The notes beneath the pieces were generated by a model. That model did not search any database, was not told the origin of the DNA, and worked only from the letters and a program-made list of their open reading frames with translations. Positions 1 to 64,000 of a stretch of 64,000 nucleotides of DNA are shown piece after piece (position 1 is the first letter of the stretch; each line of letters begins with the position of its first letter). This DNA is from Laetmonice hystrix (lineage: Eukaryota). The translations under genes were made by a program, and so were the position numbers. The stretch lies in the NCBI GenBank assembly GCA_965235115.1, contig OZ249436.1, forward strand, positions 4,466,001 through 4,530,000. Direction: 5' to 3'.

Positions 1-2982
1 TCACAGCATTTTCCACCCAACCGTTCACGAACGGCCTTGAACAGCGCCTTCTCAACCTTGGTCCGTTCTCGGATGTACTCGCGGGTTGAGAAAATTATTG
101 CTGTGTTCTGAAATGAAGATATGATCTGTAGATCCTCTGTCTGTAGAACGAGAATTATCCTCTTAAAAAGACAATTAATAAGAATAAACCTGTTGGCGCA
201 TATTTAACTAAAGGGAACTTGCATATACACTATAAACCTCCCTATGCTATTCGCAAACTCAGACTCCCGGGGGATAGTTTAACCCGATGCAACATTGCTG
301 ATAGTCCACCTTCATAGCATCCAGCGCGCTCGCGTAGAGGATATTCCTGTAGGCCAGGTCAAAGTTGTTGTGCAGTTCACGGAGTTGATGGGGACGCAGA
401 AAGTACCGAACGTAAACGGTTATTCCAATCTGACCAATGAATAGAAAATAACACTGATACAACTTCAAGACTGCAAAAAAAAATCACGACAATGCCTAAT
501 ACCAGAGATATACTTAGAGATGAAGGACTTGCAGTATTTGGAACATAATTTTGACGTAGGCCAGCTATAATCTTGATCATTATTATAGTAGATTTATGTC
601 TGTCACCTATTGCATAAGGATACCGCGTCCGCTATTTCTTACATGAAATGATAACCGTCTACACCACAAAGAGCTTGCCAGTATTGCTAATGCATGGTGT
701 GCCGTTCTTTTATAAATAAGCTTGTCACACTTGTGGCTTGCCATTCGTAGAGCGTCAAACTTGTGGCTTGCCACTCGCAGAGCGTCAAACTTGTGGCTTG
801 CCACTCGCAGAGTGTCAAGCTTGTGGCATGCCGCTCGTAGAGCGTCAAACTTGTGGCTTGCCACTCGTAGTGTCAAACATGTGGCTTGCCACTCGTAGAG
901 CGTCAAACTTGTGGTTTGCCACGCGTAGAGTGTCAAACTTGTGGTTTGCCACGCGTAGAGTGTCAAACTTGTGGCTTGCCATTCGCAGAGTGTCAAACTT
1001 GTGGCTTGCCACTCGTTGAGCGCAAACTTGTGGCTTGCCACTCGTTGAGCGTCAAACTTGTGGCTTGCCACTCGTAGTGCCAAACTTGTGGTTTGCCACG
1101 CGTAGAGTGTCAAACTTGTGGCTTGCCACTCGCAGAGTGTCAAACTTGTGGCTTGCCACTCGTGGAGTGTCAAAAACTTGTGGCTTGCCACTCGCGGAGT
1201 GTCAAACTTGTGGCTTGCCACTCGCAGAGTGTCAAACTTGTGGCTTGCCACTCGTGGAGTGTCAAACTTGTGGCTTGCCACTCGTGGAATGTCAAACTTG
1301 TGGCTTGCCACTCGTAGAGTGTCAAACTTGTGGCTTGCCACTCGTGGAGTCTTACCTGGAGTCGGTCTTTCGTAGCAATCTTAATTCCCCGGAACTGCTC
1401 ATTGTGCGAGTAGGCCCGGAACAATTTGAATTCCTTGTCAGGACCAATCAGATACCTCCCTGTAAAGTAAACCTTACTCGTGTCCACGGCCCCAGTCGTC
1501 CGGCTACGTATGAAACCCATCTACACAGAATCACATTTAGTCACATTAGTCATTTCTGGCAACTTTCGCCTTCCCTCCAGATGCCGGGAATTATTTTTCC
1601 CCTTCAAAATTCAAAAACTTTATGCGGGAGGCCACTGCATGTTCGCATCGCGCCTTTGGTGCCCGAGTGTATGGAATTCCGGCGACGACATGCGGGATGC
1701 GAGATGCGAGAAGCCAGATGGGACCAGCGAGATGCAACAAGCGACATGCTACCAGCGAGATGCTACCAGCGAGTTGCGAGAAGCGATTTCATTCTTCTAT
1801 CGCAGCGCATGCAAGCTACAGGAGAATGAAATCGCTTCTCACAACTCGCTGAATCTCGCTGGTAGCATGTCGCTTGTTGCATCTCGCTGGTCCCATCTCG
1901 CTTCTCGCTTCTCGCATGTCGTCGCCGGTATATTTTCACGACGGATTGTCCGAAAAAACCCTGAGCCCCCCCCCCTGCCTCTTAAAGCTATGGATATGGA
2001 ATAAAAGTAATAATGTGGTTTTTGTCCTATCATGACCACAATTTTTAGTTTGGGACTGGCTATTGACACTAACACGGAAACGGCCGACCTAAATTAGTTT
2101 GACTAATTCCGACACGAAACTGGGTGTTTGGGTTAGGGTAAAGGTTAGACCTAGGGTTAGTGTTAGTTTAGTCCCAAAATTGTTGTTAAACAGGCGCTAA
2201 TTTGATGTCGGTGTTTATAAGAAACATTCTATTTGCTATTGACACTGCTCGGTCCATGTCGCTTCGCATCTCGCATCTCGCTGGTCCCATGTCGCTTGTT
2301 GCATGTCGCTTCTCGCATCTCGCTGGCCCCATGTCGCTTTTTGTATCTCGCATCCCGCATGTCGTCGCCGGTATTCCATACGAGTGTATGGAATACCGGC
2401 GACGACATGCGAGAAGCGACATGGGACCGAATAGTGTCAATTTAGCACATAGAATGTTTCTTATTGACACCGATATCACGATCCACGTGCCTATTTAACA
2501 ATAGCATAATTTGGGGGCTAAACTTTTCCTAAAGTGAAAACTAACACTAACCCTAGGCATAACCTTTACCCTAACCCAAACACACTGTCTCGCATCTCGC
2601 ATGTCGTCGCCGGTATTCCATACGAGTGCGCCCCCCTTCGCACCCGTATCCGTCCCTGTTTTGCAGGCTATGTACAAACAAATACGTCAGTAGGTGCCCT
2701 TTGAGAAGACCCTGAACCCCACCCTTCAAGAAACCCAGGATCCGCGCCGGTTATCTAACAAATGTAGCCTGTTTTATGAAACATATGGTTAGGACATTCA
2801 GAACCTTAAGGGCGACCCTGTATAGTATATTTAGTAGGCCTACTGCATGGAGGCAAACATTAACGTTATCTTACCTCATGGTATTCCACGCCAGAAAAGC
2901 TGACTCCTAATAGTACACAGCCCACCAGGACCAGAGCACAGCACACCAAAACGATAAATCCCTTGAGACATCCTCGCTTCAT
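1..2982 (-). CDS. SPFH/Band-7 domain membrane protein, paralog A (3' part runs off the window start)
   Basis: Exons read by hand with GT-AG ends: 2982-2875 (MKRGCLKGFIVLVCCALVLVGCVLLGVSFSGVEYHE, N-terminal TM), 1520-1356 (MGFIRSRTTGAVDTSKVYFTGRYLIGPDKEFKLF...ATKDRLQ), 429-310 (IGITVYVRYFLRPHQL...ALDAMK), 107-<1 (NTAIIFSTREYIRERTKVEKALFKAVRERLGGKCC). Exon 2 and 3 sizes (165, 120) and phases match paralogs B-D. Confidence 0.85.
730..1351. repeat. 30-bp minisatellite (~21 copies) abutting the exon 2 donor of gene A
   Basis: Unit gtcaaacttgtggcttgccactcgtagagt; ends at the GTAAG donor (1355-1351). Confidence 0.95.
1660..2625. mobile_element. Nested palindromic/MITE-like repeats
   Basis: ccggcgacgacatgcg...cgcatgtcgtcgccgg inverted pairs (about 1679-1928, 2357-2411, again at 2598-2613), plus a longer imperfect inverted repeat about 2122-2270 vs 2410-2585. 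Confidence 0.6.
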
Positions 2983-4130
2983 CCTCTGAAAGATCAATAG
3001 AAGCCCACTCAAATCAAACAGGATTTTCACAAAAAAATAACCCCTTTCTTAAAGTTACCCTATCATCAATTAAAAGAAATATGGTGCATATTCCAGCACT
3101 GGGCGGCGAGACCCAACAGCGGAAGTGACGTATCTCGACCCTGTGAGCAACACCACAGATTACCATACACAATCTGTGGTAACACCAACACGTTGTCTTC
3201 ATACGGGACATTTAGCAGCAAAATATGTTCATCGAAAAACTTAAACGGATTAGTTTCTGTGATGTCATGAAGTGGATGGTAATAATGTTTATGGTATTTC
3301 TATCAATTTGATGACCAATGAAGAAAACAGAATATCTAGTCGATTGTTTCTGGTTGGATAATATTCTAGAAATCATTGACATCTAGGCCCCTATCTTTGA
3401 CCGGTCATGTCCGGCAAAGAGCATGATGTCGGCAGTAGGGCCTAGGCCTACATGTCGGCAGTAGGCCATGTCACTCGCGACTCCTCTACGCGGAGCTTAA
3501 AACTGCACAAGAAATTCCTCAAAAAGTTATCTTTTACGACATGTCAGCAACACCATTTTAAATTTTCAGGGTTGAATGGTCACAAAAATTGAGTTACAAT
3601 AATTATTGGCCGTCTCATTAATACTGTTCGGCCCGAACGCTATTTACGAGGTGAGGCTCGTAGAGATTGCCCTAAATACGACCATACCGGAAGTACTGCT
3701 TGCATAAGCCTGATGTCATAGCATAGGCACGTAGTGTATACCGGTAGAACCTGAATGCCGTGTATGGCGCGATATCGCTGTCATAAAAATCCCCACACGG
3801 CGATGGCTTCGCCTTAGCGCCAGGGCCCTCGCCGTGTGGCGACGGCCGTCGCCAATCTTGTGCAATGACTCCATTTAGTCTGTTCACGCGATGCCTCGCC
3901 ATAGCGCAAGGGCTGTCGCGGGATGGCGACGTCGATCGCGGAGGGCGACGAGGATCGCCAAAAAACGCGAGAGAACAGAAGAGATAACATCGCGGCAGGA
4001 CAAGATAAAAGGGCAGTTTAAAAACACCAAAGCCAAGGAAGCGAAGGACAAGGCATGGGGACTGATAGTCAGGACGTTTTTGCACTTTTTGCCTTTTTTA
4101 TTTCTTCAGCCTGCCATCACTTGGATAGCA

Positions 4131-5150
4131 TTGTTACAACCGCTAATGTAATAACGCCCACTATTGTAATAACTGGAGTGCTAGGGGGGTACCAGGGAAG
4201 TACCACCAGAGTACCGGACAGGACCAGGGGAGCATTTTTGGGGTACCCTCTGAGTACCCTCTGGGTACCCCCTGGGTACCCAGAGGGTACCAACCGGGGG
4301 GTACCAGGGAAATACTACTGGAGTACCGGACAGGACCAGGTGAGCATTTTGGGGGTACCCCCTGAGTACCATGTGGTACTTCCCTGGTACCCCCCTAGCA
4401 CCCCAGTTATTACAATAGCGGTTGCGTTCGCCAGAATTCGCAACCGCTATTGTAATAAAATTTGTTCAAGGGCTACCGACCAGATCGGTACCTGAGGGTA
4501 CCCAGGGGGTACCCAGATGGTACTCAGGGGGTACCCCCAAAATGCTCACCTGGTCCTGTCCGGTACTCTGGTGGTACTTCCCTGGTACCCCCCTAGCACC
4601 CCAGTTATTACAATAGCGGTTGCGTTCGCCAGAATTCGCAACCGCTAAAACTTTGTTCAAGGGCTACCGACCAGATCGGTACCTGAGGGTACCCAGGGGG
4701 TACCCAGATGGTACTCAGGGGGTACCCCCAAAATGCTCACCTGGTCCTGTCCGGTACTCTGGTGGTACTTCCCTGGTACCCCCCTAGCACCCCAGTTATT
4801 ACAATAGCGGTTGCGTTCGCCAGAATTCGCAACCGCTATTGTAATAAAACTTTGTTCAAGAGCTACCGACCAGATCGGTACCTGAGGGTACCCAGGGTAC
4901 CCAGGGGGTACCCAGATGGTACTCAGGGGATACCCCCAAAATGCTCACCTGGTCCTGTCCGGTACTCCAGTAGTATTTCCCTGGTACCCCCCCCCCGGTT
5001 GGTACCCTCTGGGTACCCAGAGGGTACTCAGAGGGTACCCCAAAAATGCTCCCCCGGTCCTGTCCGGTACTCTGGTGGTACTTCCCTGGTACCCCCCTAG
5101 CACCCCAGTTATTACAATAGTGGGCGTTATTACATTAGCGGTTGTAACAA
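4131..5150. mobile_element. Foldback-type non-autonomous element with >200-bp inverted arms and internal tandem units
   Basis: Begins ttgttacaaccgctaatgtaataacgcccactattgtaataactg and ends with its reverse complement; three internal ~180-200 bp repeats; dense GGTACC palindromes. No TSD seen. Confidence 0.8.
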
Positions 5151-5860
5151 CGGCAGCCGCCAGTCTGAGGCAACAGGCCCAGTGGGTCTGGTTGCGGCCG
5201 GCTGTTTCAGATCACCCAGATGTTGCCACTTTAGGAAGACTGCCATGGAAATGTTGCACGTTTTTTGCCAATTGTGATGTAACTAAAGGATTAAACATAC
5301 AAAATCGAGTTCTCACGTTTGTAGACGTGTATTACAACTATCTTTATAAGTAATGTTGAGATTTAAAGTGCTACAGACATCACATATAGGCACCTTTAGT
5401 GATCTAGATAGATCACTGTGAGTTGTATACGTGTCCGGGATAGGTTTTTCTGATAAATTCTCAGAAAGTAACATTTGGAGAAATATTGACAATTTGAATT
5501 ACGCGCTGCCCGTGATGGAGGGAAGGCGACTGGCTGACAGATGGCCGGGAGAATTGGTCACTTTCATCACGGATTACAGACAGTTCACGTTGTTGTACAA
5601 CAACCGATCCTTTACAGAACAATGACAAATTACAAGTATTATCGGGATCTGGTACAAAATTTCATGTTAATTCTGATGTCTGTACCACTTTAAAGGTGGC
5701 TAAATAATGACACACTGTTTATTTAGTTTATATAAAGTCCACGGGAAAAACGATCTATGTCACATCTTTATCTGCCTGACTATTGATCAAGCTTTGTTAT
5801 AACCCAAGAGAAAAAGGTCAATTCGATTCGAGGCCTTGGCTGTGGGGGTATAATGATTTA

Positions 5861-8274
5861 CAGGGATGAAAGTTTTCAGGAAATTTCCTGAAATCAGGAA
5901 ATTTAAAAATATCTCCGCCCCCCCCCCCCCAAGAAATAACACCCAAAAAAGGAAAGAGGTAGGCCTGCTAAGCCAAGGCTAAGTATTGGCTGGACTGTGT
6001 GGTGGGCAATTTTATTTGTTAATATCAAATGAAACAATATCCCCTTCCAGGACGTTTTTTAACACCATGCAGCTCAATATATCTCTACCTGCTCAAAGTT
6101 CGTTTATAGATGGGGATATTAGAGTGTCTCAAACCCGTTCAGTATCACGGGTGCCGCCGTGCATAGGCCGGTCTGCCGGGGGTGCTGGTGTACCGCCCGC
6201 GGCCCCTGTAGCTGTGGTCACATCGCTCACATAGACCGGCCCGCGTGGGCTGACTTCTACCGGCAAGCGGTGGCGTCTGTCCCGTCTGGCAGGCACGGCC
6301 CCGTGTCGCTGTGGTGAGAGCGACTCGCCTCGATCAGGTAATGGCTTCAGGCAAAACTGATGGTCAGGTAGCTGCAAAGCCCGTTGATTCAGGCTTGCCA
6401 TATGCCATATCCATGCGCGTGTTTTGCCTGAGAGCTCACTTAGTGATAGCAACGAGACCACCCTGACTACTTCCGGCGATACTGCGCTTGCGCGTCGCTT
6501 GCGCTTTGTATGAATGAAGAGAGATGGCGCTGCGGTAACGAGACTATGACAGACCGGTCTGTCTAGTCCCGGTGTTGGTGATAGTGATTAGGCTGACGAA
6601 CTACGCACCATCACAATGTCACTCCTCACAGCAAACTGGGTCAATTTAGTTCTGTGAATCTGCCTAGTATATGTCAGTAAGTTCTCATAATGTGTTCTTG
6701 CATATAAATTTGAGGATAATGGCATTACGTAAGTGGTTTTCACTGAAGTTTTGGGGTTGTCAGGACTTTTCATTACATTTGTTGATCAGTGCAGGTGTCC
6801 TGATAAGACCGGAAGTGACAATATTCACAACAACATGAGTGGCACATGGACACACGGGCTGAACCACTCGACTCAGCGACTGTGTTGCTTGGCTGAGAGC
6901 CGCTGAGGGTCATGACTGCTGAGGGTCAAGACTGATGGACAGCCTGTGTGGTCAGTCTAAAGCCGGTGACACATACCTGCGGTAATCGCAGTAGCGTTTG
7001 ACGCACCCGGTTACCTGATGCGATGAACGGACGGCAAACATGCGGCAGCACATGACACATACAAGCGGCGAAACCAAAACGTCCATTCGTCGCAATAAAT
7101 TTTCTTCACCAAACCCCCGAAATAATTTGTTTCCTGGACTATGAATTCGTTTTGCAGCCCTGTAAAATGATTTGCAGTGGTTCTAGAGGGAATGGGTGTA
7201 ATGTCTGCAAAAAATCAGGTCTGTGGCTATTGGGAGAGCAGTGCAAGGGACACCCTGTCGTGACCCCCTGAAATACTGCATTTACGCCTTTTTGGGATAT
7301 ATGTCGATAATGATATGATAACAAAGTAAATGTGCCTGGTACATGGGTTAACCGGGTTCCTACTGCATGATTCCTATACGGGCCAATATGTCAGTAACAT
7401 ACCATCACACAGTCTAGCTACTGACCGCTCAATTCCGTTTGTAGTGTACTTTTGATTGCCTCCCAGGCATTTTGACACTTTTCTGTGTCATTTTAGATAG
7501 GGGTGTCTCCTGACACCCTCTATCAACTCCCCAACCTGTTGCTTTGTCAGGGTTGTATATTCCCGCGTCATGGTTGGTGTGAGGGCTTCCCCAATTTGAC
7601 GTCATAATATGGAGTTCCCCTTCCGTTTACCGGAGCGTTCTTCGCAAAAATTGGGCAGTGTTGGAAAATTGCGATCAACGGATCCGTTTGATCGCACCCG
7701 ATAATCGTGGCCGGAGGTGTGTGTCATGCTTGGTTGTAAACCATAATGTCCAATCCCATTTGGACGGATGCGATGACTGGACGCGGTGTACGGATGCGGT
7801 AAACGCTTGTATGTGTCACCGGCTTAACACATGGAAGCTGTTTGACAACGTAATCGGGTGCATTTTGGACGCTAAAAGCCGACTGGATTCCAATGTTGGA
7901 GAGAGACGACAGAGCCAGGCAGAGGTTGACAGTGACTGAGTCACAGGCAAGCAACAGCCTTGAACAGGGGCATGGACTGATGAGTGATCGAGTCTATCCA
8001 GCAAATTTGCAGGGGTGGGGGGTTGCGGGTTGGGGTGGTTGGGGGGGGGGGGTGGCGACTAAATACTGAGAACTAGGCCCTATAATATATAATAGCTAGG
8101 AGGCCTTATCGGATCATGATTGTCTGCTGTTCCTAGCCTGACTTTTTTTAAGGGGGGGGGGGGTAAGCCCCTTGGATGTGCGCATGAACAAATATTAATT
8201 ATGGACATTGGCCCCCGCCGCTGCCGCCGGGTCAGGATTTCAGGAAATTTTACAGCTGGCCACTTTCATCCCAG
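5861..8274. mobile_element. Non-autonomous TIR DNA transposon (hAT-like ends, 6-bp TSD)
   Basis: TIR CAGGGATGAAAGT ... ACTTTCATCCCAG, with subterminal tcaggaaattt motifs at both ends; direct repeat gattta at 5855-5860 and 8275-8280. No transposase ORF. Confidence 0.7.
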
Positions 8275-8639
8275 GATTTAGCATCCTTGTTCAAAACGAT
8301 CTATGTCCACGGCGTCCAGAACAAGAACGATCTAAGTCCAATGGGGCAGCATATCAACAGACGAAAACGTTTTAAGTCCATGAAGTCGTTTTTAATTCTC
8401 TTCGTCGTTTTCTAGAAAATCAGTAAAATGTGACATAGATGCTTTCAGAATACGTTGGTGATGCCATTGTATGATCGTCTGCTGTGACCGTTATGATCTC
8501 TTTTAAAATGGCTGTTGGATATCGGTCCATAAGTCATGGTTGGCCAAGGTCGGGTGGCCAAGGTCAGGGTGGCCAAGGTCAGGGTGACCAAGGCCTTTTT
8601 TGATCGTTGTTAATTCATTGTGAATTCATGTTCCGTTAC

Positions 8640-8908
8640 CAGGGGCAGGTTTTTTTGTTTACTTTTCCACCGTGAGCAAGGGTGAGCTGAGCTGAGCAAG
8701 GGTGAGCAGAAGCTCATGCTCACCGTTTTGCTACTGTTTTCGTTCTTTGGGGGGTGTTTTTCCGCGAGCTTGCTCACCATAAGCACGCCTCATGGAAAAA
8801 AGCAACCCCAAAATCACGAAAACGGTGAGAATGAGCTCATGCTCACGCTTGCTCAGCTCAGCTCACCCTTGCTCACGTTGGAAATGTAACCAAAAAAACG
8901 GGCCCTGA
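8640..8908. mobile_element. Palindromic MITE
   Basis: Inverted arms cgtgagcaagggtgagctgagctgagcaag / cttgctcagctcagctcacccttgctcacg, with cagggg...gccctg ends. Confidence 0.7.
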
Positions 8909-9148
8909 TATTGAACAGAAACTCATGCAATGTGAAGCAGTCACTATCAATATAGCCTGTCTATCTTCACTAAATGTTCTGCTGGATGGAAGGGTCATTG
9001 GGAAAGCAGAGAAGGTTGCAAGAAGTGGTATTGCACCTGCATGTTCAGGCGTGGGCCCAGCACTGCATGAACATGCGAGGGGAGGGGGAAGTTATGAGAT
9101 TAGGCCATTCTAAATGGAAAGATGCAATGATATATAAAAAATGCTTTA

Positions 9149-9278
9149 GGAAGGAAAGGAAAGGAAAGGAAAGGAAAGGAAAGGAAAGGAAAGAAAAGGA
9201 AAGGAAAGGAAAGGAAAGGAAAGGAAAGGAAAGGGAAGGGAAGGGAAGGGAAGGGAAGGGAAGGGGAAAGGGAAGGGA
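9149..9278. repeat. (GGAAA)n/(GGGAA)n microsatellite
   Basis: Pure purine pentamer run. Confidence 0.95.
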
Positions 9279-10610
9279 GCTAGCTTCATGCATCATGTGA
9301 CCAAAACACGTCACCTGACCAGACCATCGCGTCTGTTCTCGTGCGCACTGCCAGATTTTAGTCGGCCCGATAATCGTTGACATGTAAGGGAAGAGCCGAT
9401 CGCCGATCCGGTCGGGTCAGCTGTTAAATCGGCCCGACTGCACCGTATACATTGACCGATCCGGTCGGTCAGTCGGCCTGATCTAGTAGTCGGCCGACGC
9501 AATCGGTTCAGTGTGACCCCGGCTAGACCGTACGGGTGGGTGTGAATTCAGTGCAAGCAACACCTAGATCCGCATTCGGGACTCCCCCGGGCATATGACG
9601 TCACTTCCTGCTATTCGAATATACCCTCGGGTGGATTAGCGGCCATGTTTGGCAACCGGATACATGGCCAAATGGAGGTGTGTAGCGAGGCACTGAGTGA
9701 ACCGTCATATCCCATCGAGCCAGGAAGTAGTGCCTAGTCAGTTAATTATTGACACCTGCTCCTTCGGCGTTGTATGTGCAAATATAAATTTGTGGTGCAC
9801 GTTTGAAGAAGAAAAATGAATCACCTAATTTGCCTAAATGGGCGTGATACGGTAATTTATCAAATTATGGGAAGCAATATGGCCGCGCCCATGAACGACA
9901 CATGCACGACACATGGTAGGACTACTTGTATCATGAACATGATACTATCGTAATATTGCCCACTGATTTTGGGGAAAGCACTGGTGGAGGCCTATTTTAG
10001 TTGCTTCCATGCCTGATGCAGGCAAAATACTGCAAGCACTGCCATGCTGGCGAGAGTCCCGGTTAAATGTACCCGCGATGCAATGCTCAAAATGGCGCCT
10101 ATTTCACCCGAGGCTGTCTGTCTGTCTGTCTGTCATGACAATCGTCATAGGCCTACATCAGGAAGTTTAGCGCGCAGGCCGAGCTCAATATACGGCGTAG
10201 ATAGTAGTCAGATAATATGACTACTATGTTATATTATTGGCGTATTATACGCCAATAGTTTCTATTTCTGAAACTCACAACCAATTTCATGTATATCGTC
10301 GGATTACCAAGAACTTAAAGTGGCACCAAAGATTCCTCAGATATGTAAACCCCAGGAAATTTTAGGTTCGATCCATCAGCGAAAGTATAATTATTATTAT
10401 GTGAAACGCGGAATGGGAAACATATGTCTCCGTTGGCTTCCACACCGAGTCGTGGTGCCATACTCTGTGATAGATTACCGCATCCATTTCCACACATAGA
10501 CCTACGCACCCATGTGTATGGAAATATAGGTTTAAAATATATATTAAGTTACAATAGGGCTATCACATTACAGTATATGGGACTACAGGTATTTTTCTGT
10601 ATTTTGTCTG

Positions 10611-11169
10611 TATTTTATACCAAACACTTGTTGAGATAGAAAAGTATTACATGTATTTTATACCAAACACTTGTTGAGATAGAAAAGTATTACATGTATT
10701 TTATACCAAACACTTGTTGAGATAGAAAAGTATTACATTTATTTTATACCAAACACTTGTTGAGATAGAAAAGTATGACATGTATTTTATACCAAACACT
10801 TGTTGAGATAGAAAAGTATTACATGTATTTTATACCAAACACTTGTTGAGATAGAAAAGTATTACATGTATTTTATACCAAACACTTGTTGAGATAGAAA
10901 AGTATTACATGTATTTTATACCAAACACTTGTTGAGATAGAAAAGTATTACATGTATTTTATACCAAACACTTGTTGAGATAGAAAAGTATTACATGTAT
11001 TTTATACCAAACACTTGTTGAGATAGAAAAGTATTACATGTATTTTATACCAAACACTTGTTGAGATAGAAAAGTATTACATGTATTTTATACCAAACAC
11101 TTGTTGAGATAGAAAAGTATTACATGTATTTTATACCAAACTCTTGTTGAGATAGAAAAGTATTACATG
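10611..11169. repeat. 43-bp minisatellite (~13 copies)
   Basis: Unit attttataccaaacacttgttgagatagaaaagtattacatgt. Confidence 0.95.
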
Positions 11170-12024
11170 CCTGATTCAGGTGTCACCAGCAGTCCTCCTA
11201 TAGATGATGGCTCAAGTCAATGGCCGTGGCGTCACGCGTAAAAATATATTATCACTCGGATGTGATTAGGTCCAGTCCCTAGGGTTATGGAAGGGAAGTA
11301 CCTACGCCCGGACTATTCGGCCACTTGTGTGAAGATTATTCCCCCGTATCTAGACACCGGTCAAAGCAGAATACTACTGGTAAAGTTTTGGTGTCCTGTC
11401 GTCTGTCAACGGTACGTAAGCTTCTCCGTCACCAGCGATAGAGGAAGTGAACAAATTGAGGGCATGTTCTCTGATCCATGGAAGGGGAAAGTTTCGAATC
11501 ATCATGCTCTACACTTCACTGACTAAGGGAATAAAAAAGGAAGTTCTACATGTAATACTCGAGTCTATGAAGGCACTTAGCAGGAGACAGAGTTCTAGCA
11601 TCTTTCCAACGGAAACCCTCTGAAATCACACATACGTCTGGCCACACGTCAGTGCTCAAGTAAGTGGCATACCATCAATTCATAAAGACATAACAATATT
11701 TTGAACTATAACGACACGAAAGAGCTTGTAATTTCTCGAATAGGATAAAACGTAATGTCACTGAACCAAACATAGGTGGTTCTGATGATAATGTTACATA
11801 TAGGTCAATCTACTGTGCTGTAGCCGACAGTCATCGTATCGAAGTCACCGTGGCGCGCACTTCCAAAAAGGCTTGTGAAAATATTTCCTATAATGAATAT
11901 AGACCCCTACAGTGCACATTTATTACTTTGGTTGCTACTGCGAGGGGGGTTTCAGGGTGGACTTTGTAAAATATAAAGTAGCCTAAGGTGCAGCTCGGTG
12001 GACCACGAACCTCATTTGTGATTC

Positions 12025-13303
12025 TAGTGAGTGGCCCCTGCCCCTCAGTGGTGGTCGTATCTGTGTTTGTATAAGTATAGGCCCAGTGGGTGGTCCCTGT
12101 CCCTCGGTGGTGGTCGTATCTGTGTTTGTATAAGTATTGTATAAGTATTGGCCCAGTGAGTGGTCCCTGTCCCTCAGTGGTGGTCGTATCTGTGTTGTAT
12201 AAGTATTGGCCCAGTGAGTAGTCTCTGTCCCTCGGTGGTGGTCGTATCTGTGTTTGTATAAGTATTGGCCCAGTGAGTGGTCCCTGCCCCTCAGTGGTGG
12301 TCGTATCTGTGTTTGTATAAGTATTGGCCCAGTGAGTGGTCCCTGTCCCTCAGTGGTGGTCGTATCTGTGTTTGTATAAGTATTGGCCCAGTGAGTGGTC
12401 TCTGTCCCTCAGTGGTGGTCGTATCTGTGTTTGTATAAGTATTGGCCCAGTGGGTGGTCCCTGCCCCTCAGTGGTGGTCGTATCTGTGTTTGTATAAGTA
12501 TTGGCCCAGTGAGTGGTCCCTGCCCCTCAGTGGTGGTCGTATCTGTGTTTGTATAAGTATTGGCCCAGTGAGTGGTCCCTGTCCCTCAGTGGTGGTCGTA
12601 TCTGTGTTTGTATAAGTATTGGCCCAGTGAGTGGTCCCTGTCCCTCAGTGGTGGTCCTATCTGTGTTTGTATAAGTATTGGCCCAGTGAGTGGTCTCTGT
12701 CCCTCAGTGGTGGTCGTATCTGTGTTTGTATAAGTATTGGCCCAGTGGGTGGTCCCTGCCCCTCAGTGGTGGTCGTATCTGTGTTTGTATAAGTATTGGC
12801 CCAGTGAGTGGTCCCTGCCCCTCAGTGGTGGTCGTATCTGTGTTTGTATAAGTATTGGCCCAGTGAGTGGTCCCTGTCCCTCAGTGGTGGTCGTATCTGT
12901 GTTTGTATAAGTATTGGCCCAGTGAGTGGTCCCTGCCCCTCAGTGGTGGTCGTATCTGTGTTTGTATAAGTATTGGCCCAGTGAGTGGTCCCTGTCCCTC
13001 AGTGGTGGTCGTATCTGTGTTTGTATAAGTATTGGCCCAGTGAGTGGTCCCTGCCCCTCAGTGGTGGTCGTATCTGTGTTTGTATAAGTATTGGCCCAGT
13101 GAGTGGTCCCTGTCCCTCAGTGGTGGTCGTATCTGTGTTTGTATAAGTATTGGCCCAGTGAGTGGTCTCTGTCCCTCAGTGGTGGTCGTATCTGTGTTTG
13201 TATAAGTATTGGCCCAGTGAGTGGTCCCTGTCCCTCAGTGGTGGTCGTATCTGTGTTTGTATAACGCCCAGTGAGTGGTCTCTGTCCCTCAGTGGTGGTC
13301 GTA
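12025..13303. repeat. 59-bp minisatellite (~21 copies)
   Basis: Unit cagtgagtggtccctgtccctcagtggtggtcgtatctgtgtttgtataagtattggcc. Confidence 0.95.
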
Positions 13304-13959
13304 CACCTAGTTACCTGGGGGAATCCCCAGTATCTACCAATCCTCTAGCCAAGGTGAGCGCTTTAAAAGCCGGCCGCTCACTGAGGCATGACGTCAGGAC
13401 ACACAGCGCAAACCACAATTCGCTTGGACTCGGAAGATTTTCAAACGCTTGTAAAAGACGGTTTGACCAGTTTTATATTTTTTGTACATAATATCTACAA
13501 AACACATGAAAAGGTAGGGGTCCTTTATCCATATCTGAGAATCGCCATACAAAATCATTACAAAATCAACGTATTTGTTGAAATTTGTGACCATAATGGT
13601 TTAAGAATTAGGTAACTGCAAAGTATAAAAACAATATTTATTTTCTATAGCTCTACAAAATGAGCCCATGCAGATCGAGGACGATTAGTCCCTGAGATGA
13701 CGGAAAATAGGAATGCGTTTTGTCTGGGTCGAAATTACGATGTTCAGAACTGTTCACCAGGAAGTTTTTGATCGTGACCTGTGTACAATAGGCCTACCTA
13801 CAGTGCCGTAGCCTGTCCCAAATACGCGGAGAGGGCGGCAGTGCCTCCTGAGAAAGCTAGTACCAGGTGTCAATAACACTATTAATGTAAGGGATTCCAT
13901 AAAAAAACACACCTGGAAATTCCAGGGGTAGCCCCCCCCCCCGGCTACGGCCCTGGCCT

Positions 13960-14934
13960 ACACTTAGTTCAGTGGACTAGATATTGTTGACACTTAGTTC
14001 AGTGGACCAGATATTGACACTTAGTTCAGTGGACCAGATATTTATTGTTGACACTTAGTTCAGTGGACCAGATATATATTGTTGACACTTAGTTCAGTGG
14101 ACCAGATATTTATTGTTGACACTTAGTTCAGTGGACCAGATATTTATTGTTGACACTTAGTTCAGTGGACCAGATATTTATTGTTGACACTTAGTTCAGT
14201 GGACCAGATATTTATTGTTGACACTTAGTTCAGTGGACCAGATATTTATTGTTGACACTTAGTTCAGTGGACCAGATATATATTGTTGACACTTAGTTCA
14301 GTGGACCAGATATTTATTGTTGACACTTAGTTCAGTGGACCAGATATATATTGTTGACACTTAGTTCAGTGGACCAGACATTTATTGTTGACACTTAGTT
14401 CAGTGGACCAGACATTTATTGTTGACACTTAGTTCAGTGGACCAGATATATATTGTTGACACTTAGTTCAGTGGACCAGATATTTATTGTTGACACTTAG
14501 TTCAGTGGACCAGATATTTATTGTTGACACTTAGTTCAGTGGACCAGATATTTATTGTTGACACTTAGTTCAGTGGACCAGATATTTATTGTTGACACTT
14601 AGTTCAGTGGACCAGATATTTATTGTTGACACTTAGTTCAGTGGACCAGATATTTATTGTTGACACTTAGTTCAGTGGACCAGATATTTATTGTTGACAC
14701 TTAGTTCAGTGGACCAGATATTTATTGTTGACACTTAGTTCAGTGGACCAGATATTTATTGTTGACACTTAGTTCAGTGGACCAGATATTTATTGTTGAC
14801 ACTTAGTTCAGTGGACCAGATATTTATTGTTGACACTTAGTTCAGTGGACCAGACATTTATTGTTGACACTTAGTTCAGTGGACGACCAAATATATATTG
14901 ACACTTAGTTCAGTGGACCAGATATATATTGTTG
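13960..14934. repeat. 34-bp minisatellite (~28 copies) derived from the last codons and stop of gene B
   Basis: Unit acacttagttcagtggaccagatatttattgttg; the terminal copy is the coding QQYISGPLN*. Confidence 0.95.
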
Positions 14935-17900
14935 AAAGTCGATAGCCAACTTCACTTGGTTTTGTTTTCTCAATGTCCTCAGATAATCAAAAGTCGCCTG
15001 CTGTGAATCCATAGTGATGTTGAGCTCATTGTAGAGATACTTGAGACCGTCACTGCGAGCTTTCTCCACGATTGCCTTGGCTGTGGCTGTGGCTTTCGCT
15101 TGAAGTAGATTAGACTGGGCTGCGGCGTTCTGACTGATCTCTAAGGCAGCATTCTCTGCTTGCTTGACCTGAAGGCAGAGTAACATTTAGTATTCAGACA
15201 ATGTGCCGCCTCCGGGGGGATGTCAACTATTATGCACGATAGACTTAAGGACAAGTGCTAGTGTGAGGCCAAAAAAAATTTTTAGACAGATTTTTTTTTT
15301 TAAATTTTGCAGATAAATTTCTATTTGTCATAACGGTCTTCAAGTTATAGAAGTGGTTAAAAAAAAGTTTGATTTTGAACATTTTCACTTTTGCTCATTT
15401 CCACCAGTGAAAATGTTCAAAGTCAAAATTTTTTTCCCTTTTTTTACCACTTCTATTTGTCATAACACCGTTCTGACAAAAAAAAGTGGTTAAAAAAAGA
15501 GAAAAATTGTCTTCATTAACATGAAGAAAATACCAACTTCAAACGCTCTTAAAAAAACTAAGCCGGCGAGGTATCATTTTTTTGCTGAATTTTGAAAGAG
15601 GACAACATACTCTGTTTATCTGCAAAATTTAAAAAAAATCAAAATATTTTGGCCTCACACTAGCACTTGTCCTTAACCTGATCCACTACCGCGATTTCCC
15701 TTGCGACGGCCATGCGATTTTTGATTTTATGGTGGAATTTCACTCTGTAATTTTTCCTGGCTGGTCTTCCCTGTTTCTGGAAATGGGTTCCATCTTTTTA
15801 TCACAGTGAAATAAAAGGGTGATGTTAAATGTCGCAAAAGCAATCACCTTAATGGAAACAGCCCTTAAATCAAACTTCCAAATTTTATATTTCCCCGTGA
15901 CACGTGTACCATCAGATTTATCCTAATGAGGTTATCAGGAGAAACATGGCCGCAGACCGCAGCGACCTCTCTGGGCCATATCTTTGCCTTTACATAATAA
16001 TTCTGATCTACTAGATTTTTATTTAGGAAATCAACCCTGATAATAAAATATTAATTCCTTCCCATAAATCGGGCCTTTCTCGCTAGTTGATGGTATTTCG
16101 TCCCCTGTCGAGACGATATATATTGTTACATAATTAGCCCTACCAGCTGGTCCGACTCCTTTCTGACGATAATCGCAGTCTGGTAAAGTTTCTCCCTCTG
16201 GTTCTGCTCCTGTAAGACGAGCGCCTGGAGGTAGCGTTCGTTCAGTTCTGGAGGAATGCCGAGCTCGTGAAGTTGGAAATACCTGACCTCAGCAAACAGT
16301 GCCCAGTCTGACTCCGTGCACGAGTCGTATTGCTTACACCCCGGCGTGCACGGACCTGCAGCATAGATAGATAGGTCTACCACTGAAAAACACGAGTTAA
16401 CCGGTACGTCTACTCAAGTCAGGAACCTGTATAAGAAAAGAGACCCAGACCCTCCCCCCGCCCCCGGCCCCGATCATGTCTCTTGCCAACTTTTGATACA
16501 CACTTTTGTGGTGGGTCCAGGATTTCAGGGGGGCACCTTTTGGTGGATCATCAATGGCCCATTTTCGGGGGGCGTGGGGGTCCTCCACCAGAATTTTTTC
16601 AGAAACGTCGGGGACAAGTTTTCTGAAAGTTTTCATGGAAGTAACATTATGTTTTGACGGATACCGACGTGTTGCCTCATAGTTCAATCACCAACCGCTC
16701 GGAGCGCTACGATCGCAATGTTTCTGCAAACTAATTCGTTCGGAGCGCTGATCCCAACAAAACTGTTCCGGTGTCCCATATAGAAAGTACCCCATATAAT
16801 TTGTACTCTCCAGTACAAATTATATTATATAAAATGTACTCCCGGGAGTAGATTCTATATAGATAATAAGTACCCCCTTCATATAATTTGGACTCCCCTT
16901 CATATGGCAGAAGTATGGGGTGAGTTATATATGGGTGTATTATATATGGGGTTAGGGTTGGGTTAGGGTTAGGGTCAGTATTATCTAGATAATAGTTACT
17001 GGGGAGTACGTTTTATATGGGGAGTATATATTAGATGTCACACCGGCAGTGGCTTCATGTCAACAAAAGGTGGCTTCATGTCAACAATAGGTGGCTTCAT
17101 GTCAACAATAGGTGGCGGGGGGGGGGGGGTTCAGCCTATGACAGTTTATGAGAGAAAAACATAGAGTTTCCAGGAGTAGGAGAGGGGTAGAAATATCATG
17201 TCTAATTGAAAATGTTGTTTCAAATGTACCCCCCCAAAAAAACTCCCTTCCCCCAAAATTTTAATTGGCCTATAAAAAAGTAAAAGTAGTATGGAACTGT
17301 GGGCCCCCATCGTTCTTAGGGAGCCCCCCCCCCCCCCCCCGTCGTTAGTTCAAATTTCTTTTTTTTTCTTAAATACTCCTGGTCACCAGGGAGCTTATAA
17401 TAGGGGGCAAAATCAACGATTACCTTGGCCAACCTTCCCACAGTTCAGTTCGCAGCAACTCCCACCAAGCCTTTCCCGAAGAGCCTGAAACAGCGCGTCC
17501 TCGATCTTTTGTCGTTCTAAGAAATACTCTCGGTTGGTGAATAATGTAGCTTTGCTCTAAGCGAATAAAAACAGGATTATAATTATTTATGATGTTGAAC
17601 AATTATACGAGCATATTTAGTATTTTTGTTTTATATCATTTTGTTCTAGATATTTTATTTTTGTGTAGAAAACAATAGATCTCTACTGATAATATGAGTA
17701 GATTCTAACCTTGATGGCGTCACGGGCGTTCTTGCGCAGCACGGGGGCGTAGTGAAGGTCAAAGTTAGCGTGCAGGTATCGCAGCTGGTGAGGTCGGAGA
17801 AAATAGATCATGGTGGCTGAGATGGTCACCTGTGGAGGGGAGACAGTGATCACAATGAACCCATGTAGGTACGTCAGCTGGTGAGGTCGGTAAAAATAGA

Positions 17901-19113
17901 TCATGGTGGCTGAGATGGTCACCTGTGGAGGGGAGACAGTGATCACAATGAACCCATGTAGGTACGTCAGCTGGTGAGGTCGGTAAAAATAGATCATGGT
18001 GGCTGAGATGGTCACCTGTGGAGGGCAGACAGTGATCACAATGAACCCATGTAGGTACATCAGCTGGTGTGGTCGGAGAAAATAGATCATGGTGGCTGAG
18101 ATGGTCACCTGTGGAGGGGAGACAGTGATCACAATGAACTCATGTAGGTACGTCAGCTGGTGAGGTCGGTAAAAATAGATCATGGTGGCTGAGATGGTCA
18201 CCTGTGGAGGGCAGACAGTGATCACAATGAACCCATGTAGGTACGTCAGCTGGTGAGGTCGGTAAAAATAGATCATGGTGGCTGAGATGGTCATGCCCCC
18301 CATGCCCTCGTGGAGGGGGCAGACAAACGCCATTGTCCAAGATGAACACAAACAATAGGTTAGAAGGGGGGGGGGGGGTGTGCTCAATACTGGTCCTACC
18401 TCGAGTCGGTCGGCGTTGAAGACAGTCTGTCGAGAGAACACCTCGACATGCGCCTTGGCCGGGAAGATCTTGAACTCGTAGTCGGGTCCGGTCATATATC
18501 GACCTACTTGGTACACGTGGCTCACGTCTACACGTCCTGTCGTCCGGCGCCGTCGGAAACCCAGCTTAAGACATAATCGATTATTACCGCTTTTTCTATA
18601 TAACAAAGGCATTTAAAGATCATTTAACTCGATTAAAAGAAACATTGAGGGCGGGGGCCCCTTCCTAATTTGTGAATGGTAAAGGGGGATCGCTATTTTA
18701 CTCAAGCCAAAAGAACAACAAAAGCAACAACAACATTACAACAACAGCAGCAGCGGCATCAAGGAATCTAGCCAGAAATGCATTCCATTTACCACTAGCC
18801 TACCTGCCATATCAATACATAATATTCAATCACTTTAAGTGATTGATTAATTGATCTTTATCATTTCTGCCTTTGGATACGCTTACTCTTGAGGTGGTAC
18901 TTCCCCTCCTGAACATTTAGCAAGCATTTTTACCTGGGGGGCAGACCCCCCCCCCCCCCGCGCCGTACCCCCAGGAATCCCTGCCTTGAGGGGCGGTCTT
19001 ACCTCATAATACTCGATTCCATTGAAACTCATCGGCAATAACAGAATTAGAAGTAGAACCACTGCAGCAACCGCGATGGCAACTATAAATAAAATTTTCT
19101 TGACCTCCATCAT
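14905..19113 (-). CDS. SPFH/Band-7 domain membrane protein, paralog B (334 aa, 6 coding exons)
   Basis: Exons 19113-19003, 18564-18400, 17829-17710, 17556-17424, 16355-16144, 15168-14905 (111+165+120+133+212+264 nt). All introns are GT-AG and the joined frame is open to TAA. N-terminal TM, SPFH-like core (GRYMTGPDYEFKIFP; FNADRLEVTISATMIY; FTNREYFLERQKIEDALF; AEVRYFQL), Ala/Gln/Lys-rich coiled-coil tail. Confidence 0.88.
15249..15672. mobile_element. MITE with TTAA target duplication (Kolobok-like ends)
   Basis: TTAA|GGACAAGTGCTAGTGTGAGGCCAAAA ... TTTTGGCCTCACACTAGCACTTGTCC|TTAA. Confidence 0.85.
16768..17046. mobile_element. Palindromic MITE-like element with a short GGGTTA tract
   Basis: ccggtgt...acaccgg ends; internal inverted gtaccccatata / tatatggggagta motifs. 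Confidence 0.55.
17774..18293 (-). repeat. 93-bp tandem duplication of the acceptor plus 5' half of exon 3, gene B
   Basis: Acceptor AGs at 17830, 17923, 18016, 18109, 18202; each unit encodes 31 aa with no stop. Confidence 0.95.
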
Positions 19114-19479
19114 GATACGTATCCTTCCGGTCTGTCCAAGATATCAATCGTCATAGATCAGTGAACTGACTATAACTGACTACTCAACCCTACGTAGACC
19201 CCGTCAGGCCTCAACCGTTTCTACAACAGTCACGGTTGTCATTGGGTGTTTACAGTGCATGCCAAGGTCAGGTAATCCCCAATATACCACTCTTGTCCCA
19301 TACAGAGACTTCCATACCATAAGGCGATTTGTGGTAGAGCTAAGTTAGGATATTGGTCATTATATGGAGGCCGAATTAGTGGTTATTATGACTCCTATAG
19401 CATTCTTTGGGGCCGATTCTGCCATCCTCATACTATAATCAGGAAGAGCTATAAACAATTCTGTCTCTACACTAAATAT

Positions 19480-19635
19480 CTGGTCCCGGTTTCAGGAAAT
19501 GGTTAAAATCGTGGTTAACTCTGACTTTAACCAAGATTGGATAACTATCTGTTTCCTGATTGGTTCTCTGATTGGGTCAGATTTATCTCGAACAACTTAA
19601 TTAACTTAACCACTTTCTTGAAACCGCGGGACCAG
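19480..19635. mobile_element. Small palindromic MITE
   Basis: ctggtcccggtttcaggaaatggttaa ... ttaaccactttcttgaaaccgcgggaccag. Confidence 0.6.
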
Positions 19636-21780
19636 ATCTCTCTGAAACAAAATCTATACACCGGATATACTAAAATAATGGCAAGCCAGGGCCCTACCGC
19701 ATGGGAACCGGTACACTTAGCTAACCACACAAACACACCTCTCTATAACAGGATAGATGGGGGCACCTTCTCTATAAACCCCACTCTGAGACAACTTCCT
19801 ATAATCCTCCACAGCTCCTGGCTTTGGCCCCTCTGACACTCTCCAAATAGGATTACGATTCATGGCTTATGGTTGTTAGGTTACAGGCGTGACCACCCTT
19901 GGTAAACAATACTATAGGTGTTTGCAACAGGCTGTTGGATACGACCAAAGGTCAGGATAACGGGCCCTGCAATAGGTAAAAATTATCTTAATTAATTCAT
20001 TAACACTAACTGCTGTGTTAGGCCACTCCACTGCTGAACGTGAGTACTAATATTTCTTAACAAAACGACACGTTATTGACGAAACTAAGTGTTGTTGTAG
20101 TCAGGTTTTGCCGTACTCACCAAACGTCTTCTCTCAGCCGCGGCAACGTTTTCCGCGGGTGATCTTTCACTTTCCCGCATGGGGGCAGCACTGTGATCCT
20201 GCATAACTTGACAGACCGGATTGTAAATGTAATCGGGAATCGTCATGTCAAGTTTGTTTTGGTTCTTGGCATGGAATGAAAGGAAAACTTAAGTTAAGGA
20301 ATACGTCACAGCAAGATGTGATACCTTACAACCACCAATTGCAAATGAATTTAGTCAGCAGCCGCTAGAGGTGAGGAACGTAGACCTATGTGTCGGCGGA
20401 TTGCTAAGCCTCGAGATATCGCGGTCAGTAGACCGATAGAGGGCGCTGTCGGCCGACTGTTGGTAATCATTAACTGGTGAGTCTAAACGAGAGCTTTGGC
20501 CAGCCTCTAACGATCGACTGCATTGTCCACTGCCTCTGTGTCCATGGGGAAAGGATTGATCAGGTTGGTGCCGGGATACTTGGATGGTTCTTACATTATG
20601 ATGTGGATTAGAGGCTATGACGTCACTTGGTTCGTCTGCATGACGAAATTATTTGTTATTTTAATCCTGGAAGACTTCATGAATCACGAGTGAGGATTGA
20701 AGGCAGGAATACAGCAACGTTTGAATTTGACGAGTTAGGTCCTTGAATAATGATTTAACAATAACACAGTGTCCACCAGTCGGGCTGAGCCGACCAGGAG
20801 ACGAGAATAACTTAAAGCTAGACAGTAGGCTTGGTGTCCACACAACTATTGTGTAGTTACTTAGATATTATAATTTATATACTTTACATTCTGCCTTATA
20901 TTCATCATTTACAGAGGACATACTTGTAGCATTGTGACTCATTATCCGTGGATAACCTAATGTCATGAATTACATTATGTGTTTTGGCCTGCCTGGCCAC
21001 ACTAGATTCACGGTTGATAGATACACACTGTTTTTATTCTCAACTTGCGGCAGGTAAATCGCCGAGACAGTGCATTTTTTATTAACAAACATAATACCAT
21101 TGATTACCATTCTCAGACCGGTGTTAAGTGTGTGCTTTGAGGTTAAACTTTAAAAGCTTGGTGGTTTCATCGAGACTTTTTGTTTGTTGGTTAATTTGCT
21201 GTTTTCGGGGGCGGCGCTGTTAGCTTCAACAGTTGGCACCATGTAGTCATTAAAGTATGATGTAACACTACAACAGATCAAAGGATGCAACGGCCTGCAT
21301 AAATACAGAATATTTTTATTTAGTTCATCTCAAAGACAAAGTACCATAGTACAAACAAATGTTTCCATGGCCGTAGTTGATATCTACTTAGGCATTAAAA
21401 ACAGATACCATATAAAAAGACCTTTCATCTGAAGAATATTATTTCAATTTAAATTTCCATTGGTGAGTACTACGTAGTGGTACTTTTACGTCGTGTCGCC
21501 ATCGAAGGGTAGCTTCACGCCGAAAACCCGATGAGAATATTGACCAGTGATTCTCAAGGGAATTGTAGTTAGTAGTAATGATTATTGACATCGCCAAGAC
21601 ATTGTGTCCATACATTATACATAATGTGACAAGGTGTCTGCATAGTATTTGATCCCTGTAGTCTGTTTGCCAACTCGATGTGGATGTTACTGCTGCTAAG
21701 CTAACACTCAATTACTTGCTGGTTCTGAGGGGCGGGGCCTATTTTGCTGAGGGCCTAGATCTAGAGACACATAACTCCTG

Positions 21781-21946
21781 GGCCCGGTTTTTAGTTCGCA
21801 AACCGAGTCTTAAAATTCAAATCTTAAAGCTAAAATCTTGTATCAGACCTTCTGATTGGTCCTTCAAATGACGAGAGACCATAACACAAGTCACTCTTAA
21901 AATTCTAGGCTCAAGATTGGTAAAATGACGAACTAAAAACCAGGGC
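21781..21946. mobile_element. MITE with CWG 3-bp TSD (PIF/Harbinger-like); same family as 42686 and 55431
   Basis: ctg|ggcccggtttttagttcg ... cgaactaaaaaccagggc|ctg; the interior matches the 55431-55606 copy in reverse orientation. Confidence 0.8.
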
Positions 21947-22343
21947 CTGGGCATCCCTCTGGATTCACGCCTTTTTGTGGCAGGCGAGGGTTGGGCAAAA
22001 GAAACGCGTGAGTGCAATATGTTGTCCTTGTGCGATAGGGGAAGGAAGAGGGGGGGGGGCATGATAAATAATTCAGGAGGTTCTATGGGGGAACAGAAAA
22101 AATTGTTGGGGGAGGGGGTTGCGCCCCGATCCACCTATGGACACTTATACCATAACAGGCACTATATTTCTGATATCTGAGAATTTTAACTCCTCGGTTT
22201 TTTCTTCATTCAACACGCAGCTCCTAGAACCCGTCTGGATCTGACGTCCCACCCGTGTCAGTAGGTCCATGAGGTGGTGTATGAGGTCATTGCTGCGGTA
22301 TACCGTTTGTCCTGAATCTCAGTAAACCATCTCTGTCACCATC

Positions 22344-23280
22344 CCCTCAAACATTCACCACAAACTGACACGATCAGGTACATGATTGTCCCCTCAAACA
22401 TTCACAAACTGACACGATCAGGTACATGATTGTGCCCTCAAACATTCACCACAAACTGACACGATCAGGTACATGATTGTCCCGTCAAACATTCACCACA
22501 AACTGACACGATCAGGTACATGATTGTCCCCTCAAACATTCACAAACTGACACGATCAGGTACATGATTGTGCCCTCAAACATTCACCACATACTGACAC
22601 GATCAGGTACATGATTGTGCCCTCAAACATTCACCACAAACTGACACGATCAGGTACATGATTGTCCCCTCAAACATTCACCACAAACTGACACGATCAG
22701 GTACATGATTGTCCCCTCAAACATTCACCACAAACTGACACGATCAGGTACATGATTGTCCCCTCAAACATTCACCACAAACTGACACGATCAGGTACAT
22801 GATTGTCCCGTCAAACATTCACCACAAACTGACACGATCAGGTACATGATTGTCCCCTCAAACATTCACCACAAACTGACACGATCAGGTACATGATTGT
22901 CCGCTCAAACATTCACCACAAACTGACACGATCAGGTACATGATTGTCCACAGACATTGGCCCCGACATGTACTGTTGGTAGTCGATGACAGGAGGGGAA
23001 CAGGTACATGATTGTCCGCACAGATTGGCCCCGACATGTACTGTTGGTAGTCGATGACAGGAGGGGAACAGGTACATGATTGTCCACAGACATTGGCCCC
23101 GACATGTACTGTTGGTAGTCGATGACAGGAGGGGAACAGGTACATGATTGTCCGCACAGATTGGCCCCGACATGTACTGTTGGTAGTCGATGACAGGAGA
23201 GGATCAGGTACATGATTGCCCGCAGACTTGGTCACGGCCTTACTTCATTGGCCCCGACATGTACTGTTGGTAGTCGATGG
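22344..23280. repeat. Compound array downstream of gene C: 47-bp units, then ~68-bp units copying the terminal codons
   Basis: 47-mer ccctcaaacattcaccacaaactgacacgatcaggtacatgattgtc (~13 copies) grades, via the shared caggtacatgattgtcc, into 4 units containing ttggccccgacatgtactgttggtagtcgatg (= IDYQQYMSGP). Confidence 0.92.
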
Positions 23281-26200
23281 CCAGTTTCACTCTGTCTTGT
23301 TTTCTCATCGTTCTCAGATAGTCAAAGGCGGCACGATGTTCGTTTGAGGTGATTGCTAGCTCATTGTAGAGATACTTGAGACCGTCACTGCGAGCTTTCT
23401 CCACGATTGCCTTGGCTGTGGCTCTGGCTTTCGCCTGAAGTAGATTAGACTGGGCTGTGGCGTTCTGACTGATCTCTAAGGCAGCATTCTCTGTTTGTTT
23501 GACCTGGAAACACATGAGGCATCATGAGTACATCTCAGCGGATATGGAGGTGTGGCTGGGGCGGGTCCAGGATTTTGGTAGGGGGGGGGGGGGGGGGGGG
23601 GGTTAAGGGGGATAAGCAGTACCAGAATAAGAGTGCGTATCTTCAGTGTACAAAATTAATGATTAACTCTTCAAGTCTTGGCCAGGATGTTTTCTGATAG
23701 TATTCATTTCTTATATAAATGATCCGGAACTGACACGGTTGGGTCCTTTTGTTGCAAGCTTTCAGCTTCCCAGCTTCTCAAAAGCCTGGAGAGCCCACTG
23801 GACTTGTGCCTAAAATACATTTACAATGTACATAGTCATTTTACACCGTCATTTTACATTTTAGTAAATAGTGAAATACGTACCAGTTGGTCTGTTTCCT
23901 TTCTGATAATCGTTCCAGTCTGGAACAGCAACTCCTTCTGATTCTCCTCCTGTAGGACGAGCGCCTGGAGGTAGCGTTCGTTCAGCTCTCGAGGAATGCC
24001 GAGCTCGTGAAGTTGGAAATACCTGACCTCGGCAAACAGTGCCCAGTCTGACTCCGTGCACGAGTCGTATTGCTTACACCCCGGCGTGCACGGACCTAAA
24101 CACATGGTGACAAACAAAATACATGGTTACTTTGTGATGGAATACATAGATCAGGAGTAGAACCCATTGATGCCCTCAGTACATGATGAGTAGATCAGGA
24201 GTAGAACCCATTGATGCCCTCAGAACATGATGAGTAGATCAGAACCCATTGATGCCCTCAGTACATGATGAGTAGATCAGAACCCATTGATGCCCTCAGT
24301 ACATGATGAGTAGATCAGAACCCATTGATGCCCTCAGTACATGATGAGTAGATCAGGAGTAGAACCCATTGATGCCCTCAGTACATGATGAGTAGATCAG
24401 GAGTAGAACCCATTGATGTCCTCAGTACATGATGAGTAGATCAGGAGTAGAACCCATTGATGCCCTCAGTACATGATGAGTAGATCAGGAGTAGATCCCA
24501 TTGATGCCCTCAGTACATGGTGAGTAGATCAGGAGTAGAACCCATTGATGCCCTCAGTACATGATGAGTAGATCAGAACCCATTGATGCCCTCAGTACAT
24601 GATGAGTAGATCAGGAGTAGAACCCATTGATGCCCTCAGTACATGATGAGTAGATCAGGAGTAGAACCCATTGATGTCCTCAGTACATGATGAGTAGATC
24701 AGGAGTAGAACCCATTGATGCCCTCAGTACATGATGAGTAGATCAGGAGTAGATCCCATTGATGCCCTCAGTACATGGTGAGTAGATCAGGAGTAGAACC
24801 CATTGATGCCCTCAGTACATGATGAGTAGATCAGAACCCATTGATGCCCTCAGTACATGATGAGTAGATCAGAACTCATTGATGCCCTCAGTACATGATG
24901 AGTAGATCAGAACCCATTGATGCCCTCAGTACATGATGAGTAGATCAGAACCCATTGATGCCCTCAGTACATGATGAGTAGATCAGAACCCATTGATGCC
25001 CTCAGTACATGATGAGTAGATCAGAACCCATTGATGCCCTCAGTACATGATGAGTAGATCAGGAGTAGAACCCATTGATGCCCTCAGTACATGATGAGAT
25101 CAGGAGTAGAACCCATTGATGCCCTCAGTACATGATGAGTAGATCATGAGTAGAACCCATTGATGCCCTCAGTACCTGATGCGTCTAACCACCATGTGGT
25201 GCGCCATTTGCCCTTTTTATGACTAAAACGGGAACTTGTCAGTGTGAAGGTGGAGCCTATCGGAGGACAGGGCGTGTGCACGTGTTTATAGTTTTACCAA
25301 ATAACAGAAGTTGCAAGCATAAACTATTAAGGACGTTTGTCACCTTGGCCAACCTTCCAACAGTTGAGTTCGCAGCATCTCCCGCCAAGTCGCTCCTTGA
25401 CGGCCTTAAAGAGGGCGTCCTCAATCTTCTGGCGTTCAGATATGTACTCACGGTTGCTGAATAGCGTTGCGGTGCCCTGGATGGAAATGTTAAAACAAAA
25501 TGATGCGAATATAATAACCTGAAAACTTGGTTTGTCTTTCTTAAAGGTGCTATTCGTCTCTCACAGAATGGCATTTCTCCTATCATACATTGTGCACATA
25601 GTACTAGAAAAAATTCCTACCGATACCATTGGCCTGATAAACCTTCTATTAGTTTGTGTGCAGCATTTGAAACCTATCTCGGTGCGCACCGAGATAGAGC
25701 CATTTCCTATGGTGAGGCGTGTCAGGGTCTCCACAGGCCTTCTGAGAGAGCCCCATTTGTGCCGTTATCCATGAAAAATTTTGATTTCCTTTGTTGTGAA
25801 TCTATTTCCATGATAGGTGGGATCACATAAACGTCAACAAAATTAAAAATAAAAAAAATGAATTTTTGTTCACGAATAGCACCTTTAAACCTACAGCAAA
25901 AGTTCCTCACTAACGTACCTTTGAACACCAGTAACAACATACAAAGTGTCTAAGGTCACACCGATAAGTGGAACACTGTCTACGGCGACTTTCTAAAAAT
26001 ACCGCCCGGGTCATTCCCTATTTCCCACGCGAGACAGCGGGAGCTATATCTATTAATAGATTGAGATAAGGGCCAAATAGGGTAAACAAACCGACAAAGC
26101 CAGCGGGAGAATGTCTCTACATTGCGGTTGATTATTCCTTTATTAAAGATCAAACCATCACAGAATTGTAGGTAAGAACAAGCTTGTTCATGCTGAACAC

Positions 26201-28855
26201 CCTTATATTTATAGTTTGAACTTTTCTATTCCCTATAAGGAAAATAGATACTTTTACTAACCTTGATGGCGTCCCGGGCGTTCTTGCGCAGCACGGGGGC
26301 GTAGTGAAGGTCAAAGTTAGCGTGTAGGTATCGCAGCTGGTGAGGTCGGAGAAAATAGATCATGGTGGCTGAGATGGTCACCTGTGGAGGGGAGACATGA
26401 TCACAATGAACCCATGTAGGTACGTCAGCTGGTGAGGTCGGTAAAAATAGATCATGGTGGCTGAGATGGTCACCTGTGGAGGGGAGACAGTGATCACAAT
26501 GAACCCATGTAGGTACGTCAGCTGGTGAGGTCGGAGAAAATAGATCATGGTGGCTGAGATGGTCACCTGTGGAGGGGAGACAGTGATCACAATGAACCCA
26601 TGTAGGTACGTCAGCTGGTGAGGTCGGTAAAAATAGATCATGGTGGCTGAGATGGTCACCTGTGGAGGGGAGACAGTGATCACAATGAACCCATGTAGGT
26701 ATCGCAGCTGGGGAGTTCGGAAGAGCTGGTCAGCCTTGATCATCACGCCCTCTGTTTACATACGCCAGACAAGAGGCATATTGAGAGACGGGCGCCCTAG
26801 TCTGAAGAGATGGTCAACTATATGAGAGGGGGGGGGGGGGCAGTTATTTTCATTTTTAAATTTCTTGCCTGTGTCAGTGTTTCATTGATATTTTCCTGTG
26901 GTTCCTGTGGTGAAAAAAGGGAATCTTACAGAGAATCTTACAGGGTCGTTATAAGGGGGTGCGCCCCAGAACCCCCACTGCCCGCCCTCACCTGGACCCC
27001 CCCCCCCCCCCCCCCCCCCCGCTGACTCACCTCGAGACGGTCGGCGTTAAAGACCCGTTGCCGAGTAAAGATTTCCACCTGGGCGTCGGCCGGGAACACT
27101 TTGAACTCGTAATCTGGTCCGATCAGGTGGCGTCCAGTCTGGTACACCTTGCTCGTGTCCACTGTACCCGTCGTCCGCCGACGTTTAAACCCCAGCTGGA
27201 AGGGACACCAACACCTCAGTACAGGGTCAGGCAATAGGGAGGGACACCAACACCTCAGTACAGGGTCAGGCAATAGGAAGGGACACCAACACCTCAGTAC
27301 AGGGTCAGGCAATAGGAAGGGACACCAACACCTCAGTACAGGGTCAGGCAATAGGAAGGGACACCAACACCTCAGTACAGGGTCAGGCAATAGGAAGGGA
27401 CACCAACACCTCAGTATGGGATCAGGCAATAGGAAGGAACAATAACACCTCAGTACATGGTCAGGCAATAGGAAGGGACACCAACACCTCAGTACATGGT
27501 CAGGCAATAGGAAGGGACACCAACACCTCAGTACAGGGTCGGGCAATAGGAAGGGACACCAACACCTCAGTACACGGTCAGGCAAGGGTCAGGCAATAGG
27601 AAGGGACACCAACACCTCAGTACAGGGTCAGGCAATAGGAAGGGACACCAACACCTCAGCACAGGGTCAGGCAATAGGAAGGAACAATAACACCTCAGTA
27701 CAGGGTCAGGCAAGGGTCAGGCAATAGGAAGGGACACCAACACCTCAGTACAGGGTCAGGCAATAGGAAGGGACACCAACACCTCAGTACAGGGTCAGGC
27801 AATAGGAAGGAACAATAACACCTCAGTACAGGGTCAGGCAATAGGAAGGGACACCAACGCCTCAGTACGGGGTCAGGCAATAGGAAGGGACACCAACACC
27901 TCAGTACAGGGTCAGGCAATAGGAAGGGACATCAACACCTCAGTACAGGGTCAGGCAATAGGAAGGGACACCAACACCTCAATACAGGGTCAGGCAATAG
28001 GAAGGGACACCAACACCTCAGTACAGGGTCAGGCAATAGGAAGGGACACCAACACCTCAGTACAGGGTCAGGCAATAGGAAGGGACACCAACACCTCAGT
28101 ACAGGGTCAGGCAATAGGAAGGGACACCAACACCTCAGTACAGGGTCAGGCAATAGGAAGGAACAATAACACCTCAGTACAGGGTCAGGCAATAGGAAGG
28201 GACACCAACGCCTCAGTACGGGGTCAGGCAATAGGAAGGGACACCAACACCTCAGTACAGGGTCAGGCAATAGGAAGGGACATCAACACCTCAGTACAGG
28301 GTCAGGCAATAGGAAGGGACACCAACACCTCAATACAGGGTCAGGCAATAGGAAGGGACACCAACACCTCAGTACAGGGTCAGGCAATAGGAAGGGACAC
28401 CAACACCTCAGTACAGGGTTCGGCAATAGGAAGGGACACCAACACCTCAGTACAGGGTCAGGCAATAGGAAGGGACACCAACACCTCAGTACAGGGTCAG
28501 GCAATAGGAAGGGACACCAACACCTCAGTACACGGTCAGGCAATAGGAAGGGACACCAACACCTCAGTATGGGATCAGGCAATAGGAAGGGGCACCAACA
28601 CCTCAGTACAGGGTCAGGCAATAGGAAGGGGCCCTTCCCTTCTGTCTAATCGTTTAGTGTTAAACGACGTATTTTCAATGAAGTTGTATCCAAACATTAG
28701 AAGGATCTCCCCCCCCCCCCCGCCCATCCCAGGTGTTTTCTCACCTGGCTGTATTCCACTCCCACGAAGCTCATAGGTAGGATGACGACAATGAGCATGG
28801 CCACCACGCCCACCCCGATCCCAATGAGTGTAAGACACCTCTGAGTGTCACCCAT
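23240..28855 (-). CDS. SPFH/Band-7 domain membrane protein, paralog C (334 aa, 6 coding exons)
   Basis: Exons 28855-28745, 27195-27031, 26381-26262, 25476-25344, 24095-23884, 23503-23240; sizes and phases identical to paralog B; frame open to TAA. An acceptor at 28874-28875 just upstream of the ATG implies a further non-coding exon (candidate donor at 29397). Confidence 0.88.
24146..25175. repeat. Minisatellite with long and short unit variants, intron 4 of gene C
   Basis: Unit agatc(aggagt)agaacccattgatgccctcagtacatgatgagt; ends ~50 bp from the exon 5 acceptor. Confidence 0.95.
25545..25884. mobile_element. MITE with TTAA target duplication (Kolobok-like ends)
   Basis: TTAA|AGGTGCTATTCGT ... 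ACGAATAGCACCT|TTAA. Confidence 0.8.
26325..26718 (-). repeat. 93-bp tandem duplication of the acceptor plus 5' half of exon 3, gene C
   Basis: Acceptor AGs at 26382, 26474, 26567, 26660; same unit as in gene B; the exon-proximal unit is 92 bp. Confidence 0.95.
27198..28630. repeat. 39-bp minisatellite (~36 copies) filling intron 1 of gene C up to the exon 2 acceptor
   Basis: Unit ggaagggacaccaacacctcagtacagggtcaggcaata; the last copy supplies the pyrimidine tract tgtcccttccag. Confidence 0.95.
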
Positions 28856-31800
28856 CCTCTCCTGGCGATGGACCTGGAACGGCAAACCCACAACGTTAGA
28901 TGGCGCTAGTAGTAACTAAAATTAGGGTGTGGCTGCAGGTTCGCCCCTTGGCGGGCACTGTGAACTGACAAACATGTAGCCTACATGAAAGAAGATGCAG
29001 AGTAAAATGATCAGTTTAGATTATACTATAAGTTTATGAAAGAAGATGCAGAGTAAAATGATCAGTTTAGATTATACTATAAGTTTATGAAAGAAGATGC
29101 AGAGTAAAATGATCAGTTTGGATTCTACTTATATAAGTTTCAAACATGTTTCCCCATGCTTCAATTGATGTTCATTTAAATTCGGTGAGATATTATTATT
29201 GTGTCAGTCGGGCAAGTTGTCAGATATAGAGCCCATTATAAGTTTGCTTACATACATATATCTGTGAGAACATTTGTATAGAAACCAACACATTACGTCT
29301 ACCTTCATATTTAGATTAATGAGGACCCATATTATTCAGAAAAATGTACGCAAGAATAGAGTTTGTAGGGGATAGTTTAACAAGGGGACAAACCTACCGA
29401 TGGTCTGCTGTGGTTGGAGTTAGCTGTAGGGTCAGGAACGTCGTTGGCTGATTGTAGTGTTTCGTTCTCTCGCCTGGGGGCAGCACTTTGTTCGCGGATA
29501 TCTACAGTCACCGGTGTATAATCCTGAAATATATCGTATTAAAATGTCACTTCTCACTTATAAAATAAAATGTCCTTGTAGCATTAAATAAATCATACAC
29601 TCAACCTCCAGTAAAGCTCTGTCTCATACATAGGCCAAACATTGTCTCCTGTCTATGTATGTTCCAAGATTGTCCAGACGGAATACGGATTCTCAGAGAT
29701 CCATCCTCTGCACACACTGTAATTGCACTCTTTTCATATCATACTTATCGTATAGGTGGCCTATATATCGTACGGTATAGATACAATTTTTTACATAATC
29801 TATAAGCAAGTAAAACCAGAGTATGACAGCACATGGATGATAAGGAGACCAAACTAACATCTATATGATAAACGATGTTTGACGTACGGCATTAGTCATA
29901 CCAACATATATAATTCAATTACTGGACTACACATTTAAAACGATCTAAATGACGATTACAATATACGCATTCACAGGGTCTACATACAAGAATACATAAA
30001 CCTATGGATGCTCCAGCATTGCGACATCACGCGTAATGCGTCAGACCTATATATAGGTTCAGAAGGGCATCCTGATCACAAGGATAAATTCACACCCTTA
30101 AAAAGGGCACCTACTCGTACTTTTTCACCATGATCACTGGGGGGGGGGGGGTAGCTGGCCCCTTGCCCCTCCCTCGCTATAGGTACGGCTCTGATTACCC
30201 TGTAGATCTATACTGTATCCATATACGAGTATTTTCTTGGATTTTCGTATTATTTTGTACGTGTATTACTTACCGCCCACCGCCCGGTTCGGTCAGTAAT
30301 CATCGTTTAGTCCAATACGATTACGGGAGGTTCCGGAACCAAATTATTAGAGATAATCAACGCTAGAACATTTTAACCTCTGATTGGCGTGGTTATCTGC
30401 TTACTGGCGACCACTGCTCTAGCCGTGTGTATCGGGATCTAGTATAGATCGCACAATGTTGACATATACTGTCAAGTTGTCAGTATTGATCTGAACACTA
30501 GCTGCTGCTTTCTCGATGAACTCGCTGATCTGTCGGAACGTTCCGGTGAGGGTGTTCGGCTCGTCGTCATAGCGTCTTCAGTATACGTAGGTACGTGTTG
30601 TATACTAACTGGATGATCTACAGAACTACATGTACGTCGTCTGATCAATGTACGTATAGGCAGGCCTAGTATTGCATGTAGTCATGCATGTATATAGTAT
30701 ATAAGGCTATAATTGCAGAGGTCAAGCGAGTGTGTAGGCCTTTGTATGTATATTTCCATCTCAGTTGGTTTGAGGCAAGTATTTTTTCCTTTATACGTTA
30801 AAGTATCGAGCTTTAATAAAACCACTGTACCTAAGGTTTGAAGCTTCCAGTCCCAGTAATAGCCTTCCATGCCGTATCCCAACTGAAGGCAGTGAGGTGC
30901 TCCGTGCTCTATTATCAGTGGGTGAATTATCGGCTAATAACGTCTGACCTCAACAGGCCCTCCCCTGGTCTGTAAAATAACGTTGATATCAAATATGTAT
31001 TGTACCACGAACATCTCTATTTATTTATGTTCGGAGGCCATAACATGTATATCGGAGGAGCTATACGTGCAGCTCAGGATAAGTATCCTCTCCAAGATTG
31101 TTGCCGATTTCTCACGTCGGATTAAAAAAAGACGGAAGGATTTCTGATTTGTCACGTCTACAAATCGGAAAGTTTGTGTGTGTGTGTGGGGGGGGGGGGG
31201 TGGAGTGGGGTGAGTCCACGCAGTACCCCGGTATCGTTATAGGCAGAGAGGGGGTACGCCCCGGGGAGAGGCTCCACGCACTATAAACGCATCAGTCCTC
31301 TCCCGAACCACTGAGTGGAACAAGGCTGTTAGACGGACTTTGAATATTCCGTACACCACTCGTACACGTCTGATCCCCTTGATTGTCAATGGGAGATCTT
31401 TTACACATCAACATAGGGCGCGGGTTACAAAATTTCTACGCTGCTTTCAACAATCGAAGAATCACCATGTAGCCTACAACACATTGGGGCTAGGGCCCGC
31501 ACCTGCACAATGGGTGCTTTGGGGCGTAACTGGGTTAGGTGTGTGACACCAGAAAGCATTTCTCTCCCAGAGGCAGAGTTAGAAGCGAGGGCCAGGGCTA
31601 TTGCAGACATGTTAGATGTTCGTGACGGCGTTCTGGAGCTACCAGGCTTTGAACAGGACGACGTTACCGTGATACTTAATGAACTATGTTGTGAATGACT
31701 CACTAATCTCTACGCACTGTAAATTACTATGAACACTTATGATTGTACATGATTTGTACGAATAAATACTATATTTATATATTACATTTTTCTGTAGAAG

Positions 31801-34800
31801 TAGGAAGATGTAAAAAGATGTCAAGAATCAGAAGGGGTGCAGTATGTGACAACTTGTACCACCGACACCCCAGAGGACATGAAAAAGGAAGTATAATAGA
31901 CGTCTGATAACTTGCCCGGTAGATTAAAACAGATGGCAATCAAACACTCTATGTTGGACTGGGACTTAATGCCCCACACATAAGGGTAATAGGCCTTTGA
32001 TAAAACATTGGTTTTTTTTCTAAAAGTGATTGTTGTGGGTTGTTGTGGGGTTATCCACAATAACGTGCGATGCTTCCGATTAGTTTCAGCTGGACTTTCC
32101 CCTCATATAGAAAGAATAAATAATTGTGGGGCAAAATGTCCCCTTTTGCCGCACATAATATGTACATTTTATCATATGTTTTCTTTCAAGTATGTATTTA
32201 CGCAATCCCAAAGTAAGTCTGTAGGCATAACATGACACAAAACGGTTACAAAATATATAAAAGTAGATCTACATGATACTACATGCACACTACAAGCGAT
32301 CAGGCTCCTGAATCCGTCTCAGCCATGCACTGTCAGGTTACACCTTGTACATTCATCACATGGCGCCAACTGGTACAACATCGGCCTACCACAGTTCATA
32401 CCATGCTAATCCAACCGTAACATTAGATAACAAATGAAACGAAAAGCAAGAGTCGCCCACTGTGGCGTGTCGACTTTACCGGAGGTCGTATGTAGGTAAC
32501 ACGTACTTGTCCAGGGATTTGATCCTCCATTGGTCAAACTGTCCTCCACAGACAGTCCTATAGAAGAGGTTAGAGAGGTGTTAGCAAGTCGTGAAGACAT
32601 GGGTGTGGTGCACACCTGTTCTATACCTGTCCTTGCCCACCTGTCAAACCTCAGGTGGGCGCCCAGCAGTACCGTGTATGTCTGTGTGTGCGTGCACGCA
32701 CGTGTACAGAAAGTTGTCATGCTTTATGCTACCAGTGTAAATGTGTTTCACCTTTAGGTTCACCTCTGTGTGGCACCTTACATAATATCGTATGTCTCGC
32801 CTTCCTTAATCAGGCGATGAAGTGGTTTATACAATTCTCACCTCCTTCCTCCGCCAGCTGAATCTATTTTTGAGATGATTGTCGTTCACACCTCGTGACA
32901 GCATTTACGATATCATGAAATTGTGAATGTAACACACTGGCTCAATGTTATAAAATTGGAAATACCTGCCATGACGTCATGGTACGGTACATCCTAAAGG
33001 GGTTGTTTCACAAATTTCCAGTAATGTATGGCGTTTCATCAAAGCTACTATAATTTGGATTACAATTCTCAAGTTTCTTCCATATACCTGTTTTACGCAT
33101 AGACAACTATAAGGATGTCATCGTGTTTCCTCAATTTCTGCTAGGGTTTTATTTTACACTTATGTCTTTCACCATCGGACAATGCCCGTCAGGGATATGG
33201 AGGTACGTAAAAACGTGAAGAGGCTGGACAATTCTGTGTGAGACAACCCCTTTAAAGTATCCAAGTAAAGCGGTAGTATGATCGATCGGTACCTCTGCAT
33301 CAACCCCGCCCAGTTTGTTCCTAACTCCCAGGGCGACCTGCCAAGTCACAGAGCTGCACACCTGGATTAGGTGTGCCGCAGGCAGGTGTAAACGCTAGCT
33401 AGTTTAATTTATACCACCTTTGGTCACCAAACAAAAACCCGGATTTTGACACGAGTGATACAACCAAGACAGATTTCACAGTGATTGATTGCTACCATGA
33501 TGTTAGCCACTGCCATCCGTGACACGTGCTAGACTAGATTACGTGTATATAACATCAATAGGACATCACGTTGTACTTACCGCCATCAGCATCCAGGCTC
33601 GCTTGTGTTGAACGACTCACGTTATCGTCACGTGCTCTGACGTCACCACTTCTCGCGGTAACTCCCAGGACAACCGCGTACTGGGGTGACTAAACGTCAT
33701 CAGATTAGGGTGACTAAGGGTTATTTTCGGCCACTGGGCAACCACAACACAAGGTTATAAATATAGGTGGCATCACCATAGGCTGGAGTGTACCAGAACC
33801 AGAGCTGTGGCAATCGCTCTGCAGCCGTGTAGGAGCGGAGAAAATCGATCGAAGTGTAAACAGAAACCAAGGCTGACAACTGCAGGCTATATACAGCAGG
33901 AATGCATTGACTGCCTATACAGGCAATTGGTAGAAGTTTGCTGCGTCTTCAAGTAGGCACAACCAAGGTAAGAACACAGGTACAGCAACAGCCGGGGTGA
34001 ACCAGGTGTGATACATATGTAGTAAATTAGGGCAACTCTTGGACAGCGATGTACCTGAGCGTCTTAATGGGGTGGGGCACAATGATGGTTCAGGCAGAGT
34101 CAGGAAGACGCAATCAAATCGTTTGGAGTTCAAAAACTCAACTTTTTAAGTTTCCTTCAAGATTTCCGTTGGTAGGCGAGGCACACACATGTACATTTCA
34201 TAATACGTCGTTCTTGCACCTGTACACGAACAGCTCAGCCTGCCTCTCTGGATATCTTCTGTTCGTACTTGTTCACGCTTCAGCAACCATGTAATAATAA
34301 TATGAATGTATAGTCAGCCGCATAGGCTGTAGCATCATGCCTTTATTTATATCGTTACGATGGAATCAAAGCAAATAATGTATGAGGGCATGGAATCCAC
34401 TCCACCCCACGTTTACGTATTAGTAAGAAGCAACGTGTGGCGTGACGAGTGAAGCACGTGCGTTTACATAGTGTATATATTCCAACAGGTATAGCATCAC
34501 TTCTCCACACGTGACATCGCATTCACAAGTGTGTGCACACGAATACATGCTGGTGGGATTTTAAAAGGCGGCAGCTTCAATTGTCTGAACATCTTTGTTG
34601 AAACCTTAAAATCTAACTTTTCTTGTACCCTTTTTATATAAAAGTCCGACGTGGCTGTCAATGGGCAGTGTACAGGCGAAATGTATTTACGGCAAGATGC
34701 ATGCCTTTCCTTGCAATAACATGCCAGGGTTTTACAAAACAACGGTTTCAAAATCATTTTGTACAAAAAGAATGATATTGGGCATACGTAGTAATGTCTA

Positions 34801-34877
34801 GAGAGTTTCCGAGGTCATCAGTTTGACCAGGGAAATATAGAAAATATTTCCCAACTTTGACCACAATATATTGGAAT

Positions 34878-35109
34878 GGTCAGGACTCACTTCATTAGTC
34901 AGGACTCACTTCATTGGCCAGGACTCACTTCTTTGGTCAGGACTCACTTCATTAGTCAGGACTCATTTCATTGGTCAGGACTGACTTCATTGGTCAGGAC
35001 TGACTTCATTGGTCAGGACTCACTTCATTGGTCAGGACTCACTTCATTAGTCAGGACTCACTTCATTGGTCAGAACTCACTTCATTGGTCAGAACTCACT
35101 TCATTGGTC
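34878..35109. repeat. 19-bp minisatellite (~12 copies) derived from the stop region of gene D
   Basis: Unit ggtcaggactcacttcatt; the reverse strand repeats CCA ATG AAG TGA (PMK*). Confidence 0.93.
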
Positions 35110-38100
35110 CAGCGAAGTACTGATTGTAACCCACTGCCAGTCTCACTTGGCCCTGGTTCTTCAATGTCCGTAAGTAATCAAAGGCAGACTTCTGGGCAGG
35201 GTCCGCAATGCCTAGCTCTTTGAACAGGTTCTTCAGGCCAGAGCTCCGAGCCTGTTCTACGATGGCTTTCGCTTTGGCCTGGACCTTGGACGAGATGAGC
35301 CGCGAAAGGGCTGTGGCATTCTGGCTGATTTCCAGTGCATCGTTTTCGATCTTTCTAGCCTGATGGAAATAAAATACCACACACTGAAATACGGGAAGCA
35401 TTGCCTTATTCATCAGCTTTACAATGAATCTATTCCGCTTTGTGTCTGACGGTATGCCATAACATGAGAAAGCAGAGAACAGTACAAGGCACATTTAGGC
35501 GCCGGAACTTGGGGAGCAAGGGGGCAATGACCCCCAACTGTCAAGCGGGTGGGGTGGGGGCTTTGTAATGTCATACCAAGAGGTCCGTCTCCTTGCGGGC
35601 GATCTGCGCGTCTTGTTTGAGTTGCTCGGTCTGATCAGCCTCCTTCAGCACGATTGACTGCAGGTAGCGTCGGTTGAGCTCGTTCGGGATCTGAAGCTCG
35701 TGCAGCTGGAAGTAGCGCACCTCGGCGTTCAGACCCGCCTCCCCAACCGTACAGTTCATGTAGGGCACACAGCCCGGCCTACAGTCACCTGGAAATCCAT
35801 CACCAGTCCGAGTCCGGTTACACTTCCGGTTTACGTTCCCGTTTCCATGGACGCAGTCTCTCATTTGGAAACAGGAAAAATATCCATAAGAAAACTATCC
35901 ATGGAAACGGCTCTTTATGTTGACAAATGATTATCTGCTTGTGATCATTACATAACTAGCTGACTTCTATAGAGTTATTGAAGACACGCAACGGAAAATG
36001 AAGTCTTACCATCCTGACAATCTTTCTCACAACAAGATCCGCCAAGTCTCTGCCTGACAGCCTCAAACAGCCTCTTCTCCACATCGTCACGTTTACGGAT
36101 ATACTCGCGGGTTGTAAACAAGGTGGCGGCTCCCTGCGTGCAGGTTATATTATTGTAACGTTTACGGATATACTCGCGGGTTGTAAACAAGGTGGCGGCT
36201 CCCTGTGTGCAGGTTATATTATTGTAACGTTTACGGATATACTCGCGGGTTGTAAACAAGGTGGCGGCTCCCTGTGTGCAGGTTATATTATTGTAACGTT
36301 TACGGATATACTCGCGGGTTGTAAACAAGGTGGCGACTCCCTGTGTGCAGGTTATATTATTGTAACGTTTACGGATATACTCGCGGGTTGTAAACAAGGT
36401 GGCGGCTCCCTGCGTGCAGGTTATATTATTGTAACCATAGAAGCAGTAAATGTTTACCCACAGAAATAGAAAAATCTAATGAAATTCAGCATTCCAGTTG
36501 CCTGTTGCCGCCATGCAGCGAACGTCTCATGGCAGGTTGTTGGCCTGGCATTGACTTGAACAGCTAATGAAATTCATCGGGTGATGCATTTGACTGGAGT
36601 AATTAAAATGAGAGATACTTGCTGATTGCTTTATACATACATCCTTGCTTACCTTCAGGGCGTCGACGGCATTGTTTTTGAGGATCGGTCGGTAGTGGAT
36701 GTCAAACCTTTCATGTAAGATCGGTAGTTGATCTCTTCTCAGGAAATACTGCATGGAAGCCGTGATCTCAACCTGAGGAGGGAGGATCAGTTTGTGACAC
36801 AATTACTGGATAAACATTCGTGTCATAATATCTGTGACACAATGTATAAATTACTAGATAAACATTGGTGTTATAATATCTGTGACACAATGTATAAATT
36901 ACTAGATAAACATTGGTGTTATAATATCTGTGACACAATGTATACATTACTAGATAAACATTGGTGTTACAATATCTGTGACACAATGTATAAATTACTA
37001 GATAAACATTGGTGTTATAATATCTGTGACACAATGTATAAATTATTGGATAAACATTGGTGTTATAATATCTGTGACACAGTGTATAAATTATTGGATA
37101 AACATTGGTGTTATAATATCTGTGACACAATGTATAAATTACTAGATAAACATTGGTGTTATAATATCTGTGACACAATGTATAAATTACTAGATAAACA
37201 TTGGTGTTATAATATCTGTGACACAATGTATAAATTACTAGATAAACATTGGTGTTATAATATCTGTGACACAATGTATAAATTACTAGATAAACATTGG
37301 TGTTATAATATCTGTGACACAATGTATAAATTACTAGATAAACATTGGTGTTATAATATCTGTGACACAATGTATAAATTACTAGATAAACATTGGTGTT
37401 ATAATATCTGTGACACAATGTATAAATTACTAGATAAACATTGGTGTTATAATATCTGTGACACAATGTATAAATTACGAGATAAACATTGGTGTTATAA
37501 TATCTGTGACACAATGTATAAATTACTAGATAAACATTGGTGTTATAATATCTGTGACACAATGTATAAATTACTAGATAAACATTGGTGTTATAATATC
37601 TGTGACACAATGTATAAATTACTAGATAAACATTTGTGTTATAATATCTGTGACACAATGTATAAATTATTGGATAAACATTGGTGTTATAATATCTGTG
37701 ACACAATGTATAAATTACTAGATAAACATTGGTGTTATAATATCTGTGACACAATGTATAAATTACTAGATAAACATTGGTGTTATAATATCTGTGACAC
37801 AATGTATAAATTACTAGATAAACATTGGTGTTATAATATCTGTGACACAATGTATAAATTACTAGATAAACATTGGTGTTATAATATCTGTGACACAATG
37901 TATAAATTACTAGATAAACATTCGTGTTATAATATCTGTGACACAATGTATAAATTACGAGATAAACATTCGTGTTATAATATCTGTGACACAATGTATA
38001 AATTACTAGATAAACATTGGTGTTATAATATCTGTGACACAATGTATAAATTACTAGATAAACATTGGTGTTATAATATCTGTGACACAATGTATAAATT

Positions 38101-39484
38101 ACGAGATAAACATTCGTGTTATAATATCTGTGACACAATGTATAAATTACGAGATAAACATTCGTGTTATAATATCTGTGACACAATGTATAAATTATTG
38201 GATAAACATTGGTGTTATAATATCTGTGACACAATGTATAAATTACTAGATAAGCATTCGTGTTATAATATCTGTGACACAATGTATAAATTACTAGATA
38301 AACATTCGTGTTATAATATCTGTGACACAATGTATAAATTACGAGATAAACATTCGTGTTATAATATCTGTGACACAATGTATAAATTACTAGATAAACA
38401 TTGGTGTTATAATATCTGTGACACAATGTATAAATTACGAGATAAACATTGGTGTTATAATATCTGTGACACAATGTATAAATTACGAGATAAACATTGG
38501 TGTTATAATATCTGTGACACAATGTATAAATTACTGGATAAACATTCGTGTTATAATATCTGTGACACAATGTATAAATTACTAGATAAACATTTGTGTT
38601 ATAATATCTGTGACACAATGTATAAATTATTGGATAAACATTGGTGTTATAATATCTGTGACACAATGTATAAATTACTAGATAAACATTCGTGTTATAA
38701 TATCTGTGACACAATGTATAAATTACTGGATAAACATTGGTGTTATAATATCTGTGACACAATGTATAAATTACTAGATAAACATTCGTGTTATAATATC
38801 TGTGACACAATGTATAAATTACTGGATAAACATTGGTGTTATAATATCTGTGACACAATGTATAAATTACTAGATAAACATTCGTGTTATAATATCTATA
38901 TCAATGAAAGTGACGAATTGGTAAGAAACTGATCAGTAACCGACCTGTAACCTGTCAGCCGCGAACACCTGTATTTTATTGAAGGACTCGAAGTGAGCAT
39001 CGGCTGGGAAGACTTTGAACTCGTAGTCGGGTCCGATGAGGTGGAGGCCCCCGCTGTAGACGTGTTTGATGTCCACCTCGCCAGTCGTCTTACGGCGACG
39101 GAACCCGTACTAAACATGAGGCCAAAACAAAGACTTCATCTCTTATTTGTAATATAATTGTTATTACAAAGCGTAAGCACAGTCGTAAGGTCATAAAGCG
39201 ACAAGAGATGATTAAAATTACAAAGAATTAATTTGCCTTAGCAATCTGAGAGTACAATGGCAGTAGGAATACAACCATTGATATTAAGAAATAAATCATT
39301 TGTCTTTTTACAATTGATAAATCGCCTGTGTATGGGAGTTTGAGTCACTTACCTGGTAGTATTCGAGCCTGCCAAAACTGAGGGGTACGAGGATGAGAGT
39401 GAGAACGAGGCCGACACCGAGGACAATCAGCACGATACAGAGTACGACCTTTGAGGGTGATCTCGAGATCTCTGACTCCGCCAT
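35096..39484 (-). CDS. SPFH/Band-7 domain membrane protein, paralog D (338 aa, 6 coding exons)
   Basis: Exons 39484-39353, 39109-38945, 36772-36653, 36133-36010, 35788-35577, 35359-35096 (132+165+120+124+212+264 nt), GT-AG, open to TGA. Clear homology to B and C in every exon (YGFRRRKTTGEVD...GPDYEFKVFP; AEVRYFQLHEL; AFDYLRTL). Confidence 0.88.
36089..36436 (-). repeat. 69-bp tandem duplication of the acceptor plus 5' part of exon 4, gene D
   Basis: Acceptor AGs at 36134, 36203, 36272, 36341, 36410; in-frame 23-aa unit YNNITCTQGAATLFTTREYIRKR. Confidence 0.95.
36793..38897. repeat. 48-bp minisatellite (~44 copies) filling intron 2 of gene D
   Basis: Unit tgtgacacaatgtataaattactagataaacattggtgttataatatc; occupies ~2.1 kb of a 2.17-kb intron. 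Confidence 0.96.
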
Positions 39485-39750
39485 TCTATACAACAGACAA
39501 CACCGGCTTGGAGTCAGAGATCGGAGACATACATGTATCCATGGATACACGCCTATAATAATGGCGCCATTCTATATACACAACAGACAACACCGGCTTG
39601 GAGTCAGAGGTCGGAGACATACATGTATCCATGGAAACACGACTCTGTACTGTAATAATGGCGCCATTCTATATACACAACAGACAACACCGGCTTGGAG
39701 TCAGAGGTCGGAGACATACATGTATCCATGGAAACACGACTCTGTATTAT
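39480..39750 (-). repeat. Three ~90-bp copies of the acceptor plus ATG of the gene D first coding exon
   Basis: gccattctata...caacagacaacaccggcttggagtcaga at 39480, 39566, 39663; the reverse strand reads tatag|A ATG GCG in each. Confidence 0.9.
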
Positions 39751-39964
39751 AATAAAGCCGATCGTATGTGTAAATGAACAACCATGGTGCTATATAGGAG
39801 TCAAGTTGGAGTGGCATGTGCTGCTTTGAGAAAGATATGGTTAGCATAATACCACCGATCTATCTTTCCACTTGTAGCATGAGTTTATGTCGTGTAGCAT
39901 TAAGATCGGTGATCGAGTTGTAATGCAACAAGTTCTACTGCTTTATTGTCGAGGGTGGAACCAG

Positions 39965-40393
39965 TCATGTTCCCACCCATGTTTCCACCCATGTTTCCAC
40001 CCATATTTCCACCCATGTTCCCACCCATGTCCCCACCCATGTTCCCACCCATGTTCCCACCCATGTTCCTATCCGTGACAAAATTAATTGGTACTCGACA
40101 CTCACCTTAATTTGTAATGTCGTGTGTTTTGGAAGTGGCGCTTGTAGCATGAACCTGAGATCGTCCCAATGTTACAAGCGTCGGTTTGTGATTATAGCCT
40201 GAACCTGAGATCGTCCCAATGTTACAAGCGTCGGTTTGTGATTGTAGCCTGAACCTGAGATCGTCCTGGTATCAATGTTACAAGCGTCGGTTTGTGATTG
40301 TAGCCTGAACCTGAGATCGTCCCAATGTTACAAGCGTCGGTTTGTGATTATAGCCTGAACCTGAGATCGTCCCAATGTTACAAGCGTCGGTTT
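39965..40393. repeat. 12-bp (catgttcccacc) and 50-bp tandem repeats flanking a candidate minus-strand donor at 40105
   Basis: 12-mer at 39965-40068; 50-mer gaacctgagatcgtcccaatgttacaagcgtcggtttgtgattatagcct x5 at 40151-40393; AG|GTGAGT between them. Confidence 0.85.
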
Positions 40394-41566
40394 CTCAAGG
40401 AGGTTGTTACAACCATGTACATGTTATCAGTCCTAGCTTTAGGTCACACGGTAACTGTGACGGAAAATCCGGGATAGATCAGGTCAGGAGACTGTGCCTA
40501 GATAAGTAAGATCCGGGACCCACTCCCCTTAATCGGCTCGGTAGGAAAGGCTAGCCATGAAATCTGTCACTCAGATACACATGAGGTGAAACTATCGCCA
40601 CGTGCTCCACACCCTCAAATGTTTACACAATCTCAGTCTGGGATCCAGGATTTTGTAAAGGGGCGGCCACCTAAAATTCGTTTTAGCCTCGCTACGCTCC
40701 GCATGATTTGATTGTGCCTGTATTACACACACGTATAATTGCTATTAACACACGTGTAAATGTTTTATTTTATTCAAATACTTCAAATATAGTCTCAACA
40801 TCCTCATTAAAAAAGAAGGAAAATCTAAGGGGGGACCGGCCCCATGGACCCCCCAGTGAATCTTATGGTATACATAGTCAGCAATGGGGTAAGTCAGATG
40901 GACAGGTCACTCCGAGTTCAAAAGTAATCAGTGATATGTGTTGAGTATATCATGTATACATTGTTATAGATACACCTATGGAAACTTTGGGATGGTGATT
41001 TAAATTGATTGTTAGGAAAAAGACTTGTCACAAACAGATAAACTCTGTCTTGTTTATCATAAATCAAGTGTCATGAAATACGGAATGGAACTCGATGTAA
41101 ATGGTATGCTATCACAAAACACGAGACTTAGATAGCGTCTGATGCCAGGATGTACACGGTCGATATAGATACGCCTACAAACAGGTGGGGAAACCGAGCC
41201 GTACATATTGAATTCTTGACACCTTGCCAAACCCGACGGTCAGCATTCATTTCCATGCCAATCCCTTTGATCGATAGAGTATTTTTGGAAACGCCGATAA
41301 AAACTTCACGCTACACTTACAGGAACCATTGTCCCGTAGCCTGTCATTGACGGTAGAGGGATGTTTAGGTTATTTGTCTCAACAAGATGTGGCTTGGGTG
41401 TCCTAGTTCCATCTATAGCTGGTGCATGGCTGAGTTCCGGGAACGGAGGGGCATGCACGGCCTGCTTGCTGGACTCTCTGACCCTCTCCGGTCGTCGGAA
41501 CACAGATCAGATTATGTTGATGAGGCAGTTCCGTGAACTCAGATCACAAAACGAGGGAGATACTCA

Positions 41567-42335
41567 ACCCTCACTGTAGCATCAGGAGGGCGTGCCAGGA
41601 CAAGGTAAAGTACCATTACCCTCACTCTAACATCAGGAGGGCGTGCCAGACCGAGGTAAAGTACCACTACCCTCACTGTAACATCAGGAGGGCGTGCCAG
41701 GCCGAGGTAAAGTACCACTACCCTCACTGTAACATCAGGAGGGCGTGCCAGGCCGAGGTAAAGTACCACTACCCTCACTGTAGCATCAGGAGGGCGTGCC
41801 AGACCGAGGTAAAGTACCACTACCCTCACTGTAGCATAAGGAGGGCGTGCCAGGCCGAGGTAAAGTACCACTACCCTCACTGTAGCATCAGGAGGGCGTG
41901 CCAGGCCGAGGTAAAGTACCACTACCCTCACTGTAACATCAGGAGGGCGTGCCAGGACGAGGTAAAGTACCACTACCCTCACTGTAGCATAAGGAGGGCG
42001 TGCCAGGCCGAGGTAATTTAAAGTACCACTACCCTCACTGTAGCATAAGGAGGGCGTGCCAGACCGAGGTAAAGTACCACTACCCTCACTGTAGCATCAG
42101 GAGGGCGTGCCAGGCCGAGGTAAAGTACCACTACCCTCACTGTAGCATCAGGAGGGCGTGCCAGACCGAGGTAAAGTACCACTACCCTCACTGTAGCATA
42201 AGGAGGGCGTGCCAGACCGAGGTAAAGTACCACTACCCTCACTGTAACTACAGGAGGGCGTGCCAGGCCGAGGTAAAGTACCACTACCCTCACTGTAACA
42301 TCAGGAGGGCGTGCCAGGCCGAGTTAAAGTACCAT
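41567..42335 (+). repeat. 51-bp minisatellite (~15 copies), nearly every unit containing AG|GTAAAG
   Basis: Unit cctcactgtagcatcaggagggcgtgccaggccgaggtaaagtaccactac. Confidence 0.93.
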
Positions 42336-42685
42336 TCATCTCCATGTAATAGTAAAGGTTTACGATTACCATAGTCAATGAGAACAAAATTTCCATGGTT
42401 GTTATTGGGCCATGCAGATTGGAACTGGGCCATGGATAACTCCCGAGCTGATCTGATATATAGACTGAGTGGGTCAGAGATCATCCCGTTATTTGGAATA
42501 TTTAACATGCTGTCTCTGACACAGGTCTGTAGTTGTGTGTATACAGAAAGTTGCCGCAGTCGGGGAATGATCAGAGGCAACGTCAGCCAACATATGTTCG
42601 TAATCAGATTTTTCATCATCAGATTTTCATAATCTTCAACTGAGGCAGTTAGAACATACGATTCTAGTCGATCTTCCACCCCCAC

Positions 42686-42830
42686 GGCCCGGTTTTTAGT
42701 TCATCATTTTACCAATCTTAAGACTGGTATTTTAAGACTGACTTGTGTTATGGTCTCTCATTGGCTGACTTCATTTGAAGGACCAATAAGAAGCTCTGAA
42801 ACAAGAGTTTAGTCTTAAGTTATTGAATTA
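42686..42830. mobile_element. Truncated copy of the CWG MITE family
   Basis: ggcccggttttttagttcatcattttaccaatcttaagact..., matching 55431 onward. Confidence 0.75.
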
Positions 42831-42935
42831 TTAAAATTAGAATTAATAATTAATAATTCAATTAGTTACATCGATGACGGAATGTAGAAATGTCGAAAAC
42901 CTGCTGAAAGCGACGATCAGAGAGACTGTACTAAT

Positions 42936-43079
42936 CAGTGGCGGATCCAGGGGGATGGGGGTTGTAACCCGCCTCCTTATTAAGTAACGTGTGTGTTATT
43001 TCATCTTTTTTTCTACTTGAAAGGTTCAAACCAAACATATACACCCCCCCTCCTTAGCGCCAACCTGGATCCGCCCCTG
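42936..43079. mobile_element. Small hAT-like MITE with 5-bp TSD
   Basis: ctaat|CAGTGGCGGATCCAGG ... CCTGGATCCGCCCCTG|ctaat. Confidence 0.7.
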
Positions 43080-43168
43080 CTAATTACATCATATCATGCA
43101 AGCTATATTTCCTCTAGGTTTAATGTTTTAATGAGTGACATGCAGGTAAAAGCAGTTACTTTGAACTC

Positions 43169-44233
43169 CTGTATACACACCTGTTAATCGATACTTCTGT
43201 AACCTTTTAGGAGACGTGAAGATGGCGGAGAATGTGGCAAAGATTGCTGTGTTAGCAGCGGTAGTCGCTGTGGCCCTGTATACACACCTGTTAATTGATA
43301 CCTCTGTAACCTTTTAGGAGACGTGAGGATGGCGGAGAATGTGGCAAAGATTGCTGTGTTAGCAGCGGTAGTCGCTGTGGCCCTGTATACACACCTGTTA
43401 ATTGATACCTCTGTAACCTTTTAGGAGACGTGAGGATGGCGGAGAATGTGGCAAAGATTGCTGTGTTAGCAGCGGTAGTCGTTGTGGCCCTGTATACACA
43501 CCTGTTAATCGATACCTCTGTAACCTTTCAGGACGTGAAGATGACGGAGAATGTGGCAAAGATTGCTGTGTTAGCAGCGGTGGTCGTTGTGGCCCTGTAT
43601 ACACACCTGTTAATCGATACCTCTGTAACCTTTCAGGACGTGAAGATGACGGAGAATGTGGCAAAGATTGCTGTGTTAGCAGCGGTGGTCGCTGTGGCCC
43701 TGTATACACACCTGTTAATTGATACCTCTGTAACCTTTTAGGAGACGTGAGGATGGCGGAGAATGTGGCAAAGATTGCTGTGTTAGCAGCGGTGGTCGCT
43801 GTGGCCCTGTATACACACCTGTTAATTGATACCTCTGTAACCTTTCAGGAGACGTGAAGATGGCGGAGAATGTGGCAAAGATTGCTGTGTTAGCAGCGGT
43901 GGTCGCTGTGGCCCTGTATACACACCTGTTAATCGATACCTCTGTAACCTTTCAGGACGTGAAGATGACGGAGAATGTGGCAAAGATTGCTGTGTTAGCA
44001 GCGGTAGTCGTTGTGGCCCTGTATACACACCTGTTAATCGATACCTCTGTAACCTTTCAGGACGTGAAGATGACGGAGAATGTGGCAAAGATTGCTGTGT
44101 TAGCAGCGGTGGTCGCTGTGGCCCTGTATACACACCTGTTAATCGATACTTCTGTAACCTTTCAGGAGACGGGAAGATGACGGAGCATGTGGCAAAGATT
44201 GCTGTGTTAGCAGCGGTAGTCGCTGTGGCCCTG
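43169..44233 (+). repeat. Ten 105/107-bp copies of the acceptor, ATG and first ~19 codons of gene E
   Basis: ATGs at 43222, 43329, 43436, 43541, 43646, 43753, 43860, 43965, 44070, 44177. Confidence 0.95.
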
Positions 44234-47200
44234 CTAACCATCAGCTTGCTCGCTGTGTCTTTAGAAAAACTAAATTCCGATGAAGGTTTGTTACTGAATT
44301 ATTTAATTGCCATAACGACTTTGATATCTTTGTTATCCACAACTGGATGTCAGAGAAACCATATACTATATACTCTGCACTAGGGGATTCAGAGGGGGGG
44401 GGGGCAGGGGACCCGGTCCCCCTTATATTTTCCTTCTTTTTATGAAGATGTTATGACTATATTTGAATAATATATAGTATATGAATAATTAAAAACAATT
44501 AAAAGTGTGTTAATAGCAATTATTTTGTGTGTGTAATACAGGCACAATCAAATCATGCCAAGCATAGCGAGGCTAACATTTTTTGGCTGTGTGTGCCCCT
44601 TCCCCCTTATCAAAATCCTGGACCCCCCCCCCCCCCCCCACACTGCTCTGTTATCTTTCCGCACGGGCAATGATAGATGAACTATTTGTTTGATTTTCAG
44701 TTGCGTTAATGTATGACACAGTCAGTAAAAGTCTGGACGAGAAGCCGCGGTACGAAGGTCTGCACAATGGACCACCCGGCTTCGAGTTCATCGTCTTCCC
44801 GTCAGTCTTCAGGACGTACGAGTTCTCAGCCCTCACGGTAGGCGGCGCTACAATCATCTTATTCACCCTGGCCCAAAAGTCGTATATGAAAGAACTATAG
44901 AAAGATGGCAATTGGTCTAAATATCTCTGTTTATATGTATATGTTTTCTATAGTATAGCACTTTGTTTACTCAAGGTAACGTTGGCACGTACAATTTCTT
45001 GAAGGACAGTGTTCTTCTTGAAAGACAGTCCATAAAGTAGAACACCATTGTATATAATATTGAAAAGGGAAATGATAAATGGAAAAGTAACAGTTTCCCA
45101 TTAATAATCGTGCAGTAATTCTCGAATAAAATCCATGAGTTCAGCCAAGGTGGGTTGGTGCAACTAAATACTGGCGATGGGTCATACCGGAGACAGTCGA
45201 GCTGAGCGTCCGTATCTAGCTCAGGCGGACTTGAATCCAGGTGGAAATTTATGCCAGGAGGGATATAGACGCCCACGTGGTCCTTGTTATAAACTAAGCC
45301 TAACATATAATACACCTAACCACTGGGATTGACATGACCCGTGACGTCAAGCGACAGAGATCGGGGTTATTTGTAAGTCGAGTATTGGGGTGCGTTTAAT
45401 CTACAGTCCACAAACTACATTGTATTTCGTACCATAGGTCGGTATGCTTACAGGTCTGACATAATAAAAACCCGCTCGATGGAAAATTCCCATCGATGAC
45501 TAAAATAGGGACTATAAAGGCGTTGAAAGCGGACTCATTTTAAGGCACTCCCGTTTCTCCTCCCGCTTCGCTGCCCATAGTAATTCATCATTCAGTCGGT
45601 CCAAATATGTAGGCCTGTTGTAGATGCCAACTTGAATTATGTTATTTTTGGCGTAGAAAACGTTTGAAAACCTGGCATCCTTATAGATACCTCAATAAGT
45701 TGTCGTAATGAAGAACGTAGACCGATTCATTATATAAGTGGCCACTCCCGATAACTCACATCGTGGTTTTACGATGGGTTGACTCATCAATGTCAACTAT
45801 TGCCACCAGATGGCAGCACACTTCTGCAGTGCCCGCCGTATCATGGTGTTGTCATGTCGATGTTTGTTCCCGCAGTGTTTGCCCTATCTTGGTGTTGTCA
45901 TGTCGGTGTTTGTGTCCGCAGTGTTTGCCCTATCATGGTGTTGTCATATCGATGTTTGTGTCCGCAGTGTTTGCCCTATCATGGTGGTCTCATATATCGA
46001 TGTTTGTGTCCGCAGTGTTTGCCCTATCATGGTGTTCTCATATATCGATGTTTGTGTCCGCAGTGTTTGCCCTATCATGGTGTTGTCATGTCGATGTTTG
46101 TGTCCGCAGTGTTTGCCCTATCATGGTATTGTCATATATCGATGTTTGTGTCCGCAGTGTTTGCCCTATCATGGTGTTGTCATGTCGATGTTTGTGTCCG
46201 CAGTGTTTGCCCTATCATGGTGTTGTCATGTCGATGTTTGTGTCCGCAGTGTTTGCCCTATCATGGTATTGTCATATATCGATGTTTGTGTCCGCAGTGT
46301 TTGCCCTATCATGGTGGTCTCATATATCGATGTTTGTGTCCGCAGTGTTTGCCCTATCATGGTGTTGTCATATCGATGTTTGTGTCCGCAGTGTTTGCCC
46401 TATCATGGTGTTGTCATATCGATGTTTGTGACCGCAGTGTTTGCCGTATCATGGTGTTGTCATATCAATGTTTGTGTCCGCAGTGTTTGCCCTATCATGG
46501 TGTTGTCATGTCGATGTTTGTGTCCCCAGTGTTTGCCCTATCATGGTGTTGTCATGTCGATGTTTGTGTCCGCAGTGTTTGCTCTATCATGGTGTTGTCA
46601 TGTCGATGTTTGTGTCCGCAGTGTTTGCTCTATCATGGTGTTGTCATATCGATGTTTGTGTCCGCAGTGTTTGCCCTATCATGGTGTTGTCATGTCGATG
46701 TTTGTGTCCGCAGTGTTTGCCCTATCATGGTGTTGTCATATCGATGTTTGTGTCCGCAGTGTTTGCCCTATCATGGTGTTGTCATATCGATGTTTGTGTC
46801 CGCAGTGTTTGCCCTATCATGGTGGTCTCATATATCGATGTTTGTGTCCGCAGTGTTTGCCCTATCATGGTGGTCTCATATATCGATGTTTGTGTCCGCA
46901 GTGTTTGCCCTATCATGGTATTGTCATGTCGATGTTTGTGTCCGCAGTGTTTGCCCTATCATGGTGTTGTCATGTCGATGTTTGTGTCCGCAGTGTTTTC
47001 CCTATCATATGATGTTGTCATATCGATGTTTGTGTCCGCAGTGTTTGCCCTATCATGGTATTGTCATGTCGATGTTTGTGTCCGCAGTGTTTGCCCTATC
47101 ATGGTGTTGTCATATCGATGTTTGTGTCCGCAGTGTTTGCCCTATCATGGTGTTGTCATATCGATGTTTGTGTCCGCAGTGTTTGCCCTATCATGGTGTT

Positions 47201-50200
47201 GTCATGTCTATGTTTGTGTCCGCAGTGTTTGCCCTATCATGGTGTTGTCATATCGATGTTTGTGTCCGCAGTGTTTGCCCTATCATGGTGTTCTCATATA
47301 TCGATGTTTGTGTCCGCAGTGTTTGCCCTATCATGGTGTTGTCATATATCGATGTTTGTGTCCGCAGTGTTTGCCCTATCATGGTGTTGTCATATTGATG
47401 TTTGTGTCCGCAGTGTTTGCCCTATCATGGTGTTGGCATATCGATGTTTGTGTCCGCAGTGTTTGCCCTATCATGGGTTGTCATATCGATGTTTGTGTCC
47501 GCAGTGTTTGCCCTATCATGGTGTTGTCATGTCTATGTTTGTGTCCGCAGTGTTTGCCCTATCATGGTGTTGTCATATCGATGTTTGTGTCCGCAGTGTT
47601 TGCCCTATCATGGTGTTGTCATGTCGATGTTTGTGTCCGCAGTGTTTGCCCTATCATGGTGTTGTCATGTCGATGTTTGTGTCCGCAGTGTTTGCCCTAT
47701 CATGGTGTTGTCATGTCGATGTTTGTGTCCGCAGTGTTTGCCCTATCATGGTGTTGTCATATCGATGTTTGTTTCCTCTATCATGATGTTGTCATGTCGA
47801 TGTTTGTGTCCGCAGTGTTTGCCCTATCATGGTGTTGTCATGTCGATGTTTGTGTCCGCAGTGTTTGCCCTATCATGGTGGTCTCATATATCGATGTTTG
47901 TGTCCGCAGTGTTTGCCCTGTCATGGTGTTGTCATATCGATGTTTGTGTCCGCAGTGTTTGCCCTATCATGGTGTTGTCATATCGATGTTTGTGTCCGCA
48001 GTGTTTGCCCTATCATGGTGTTGTCATATCGATGTTTGTGTCCGCAGTGTTTGCCCTATCATGGTGGTCTCATATATCGATGTTTGTGTCCGCAGTGTTT
48101 GCCCTGTCATGGTGTTGTCATATCGATGTTTGTGTCCGCAGTGTTTGCCCTATCATGGTGTTGTCATATCGATGTTTGTGTCTGCAGTGTTTGCCCTATC
48201 ATGGTGTTGTCATGTCGATGTTTGTGTCCGCAGTGTTTTCCCTATCATGGTGTTGTCATGTCGATGTTTGTGTCCGCAGTGTTTGCCCTATCATGGTGTT
48301 GTCATGTCGATGTTTGTGTCCGCAGTGTTTGCCCTATCATGGTGTTGTCATGTCGATGTTTGTGTCCGCAGTGTTTTCCCTATCATGGTGTTGTCATGTC
48401 GATGTTTGTGTCCGCAGTGTTTGCCCTATCATGGTGTTGTCATGTCGATGTTTGTGTCCGCAGTGTTTGCTCTATCATGGTTTTGTCATGTCGATGTTTG
48501 TGTCTGCAGTGCCCGCCGTATCATGGTGTTGTCACATCGATGTTTGTTTCCTCTATCATGGTGTTGTCATGTCGATGTTTGTTTCTGCAGTGTTTATCCA
48601 ATCATGGTGTTGTCATGTCGATGTTTGTTTCTGCAGTGTTTATCCAATCATGGTGTTGTCATGTCGATGTTTGTGTCCGCAGTGTTTGCCCTATCATGGT
48701 GTTGTCATGTCGATGTTTGTGTCCGCAGTGTTTGCCCTATCATGGTGTTGTCATGTCGATGTTTGTGTCCGCAGTGTTTGCCCTATCATGGTGTTGTCAT
48801 ATCGATGTTTGTGTCCGCAGTGTTTGCCCTATCATGGTGTTCTCATATCGATGTTTGTGTCCGCAGTGTTTGCCCTATCATGGTGTTCTCATATATCGAT
48901 GTTTGTGTCCGCAGTGTTTGCCCTATCATGGTGTTGTCATATATCGATGTTTGTGTCCGCAGTGTTTGCCCTATCATGGTGTTGTCATATTGATGTTTGT
49001 GTCCGCAGTGTTTGCCCTATCATGGTGTTGGCATATCGATGTTTGTGTCCGCAGTGTTTGCCCTATCATGGGTTGTCATATCGATGTTTGTGTCCGCAGT
49101 GTTTGCCCTATCATGGTGTTGTCATGTCTATGTTTGTGTCCGCAGTGTTTGCCCTATCATGGTGTTGTCATATCGATGTTTGTGTCCGCAGTGTTTGCCC
49201 TATCATGGTGTTGTCATGTCGATGTTTGTGTCCGCAGTGTTTGCCCTATCATGGTGTTGTCATGTCGATGTTTGTGTCCGCAGTGTTTGCCCTATCATGG
49301 TGTTGTCATGTCGATGTTTGTGTCCGCAGTGTTTGCCCTATCATGGTGTTGTCATATCGATGTTTGTTTCCTCTATCATGATGTTGTCATGTCGATGTTT
49401 GTGTCCGCAGTGTTTGCCCTATCATGGTGTTGTCATGTCGATGTTTGTGTCCGCAGTGTTTGCCCTATCATGGTGGTCTCATATATCGATGTTTGTGTCC
49501 GCAGTGTTTGCCCTGTCATGGTGTTGTCATATCGATGTTTGTGTCCGCAGTGTTTGCCCTATCATGGTGTTGTCATATCGATGTTTGTGTCCGCAGTGTT
49601 TGCCCTATCATGGTGTTGTCATATCGATGTTTGTGTCCGCAGTGTTTGCCCTATCATGGTGGTCTCATATATCGATGTTTGTGTCCGCAGTGTTTGCCCT
49701 GTCATGGTGTTGTCATATCGATGTTTGTGTCCGCAGTGTTTGCCCTATCATGGTGTTGTCATATCGATGTTTGTGTCTGCAGTGTTTGCCCTATCATGGT
49801 GTTGTCATGTCGATGTTTGTGTCCGCAGTGTTTTCCCTATCATGGTGTTGTCATGTCGATGTTTGTGTCCGCAGTGTTTGCCCTATCATGGTGTTGTCAT
49901 GTCGATGTTTGTGTCCGCAGTGTTTGCCCTATCATGGTGTTGTCATGTCGATGTTTGTGTCCGCAGTGTTTTCCCTATCATGGTGTTGTCATGTCGATGT
50001 TTGTGTCCGCAGTGTTTGCCCTATCATGGTGTTGTCATGTCGATGTTTGTGTCCGCAGTGTTTGCTCTATCATGGTTTTGTCATGTCGATGTTTGTGTCT
50101 GCAGTGCCCGCCGTATCATGGTGTTGTCACATCGATGTTTGTTTCCTCTATCATGGTGTTGTCATGTCGATGTTTGTTTCTGCAGTGTTTATCCAATCAT

Positions 50201-53200
50201 GGTGTTGTCATGTCGATGTTTGTTTCTGCAGTGTTTATCCAATCATGGTGTTGTCATGTCGATGTTTGTGTCCGCAGTGTTTGCCCTATCATGGTGTTGT
50301 CATGTCGATGTTTGTGTCCGCAGTGTTTGCCCTATCATGGTGTTGTCATGTCGATGTTTGTGTCCGCAGTGTTTGCCCTATCATGGTGTTGTCATATCGA
50401 TGTTTGTGTCCGCAGTGTTTGCCCTATCATGGTGTTCTCATATCGATGTTTGTTTCTGCAGTGTTTATCCAATCATGATGTTGTCATGATGTTTGTTTCC
50501 GCAGTGTCTGAACAAGGACGGGGTGAGGATCGTACTCTCCATCAGTTATCAGTACAGAGTGCGGCCGAGGGAGCTGCACAGACTAGTCATGCAGTTCAAG
50601 GACCACGAGGGATTCAAACAGATACTCGGATCTATTGGTAGGGAAATTCTTGCTGATACATATGTTTCAAGATTATATCGGGTGGATAAAAAAAAACGCC
50701 CCGAACTTTAAACTTCAATATTTCAAAAAGTAATGATTGTAATTCAATGAAATTTTTCTTAATATCACTTCATGATGTTGTCTCTTAGTTGTCAATGTTA
50801 CAACTCAATAGCTTGGATAATATTTCCGTAGCACTAAAAACAAAAATCATTGTACAAAAGCGCAATGCCGGGCTAAAGTGAGTTGTAGTCGCTCCTAGAG
50901 TCCCTGGCCTCACACTAGAGTAGGAGGTCAATCGGTCCCCCGTTTTCACTCCATACTGCTCTCAGTCTCTTTTTCCATGAGCCGATGCACTTCCTGATCT
51001 CTGATAGGAAAATATCTTCCCAACACTGGGAAATACGCAACGTTCTGAATGTGTTGCTAAACGTGATAATGATACGATTGCCCTTGAACTTCTCGTTACA
51101 GTCATATCGTCCTAATGTTGCAGTTTCTCTGTAGGGTTTGGCACATTAAACATCTGTTTTTCTCTAAAAGTGCTAGGAATAGCACATATTTTATTATATC
51201 TAGTGGTCCACAACATTATACATATTGTGAAACATGCAAAAACTAAATATTGATTTTTTTTACCCAAGGTACAATGCGGTGCATCAAACAGGTGTTAAAT
51301 TGGACACCTGGCAGCTGCATGATATTTGACCTAATTCCGGCATTGCGTTTTTAGACACTGATTTTGGTTTTTAGTGCCACGGGATTCATATCAATGCCAT
51401 TGAGCTGAAACTTGAACATACCAGAGATAATATCATGAAGTGATATTAGGAGAAATTTTATTGAATTAGAAAGCATAGTTTTTGAAATATTAAAGTTTAA
51501 AGTTCGGGGCGTTTTTTTTTATCCACCCGATATATGTGCAGTGGTGAATATTATATGGCAAGTGATCCTTAAAACTCGGGAGGCCCCCTATATTTCTTCT
51601 TTTCTTCATCTGCCTTCTTCCTCTTCTTCTTCCTCTTCCTCCTCTTCCTCCTCCTCCTCCTTCTCCCCTCCGCTTTCTTTTTCTTCCTAATTGAGGTGAA
51701 CACCAATGTGCGGAGAAAGTCATTTGACGGTCACACGTGTTGTTACTTGTGAACACCAATGTGTGGATAATGTCAGTTGACGGTCACACGTGTTGTTACT
51801 TGTGAACACCAATGTGTGGATACAGTCAGTTGACGGTCACACGTGTTGTTACTTGTGAACACCAATGTGTGGATAATGTCAGTTGACGGTCACACGTGTT
51901 GTTACTTGTGAACACCAATGTGTGGAGACAGTCAGTTGACGGTCACACGTGTTGTTACTTGCGAACACCAATGTGTGGAGGAAGTCAGTTGACGGTCACA
52001 CGTGTTGTTACTTGTGAACACCAATGTGTGGAGACAGTCAGTTGACGGTCACACGTGTTGTTACTTGTGAACACCAATGTGTGGATACAGTCAGTTGACG
52101 GTCACACGTGTTGTTACTTGTGAACACCAATGTGTGGAGACAGTCAGTTGACGGTCACACGTGTTGTTACTTGTGAACACCAATGTGTGGAGACAGTCAG
52201 TTGACGGTCACACGTGTTGTTACTTGTGAACACCAATGTGTGGAGACAGTCAGTTGACGGTCACACGTGTTGTTACTTGTGAACACCAATGTGTGGAGAC
52301 AGTCAGTTGACGGTCACACGTGTTGTTACTTGTGAACACCAATGTGTGGAGACAGTCAGTTGACGGTCACACGTGTTGTTACTTGTGAACACCAATGTGT
52401 GGATAATGTCAGTTGACGGTCACACGTGTTGTTACTTGTGAACACCAATGTGTGGAGACAGTCAGTTGACGGTCACACGTGTTGTTACTTGTGAACACCA
52501 ATGTGTGGAGGAAGTCAGTTGACGGTCACACGTGTTGTTACTTGTGAACACCAATGTGTGGAGACAGTCAGTTGACGGTCACACGTGTTGTTACTTGTGA
52601 ACACCAATGTGTGGAGACAGTCAGTTGACGGTCACACGTGTTGTTACTTGTGAACACCAATGTGTGGAGGAAGTCAGTTGACGGTCACACGTGTTGTTAC
52701 TTGCGAACACCAATGTGTGGAGGAAGTCAGTTGACGGTCACACGTGTTGTTACTTGTGAACACCAATGTGTGGAGACAGTCAGTTGACGGTCACACGTGT
52801 TGTTACTTGTGAACACCAATGTGTGGAGACAGTCAGTTGACGGTCACACGTGTTGTTACTTGTGAACACCAGTGTGTGGAGGAAGTCAGTTGACGGTCAC
52901 ACGTGTTGTTACTTGTGAACACCAGTGTGTGGAGGAAGTCAGTTGACGGTCACACGTGTTGTTACTTCCAGGAGAGTCAGCACTACACGACGCTTGTAGT
53001 CGGTTCAACACGTCGCAGTTCCAGGCGGAGCGGGGAGCATTTCAAGAGGAGGTTCGCGCACGTTTGGTCGAGAAATACGACGACATCGCCACAGATGTTA
53101 CAGATCTACAGGTTAGGACCTGAGACAAACATAGAAAACGGAAATAAAGACAGACATAAAAGGCATCCCTTTGGGGAAAGGAGAATGTAAATGAATGTTT

Positions 53201-54057
53201 GCTTGCACGGTTAAAAAACAGTGAATGAACAAAATACAATAAATCGACTCCTTGAATTGCAAACTTGATGATTTCTTCTCTCGCTATGAGCTTACTGAGG
53301 ATCCACAACAAACTCCACTAAATATTGTGTAAAGATCACATTGAGACTAGGTCTATATTAAAATGTTTAATGTTCAGGTAAACAATATACAGCGGCCGGG
53401 AGAATACGAGAAGGCTGTCCGGACGAAAGAGGAAGCGCGTGAAGATATCGTTGTGGCGGAGAACGAGCGGCCACGGAGAATCACGGAAGCTCAGACCAAG
53501 AAACGGGCCGCTCTGACACAGGCTGACATCATCATTGATAAGGCCCTCTCTGACGCCAGGATAGCCGAGAACAGGTCGGTTAGAATGATGACGCATGACG
53601 GCATGTGACGTCATGGTGCGTTTTATGACGTCATGATGCGTATGGTGGTTAAGGAGATGTTGCGTAACTTTAACTCGAGGTGTATCTCTATGTAGGCCTA
53701 AGGGACGGTGTATCGTATGTAAACAAAGTCAACATCCTTACAGCAGCACGTCGGTCCTGAAGGATCAGCGGTTGCTCCACTTGGATGGTTGGCATTTCAG
53801 CTACACAACTTTCTGTTACGGTAGAATCTTTAAGAAAATTGTGTTTTGATGATTTCAGAGCCAAGGCGGAGGCGGAGGGGATTCTCAACGATTACCAGAA
53901 GGAGGCGGAGGCGTACAAAAGTCTGATCGACTCGAGCGGGCTGGGAATGAACACAGAGGGATTCCTCGCCTACCTCGGGGTCAGAGTTATTGAGGATGCC
54001 AAAAACCCCGTCTATATCGGCATGAAGGCCCCAGCCAAAACAAACTGGCTCAACTAA
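44177..54057 (+). CDS. SPFH/Band-7 domain membrane protein, divergent type E (304 aa, 6 coding exons)
   Basis: Exons 44177-44285, 44701-44837, 50505-50637, 52972-53111, 53378-53574, 53859-54057 (109+137+133+140+197+199 nt), GT-AG, phases consistent, open to TAA. TM helix, then EGLHNGPPGFEFIVFP, CLNKDGVRIVLSISYQYRV, FNTSQFQAERGAFQEEV, DVTDLQVNNIQRPGEYEKAV and an AKAEAEG coiled coil, as in prohibitin/HflC-like proteins. Confidence 0.9.
45820..50508 (+). repeat. 46/48-bp minisatellite (~100 copies) copying the exon 3 acceptor of gene E
   Basis: Unit tatcatggtgttgtcatgtcgatgtttgtgtccgcagtgtttgccc; the last copy gtttgtttccgcag|TGT is the real splice site; internal 1595-bp higher-order duplication. 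Confidence 0.96.
50678..51530 (-). mobile_element. Internally deleted Tc1/mariner-superfamily transposon
   Basis: TA-flanked long TIRs tcgggtggataaaaaaaaacgccccgaactttaaact...; minus-strand remnant 51040-50915 LRISQCWEDIFLSEIRKCIGSWKKRLRAVWSENGGPIDLLL* resembles a Tc1/mariner transposase C-terminus. Confidence 0.85.
51696..52967. repeat. 53-bp minisatellite (~24 copies) abutting the exon 4 acceptor of gene E
   Basis: Unit gtgaacaccaatgtgtggagacagtcagttgacggtcacacgtgttgttactt; the last copy continues as ccag|exon. Confidence 0.96.
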
Positions 54058-54387
54058 GCTTGGGTGACCTCATGACCGGGGCAGAGGGGGTAGAGTTGAG
54101 ATAAGAGATAAGAGTTTTATTGCAACCAAGGGTTGAATTTGGCATACAATATGAAATTATACAATTACAAACACACGATAATACCATACATAGAAATTGA
54201 CTTATCTCTCAGTTCTTGTATGGATCAGTGGGTATTTATTACCAGCTCCTCATGGATGTGGCAAAAAGATAATTTTACTTGAGTGAAAGCTTTTTCATAT
54301 CATTAAAATATTTCTTGCACAGGACCTTTCTTCTTGACCACAAGGTCGGGAGATTAGGACGGCCTAAATGTCATTATTATACAAATA

Positions 54388-54942
54388 TTGGATGGCGGCG
54401 AGTCCACTATACAGTTTACGGGACGAAGAAAAGCGATAATGGACGAGGCGAAGCCGAGTCCATTATCGCTTTTCAGAGTCCCGTAAACTGTATAGTGGAC
54501 GAGCTGCCATCCAACACTTGCTATATTATACACCTATAGAGGTCTATATAGGGCCTAAGTAAAATATTGATAATCCCATATATAAATAAAGTCGAGAACA
54601 CCCGCTTATGAAAATTATGTAGGTTAAACTTTAATGAACACATTTTCTGTAACCATGGTCAATGTGACAATTGGACACATTAACTTTAGAGCCCCATTAA
54701 CTAGTTACTATAGTTAAATTCATCTTATCTTATCCATCTTATCATCTTATCATCTAGAATTAGCCTGGGCAGCCGGGCAGGACTGCTCTTATCATTTAGA
54801 TCTACTTTGACGTCGTCTCTATGGTTTCCAGAGCGAACCGTCCAATATCGTATTTTACCATCCAATATCAAAATTTTCGGGACGGTCACGTGGTACAAAT
54901 GGACCAATCCGATTGCTTAGCTGGGCCAGGTGTATAATATAG
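54388..54942. mobile_element. Hairpin-containing repetitive element
   Basis: Near-perfect palindrome 54388-54514 centred on gaggcgaagccgag; gctatattatacacct (54520) is inverted at 54928-54943. Confidence 0.55.
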
Positions 54943-55430
54943 CTTACTCCAGGGTAAATAATTTTCAGAACTCTATTTTTGAACCATTTCTATATTGGAT
55001 GGAATGAGCTGGTCAGAACATGCCAGACACTAGAACAGAACAAAGGGAGGTAAATGCTCAGCTATCTTATATCTCATGTCAGAGATCGTAGGTGGGGTAA
55101 GATTAACGAGAGGTGGGGAGAAAAAGTACATGTGATAAAAAAAGTGCCACACCCAGACTCTCCATCACCCGGACGGGGAACAAGAAAGCAGCAACTTCAG
55201 ATCGACACTCTGATAGGCATTACTGTATACATACGACGTCAAATATTCTATTCAAGAGGAGATTTTTATTCAGGAGTCAACCTTTGTGCAGCAGAATGCC
55301 TCATCTGCTGAAACATTATAGAACGGAGTACCAGCAGCCATTGCTTGCACAGATTGGCTGCCTATTGACAGGTGGTCGGAAGCTATTGATGGTTGTAGTG
55401 TGTTCGTCTAGTTACTTGTATGTACACCAG

Positions 55431-55606
55431 GGCCCGGTTTTTAGTTCGTCATTTCACCAATCTTAAGACTGAAATTTTAAGACTGACTTGTATTATGGTC
55501 TCTCATTGGCTGACTTCATTTGAAGGACCAATCAGAAGCTCTAAAACAAGAGTTCAGTCTTAAGATTTGAATCTTAAGACTTGGTTTGCAAACTAAAAAC
55601 CGGGCC
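55431..55606. mobile_element. MITE with CWG 3-bp TSD (PIF/Harbinger-like)
   Basis: cag|ggcccggtttttagtt ... aactaaaaaccgggcc|cag. Confidence 0.82.
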
Positions 55607-57235
55607 CAGGCGGCAATGTACAATGGTAGGGGGCTAAGCCTGAAGACAGGAGCCGTCCATGGCATGGCCTGGCCTGCCTCCCGTTCTTACACCCCTGATT
55701 AGTCAAATGGAAACATTATTACAGTGCCAGCCTTTGACCTGCTACTGACGCTGAACATTACAACTCACGTTGAAACTAGTAACATTGTGCCTTACTGTAA
55801 TATGATGTCATTACTTATGGAAAAGACGATCTTTGTGAAGTTTATTCCTACAAAATGTTTTCACCATTGCTGAGTAATGATTGCATTCGATACCTGTTTT
55901 GCCATGTAAACCAAAGTCTAAAAATAAAAAAAAACTACTGAAAGAATTCAAATACGTTGCAGGTATTAATAATAGATAATGAGGTCCTGCCTCCGGGTTT
56001 TTATGACGTGAAACTGTCACGTGACAGGAATCAACCAATCCTGACCTTTCCCAGTCCGGAAGAGAAAGAAGATTTACTAACATGGAAACACGTGCGGGAC
56101 AGAATAGGAAAGAACATGCCGCTACTGTCCTTCATTGAATCCAGTTTCATGAGATTTCTAAAAAAAATTGAGAGACTAGTAGGGATTTAAGTATCCGATA
56201 CATTTTGACCTAGTGTTCATATAGGTCAAAGGTCAAATTGCCCCAAACAAATTTAGCAGTCATTTACCCAATAATGATGTCATCAATTGTTTTTCAAAAA
56301 TCCCCATTTTCTATCAAATAGAGGCTTATATGTAGAACCATTATTACGTCAAAACTCCATGACGCTACGTCATATGATGTCATGACTCAAATTAGATCAT
56401 CCCAATACCTACGTGCAAACCAAGTTTCATTGAGATATCTTTAAAAATAAGCGAGATATGACCCAAAGTTCACTACTAACTACTACTACTATACTACTAC
56501 TGACCAGGATAATAATAATAGGAAAGATGAAACCACACAAGAATAAAATCCGATTCACCTATTTGGGTGAATGGGATAATAAAGCTCTGTCGCCAGAATT
56601 AGGTTATCGTTAATCCAGGCGTTTAGAGCTGACGAGATGCGCTCTCAGGTTAAACTAGTTTTAAAACTCGACCTGGAGAACAAATGTTCACGTCGCCAAA
56701 CATTGAGGTATCTGTCCCAGAGCAATCCGTTGACGATGCATTAGCTTTTTCCCGGCGTTTTTGCGTTAGATTCCATTATGTTGGTCCTCTATAGTTTATC
56801 ACATCTTAATCGTAATCTTTCACGTTTCGTACATAAATGCTTTTTGTGATACCGTCATTTTACTCATTCAAACATTATTAGAGATTCTCCGGTGCTTTGA
56901 TTTAAGTGTAGTAGTCACATTAGACTTTCTCTGCGATACAAGTGTGCAGATAATTAATGGTCTGACGCCGTATCCGCTCCTTACTCGATAGGACATCGTA
57001 AAGTTCGTGCCACCCACCACATGGTACAGAGCTATAAGTATTGGTGATGTGGGACGAATGTGTTTGCATGTGGTCATGGTCACTTGGAAACATTGGTTTT
57101 GCAAACTTGATTTCAGGCGGTGTGGTACAAGAAATAACGTTTAAAAACGTCTTTCGATATGAGGAGAAAGGGAATAATGGATGAATGAAGATAGAAAGGA
57201 GAAAGAAGAAAGGAAATGGAGAACACATGAGTGGA

Positions 57236-58528
57236 TCATGACAAAGATGGTTTTAACAATTCTTTCTTCATAATTATATATTCTGAGTTGGCTTTGCCTC
57301 GTTTCACCAAACGCAGTTGGATCGGGGGCAATTTCCTTGTGCCCGCCATCCGGGAGGTTCCACAAAGGTTCCAGAACTTGAGCAAGTCTGTTGGCGACAC
57401 TGGATGAAAGGCGGACCAATGGCCGCCGTTTGGACAACGGCCATTCCGTAGTTTGTAGTGATTGTCTCCCTCAAATTGTGAATGAATACTTTTGACCTCT
57501 ATTAAAGGCATCTTGATTTGGCGCATAACAAAACCGAAATAGGCATCCTCGATGGGGAAGAAGGTAACGTTAGCGGACGCTTCCATGACCTCTCGAGTTG
57601 ACGACATTGAGTAGAGATACGCCGTGCCTATGGCATACGGCGCAAAGGTGTCATACGGGTACTCGAACTCAGACAAGTACCACTTCCTGGTTAACTTCCG
57701 GTGAACGGGTAGTCGCCATAGGATACGACCGATCTGAGCCCGCTGCAGGACCGTCTTATGTTGTCTTAAATACATCAAGATATTCGGCACATGAATGGCG
57801 TTGTCGGTCGCCGAACGAAGAATAAACTCGGCCTTTGGGCAGTGCTTGATTGCCCAATTGAATCCCATCAACACCTTGTAGGTCAGGTTGTAGTAGGCAT
57901 CCTTGAAGTCATCCTGGATTATATCCCCATAGAGGGCGCTCTCTTCCTCCAATGACCGTTGTACATCCGGCGGCCAACCGCCACCGAGAAGGAAGAGATG
58001 ACGCGTAGTGGCAGTGTTATTTCTGGTGTGACTTACCCACGTGTGACGCAGGACTTCTCGGGCCCCCTTCTCGCCCGGGACTGTTGTGATTATCATTAAC
58101 ATCTCAATAGGACCGTCACCTTGGCACACCTTTCTTGGACTTATAATATTTTTAAACTTGTATTTCATGCATCCGTCACATGTAGGCTTACGTGGTTCAG
58201 AGGGAAATTGACGAGTGCGGAGAACGTTAAGATGATAGTCAAGTTCATTAAGGTCGACCGTTCTCTTTCTGTATTCTTTCATCAGATATTTGACCGACTG
58301 AAATATCTCCTTGACACGTTGAGACTTGGCGTCACCTTGAGTGATATTGCCTGGTTTGTTAGGACCAGGACTGATATACAACATCTGCACAGAGAAGAGC
58401 AGGACGAGTGTTACGGTATAGATGGTCGTCAGGAACTGACTCCTTGTATGGCCGCGGCCGTGGAAGCAGTTCCTCTCAACCGTTCTCCAACAGCTTACAC
58501 CCAGGCGGACTAACCTTACCACGGCCAT
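57236..58528 (-). CDS. Beta-1,3-galactosyltransferase-like protein (GT31 family), single coding exon, ~430 aa
   Basis: Type II TM, stem, then GT31 motifs: AREVLRHTW, EESALYGDIIQDDFKDAYYNLTYKVLMGFNWA, CPKAEFIL, KWYLSEFEYPYDTFAPYAIGTAY, IEDAYFG, C-terminal His. True ATG taken at 58528, just after the acceptor ttctctttcag (58536-58537). Confidence 0.9.
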   Translation of the reverse strand: MAVVRLVRLGVSCWRTVERNCFHGRGHTRSQFLTTIYTVTLVLLFSVQMLYISPGPNKPGNITQGDAKSQRVKEIFQSVKYLMKEYRKRTVDLNELDYHLNVLRTRQFPSEPRKPTCDGCMKYKFKNIISPRKVCQGDGPIEMLMIITTVPGEKGAREVLRHTWVSHTRNNTATTRHLFLLGGGWPPDVQRSLEEESALYGDIIQDDFKDAYYNLTYKVLMGFNWAIKHCPKAEFILRSATDNAIHVPNILMYLRQHKTVLQRAQIGRILWRLPVHRKLTRKWYLSEFEYPYDTFAPYAIGTAYLYSMSSTREVMEASANVTFFPIEDAYFGFVMRQIKMPLIEVKSIHSQFEGDNHYKLRNGRCPNGGHWSAFHPVSPTDLLKFWNLCGTSRMAGTRKLPPIQLRLVKRGKANSEYIIMKKELLKPSLS

Positions 58529-60241
58529 TGAACTGCTGAAAGAGAATGAAATTAGTTGTATAATAACGATATGCTTGCAAAGAATGATAGTATTAACAAA
58601 CATCCTACAATAACGCAACGAATGTAGTTCCGCAACGAATCTAGTTCGAGAATTTTTGAAAAGAAATCTGTGATTTTACCGAGAACAATGCTGACAGTAT
58701 TCGAAGTCTATCTCCGCTGGAACAAATCGAACATCCGTATTGAGAATACTGACAGAAGAGCTTCTAATTTGCATAGGCCATAATTTGCATAGCAGTGTGC
58801 GTAGGAATATGAAAATCAAACTCCTGGGCTCTCGAAAGCTAAGTAGATAATTTTCAGTGACTGAAATAAGATTTGTCGACTTTTAGAATTTATTTTACAT
58901 GATACCCGCTAAGTCTACATAGAAAGGAAGCGGAGCTTTGGATCATATCGGAGAACCGCAATCTAGACATATTTGTTTGTGAAACGCCACGTGTGACTTA
59001 AAATTCGCGAGATACTTACTCTCTTTAAAGACCTCACGGCGGTCGAACTTTCTAAACTTGCAACTAATGCAAAGTTCAAAATGTCACCATGCAATACTCA
59101 AGGATAAAATTATTTACGAGCACGCCGAGGGGCTTTTGTCTGCATCATTAATAAGCAGCAAGTTTAAACTTATTTAACACCAATGAATTATTATACCATG
59201 TGCGCATAAAATTATTGGTCCAATCCTGGACACTTGGAGAATCGGCTACTGGTACGCCCTGACCGATGATAAAGTTTCCCCTGTTTCTAACGCCTACTTC
59301 AAGACCGTCCCTTCCTGAGGTAACGTGTGAGAGGACCTCCAAAACTCCCGAGAAATTTCACCTCATTCACCTCATTCCTCCGCACCTCGAAACAGTCTTC
59401 GTGTTGCTTTTAATAATATTTTCAATCGCGCCTTTAAAATGACATCACAGATAGGGGTGAACAGGCACACTGGATCCTAGAAAATGTATTACCCCCCCCC
59501 CCCCCCCCCCACCATGGCCTAGGATGATCGCTCAGGTTAGCCTTTGCACGCATCTGTTTTGGGTTCTGCAGAAAGTTTATAAGGGAATATGATGGTCTTT
59601 GTGCCCATAGCCGTTTGGATATCTCGACTTTCGGGGTGTGCGGCCACTTCCGGGTTTGCCACCGCCATGACAGGTTTTTAAAAGATCATACTGTCATACA
59701 GCTCATATAGTTAGGTTATGTCTGCAGTGTACAACACGAAAGGCGGTATTTGGTGCGAAGTAAATGCAAACATTGCTGCCGGCGTGGCGCGTATAGATCT
59801 ACTGATTGCCCTATTTTTGACAATACACTATGATATTGTCCCATAGTATTAAATTTGTTGAAATCCGTCAGAACATTTGAGTATATTGACTAATTTCAAT
59901 TGTCACTAATTTCGCGCGTTCAAGGTCAAAATTTAAACTCTGAATAGAATGTAAAAGTTGTTCTGAATTCCAAAGGATTCGACCGAATATAATATCAGCC
60001 GCAGGTGTTTTGAAATCCTGCCCTTAGGGCACGTGTTACCATGTCAAATGTGTTATGTAAATTAAAACGCTCCATAACTTTCCATAACAGAACTAGACGC
60101 TACTATATCATTAAAATGTTCCCTTGGGTTACTAAGAATTTATCATTATAATTCAGAAGACGGTACTTTACATGAGAGATGGGAGCGATAGAATGACGTG
60201 GCAATCCTTAAAGTCAACCGAAACCGCTGCCTGTGTCTGTC

Positions 60242-61539
60242 TATGGCAACAACAGGGAACAAATGGGAAAAGTCATACTCTCCATGGCAACAACAGGGAA
60301 CAAATGGGGGAAGTCATCGTGTCCATGGCAACAACAGGGACCAAATGGGAAAAGTCATCGTGTCCATGGCAACAACAGGGAACAAATGGGAAAAGTCATC
60401 GTGTCCATGACAACAACAGGGAACAAATGGGAAAAGTCATACTCTCCATGGCAACAACAGGGAAGAAATGGGGGAAGTCATCGAGTCCATGGCAACAACA
60501 GGGAACAAATGGGAAAAGTCATCGTGTCCATGGCAACAACAGGGAACAAATGGGAAAAGTCATCGTGTCCATGGCAACAACAGGGAACAAATGGGGAAAG
60601 TCATCGTGTCCATGGCAACAACAGGGAACAAATGGGGGAAGTGATCGTGTCCATGGCAACAACAGGGACCAAATGGGAAAAGTCATCGTGTCCATGGCAA
60701 CAACAGGGAACAAATGGGGGAAGTGATCGTGTCCATGGCAACAACAGGGAACAAATGGGGGAAGTCATCGTGTCCATGGCAACAACAGGGAACAAATGGG
60801 GGAAGTGATCGGGTCCATGACAACAACAGGGAACAAATGGGGGAAGTCATCGTGTCCATGGCAACAACAGGGAACAAATGGGGGAAGTCATCGTGTCCAT
60901 GGCAACAACAGGGAACAAATGGGGGAAGTCATCGTGTCCATGGCAACAACAGGGAACAAATGGGGAAAGTCATCGTGTCCATGGCAACAACAGGGAACAA
61001 ATGGGAAAAGTCATCGTGTCCATGGCAACAACAGGGAACAAGTGGGGGAAGTCATCGTGTCCATGGCAACAACAGGGAACAAATGGGGGAAGTCATCGTG
61101 TCCATGGCAACAACAGGGAACAAATGGGGGAAGTCATCGTGTCCATGGCAACAACGGGGAACCAATGGGGGAAGTCATCGTGTCCATGGCAACAACAGGG
61201 AACAAATGGGGGAAGTCATCGTGTCCATAGCAACAGGGAACAAATGGGGGAAGTGATCGTGTCCGTGGCAACAACAGGGAACAAATGGGGGAAGTCATCG
61301 TGTCCATGGCAACAACAGAGAACAAATGGGGGAAGTCATCGTGTCCATAGCAACAGGGAACAAATGGGGGAAGTGATCGTGTCCGTGGCAACAACAGGGA
61401 ACAAATGGGGGAAGTCATCGTGTCCATGGCAACAACAGAGAACAAATGGGAAAAGTCATCGTGTCCATAGCAACAGGGAACAAATGGGGGAAGTGATCGT
61501 GTCCGTGGCAACAACAGGGAACAAATGGGAAAAGTCATC
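60242..61539. repeat. 41-bp minisatellite (~31 copies)
   Basis: Unit catggcaacaacagggaacaaatgggggaagtcatcgtgtc. Confidence 0.95.
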
Positions 61540-61849
61540 GATAGCGAAATGCACATACATGCAATATAGTCGGCAACGAAATTAACAATGAGATGGGCCT
61601 TCTAGGCCTTCGTAGAATACAGTTAAAACTCTGGGGTAGATCCAAGAGTTTTTTGGGGAAGAATAACTATCACCATTCCAATCTATAAAACCTAACACGA
61701 ACCCTTACTTCTGGTTCACAGACTTCCTCACAAAAACTTATTCCCAGCCCTAGCTCTACCACTAACCGCTGACGCCAAATAGCGTGAATGCTAAAATCGA
61801 GAAATAACTCGTTCTGAGTAAAATAAGAAGGGAACTGTTGGATAACCTG

Positions 61850-62035
61850 ACTTACCGAAAGACTGGCGAGTCTCACCGATATTCACAAACAAAACGAGAG
61901 CTGACGAAGTTGTCGACAAGCCGGGGAAGTGAAGCGCAGTAACTATAGGACAGAAAGTGGGCGGGGCTGGCAGACACCTTTATATAGCTTTCTTATAACA
62001 TGGCTGCGTCAGCATTCCTACTAGACGCTCATTGG
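61850..62035 (-). promoter_or_regulatory. Candidate promoter and first non-coding exon of the GT31 gene
   Basis: On the minus strand: CCAAT (62035-62031), TATATAAA (61986-61979), a GC-box sequence (61959-61966), then a consensus donor CG|GTAAGT at 61855. A second GTAAGT donor lies at 59019. Motif evidence only. Confidence 0.4.
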
Positions 62036-62125
62036 TTCACAGGCTCACGTGATTGACAGGTAATAGGCCTACACCGCACTTCTCTCTGAGTCTCCATGGA
62101 GATGGCAGGATGGGAGAGGCCACAA

Positions 62126-62401
62126 CGTTCACACTTGGCCGATATCGGCCGCGATGTGTCCCAATATGACATTGGTGTGATTGGGGATCACATTTGGAAA
62201 TATTGGCACGACATCGGGAAGGTAGAAGAGATCGCAGTGACATCAGGGAATTTTTGAACATGTTCAAAAATCTCAGAGTTACTGAGTCGGGGTGACATCG
62301 GGTTGACATCGGGGTGACATCGGCGTGACATGGGGGGGGGGGACATCGGCACTATCACATCGGGACGCATCTGTTTGCCATCGGCCATGTGTGAACGGGC
62401 C
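62126..62401. mobile_element. MITE-like element
   Basis: Inverted ends cgttcacacttggccgat / atcggccatgtgtgaacg. Confidence 0.6.
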
Positions 62402-63612
62402 TTCATTAGAGTTACTCCAAGTCTGATACAGCTGCTCCACCTATATGTGAACGGACCTTCATTCTCATAGAGTTACTCCAAGTCTGATACAGCTGCTCCA
62501 CCTATATGTGAACGGACCTTCATTCTCATATAGAGTTACTCCAAGCCTGATACAGCTGCTCCACCTATATGTGAACGGACCTTCATTCTCATAGAGTTAC
62601 ACCAAGTCTGACCCAGCTGCTCCACCTATATGTGAACGGACCTTCATTCTCATATAGTTACTCCAAGTCTGATACAGCTGCTCCACCTATATGTGAACGG
62701 ACCTTCATTCTCATAGAGTTACTCCAAGTCTGATACAGCTGCTCCACCTATATGTGAACGGACCTTCATTCTCATAGAGAGTTACTCCAAGTCTGATACA
62801 GCTGCTCCACCTATATGTGAACGGGCCTTCATTCTCATATAGAGTTACTCCAAGTCTGATACAGCTGCTCCACCTATATGTGAACGGTCCTTCATTCTCA
62901 TATAGACTTACTCCAAGTCTGATACAGCTGCTCCACCTATATGTGAACGGACCTTCATTCTCATATAGAGTTACTCCAAGCTTGATACAGCTGCTCCACC
63001 TATATGTGAACGGGCCTTCATTCTCATATAGAGTTACTCCAAGTCTGATACAGCTGCTCCACCTATATGTGAACGGACCTTCATTCTCATATAGAGTTAC
63101 ACCAAGGACACCAAGTCTGATACAGCTGCTCCACCTATATGTGAACGGGCCTTCATTCTCATATAGAGTTACTCCAAGTCTGATACAGCTGCTCCACCTA
63201 TATGTGAACGGGCCTTCATTCTCATATAGAGTTACTCCAAGTCTGATACAGCTGCTCCACCTATATGTGAACGGACCTTCATTCTCATATAGAGTTACTC
63301 CAAGTCTGATACAGCTGCTCCACCTATATGTGAACGGACCTTCATTCTCATATAGGCTTACTCCAAGTCTGATACAGCTGCTCCACCGGCCTATATGTGA
63401 ACGGACCTTCATTCTCATATAGAGTTACTCCAAGTCTGATACAGCTGCTCCACCTATATGTGAACGGACCTTCATTCTCATATAGAGTTACTCCAAGTCT
63501 GATACAGCTGCTCCACCTATATGTGAACGGACCTTCATTCTCATATAGACTTACTCCAAGTCTGATACAGCTGCCCCACCTATATGTGAACGGACCTTCA
63601 GAGTTACTCCAA
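62388..63612. repeat. 63/59-bp minisatellite (~20 copies)
   Basis: Unit agagttactccaagtctgatacagctgctccacctatatgtgaacggaccttcattctcatat. Confidence 0.95.
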
Positions 63613-64000
63613 GTTTTCGGGTTTTTTTTCTCCCTTTATTTTATCTCTTTTCTCTGCTTTCTTCTTCATCATCAACATTTAAGCAATTTTGTCGAAAAGA
63701 AGGCCTCGTCATATTGGTCGCCCTGCCAAATATCTTGCCGTCCCCTTTCATACACAGACTTACGGGCGTATCCAGAAATATCCAGTTAAGGGGGGTTTCC
63801 TAAGTTTAGGTACTTCAGAGATGGCCTTAGGCCATGCTCCTCTGGGAACTTAAATAAAGACATAACAAATGAAATCCCAGAACGTCTTGTTTGGAAATAT
63901 GAAAATTTCCTTTGGTTAAAATAATGCACTTTTTTCACTCCTGTTTTACAAGAATGTGGTGATGCTGAAGGATGGTACGTCCACAGTTTATGCCCGAATC

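Follow-up and report, generated by a model that had tools for sequence, protein, structure and literature searches.

The question raised by this locus is why minisatellites sit, again and again, at the exon boundaries of one small group of genes. The DNA analysed here, a stretch of 64,000 bp from a polychaete annelid to which we refer as the window, contains a cluster of five Band-7/SPFH genes (A-E), with A to D on the minus strand and E on the plus strand. The model of SPFH/Band-7 gene A (1..2985) is truncated by the window start and gives 166 aa inside the window, with coding exons 1-4 at 2985-2875, 1520-1356, 429-310 and 107-<1, and exons 5-6 past the window start. The other genes have six coding exons each: SPFH gene B (14905..19131) at 19131-19003, 18564-18400 (exon 2 starting at 18564), 17829-17710, 17556-17424, 16355-16144 and 15168-14905; SPFH gene C (23240..28873) at 28873-28745, 27195-27031, 26381-26262, 25476-25344, 24095-23884 and 23503-23240; SPFH gene D (35096..39485) at 39485-39353, 39109-38945, 36772-36653, 36133-36010, 35857-35577 and 35359-35096, the start of exon 5 at 35857 being set by an RNA contig; and the divergent SPFH gene E (44166..54057) at 44166-44285, 44701-44837, 50505-50637, 52972-53111, 53378-53574 and 53859-54057.

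Every modelled intron of genes A-E is bounded by GT..AG, and the open proteins measure 333 aa (B), 334 aa (C), 361 aa (D) and 304 aa (E). Homologue matches are at 44-56% with 0-4 gap openings for A-D, and at 25-29% for E; PF01145, scanned on single exons, reached 14-16 bits on exons of E against a cut-off of 23.6. For D exon 6 a word-index protein search gave no match, a HMMER search did, and the PF01145 cut-off was passed by 7/7 of the full-length homologues. Branchiostoma was rejected as host, best hits reaching just 46-55%; COX1 and the order of the mitochondrial genes indicate a polychaete, with Phyllodocida nearest at 90%.

Non-redundant TRF arrays with a period of at least 10 and a score of at least 100 number 28 in the window and occupy 22,596 bp out of 64,000. 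The preliminary description of this DNA had arrays gathering at functional boundaries, and this is real: 14/28 are no more than 60 bp from a coding boundary, whereas a null in which each array was collapsed to one unit and positions were shuffled 5000 times expects 4.76 (0/5000 shuffles). Since one array is common to B exon 3 and C exon 3 through gene conversion, these two are not independent; with C3 dropped, 13/27 arrays remain near a boundary vs 4.6 expected. By type of site, acceptors have 10 arrays where 2.4 are expected, donors 1 vs 1.9, and stop-spanning arrays number 3 vs 0.22. The impression that only a handful of arrays lie far from exons did not hold, as in 14/28 the distance to the annotated coding boundaries exceeds 60 bp.

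About 15 arrays had been said to touch or copy a boundary. A copy is present at the acceptors of B3, C3, D4, E1, E3 and D1 (gene and exon) and at the stops of B, C and D, while the rest abut a boundary or are merely near one. Arrays named with A to D are on the minus strand and those named with E on the plus strand. The 93-bp unit at B3 (x5.6, 17774..18293) joins 37 intron nt to 56 nt of B exon 3, and the same array (x4.3, 26323..26722) spans the C exon 3 acceptor; a 69-bp unit (x5, 36089..36435) joins 24 intron nt to 45 nt of D exon 4; and a 107-bp unit (x10, 43168..44233) joins 39 intron nt to 68 nt of E exon 1 and takes in the start codon. A locus-private 46-bp array (x102, 45835..50507) ends at the E exon 3 acceptor and copies 3 nt of exon, and at D coding exon 1 a 97-bp array (x2.8, 39490..39753) copies acceptor and start codon, the acceptor copy being about 7 nt by eye and just past TRF's array edge. 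These six, and one at A5 just outside the window, are mirages in the sense used here, with a unit that spans the intron/exon boundary and a copied splice signal; the abutting or nearby arrays at A2, C2, C5, D3 and E4 and the stop arrays are not.

Three boundaries are touched and not copied: a 30-bp array (x21, 723..1350) begins 5 nt past the A exon 2 donor, which is uncopied, a 39-bp array (x36, 27198..28630) ends 2 nt ahead of C exon 2, and a 53-bp array (x24, 51696..52967) ends 4 nt ahead of E exon 4. Two other acceptors on the earlier list are neither abutted nor copied, a 44/39-bp array (x25, 24147..25181) ending 51 nt ahead of C exon 5 and a 48-bp array (x44, 36801..38897) 28 nt from D exon 3; the latter is uninformative, since it fills D intron 2, which is 123 bp when collapsed, and also lies 47 nt from the D exon 2 donor. 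Donor-side cases do exist: besides A2 in the window and two donor-spanning arrays in the sample below, there are three candidate 5'-UTR donors, namely that of A at 13315 (score 8.3), with a locus-private 59-bp array (x21.6, 12026..13303) 12 nt past it, that of D at 40106 (score 11.1), flanked by 12-bp and 50-bp arrays (39966..40393), and that of E at 41604 (score 5.9, lower quartile), where a 51-bp array (x15, 41567..42334) has a donor-like motif per unit.

The functional site had been described as the terminal copy of its array in most cases. The geometry of the arrays agrees with this, and so does splicing at the one acceptor examined (1/1): an RNA contig from run X4, which was taken as RNA by its behaviour, joins D exon 3 to the terminal acceptor copy at D4 (joint 36652-36133) with no decoy joint listed, a result for a single site from contigs that omit rare forms. 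That the assembly has invented the arrays is hardly credible. Copies are 90-99% identical, and the A intron 4 array is split by an insertion; in 3/3 DNA runs a contig stops at 36118, which is exactly 30 nt inside the D4 array, a point that the spliced RNA contig crosses. Such an end is the behaviour of a 31-mer graph at a true repeat and thus supports the D4 array. Contigs break at arrays, and the array that B3 and C3 share counts 5.6 copies in B and 4.3 in C. An artefact could have inflated the copy numbers of the longest arrays, as the E3 array contains a 1,595-bp block duplication that is about 99% identical.

The effect extends beyond the window, at acceptors only. It was seen in 47 myosin and kinesin regions that were sampled independently (about 250 kb in all, 240 exons, 65/67 arrays); they were partly picked for long spans, and their exons derive from HMM hits and a home-made splice model, not from RNA. 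Under the collapsed null, acceptor-near arrays number 22 vs 7.7 (0/5000) and donor-near arrays 9 vs 7.8; acceptor-spanning arrays number 11 vs 3.8 (5/5000), and homology-seeded exons alone give 21 vs 6.6 at acceptors and 7 vs 6.8 at donors. The 22 acceptor-near arrays come from 13 regions on 10 contigs and both strands, and 11/22 cross the acceptor into the exon; containing acceptor and exon, these must have been born at an acceptor. When arrays are shuffled only within their introns, acceptors still have 18 vs 9.3 (5/10000) and donors 7 vs 9.2 in the sample (49 arrays), and 25 vs 12.6 and 9 vs 12.4 for 59 arrays (0/10000). In the strictest null the acceptor excess is about 2-fold only, and for acceptor-spanning arrays alone it is borderline, 8 vs 4.5 (515/10000). 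A test of TRF arrays against a shuffled null, proposed for the whole genome and run here on the window and the sampled regions, found enrichment in both, in the latter at acceptors only. A targeting to exon edges in general is too broad a claim: the excess holds for acceptors and perhaps stops, and not for donors. Some targeting of the birth of duplications is likely. A dispersed repeat was detected within 50 bp of 2/22 acceptor arrays, using a mask that missed one high-copy element.

The units had been described as mostly unrelated, and they are locus-private apart from the B3/C3 pair, as all-against-all BLAST gave only 1 further short match of 30 nt, and in genome searches, which skip very common words, 2/2 units matched their own array only. 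The pair itself evidently reflects gene conversion between paralogs, judging from the sequences: exon 3 of B and C, with the shared array, is identical at 118/120 positions, against 117/165 in exon 2, and has 2 synonymous differences in 40 codons, against 20 in 49; exons 5 and 6, over their first 145 nt, have 3 in 48 and 3 in 49.

Terminal units nearly always cover the branch-point zone. Per kb of opportunity, their starts number 1.7 at -50..-20, 0.92 at -80..-50, 0.21 at -20..0 and 0-0.34 farther away, and 0.16-0.68 in the donor mirror; 11/31 begin at -42 to -48 regardless of length (P 0.0004 vs a uniform null, post hoc), and the branch-point motif profile is weak, with a low peak at -25. Among two-copy duplicates, 8/8 have a junction overlap of at most 2 nt and 2/8 are at acceptors; a broader scan for exact two-copy duplicates gave just 6, all away from splice sites. 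Arrays are sparser farther from the chromosome end (rho -0.35, P 0.018) and on longer chromosomes (rho -0.41, P 0.004), and the link of growth to recombination rate is a correlation.

Based on this, we suggest, at a probability of about 0.5, that mirage minisatellites result from a biased birth at intron tails, a splicing filter and growth by unequal exchange. A local piece of 20-150 bp would be duplicated head-to-tail, several-fold more often if it covers the last 20-80 nt of the intron than elsewhere in introns, with the branch point and pyrimidine tract as the putative birth zone; it is from the acceptor enrichment that we infer a raised birth rate. As trigger we infer two nearby nicks in exposed DNA ahead of the exon, followed by fill-in and end-joining. 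A duplicate would be kept only if the working signal is intact in its exon-side copy and the additional copies lie in intron or 3' UTR, a filter that leaves the working site always terminal and the array directed away from the coding sequence. Growth from two copies to 5-100 would follow by unequal exchange and gene conversion, more strongly near chromosome ends, and conversion can carry an array between paralogs, as between B and C at exon 3. The extra splice sites are probably silent and without function. We further speculate, as a rather unlikely cause of the bias, that splicing leaves a footprint in germ-line DNA, such that in expressed introns the zone around the branch point, which is bound by U2 and where polymerase may slow, suffers paired nicks with a preferred break about 45 nt before the acceptor. 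If so, lancelet and annelid mirages would be products of one splicing-coupled mutational process that repeatedly makes spare acceptors.

Standing arrays cannot separate birth from survival, and birth may be uniform: arrays with the branch point or acceptor in their last unit cannot be deleted whole and so would persist, while donor-copying arrays would be purged because downstream donors get used. We regard this as possible but doubtful. Constraint extends over a longer zone at acceptors than at donors. The acceptor bias is clear in arrays that have reached 4 copies (17 vs 5.0); in those with fewer, which come closest to births, it is weak (5 vs 2.7; 345/3000), and a small excess lies just past donors (5 vs 1.3; 25/3000). 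Donor-spanning arrays in the sample are slightly fewer than expected (2 vs 3.8). Acceptor-near arrays are nonetheless neither older nor larger than others (median identity 93.5 vs 95, P 0.90; copies 6 vs 5, P 0.19). The idea also requires harmful donor copies and harmless acceptor copies; according to the available part of the human F7 report (PMC1557585), the downstream donor copies there are silent and do not compete, which gives no reason to expect that selection removes donor arrays. Recombination between divergent alleles or paralogs might instead start in conserved exons and slip where identity ends, which predicts arrays at all edges of conserved sequence, stops included. It would explain the stop-codon arrays found in 4/4 minus-strand paralogs (unrelated units of 57, 34, 68 and 19 bp), the B/C conversion is evident, and DNA runs and assembly differ at many sites; yet donors and acceptors should then be hit equally, which the counts do not show, long microhomology is absent from two-copy junctions, and only 1/20 gene ends elsewhere (550 bp each) have a stop-spanning duplicate, so we consider it unlikely. 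The stop arrays point the opposite way and are not explained by a hot zone at intron tails: a 34-bp array (x27, 14014..14935) copies the end of the B coding sequence (~30 nt, stop included) and a few UTR nt, a compound array in the 3' UTR of C (22342..23275) has a 68-bp unit (x4.4) with the last coding codons, the stop itself being lost from the copies, and then a related 47-bp unit (x13), and a 19-bp array (x12, 34877..35109) copies 14 coding nt and 5 UTR nt around the stop of D. The idea that they are donor arrays of a 3'-UTR intron found no support, with donor scores of only -3 to 5.2 and, at D, RNA contigs on both sides of the array and no joint across.

Growth without targeting, either within originally short introns or as neutral growth with flank erosion halted at exons, is already largely refuted and quite improbable, although it holds for some arrays, the collapsed introns at D3, B3 and C2 being just 123, 143 and 155 bp. 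The within-intron null allows for short introns and retains the acceptor excess, the E3 and E4 arrays lie at the extreme end of introns that measure about 1.0-1.1 kb when collapsed, exon sequence inside units cannot come from erosion, and added units should push flanks apart, not consume them. The earlier suggestion that selection at exons stops neutral growth is a poor fit for the same reasons, as some units contain exon and the excess survives both collapse and within-intron shuffling. A selected function, in which spare branch points or acceptors tune or strengthen splicing or give in-frame exon extensions, is very improbable. The B3/C3 (93 bp) and D4 (69 bp) units are divisible by three and read open into the exon, and in C. 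elegans one minisatellite occurs near alternative exons more often than expected (PMC4039745, available text); by hand count, however, the unit is divisible by three in 5 of 14 exon-reaching acceptor arrays (B3/C3 counted once), which equals chance, the RNA contig skips every D4 decoy, and units are unrelated and differ between paralogs.

The boundary-spanning arrays of the window are mirages of the type already described in amphioxus, a precedent that the preliminary description had missed; there, the mirage of Adh3 is reportedly unstable in somatic tissue. The available parts of two amphioxus papers (PMC3087553, PMC3902484) place mirages in Adh3, troponin C, the globins BflGb6 and BflGb9, and PGBD5, let both boundaries duplicate and term the mechanism unclear; as in the worm, these are locus-private repeats across an intron/exon boundary, with units of tens to about 150 bp, splice signals in the copies, normal splicing (here at 1 acceptor) and concerted evolution. 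The worm differs in being an annelid, in a measured excess at acceptors with none at donors, and in having many arrays whose units take in the intron tail but no exon bases, besides those that copy stop codons. In the 37-bp VNTR of human F7 intron 7 the terminal unit likewise spans the splice site and other copies are silent pseudo-sites (PMC1557585, in part), but this is a single donor-side case, whereas in the worm the usual form is its mirror image at the acceptor, found in many genes. Variable internal tandem repeats of human segmental-duplication genes also lie at exon-intron boundaries in young paralog families; from what is accessible of that report (PMC2812944), they begin within exons and often alter the transcript, whereas in the worm no change was seen at the 1 acceptor tested, and arrays occur in apparently ordinary myosin and kinesin genes as well. 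Small tandem duplications by paired nicks, fill-in and end-joining are similar in their length of tens of bases and little junction microhomology; in the sections available (PMC8355091) they stem from engineered breaks in mammalian cells with no tie to splice sites, and serve here as a model for the birth step only.

A literature search, mostly of non-subscription main texts, found no genome-wide or acceptor-biased account of mirages, which have so far been anecdotes, their origin being called unclear in the accessible text of the amphioxus globin paper. A genome with many mirages and a bias to acceptors over donors makes birth vs survival testable, and likewise which feature of chromatin or splicing lies behind the bias. 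The arrays also offer natural experiments on the choice of the last among many identical acceptors; such repeats have been proposed as raw material for intron gain, and they can mislead gene prediction. An acceptor-like motif without an exon did not emerge as a cause, with 7/36 far arrays by a strong site vs 4.6 expected (not significant). Several of these seven look like missed exons.

Of the 28 tandem minisatellites in the window, 14 are no more than 60 bp from a coding boundary. Every array was collapsed to a single unit before shuffling, which we consider the fair null because an array grows from inside, so that its distance to the exon is fixed at birth; 4.76 boundary-near arrays are then expected, and none of 5000 shuffles reached 14. 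The arrays at exon 3 of genes B and C (two of the minus-strand paralogs A-D) count as a single array, and without the C copy the figure is 13 of 27 against 4.6. Split by site, there are 10 arrays near acceptors (2.4 expected), 1 near a donor (1.9 expected) and 3 spanning a stop codon (0.22 expected). Gene A carries two further arrays past the window start. One, with a 63-bp unit, spans the exon 5 acceptor and is interrupted by an insertion of 1,543 bp that bears a short AAAC repeat at one of its ends; the other, with a 57-bp unit, spans the stop.

An independent sample comprised 47 regions surrounding hits of the myosin-head and kinesin HMMs, 252,291 bp in all, with exon ends set by a splice and codon model. 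Its exons were 207 seeded by homology and 33 from a separate scan that omitted candidates wholly within arrays, at a cut-off passed by 92% of known exons; one exon start was adjusted manually by a single repeat unit (the acceptor is crossed by the array in either position), and 2 of the 67 arrays were dropped, both truncated by region ends and with no site nearby. With all 240 exons, 22 arrays are near acceptors against 7.7 expected (0 of 5000 shuffles) and 9 near donors against 7.8, while homology exons only give 21 against 6.6 and 7 against 6.8; spanning arrays number 11 at acceptors and 2 at donors, with 3.8 expected for each. Under a within-intron null (49 arrays, complete introns) the counts are 18 against 9.3 for acceptors (5/10000) and 7 against 9.2 for donors, with 17 arrays acceptor-only and 6 donor-only (sign P 0.035), or 23 and 7 when the window is included (P 0.005). 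Counted by hand, acceptors are favoured in 11 regions and donors in 2, with 2 ties (sign P about 0.02). Against the acceptor reading, arrays of fewer than four copies are without clear acceptor bias, and the acceptor-spanning class alone is borderline under the within-intron null.

The preliminary description held that minisatellites repeatedly arise at the exon boundaries of the window genes; an excess is seen for acceptors, in the window and in the independent sample, and perhaps for stops, but not for donors. The window is an extreme case, with acceptor-near arrays at 10 of 27 acceptors compared with 22 of 240 elsewhere. The repeats are real and of a known kind, their cause being unproven. 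Boundary-spanning minisatellites are described as 'mirages' in amphioxus (PMC3087553, PMC3902484), with parallels in human F7 (PMC1557585) and human segmental-duplication genes (PMC2812944). The two- to three-fold acceptor polarity is, with reasonable firmness, a new property of this kind of repeat; the literature searched, with incomplete coverage, yielded no published genome-scale test or acceptor bias for such repeats.

Terminal units mostly begin 20-80 nt upstream of the acceptor (1.7 and 0.92 starts per kb). At greater distances the rate is 0-0.34 per kb, and within the final 20 nt it is 0.21, a scarcity next to the acceptor that would fit selection for a unit still containing a branch point. 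Array units are locus-private, and decoy acceptors often match the working acceptor in score. Eleven of 31 begin at -42 to -48 (P 0.0004), a post hoc observation on edges that carry an error of a few bases.

The most likely account, to which we give a probability of about 0.5, is that short duplications would be born more often at intron tails, that a splicing filter would retain a duplication only if its terminal site is intact, and that arrays would then grow through unequal exchange. Acceptors show nucleosome depletion and polymerase pausing; a literature search on these features at acceptors gave no match. Junction overlap was at most 2 nt in all eight two-copy duplicates checked, only two of which are at acceptors, and a paired-nick, fill-in route to short duplications has been described (PMC8355091). 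Survival bias, in which retention rather than birth is uneven, is possible though somewhat doubtful.

That short introns or stopped growth produce the pattern seems improbable to us, and a selected function still more so; unit lengths are not biased towards multiples of three. An artefact is hardly credible: in three DNA runs, which are listed as a single sample, contigs stop 30 nt inside the array at exon 4 of gene D, which is the mark of a real repeat, and run X4 has exon 3 joined to the terminal acceptor of this array and coverage on both flanks of the D stop array. Slips at homology edges, unlikely overall, would best account for the stop arrays. In each of the genes A-D an array repeats the final part of the coding sequence; these four arrays are mutually unrelated, and in A, B and D the units terminate about 4-8 nt past the stop. 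For comparison, 20 other gene ends of the Ras and P450 families were taken, with 550 bp from each; at least 3 of them are probably not true stops. A 52-bp duplicate spans the stop at one of these ends, and at another an array lies 24 nt downstream, too few cases for calling an excess.

B and C have exon 3 in common (118 of 120 nt), along with its array, and exons 5 and 6 are nearly identical over their first ~145 nt, with few synonymous differences, whereas exons 1, 2 and 4 are 52-77% identical (window 14905-28873). The patchwork is gene conversion between paralogs; that its three tracts start at or near the acceptor side is suggestive only. In the sampled regions, whose choice was not random, arrays occur at 0.57 per kb where the nearest contig end is less than 3 Mb away and at 0.075 per kb where it is more than 13 Mb away; minisatellites cluster near chromosome ends in other animals.

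The assembly has 35 contigs and 627 Mb, and the window occupies 4.47-4.53 Mb of its largest contig, which measures 73.8 Mb. Mitochondrial COX1 shares 90% identity with Phyllodocida entries and has only annelids as top hits, so that the host is a polychaete.

The window genes, four minus-strand paralogs (A-D) and the divergent plus-strand E, belong to an uncharacterised SPFH/Band-7 family; their models have canonical splice sites and agree full-length with homologues. One RNA contig confirms the D exon 3-4 join and continues into intron 4 (window 35940-36009; retained intron or unspliced RNA). RNA also moves the start of D exon 5 to 35857, an unusual GAG acceptor adding 23 codons missing in B and C (window 35788-35857); the internal acceptor at 35788 looks better. 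Candidate non-coding first exons, with three arrays beside them, lie at window 40100-41610, and the divergent layout of D and E suggests a shared promoter region there. A minus-strand galactosyltransferase of one coding exon (window 57236-58525; PF01762, E 1e-40) has boundaries without an array.

Large homogeneous arrays with units of 43, 41 and 63 bp (window 10609-11169, 60238-61540 and 62403-63600) have no annotated exon nearby. Four arrays far from exons belong to elements at window 1680-2600 and 4160-5150, probably transposon remnants, whose inverted arms are themselves repetitive with periods of 14 bp and 11/191 bp. Short elements of very high copy number, for which contig depth sums to thousands or tens of thousands, lie at window 30054-30119 and 36447-36586, the latter with inverted ends and 12 nt from the array at D exon 4. 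Within a 46-bp array at window 47000-50500, a 1,595-bp block is duplicated at about 99% identity, by either recent unequal exchange or assembly duplication. A 477-bp segment of a repeated element (window 31310-31788), which the contigs of each of the three DNA runs lack, is an insertion polymorphism.

Follow-up and report, generated by a model that had tools for sequence, protein, structure and literature searches.

Results

A cluster of divergent SPFH genes

The window that we analysed is a 64,000-nucleotide stretch of the Laetmonice hystrix genome, in which four minus-strand paralogs (genes A, B, C and D, hereafter type 1) are opposed to a single plus-strand gene (E, hereafter type 2). Gene A (1..2982, 335 aa, 408 bits on the type-1 profile) has exons at 2982-2875, 1520-1356, 429-310 and 107-1 in the window; exon 4 extends 26 nt beyond the edge, exons 5 and 6 lie at G000:C1:4461738-4461527 and 4461348-4461079, and the 3' end is thus outside the window, to the left, at G000:C1:4461079. 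Gene B (14905..19113, 334 aa, 441 bits; exons 19113-19003, 18564-18400, 17829-17710, 17556-17424, 16355-16144 and 15168-14905), gene C (23240..28855, 334 aa, 446 bits; exons 28855-28745, 27195-27031, 26381-26262, 25476-25344, 24095-23884 and 23503-23240) and gene D (35096..39484, 338 aa, 447 bits; exons 39484-39353, 39109-38945, 36772-36653, 36133-36010, 35788-35577 and 35359-35096) were scored on the same profile. Gene E (44177..54057, 304 aa, 417 bits on the type-2 profile) has exons at 44177-44285, 44701-44837, 50505-50637, 52972-53111, 53378-53574 and 53859-54057.

We rebuilt the gene models from their coordinates: all introns of A-E are GT-AG and all frames are open. Genes A-D are intact, with six exons each, and encode proteins of 334-338 aa that are 45-78% identical in pairs (B/C 78%, C/D 58%, B/D 56%, and A against B-D 45-55%). 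B, C and D share the sizes of exons 2, 3, 5 and 6 (165, 120, 212 and 264 nt) and the intron phases (0,0,0,1,0); exon 4 has 133 nt in B and C and 124 nt in D, and A follows the same plan but with an exon 6 of 270 nt. The rebuilt models thus agree with the sequence-only reading, which had described four tandem minus-strand paralogs with common exon sizes and phases. That reading also took E for a distant relative transcribed divergently some 4.7 kb from D, and indeed E is 21-26% identical to A-D (E-values 1e-7 to 1e-11), with 4,693 bp between the ATG of D (39484) and that of E (44177). Its claim that the intron positions of E differ holds for four of the five when compared with D, but not quite for intron 1, which in the alignment is offset by a single base within a shared column.

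Searches of the genome, which give lower bounds on copy number, placed both exon 2 and exon 6 of D at four places, all within the cluster, bearing out the earlier "at least four" type-1 copies, and the exons of E at one place or more. We found no additional paralog in the 60 kb to the left of the cluster, and the type-1 copy number in the genome appears to be exactly four. The interval between the start codons of D and E (39485..44176) is, from its position and sequence, a candidate shared regulatory region. Acceptor-like sites precede the ATG exons of both genes, so transcription probably starts deeper within the interval.

Transcription and history of the paralogs

Gene E is transcribed, and its splicing follows the model. 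One 1,320-nt contig of sequencing run X4 lacks E introns 4 and 5, cut at GT..AG, and its loose end falls where exon 3 ends, i.e. exons 3-6 are spliced; two further runs from the same sample continue through the E introns. Among the matching runs listed, none is on record as RNA. For the D stretch, a fraction of 0.48 of the words recurs in run X4, which we did not count as evidence of expression.

B and C differ by a dN of 0.14 and a dS of 0.67, and they have exchanged sequence, as dS is only 0.07 in exon 3. In our larger, quick tree A groups with a protein of different origin, and so does D (SH-aLRT 85 and 93), which suggests that they are old paralogs. We rejected a cluster of pseudogenes, because the frames are open and dN is well under dS for B against C, and also a chance or repeat artefact, because the frames are intact, splicing is seen and homologs exist.

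SPFH identity and fold

The sequence-only reading had assigned these proteins to the SPFH superfamily, and this is now well founded. Of 20 full-length relatives, 19 score above the curated cut-off of Pfam Band_7 (PF01145). Membership rests on these relatives and on the family profiles (408-447 and 417 bits for the window proteins): among the 25 single exons scanned, Band_7 touches only exons 3 and 4 of E (16.0 and 14.1 bits for a cut-off of 23.6) and matches no exon of A-D, and homolog searches with single exons gave no matches. Models of a type-1 protein (P0037, pLDDT 84) and a type-2 protein (P0215, pLDDT 80), stand-ins about 44% identical to D and about 57% identical to E, have the SPFH fold and match chains of HflC, PHB, erlin, stomatin, flotillin and MVP, with E-values of about 1e-13 to 1e-10 at 10-20% identity for HflC, PHB and erlin. 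Both types have a single N-terminal hydrophobic helix, SPFH1, SPFH2, a long helix and a short C-terminal helix. An alignment of the two types spans 272 columns (probability 99, E 6e-18). Scored on the profile of the opposite type, the window proteins reach 37-57 bits, whereas no canonical reference, some of these being partial models, exceeds 31.

Placement among known SPFH families

A first, quick tree misplaced the long branches of erlin and flotillin. We redid it with a better alignment of 38 rows, and then with 37 rows without flotillin, whose position is unstable (a long branch from a partial model). In the redone trees each type forms its own group, and in the 38-row tree a stomatin-SLP-2-QmcA clade (98/96) leaves out both. 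The AU test rejects neither the grouping of type 2 with PHB (p 0.175) nor that with erlin (p 0.17). We rejected E as an ortholog of PHB2 or erlin, since the true orthologs are located elsewhere in the genome; together with the separation of the types in the trees, this upholds the earlier view that A-E lie outside the characterised subfamilies. The genes of stomatin, SLP-2 and flotillin kinds, whose labels we recognised by eye, presumably occupy separate loci as well.

Each known family resembles the new proteins in part. Erlin1 and Erlin2 share the single N-terminal membrane helix and the succession of SPFH1, SPFH2, long helix and C-terminal helix (fold E 1e-12 to 1e-10), and their luminal topology is one that we only propose for types 1 and 2. 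Yet, this genome's erlin (C1:5.74 Mb) is 12-17% identical to the two types, erlin lacks the type-1 cysteine insert, and its paralogs share 74% identity, as against about 20% between types 1 and 2. Erlin forms an SPFH cage of 13 heterodimers in the ER lumen (10.1101/2025.04.21.649849). PHB1/PHB2, a mitochondrial cage of 11 heterodimers, is closest in sequence among solved structures in the profile searches (E 8e-10 for type 2 and 0.008 for type 1) and gives the top fold match of type 2, but prohibitins are 14-21% identical to the two types, lack the cysteine insert and are unlinked in this genome (on C29 and C30). HflK/HflC are two divergent SPFH subunits with N-terminal anchors, encoded by adjacent genes (hflK-hflC in E. 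coli); HflC is the top fold match of type 1 and carries an insertion in the loop that bears the type-1 insert. However, their genes are co-directional in an operon, whereas those of types 1 and 2 are divergent and spliced, no FtsH partner is known for the latter, and TIGR01932/TIGR01933 match only two of the five proteins, at 17-25 bits for cut-offs of 134-427, and the other three not at all. Stomatin, SLP-2 and flotillin share the SPFH fold at 12-18% identity; flotillins lack a transmembrane helix and have a long coiled coil, in contrast to A-E, which each have an N-terminal hydrophobic helix in 304-338 aa.

Distribution and conserved linkage

Types 1 and 2 are found across invertebrates, mostly without names. 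The pair occurs in cnidarians, molluscs, rotifers, bryozoans, echinoderms, hemichordates and amphioxus, and there are relatives in protists. Contrary to the suggestion of an animal SPFH system, the two families extend beyond animals: a type-1-like protein lacking the insert is found in the green alga Coccomyxa, and a type-2-like Atlas cluster is for the most part ciliate. We found no relatives among viral contigs searched with P0123, in a plasmid search, or in 185,579 prokaryote genomes searched with two short patterns from the type-2 alignment, a search of low sensitivity. One Arthrobacter phage protein matched at 25%.

Conservation of the head-to-head linkage had been set beforehand as a test, and the arrangement recurs in three of six informative contigs from other organisms, with start-to-start intervals of 255 bp (L042, cnidarian-like), 1,230 bp (L057) and 1,736 bp (L065). 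None of the 13 loci with at least 6 kb of downstream sequence has a type-1 gene downstream. The same orientation and short spacing are seen in four distinct lineages on the trees. No linkage was seen in the 10 kb upstream of rotifer-like L053 (L054 is apparently the same gene), nor in L062. In Asterias rubens both types are present, on equal-sized contigs; the close gene IDs LOC117291453, LOC117291835 and LOC117291956 are insufficient to establish adjacency. The 4:1 layout is not general, because L065 has two tandem type-2 genes next to one type-1 gene; type-1 to type-2 ratios are 4:1 here, at least 1:2 in L065 and at least 2:1 in Asterias rubens. A literature search by title and start of abstract, which returned many off-topic results and had subscription journals and supplements outside its scope, yielded no description of the pair. 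The recurrent head-to-head arrangement of types 1 and 2 is new here.

Cysteine insert, anchor and membrane side

The animal type-1 proteins carry a six-cysteine insert, which in D spans approximately 35740..36035 on the minus strand, is split by intron 4 and comprises Cys173, 174, 178, 183, 187 and 193; A, B and C carry the same insert. Among animal type-1 rows these columns hold cysteine in 35/35, 35/35, 34/35, 31/33, 34/34 and 34/34 cases, with a spacing that we take to resemble disulfide knots. The N-terminal anchors are very hydrophobic (2.85-3.56 in types 1 and 2, against 1.71 in PHB1). One N-x-S/T site is kept in 23 of 33 type-1 rows, and in type 2 one sequon is present in 14 of 25. Sequons are slightly in excess in type 1 (67 observed vs 54 +/- 7, a number reached by 10 of 300 shuffles) and not enriched in type 2 (36 vs 41 +/- 6), and their numbers are equally high in cytosol-type stomatins. 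The flanks of the animal type-1 anchors show a mixed bias, the N side being more positive in 10 of 25, with 6 ties. From the anchor, the six cysteines and the kept type-1 site, a cage of the two types would probably face the lumen or the cell exterior, though the signals for this side are weak.

Prediction of the pair

Two-chain prediction of the Asterias rubens stand-ins P0037 and P0215 gave a score of 0.60, in the weak band, with 0.00 for the best of three controls; runs agreed in at least 92% of contacts, with partner pLDDT of at least 81. Among solved pairs 51 of 78 attain the pass mark, among mismatched pairs 2 of 108 (39 of 65 and 2 of 126 for eukaryotes); scores of 0.60 or less include five of the 78 solved pairs and all four passing mismatches of 180. 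As similar complexes have been solved, the pass may come from likeness. This gives weak support to the proposed interaction of the types, for the starfish hetero pair as two chains.

Discussion

We think it probable, though by no means certain, that types 1 and 2 are two old sister subfamilies, separate from the prohibitins, erlin, stomatins and flotillin of this animal, which form a co-regulated cage of two alternating subunits, with one N-terminal helix as its anchor and probably facing the lumen or the exterior. The divergent interval would drive co-expression of the genes, and the proteins would assemble side by side, in alternation, into a domed membrane cage of some 22-26 subunits, enclosing a membrane patch and client proteins as HflK/C, PHB1/2 and erlin1/2 do. 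Known SPFH complexes are all homo-oligomers or heterodimer assemblies of two paralogs, and the solved heterodimeric ones alternate their subunits (10.1101/2025.04.21.649849). More speculatively, the cage would be oriented to the secretory lumen or the cell exterior, the type-1 insert would be a disulfide-bonded knob, and E would serve as the sole type-2 subunit for four type-1 paralogs in this species.

One might instead suppose that each type builds its own homo-oligomeric ring, like stomatin or QmcA, the layout being left over from an ancient inverted duplication and maintained by a common enhancer or by slow rearrangement, and not by a need for matched subunits. The variable copy ratios, the lack of linkage in L053/L054, the homo-oligomer of Erlin2 also found in the PDB (9wff) and the weak pass of a prediction run on the hetero pair only would all fit. 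But orientation and short spacing are kept in four distinct lineages despite some 20% identity, and Asterias has both types together, so we regard this as rather unlikely. We give still less credit to a heteromeric cage with SPFH domains in the cytosol or the mitochondrial intermembrane space, i.e. a second, divergent prohibitin-like system with zinc-binding or lipidated cysteines. The best PDB matches of both profiles are prohibitins, the AU test allows type 2 to group with PHB, some databases auto-name type-2 proteins 'prohibitin 2' and the sequon signal is weak; yet, the anchor far exceeds that of PHB1 in hydrophobicity, PHB1 and PHB2 are already present in the genome, and the cysteine spacing resembles that of disulfide knots.

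It is very improbable that D and E are the only functional pair, with A-C redundant or decaying and no system of variable subunits. The exchange between B and C and the lack of RNA support for A-C would fit this, but the four frames are intact, each with all six cysteines, B and C show a dN far below dS, and the grouping of A and D with outside proteins suggests old paralogs. Going beyond the two-subunit cage that we favour, one may tentatively entertain a fuller scenario, which we deem possible but less than likely: a lumen- or surface-facing SPFH cage, undescribed in animals and older than them, whose genes have stood head-to-head on a shared promoter since before the cnidarian-bilaterian split, where animal type 1 gained a disulfide knob and A-D are swapped on a constant E to give differing outer surfaces and clients.

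SPFH cage structures have so far been solved one family at a time, and erlins are described as the sole SPFH proteins known in the ER (10.1101/2025.04.21.649849). Our results suggest an overlooked two-subunit cage besides the prohibitin, erlin, stomatin and flotillin complexes. If true, this further heteromeric pair would be an extra branch of the eukaryotic SPFH set. Its subunits, at about 20% identity, differ as much as those of a bacterial HflK/C-type pair, and the type-2 proteins now auto-labelled 'prohibitin 2' would require new names. Conserved linkage directly identifies the partner subunit, and with its 4:1 ratio this locus lends itself to asking whether subunit exchange alters cage size or clients.

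Results

The window covers C1:4,466,001-4,530,000 of the searched assembly, an animal genome of 627 Mb and 35 contigs. Self-comparison of the repeat-masked frames of the window recovered four sets of homologous minus-strand exons, and in the gene models rebuilt from their coordinates all introns are GT-AG and no frame is interrupted. The proteins have 334 (B), 334 (C), 338 (D) and 304 (E) residues; A, with 335, takes its remaining exons from beyond the window's left edge. A-D have common exon sizes and phases and are 78% (B/C), 58% (C/D), 56% (B/D) or 45-55% (A against B-D) identical in amino acids. E is 21-26% identical to any of them, and its start codon lies 4,693 bp from that of D. The four paralogs facing a distant fifth gene, proposed in the sequence-only reading, are thus recovered by the rebuilt models. 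Searched against the whole genome, each of two D exons matched at least four places and each of two E exons at least one, always in this cluster; E appears to be single-copy. The coding sequences of A-D are intact and, where measured (B against C: dN 0.14, dS 0.67), under purifying selection.

A contig assembled from sequencing run X4 has E exons 4-5 and 5-6 spliced at the modelled sites, runs on into exon 3, and by its size suggests about 39 nt of transcript ahead of the ATG; runs X1 and X2, from the same sample, cross these introns unspliced. D and E may each begin with an untranslated exon, closing at donor-like sites at 40105 (minus, D side) and 41605 (plus, E side); the two transcription starts would then lie less than about 1.5 kb apart.

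Minisatellites stop where exons begin or end: an array end meets 14 of 27 exons, where random placement gave a mean of 5.6 and a maximum of 13 over 2,000 draws, and of the 19 arrays 13 adjoin an exon. Arrays lie at 723-1350, 14014-14935, 17774-18293, 22342-23231, 26323-26722, 27198-28630, 36089-36435, 36801-38897, 39490-39753, 43168-44233, 45839-50507 and 51696-52967. Many of their units duplicate a splice acceptor with the exon start, or the stop-codon end, producing runs of decoy sites, and in run X4 splicing to E exon 4 uses the final copy of a repeated acceptor. Exon 3 and its 93-bp array are 96.6% identical over 465 bp between B (17705-18293) and C (26257-26722); dS is 0.07 across this stretch, as against roughly 1.5 for exons 2 and 4, with exons 5-6 in between. 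Such sequences point to gene conversion between B and C at exon 3.

On the left, the cluster is flanked by a gene with a COMMD exon (L002, 9282-9587) and by a plus-strand gene in which VWA-like, collagen and EGF-like segments were recognised by eye (L002-L003, C1:4441600-4450400); a reverse-transcriptase-like ORF, also seen by eye, lies within intron 4 of A (L001, about C1:4463378-4464496). On the right, convergent with E on the minus strand, is a single ORF of 382 residues with a Galactosyl_T domain (E 8e-41; 57236-58384), nearly uncovered in run X4.

Only two of 25 single exons, both from E, matched Pfam, below cut-off. The SPFH identity claimed from sequence is nevertheless borne out, since 19 of 20 full-length relatives scanned pass Band_7. 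Searching 1.84 billion proteins with a profile of exon 2 gave 294 matches at E 0.001 or better (150 of them listed), and a search with a mixed alignment at least 60 more. These relatives form two groups. Full-length animal type-1 proteins are 35-57% identical to A-D, with named sources in Asterias, Acanthaster, Patiria, Amphiura, Apostichopus, Glandiceps, Saccostrea, Argopecten, Stylophora, Branchiostoma and Watersipora. Type-2 proteins are 41-61% identical to E (Asterias, Crassostrea/Magallana, Brachionus, Rotaria), and their Atlas look-alikes include one mostly ciliate cluster. Among the matches listed, most of them unnamed, there is no vertebrate, insect or nematode name. Database labels are mainly 'uncharacterized' or 'Band 7 domain-containing', with a few 'prohibitin 2' or 'HflC'; the type-2 proteins P0218/P0219, P0188, P0183 and P0208 are auto-labelled 'prohibitin-2', 'Prohibitin' or 'HflC', yet group with E.

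The two types align across 272 columns, and Asterias rubens models of each have an anchor helix, SPFH1, SPFH2, a long helix and a short terminal helix, matching HflC, prohibitin and erlin structures at 10-20% identity. In animal type-1 proteins an insert of some 25-30 residues separates the last SPFH2 helix and strand. Its six cysteines are conserved (31-35 of 33-35 rows), and it is absent from type 2 and from insert-less type-1 relatives such as that of the alga Coccomyxa; E. coli HflC also has an insert in this loop, but an unrelated one. Type 2 has two conserved cysteines (23/25 and 25/25 rows). Each of A-E has one strongly hydrophobic segment, N-terminal, and no second one. An N-x-S/T site is conserved in 23 of 33 type-1 rows, but taken as a whole the sequon numbers and the charge bias give a weak or mixed signal; a luminal or extracellular topology is proposed as fairly probable.

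Discussion

Do these genes belong to a known SPFH subfamily? Band_7 has 14 other matches in the genome, at about 11 loci (L007-L017; contigs C1, C3, C7, C8, C18, C29 and C30). Comparison with solved structures identified three of them as PHB1, PHB2 and the one erlin locus; the others include what we take, by eye, to be five stomatin-like loci, an intronless SLP-2, one stomatin-like gene and flotillin. Against this set and E. coli HflK, HflC and QmcA, the window proteins show identities of 11-21%. In a 38-row tree, several of whose references are incomplete models taken from a single genome, type 1 (100/99) and type 2 (89/88) are each one group; once the long flotillin branch is left out, type 2 rises to 100/99 and a branch (93/89) parts both types from nine canonical references. 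Window proteins cluster with mollusc sequences, which makes a lophotrochozoan the probable source. An AU test does not reject joining type 2 to PHB (p-AU 0.175) or to erlin (p-AU 0.17). The identities, the separate groups and the presence of erlin, PHB1 and PHB2 elsewhere agree with the earlier view that none of the genes is canonical: like HflK/C, PHB1/2 and erlin1/2, the pair belongs to the SPFH superfamily, yet it falls outside those subfamilies. Judging from titles and abstract starts, we found no paper describing it, and subscription papers, supplements or PANTHER/CDD may hold a label; the part seen of the stomatin phylogeny PMC2258279 has no such group.

The head-to-head linkage, whose conservation the sequence-only reading set as a check, recurs elsewhere. 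With the type-2 alignment as query, 56 loci were recovered from metagenome contigs. Six were informative; in the other 50 less than 3.7 kb of sequence precedes the first type-2 exon detected. An opposite-strand type-1 gene lies directly upstream in three of the six, with start codons 255 bp (L042), 1,230 bp (L057) and 1,736 bp (L065) apart. No type-1 gene occurs within 7-10 kb upstream in L053 and L054 (apparently one rotifer-like gene) or in the 3.7 kb upstream in L062, nor downstream in any of 13 loci having at least 6 kb there. In trees, type 1 of L042 groups with Stylophora (94/93) and type 2 of L065 with E (99/98), L057 being unplaced; the layout thus appears to span at least one cnidarian-like and one bilaterian lineage, with hosts assigned from trees alone. 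L065 (4694-11318) has two tandem type-2 genes adjoining its type-1 gene, the mirror of the window's expansion, so that duplication can occur on either side of the pair. Within each of two Asterias species, the contigs carrying the two types are equal in length (22,587,610 bp in one species, 24,821,337 bp in the other), compatible with a shared chromosome.

Do the two types bind each other? Complex prediction, run on the hetero pair of Asterias stand-ins, scored 0.60, the highest of three controls reaching 0.00, with contacts agreeing at 92% or more and partner pLDDT of at least 81. The mark is reached by 51 of 78 solved pairs and 2 of 108 mismatched ones, but passes at 0.60 or below come from only 5 of the 78 solved pairs and from all four passing mismatches (of 180). 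Similar complexes being already solved, likeness to them may drive the score. The proposed pairing thus gains a weak positive, in a score band that holds every passing mismatch; we consider such binding likely.

From this prediction and the conserved divergent layout, the preferred reading, somewhat more probable than not, is that type 1 and type 2 would alternate in a two-subunit cage, the same working mode as we infer from HflK/C, PHB1/2 or erlin1/2. HflK/C and PHB confine membrane proteins or proteases, and by analogy this cage might do so too. A-D would be exchangeable on one E only if each binds it. With E apparently single-copy, and A-D intact and under purifying selection where measured, it is plausible, though somewhat less likely than not, that A-D would be interchangeable partners of a single E.

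Follow-up and report, generated by a model that had tools for sequence, protein, structure and literature searches.

The window, i.e., the whole 64,000-nucleotide stretch of Laetmonice hystrix DNA analyzed here, holds a cluster of five genes, of which A to D encode type-1 proteins and E encodes a type-2 protein. Gene models were built from splice signals, window peptides were obtained by six-frame translation, and gene A was completed from L001, a stretch that adjoins the window; the features are as follows (window coordinates unless L001 is named).

1-2982, minus strand: gene A, exons 1-4, the rest lying in L001; 335 amino acids
L001 5738-5527 and L001 5348-5079: exons 5 and 6 of gene A
From 17 on into L001, minus strand: insert of gene A, with exon 4 extending to L001 9975
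14905-19113, minus strand: gene B, six exons, 334 amino acids
19113-19003, 18564-18400, 17829-17710, 17556-17424, 16355-16144 and 15168-14905, minus strand: the exons of gene B
17424-17466, minus strand: first half of the gene B insert at the end of exon 4, with G-x-C1-C2-x3-C3 and the start of the variable loop
16356-17423, minus strand: intron 4 of gene B, 1068 bases, GT..AG, phase 1, inside the variable C3-C4 loop
16291-16355, minus strand: second half of the gene B insert at the start of exon 5, with C4-x3-C5-x5-C6 and the conserved D-x-G
23240-28855, minus strand: gene C, six exons, 334 amino acids; insert at 25386-25344 and 24095-24031
35096-39484, minus strand: gene D, six exons, 338 amino acids; insert in two parts, at 36043-36010 and from 35788 on, its loop being 4 residues long
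44177-54057, plus strand: gene E (type 2), 304 amino acids, no insert
53061-53096, plus strand: short turn of gene E at the insert site
50505-50507 and 52995-52997, plus strand: cysteines C83 and C135 of gene E, at the erlin disulfide positions

In these models, genes A to D each have six exons with the same phases (0,0,0,1,0) and no internal stop, and the identity among their products is 45-78%, as compared to 22-27% between A to D and E in the N-terminal half. Each of the five proteins has one hydrophobic helix, and for gene B a homolog model suggests a single N-terminal membrane helix followed by SPFH1, SPFH2 with the insert, and a coiled coil. Gene E lies head to head with D, with divergent transcription and 4.7 kb between the start codons. 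Searches of the 627-Mb genome (35 contigs) found type-1 genes only as these four copies, all in this cluster, and a single E-type locus. Splicing of A to D is predicted from splice signals and homologs; a search for L. hystrix RNA found none, and three sequencing runs cover the introns with no exon-exon joint among the rows listed, so that these runs behave as DNA and are uninformative on splicing.

All peptides quoted in the original prediction were recovered from the window by six-frame translation, and the gene models bear out that a six-cysteine insert is present in A to D, missing from E, and split in all four genes by a phase-1 intron between C3 and C4. The insert consensus is CC-x3-C-x(4-7)-C-x3-C-x5-C, with cysteine spacings of 0,3,7,3,5 in A, B, and C and 0,3,4,3,5 in D. 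An x-PG element that had been written into the motif does not belong there, as A has other residues at this place and P and G occur only 13 and 22 times, respectively, over 58 aligned rows; among the aligned homologs the glycine ahead of C1-C2 is invariant and the D-x-G past C6 is well kept. Outside the insert and the membrane helix, cysteine accounts for 32 of 13,203 residues, which gives a probability of about 3e-10 for six cysteines in 35 residues; together with the recurrence of the pattern across phyla, this excludes a chance origin. The insert is thus a real, ancient, and subfamily-defining cystine insert in an SPFH lineage. The CC-C-C-C-C cysteine order is also that of conotoxin framework IV, a likeness in order only, as the framework IV spacing differs and the conotoxin is a secreted peptide while the insert is a loop within a membrane protein.

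Homologs were collected in two rounds. An earlier word-index search with exon 5 alone had given 13 candidates, none of them scored; a profile of the four exon-5 peptides (HMMER scan, 1.84 billion representatives) then identified 147 proteins, and a second profile from 19 full-length matches found 20, of which 14 were new, for a total of 161. The insert site is spanned on both flanks in 54 of these, and the insert is present in 49 and missing from five, a share that is inflated since three of the cysteines were part of the first query. Among the 49 carriers, 34 have six insert cysteines, 11 have eight, one has seven, two have five, and one has three; exactly six or eight are hence found in 45, and two of the four odd counts look like faulty gene models. 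The carriers comprise cnidarians, molluscs, a bryozoan, a starfish, a hemichordate, and lancelets (i.e., Nematostella, Rhopilema, Argonauta, Aplysia, Babylonia, Saccostrea, Solemya, Dreissena, Mactra, Watersipora, Asterias, Saccoglossus, and Branchiostoma), from which we infer an insert that dates back at least to the split between cnidarians and bilaterians. Vertebrates and ecdysozoans do not appear among the named matches, a statement about named matches from which absence in those groups does not follow. The profile search proposed at the outset for the taxonomic range hence establishes an insert that is shared across phyla rather than local, while the share of carriers stays biased by the query.

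All named carriers are annotated only as uncharacterised or hypothetical. The invertebrate Band 7 domain-containing proteins XP_005096860.1, XP_048580354.1, XP_033629658.1, and XP_077862988.1, themselves named just "uncharacterized" or "hypothetical", carry the same insert at the same position and are the A to D family itself. Literature searches, whose scope left most subscription journals and supplements outside (proteomic tables may hold members), found no description of an insert-bearing SPFH family or of six member identifiers, and the main text of PMC13409769 held no match. Within the scope of these searches, A to D belong to an undescribed SPFH subfamily, which is neither erlin nor prohibitin.

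A tree built by a quick method with the insert removed (62 rows, rows with fewer than 230 core residues excluded) separated type 1 from type 2 with an SH-aLRT of 100. The original prediction had used E as the insert-less yardstick; as E falls in a separate deep clade, the proper comparison is instead with the five insert-less homologs, which are environmental sequences and group with type 1 rather than with E, on branches that are long or unresolved. These five may be non-animal, since the ESM Atlas has a ciliate-dominated cluster of look-alikes; with their branch placement and lack of names, a single gain of the insert in animals does not follow from the tree. A 12-row clade within the tree, with named members that are all molluscan (it includes P0125, P0128, P0135, P0137, P0139, P0146, P0167, and P0168), has N-tails 110-490 residues long that often bear PY motifs, and its inserts mostly contain eight cysteines; with one member as query, no separate copy turned up in the L. 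hystrix genome. Short frames with an unbroken insert, some starting just ahead of it, were seen in P0087, P0101, P0104, and P0134, and if these frames come from genomic DNA the intron within the insert would be lineage-specific.

All structure models were made on homologs rather than on the window's own spliced proteins. The AlphaFold model of P0160 (49 sequences), a homolog with 54-55% identity to B, C, and D, has a mean pLDDT of 92 and consists of an N-terminal helix, SPFH1, SPFH2, and an 85-residue helix. Its insert (residues 162-193, pLDDT 84-92) is flanked by a helix (145-161) and a strand (194-205), so that the position that had been predicted, between the last SPFH2 helix and strand, holds in the model of this 54%-identical homolog. 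With the curated cut-off of Pfam PF01145, 28 of 35 homologs scored above the cut-off, two below, and five had no match; P0160 scored 34.3 bits, and among eight single window exons the only match, to an E exon, was below the cut-off. Foldseek matched the P0160 model to HflC, erlins, and prohibitins at E-values of 2e-13 to 2e-12, VIA-align superposed residues 70-207 on the SPFH domain of an archaeal stomatin (Z 12.0, rmsd 2.4, 106 aligned), and both tools together group the model with HflC, erlins, prohibitins, flotillin, and stomatin. A to D are therefore predicted to belong to the SPFH / Band 7 superfamily, with an SPFH1-SPFH2-coiled-coil fold as found in the homolog model.

For the insert on its own, Pfam had no family at E-values up to 10 for five short insert-bearing proteins, the ESM Atlas had no usable match, and an 87-residue insert-bearing model (pLDDT 66), which barely probes the insert, had no Foldseek match at E-values up to 10 and a best VIA-align Z of 2.8, mostly over a helix. 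These searches are weak tests, also of kinship with known small disulfide-rich domains (knottins, conotoxin frameworks, twin CX3C), and neither an absence of relatives nor a new fold follows from them; structure prediction and Foldseek, as proposed for the insert at the outset, hence gave an insert that is ordered in the homolog model but has no fold match. From the order of strand and helix, the turn that bears the insert would lie at the membrane-proximal end of SPFH2; the available portions of bioRxiv 2025.06.14.659634, PMC13724742, and bioRxiv 2024.08.09.604662 make no mention of the cage face on which such a turn lies.

Several signals suggest that A to D are type II, non-cytosolic SPFH proteins (i.e., with a cytosolic N-terminus and the rest luminal or extracellular), although the signals are not independent across related sequences. 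The N-side of the membrane helix is more positive than the other side in 41 of 44 insert-bearing rows, equal in two, and less positive in one. All five N-glycosylation sequons named in the original prediction were found, and a coiled-coil sequon is present in all 47 rows with a full segment, as compared to 24 (maximum 34) over 500 shuffles; in one sequon column, x-S/T follows 24 of 28 Asn but only 2 of 20 other residues, whereas a second column shows no such coupling (16/21 vs 20/25). PY motifs bind cytosolic WW domains of Nedd4-type ligases, and [LP]PxY is found in 10 of 16 long N-tails (0.94 over 1000 shuffles, maximum 5); the N-tails of A to D themselves are short and have no PY motif. None of 58 rows ends in a KDEL-like motif.

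Erlins provide the closest precedent for such a topology, as erlin1/2 has been described, in bioRxiv 2025.06.14.659634, as a glycosylated ER-luminal 13:13 heteromeric cage with one disulfide per subunit (C78-C130 and C76-C128, by cryo-EM, in the ER lumen). The type-1 proteins share with erlin1/2 (PDB 9VVJ, 9VVG, 9O9U) the N-terminal membrane helix, SPFH1, SPFH2, and long coiled coil, and the P0160 model matches erlin with a Foldseek E-value of 3.6e-13 and a VIA-align Z of 13.4 (rmsd 9.8, 258 aligned); the two differ in that identity is just 14-18% and in that type 1 has the insert, the coiled-coil sequons, and, in some members, long PY-bearing N-tails. The erlin cysteine pair is not among the common type-1 residues at the corresponding columns. 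We considered and rejected erlin orthology of type 1 and type 2, as their profiles match erlins at E-values of 0.85 or worse, or not at all; a true erlin is encoded by the same genome (L014-L016), on the same contig about 1.2 Mb from E, with a match to human erlin-2 at 2e-20 over 40 amino acids.

Gene E, on the other hand, belongs to a family (E plus 51 of 55 matches, after four partial or distant rows were dropped) in which two cysteine positions are conserved (51 and 52 of 52 rows), as is a sequon (41 of 52). These cysteines are 52 residues apart, as in the erlin disulfide, in a context like that of this genome's erlin, and their coincidence with the erlin disulfide positions supports a non-cytosolic topology. 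E itself carries an N-T-S sequon and the cysteine pair although the genome has a true erlin.

The bacterial periplasmic two-subunit cage HflK/HflC, which partners FtsH, offers a second comparison. HflC is about 36-38 residues longer than type 2 between the membrane helix and the last SPFH2 strand, and presumably these extra residues form an unmodelled loop at the same turn as the insert. HflC (PDB 7VHQ) is the top Foldseek match of P0160 (2.1e-13), yet it is only 14% identical to type 1, and the compared part of the HflC segment has no cysteine. The available part of bioRxiv 2024.08.09.604662 has nothing on this HflC loop.

With regard to the cysteines, C3 and C4 probably form a disulfide that closes a loop: both are missing from Rhopilema proteins that keep the other four cysteines, and, in six-cysteine forms with canonical spacing, only the C3-C4 gap varies (3 to 22 residues) while the other gaps are nearly constant. 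The P0160 model contains isolated bridge residues at C1 and just past C5, which recur in a second, lower-confidence model; if mutually paired, they would place C2 opposite C5 and leave C1-C6. A nested pairing of C3-C4, C2-C5, and C1-C6, based on one natural double loss and this secondary-structure hint, is hence most likely. P0086, with C3 missing and a new cysteine past C6, fits this scheme poorly and allows for other pairings. Extra insert cysteines arise in pairs, although the homolog counts are not independent, coming as they do from related sequences found with a profile that held three of the cysteines. The three-disulfide mini-domain on a type II, non-cytosolic SPFH protein that had been proposed thus gains indirect support from even cysteine counts, paired loss of C3 and C4, charge bias, conserved sequons, and PY motifs, whereas its ligand-binding part does not.

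Taken together, we consider it fairly likely that the insert is a three-disulfide knob on type II, non-cytosolic, erlin-like cage subunits that probably alternate with E, a reading in which sequence, conservation, range, and the predicted fold and position are shown, whereas we infer splicing, topology, disulfides and their pairing, cage, heteromer, location on the cage, and partner binding. A to D would associate laterally, by way of SPFH1, SPFH2, and the long coiled coil, to form a membrane-attached cage like those of erlin1/2 and HflK/C, in which they would probably alternate with the E-type subunit. The insert would form a hairpin of about 32 residues from the last helix to the last strand of SPFH2, stapled by three disulfides, with C3-C4 closing a loop of free length and C2-C5 and C1-C6 at the stem. 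A knob would project from every type-1 subunit near the SPFH1/SPFH2 hinge, yielding a ring of knobs on the cage, of which the conserved C5-C6 side may dock a membrane partner or a neighboring cage while the C3-C4 loop drifts. Docking would be the likeliest job of the knob, carrying about half of the weight of this reading; otherwise the knob would be mainly structural.

The cage is probably heteromeric with E. A complex model with P0160 and the type-2 homolog P0176 as a side-by-side dimer scored 0.61 (best control 0.01), and three runs shared at least 92% of contacts, with a partner pLDDT of 81. The contacts are spread over SPFH1, SPFH2, coiled coil, and C-terminus; insert residues 162-193 have no listed contact, where unlisted means uncertain rather than excluded. 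Of microbial pairs, 51 of 78 solved and 2 of 108 mismatched ones attained the mark used for such scores, as did 39 of 65 and 2 of 126 eukaryotic pairs, respectively; as the model combines different species, uses no alignments, covers one side only, and does not separate heteromer from homomer, its score appears to reflect likeness to solved SPFH cages more than binding.

A bolder extension, which we put forward tentatively and regard as doubtful, is that most invertebrate phyla have a two-subunit cage, built of type 1 with the cystine knob and type 2 with the erlin-like disulfide, that leaves the ER, faces the outside or the endosome lumen, is turned over through PY motifs and Nedd4-type ligases, and uses its knobs to select receptors, channels, or outside ligands. 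To our knowledge, the animal plasma-membrane SPFH cages (stomatin, flotillin, and podocin) are all on the cytosolic leaflet, and an outward-facing plasma-membrane SPFH cage would, if true, represent a new topology. SPFH cages are being solved rapidly while their cargo selection is poorly understood, and this subfamily offers a module that is part of the protein, can be deleted, and would occupy one fixed place in the cage wall, with natural insert-less relatives as controls. Should the knob be merely structural, the gain would be one of annotation, with a definable new pair of SPFH subfamilies.

Among other readings, a disulfide-bonded, diversified ligand- or pathogen-binding knob, with the tandem A to D as a set of specificities, fares best but seems unlikely. 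The four tandem paralogs, the widely varying loop length, the higher variability of non-cysteine insert positions (2.96 bits, vs 1.97 for SPFH and 2.17 for the coiled coil), and the PY motifs, which hint at post-ER trafficking, would fit diversification; a relaxed surface loop, however, would vary as much, and the genome holds just four type-1 copies. Moreover, over 35 insert codons B and C differ by two synonymous and two replacement changes, as compared to 14 and 8 over the 31 codons just upstream, and such near-identity beside a diverged flank indicates homogenisation, not diversification, at least in the B/C pair. The variable ligand-binding knob of the original prediction hence finds no support.

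Metal binding by the insert cysteines, at a small structural or buffering site for zinc or another metal, is somewhat less probable still than diversification. Eight-cysteine forms do have CxxC and CC-x2-CC patterns and often histidines past C6, and even cysteine counts would fit metal sites too, but none of the six cysteine columns has a histidine in any of the 49 carriers, six-cysteine forms have x3 spacing and mostly no histidine, and sequons and charge bias place the insert domain in an oxidising compartment.

We find it hardly credible that A to D are prohibitin-like proteins of the inner mitochondrial membrane with two C-x3-C pairs oxidised in the intermembrane space. Prohibitins are mitochondrial, and in the intermembrane space Mia40 oxidises substrates with a twin CX3C motif, which C2-x3-C3 and C4-x3-C5 resemble. 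Prohibitin 1/2 (PDB 8RRH, 9O9Z), a heteromeric single-pass cage, is the best sequence-profile match of type 1 (best PDB matches, E-value 9e-6) and leads the structural comparison (Z 16.1, rmsd 6.8, 206 aligned). The profile match, though, ends at the start of the insert, HflC and erlin rank equally high by Foldseek, the modelled insert has no helix-loop-helix, and conserved sequons and PY-bearing tails argue against a mitochondrial protein. Orthology of A to D to prohibitins was rejected, as identity is just 16-18% and the genome has separate prohibitin-like exons at other loci (L012, L013).

Equally far-fetched are palmitoylation, known from flotillin and stomatin scaffolds, of a cytosol-facing scaffold, for which the vicinal CC near the presumed membrane-proximal end of SPFH2 would be suited but which requires fewer than six fixed cysteines and runs opposite to the topology signals, and an artefact of wrongly predicted A to D junctions, as full-length homologs of 329-338 amino acids carry the joined insert on contigs 1.1-1.7 kb long, which resemble spliced transcripts, the complete insert of P0134 lies in a single frame on a contig of 1.4 Mb, and skipping exon 4 or 5 alone would cause a frameshift while skipping both would stay in frame with much of SPFH2 gone.

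Genes B and C form a mosaic: synonymous differences are almost missing from exon 3, from the insert (whose halves are separated by intron 4, which does not align), and from the first half of exon 6, while exons 1, 2, and the remainder are diverged. This looks like gene conversion in tracts, and a cDNA template could account for the tract that covers two exons without the intron. Minisatellites in the window (17774-18293, 26323-26722, 36089-36435, and 43168-44233) and in L001 (5698-7376 and 8919-9758) duplicate exon borders together with their splice acceptors. The units measure 93 bases at exon 3 in both B and C and 107 bases at exon 1 in E; exon 4 of D has five in-frame copies of a 69-base unit, and a 63-base unit with the acceptor and cysteine codons of exon 5 of A recurs about 27 times. 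The upstream acceptors could lengthen the proteins or the insert of A. P0228, a distant insert-less SPFH protein from a 7.9-kb contig with 28% identity to the type-2 query, falls with type 2 in the tree, at the end of a long branch, and is possibly of prokaryotic origin. Finally, window positions 15234-15801 in intron 5 of B have a contig depth of 13,000-190,000, as compared to about 50 in single-copy parts, and show opposite-strand joints; this segment is a high-copy repeat, possibly a small inverted-repeat transposon.
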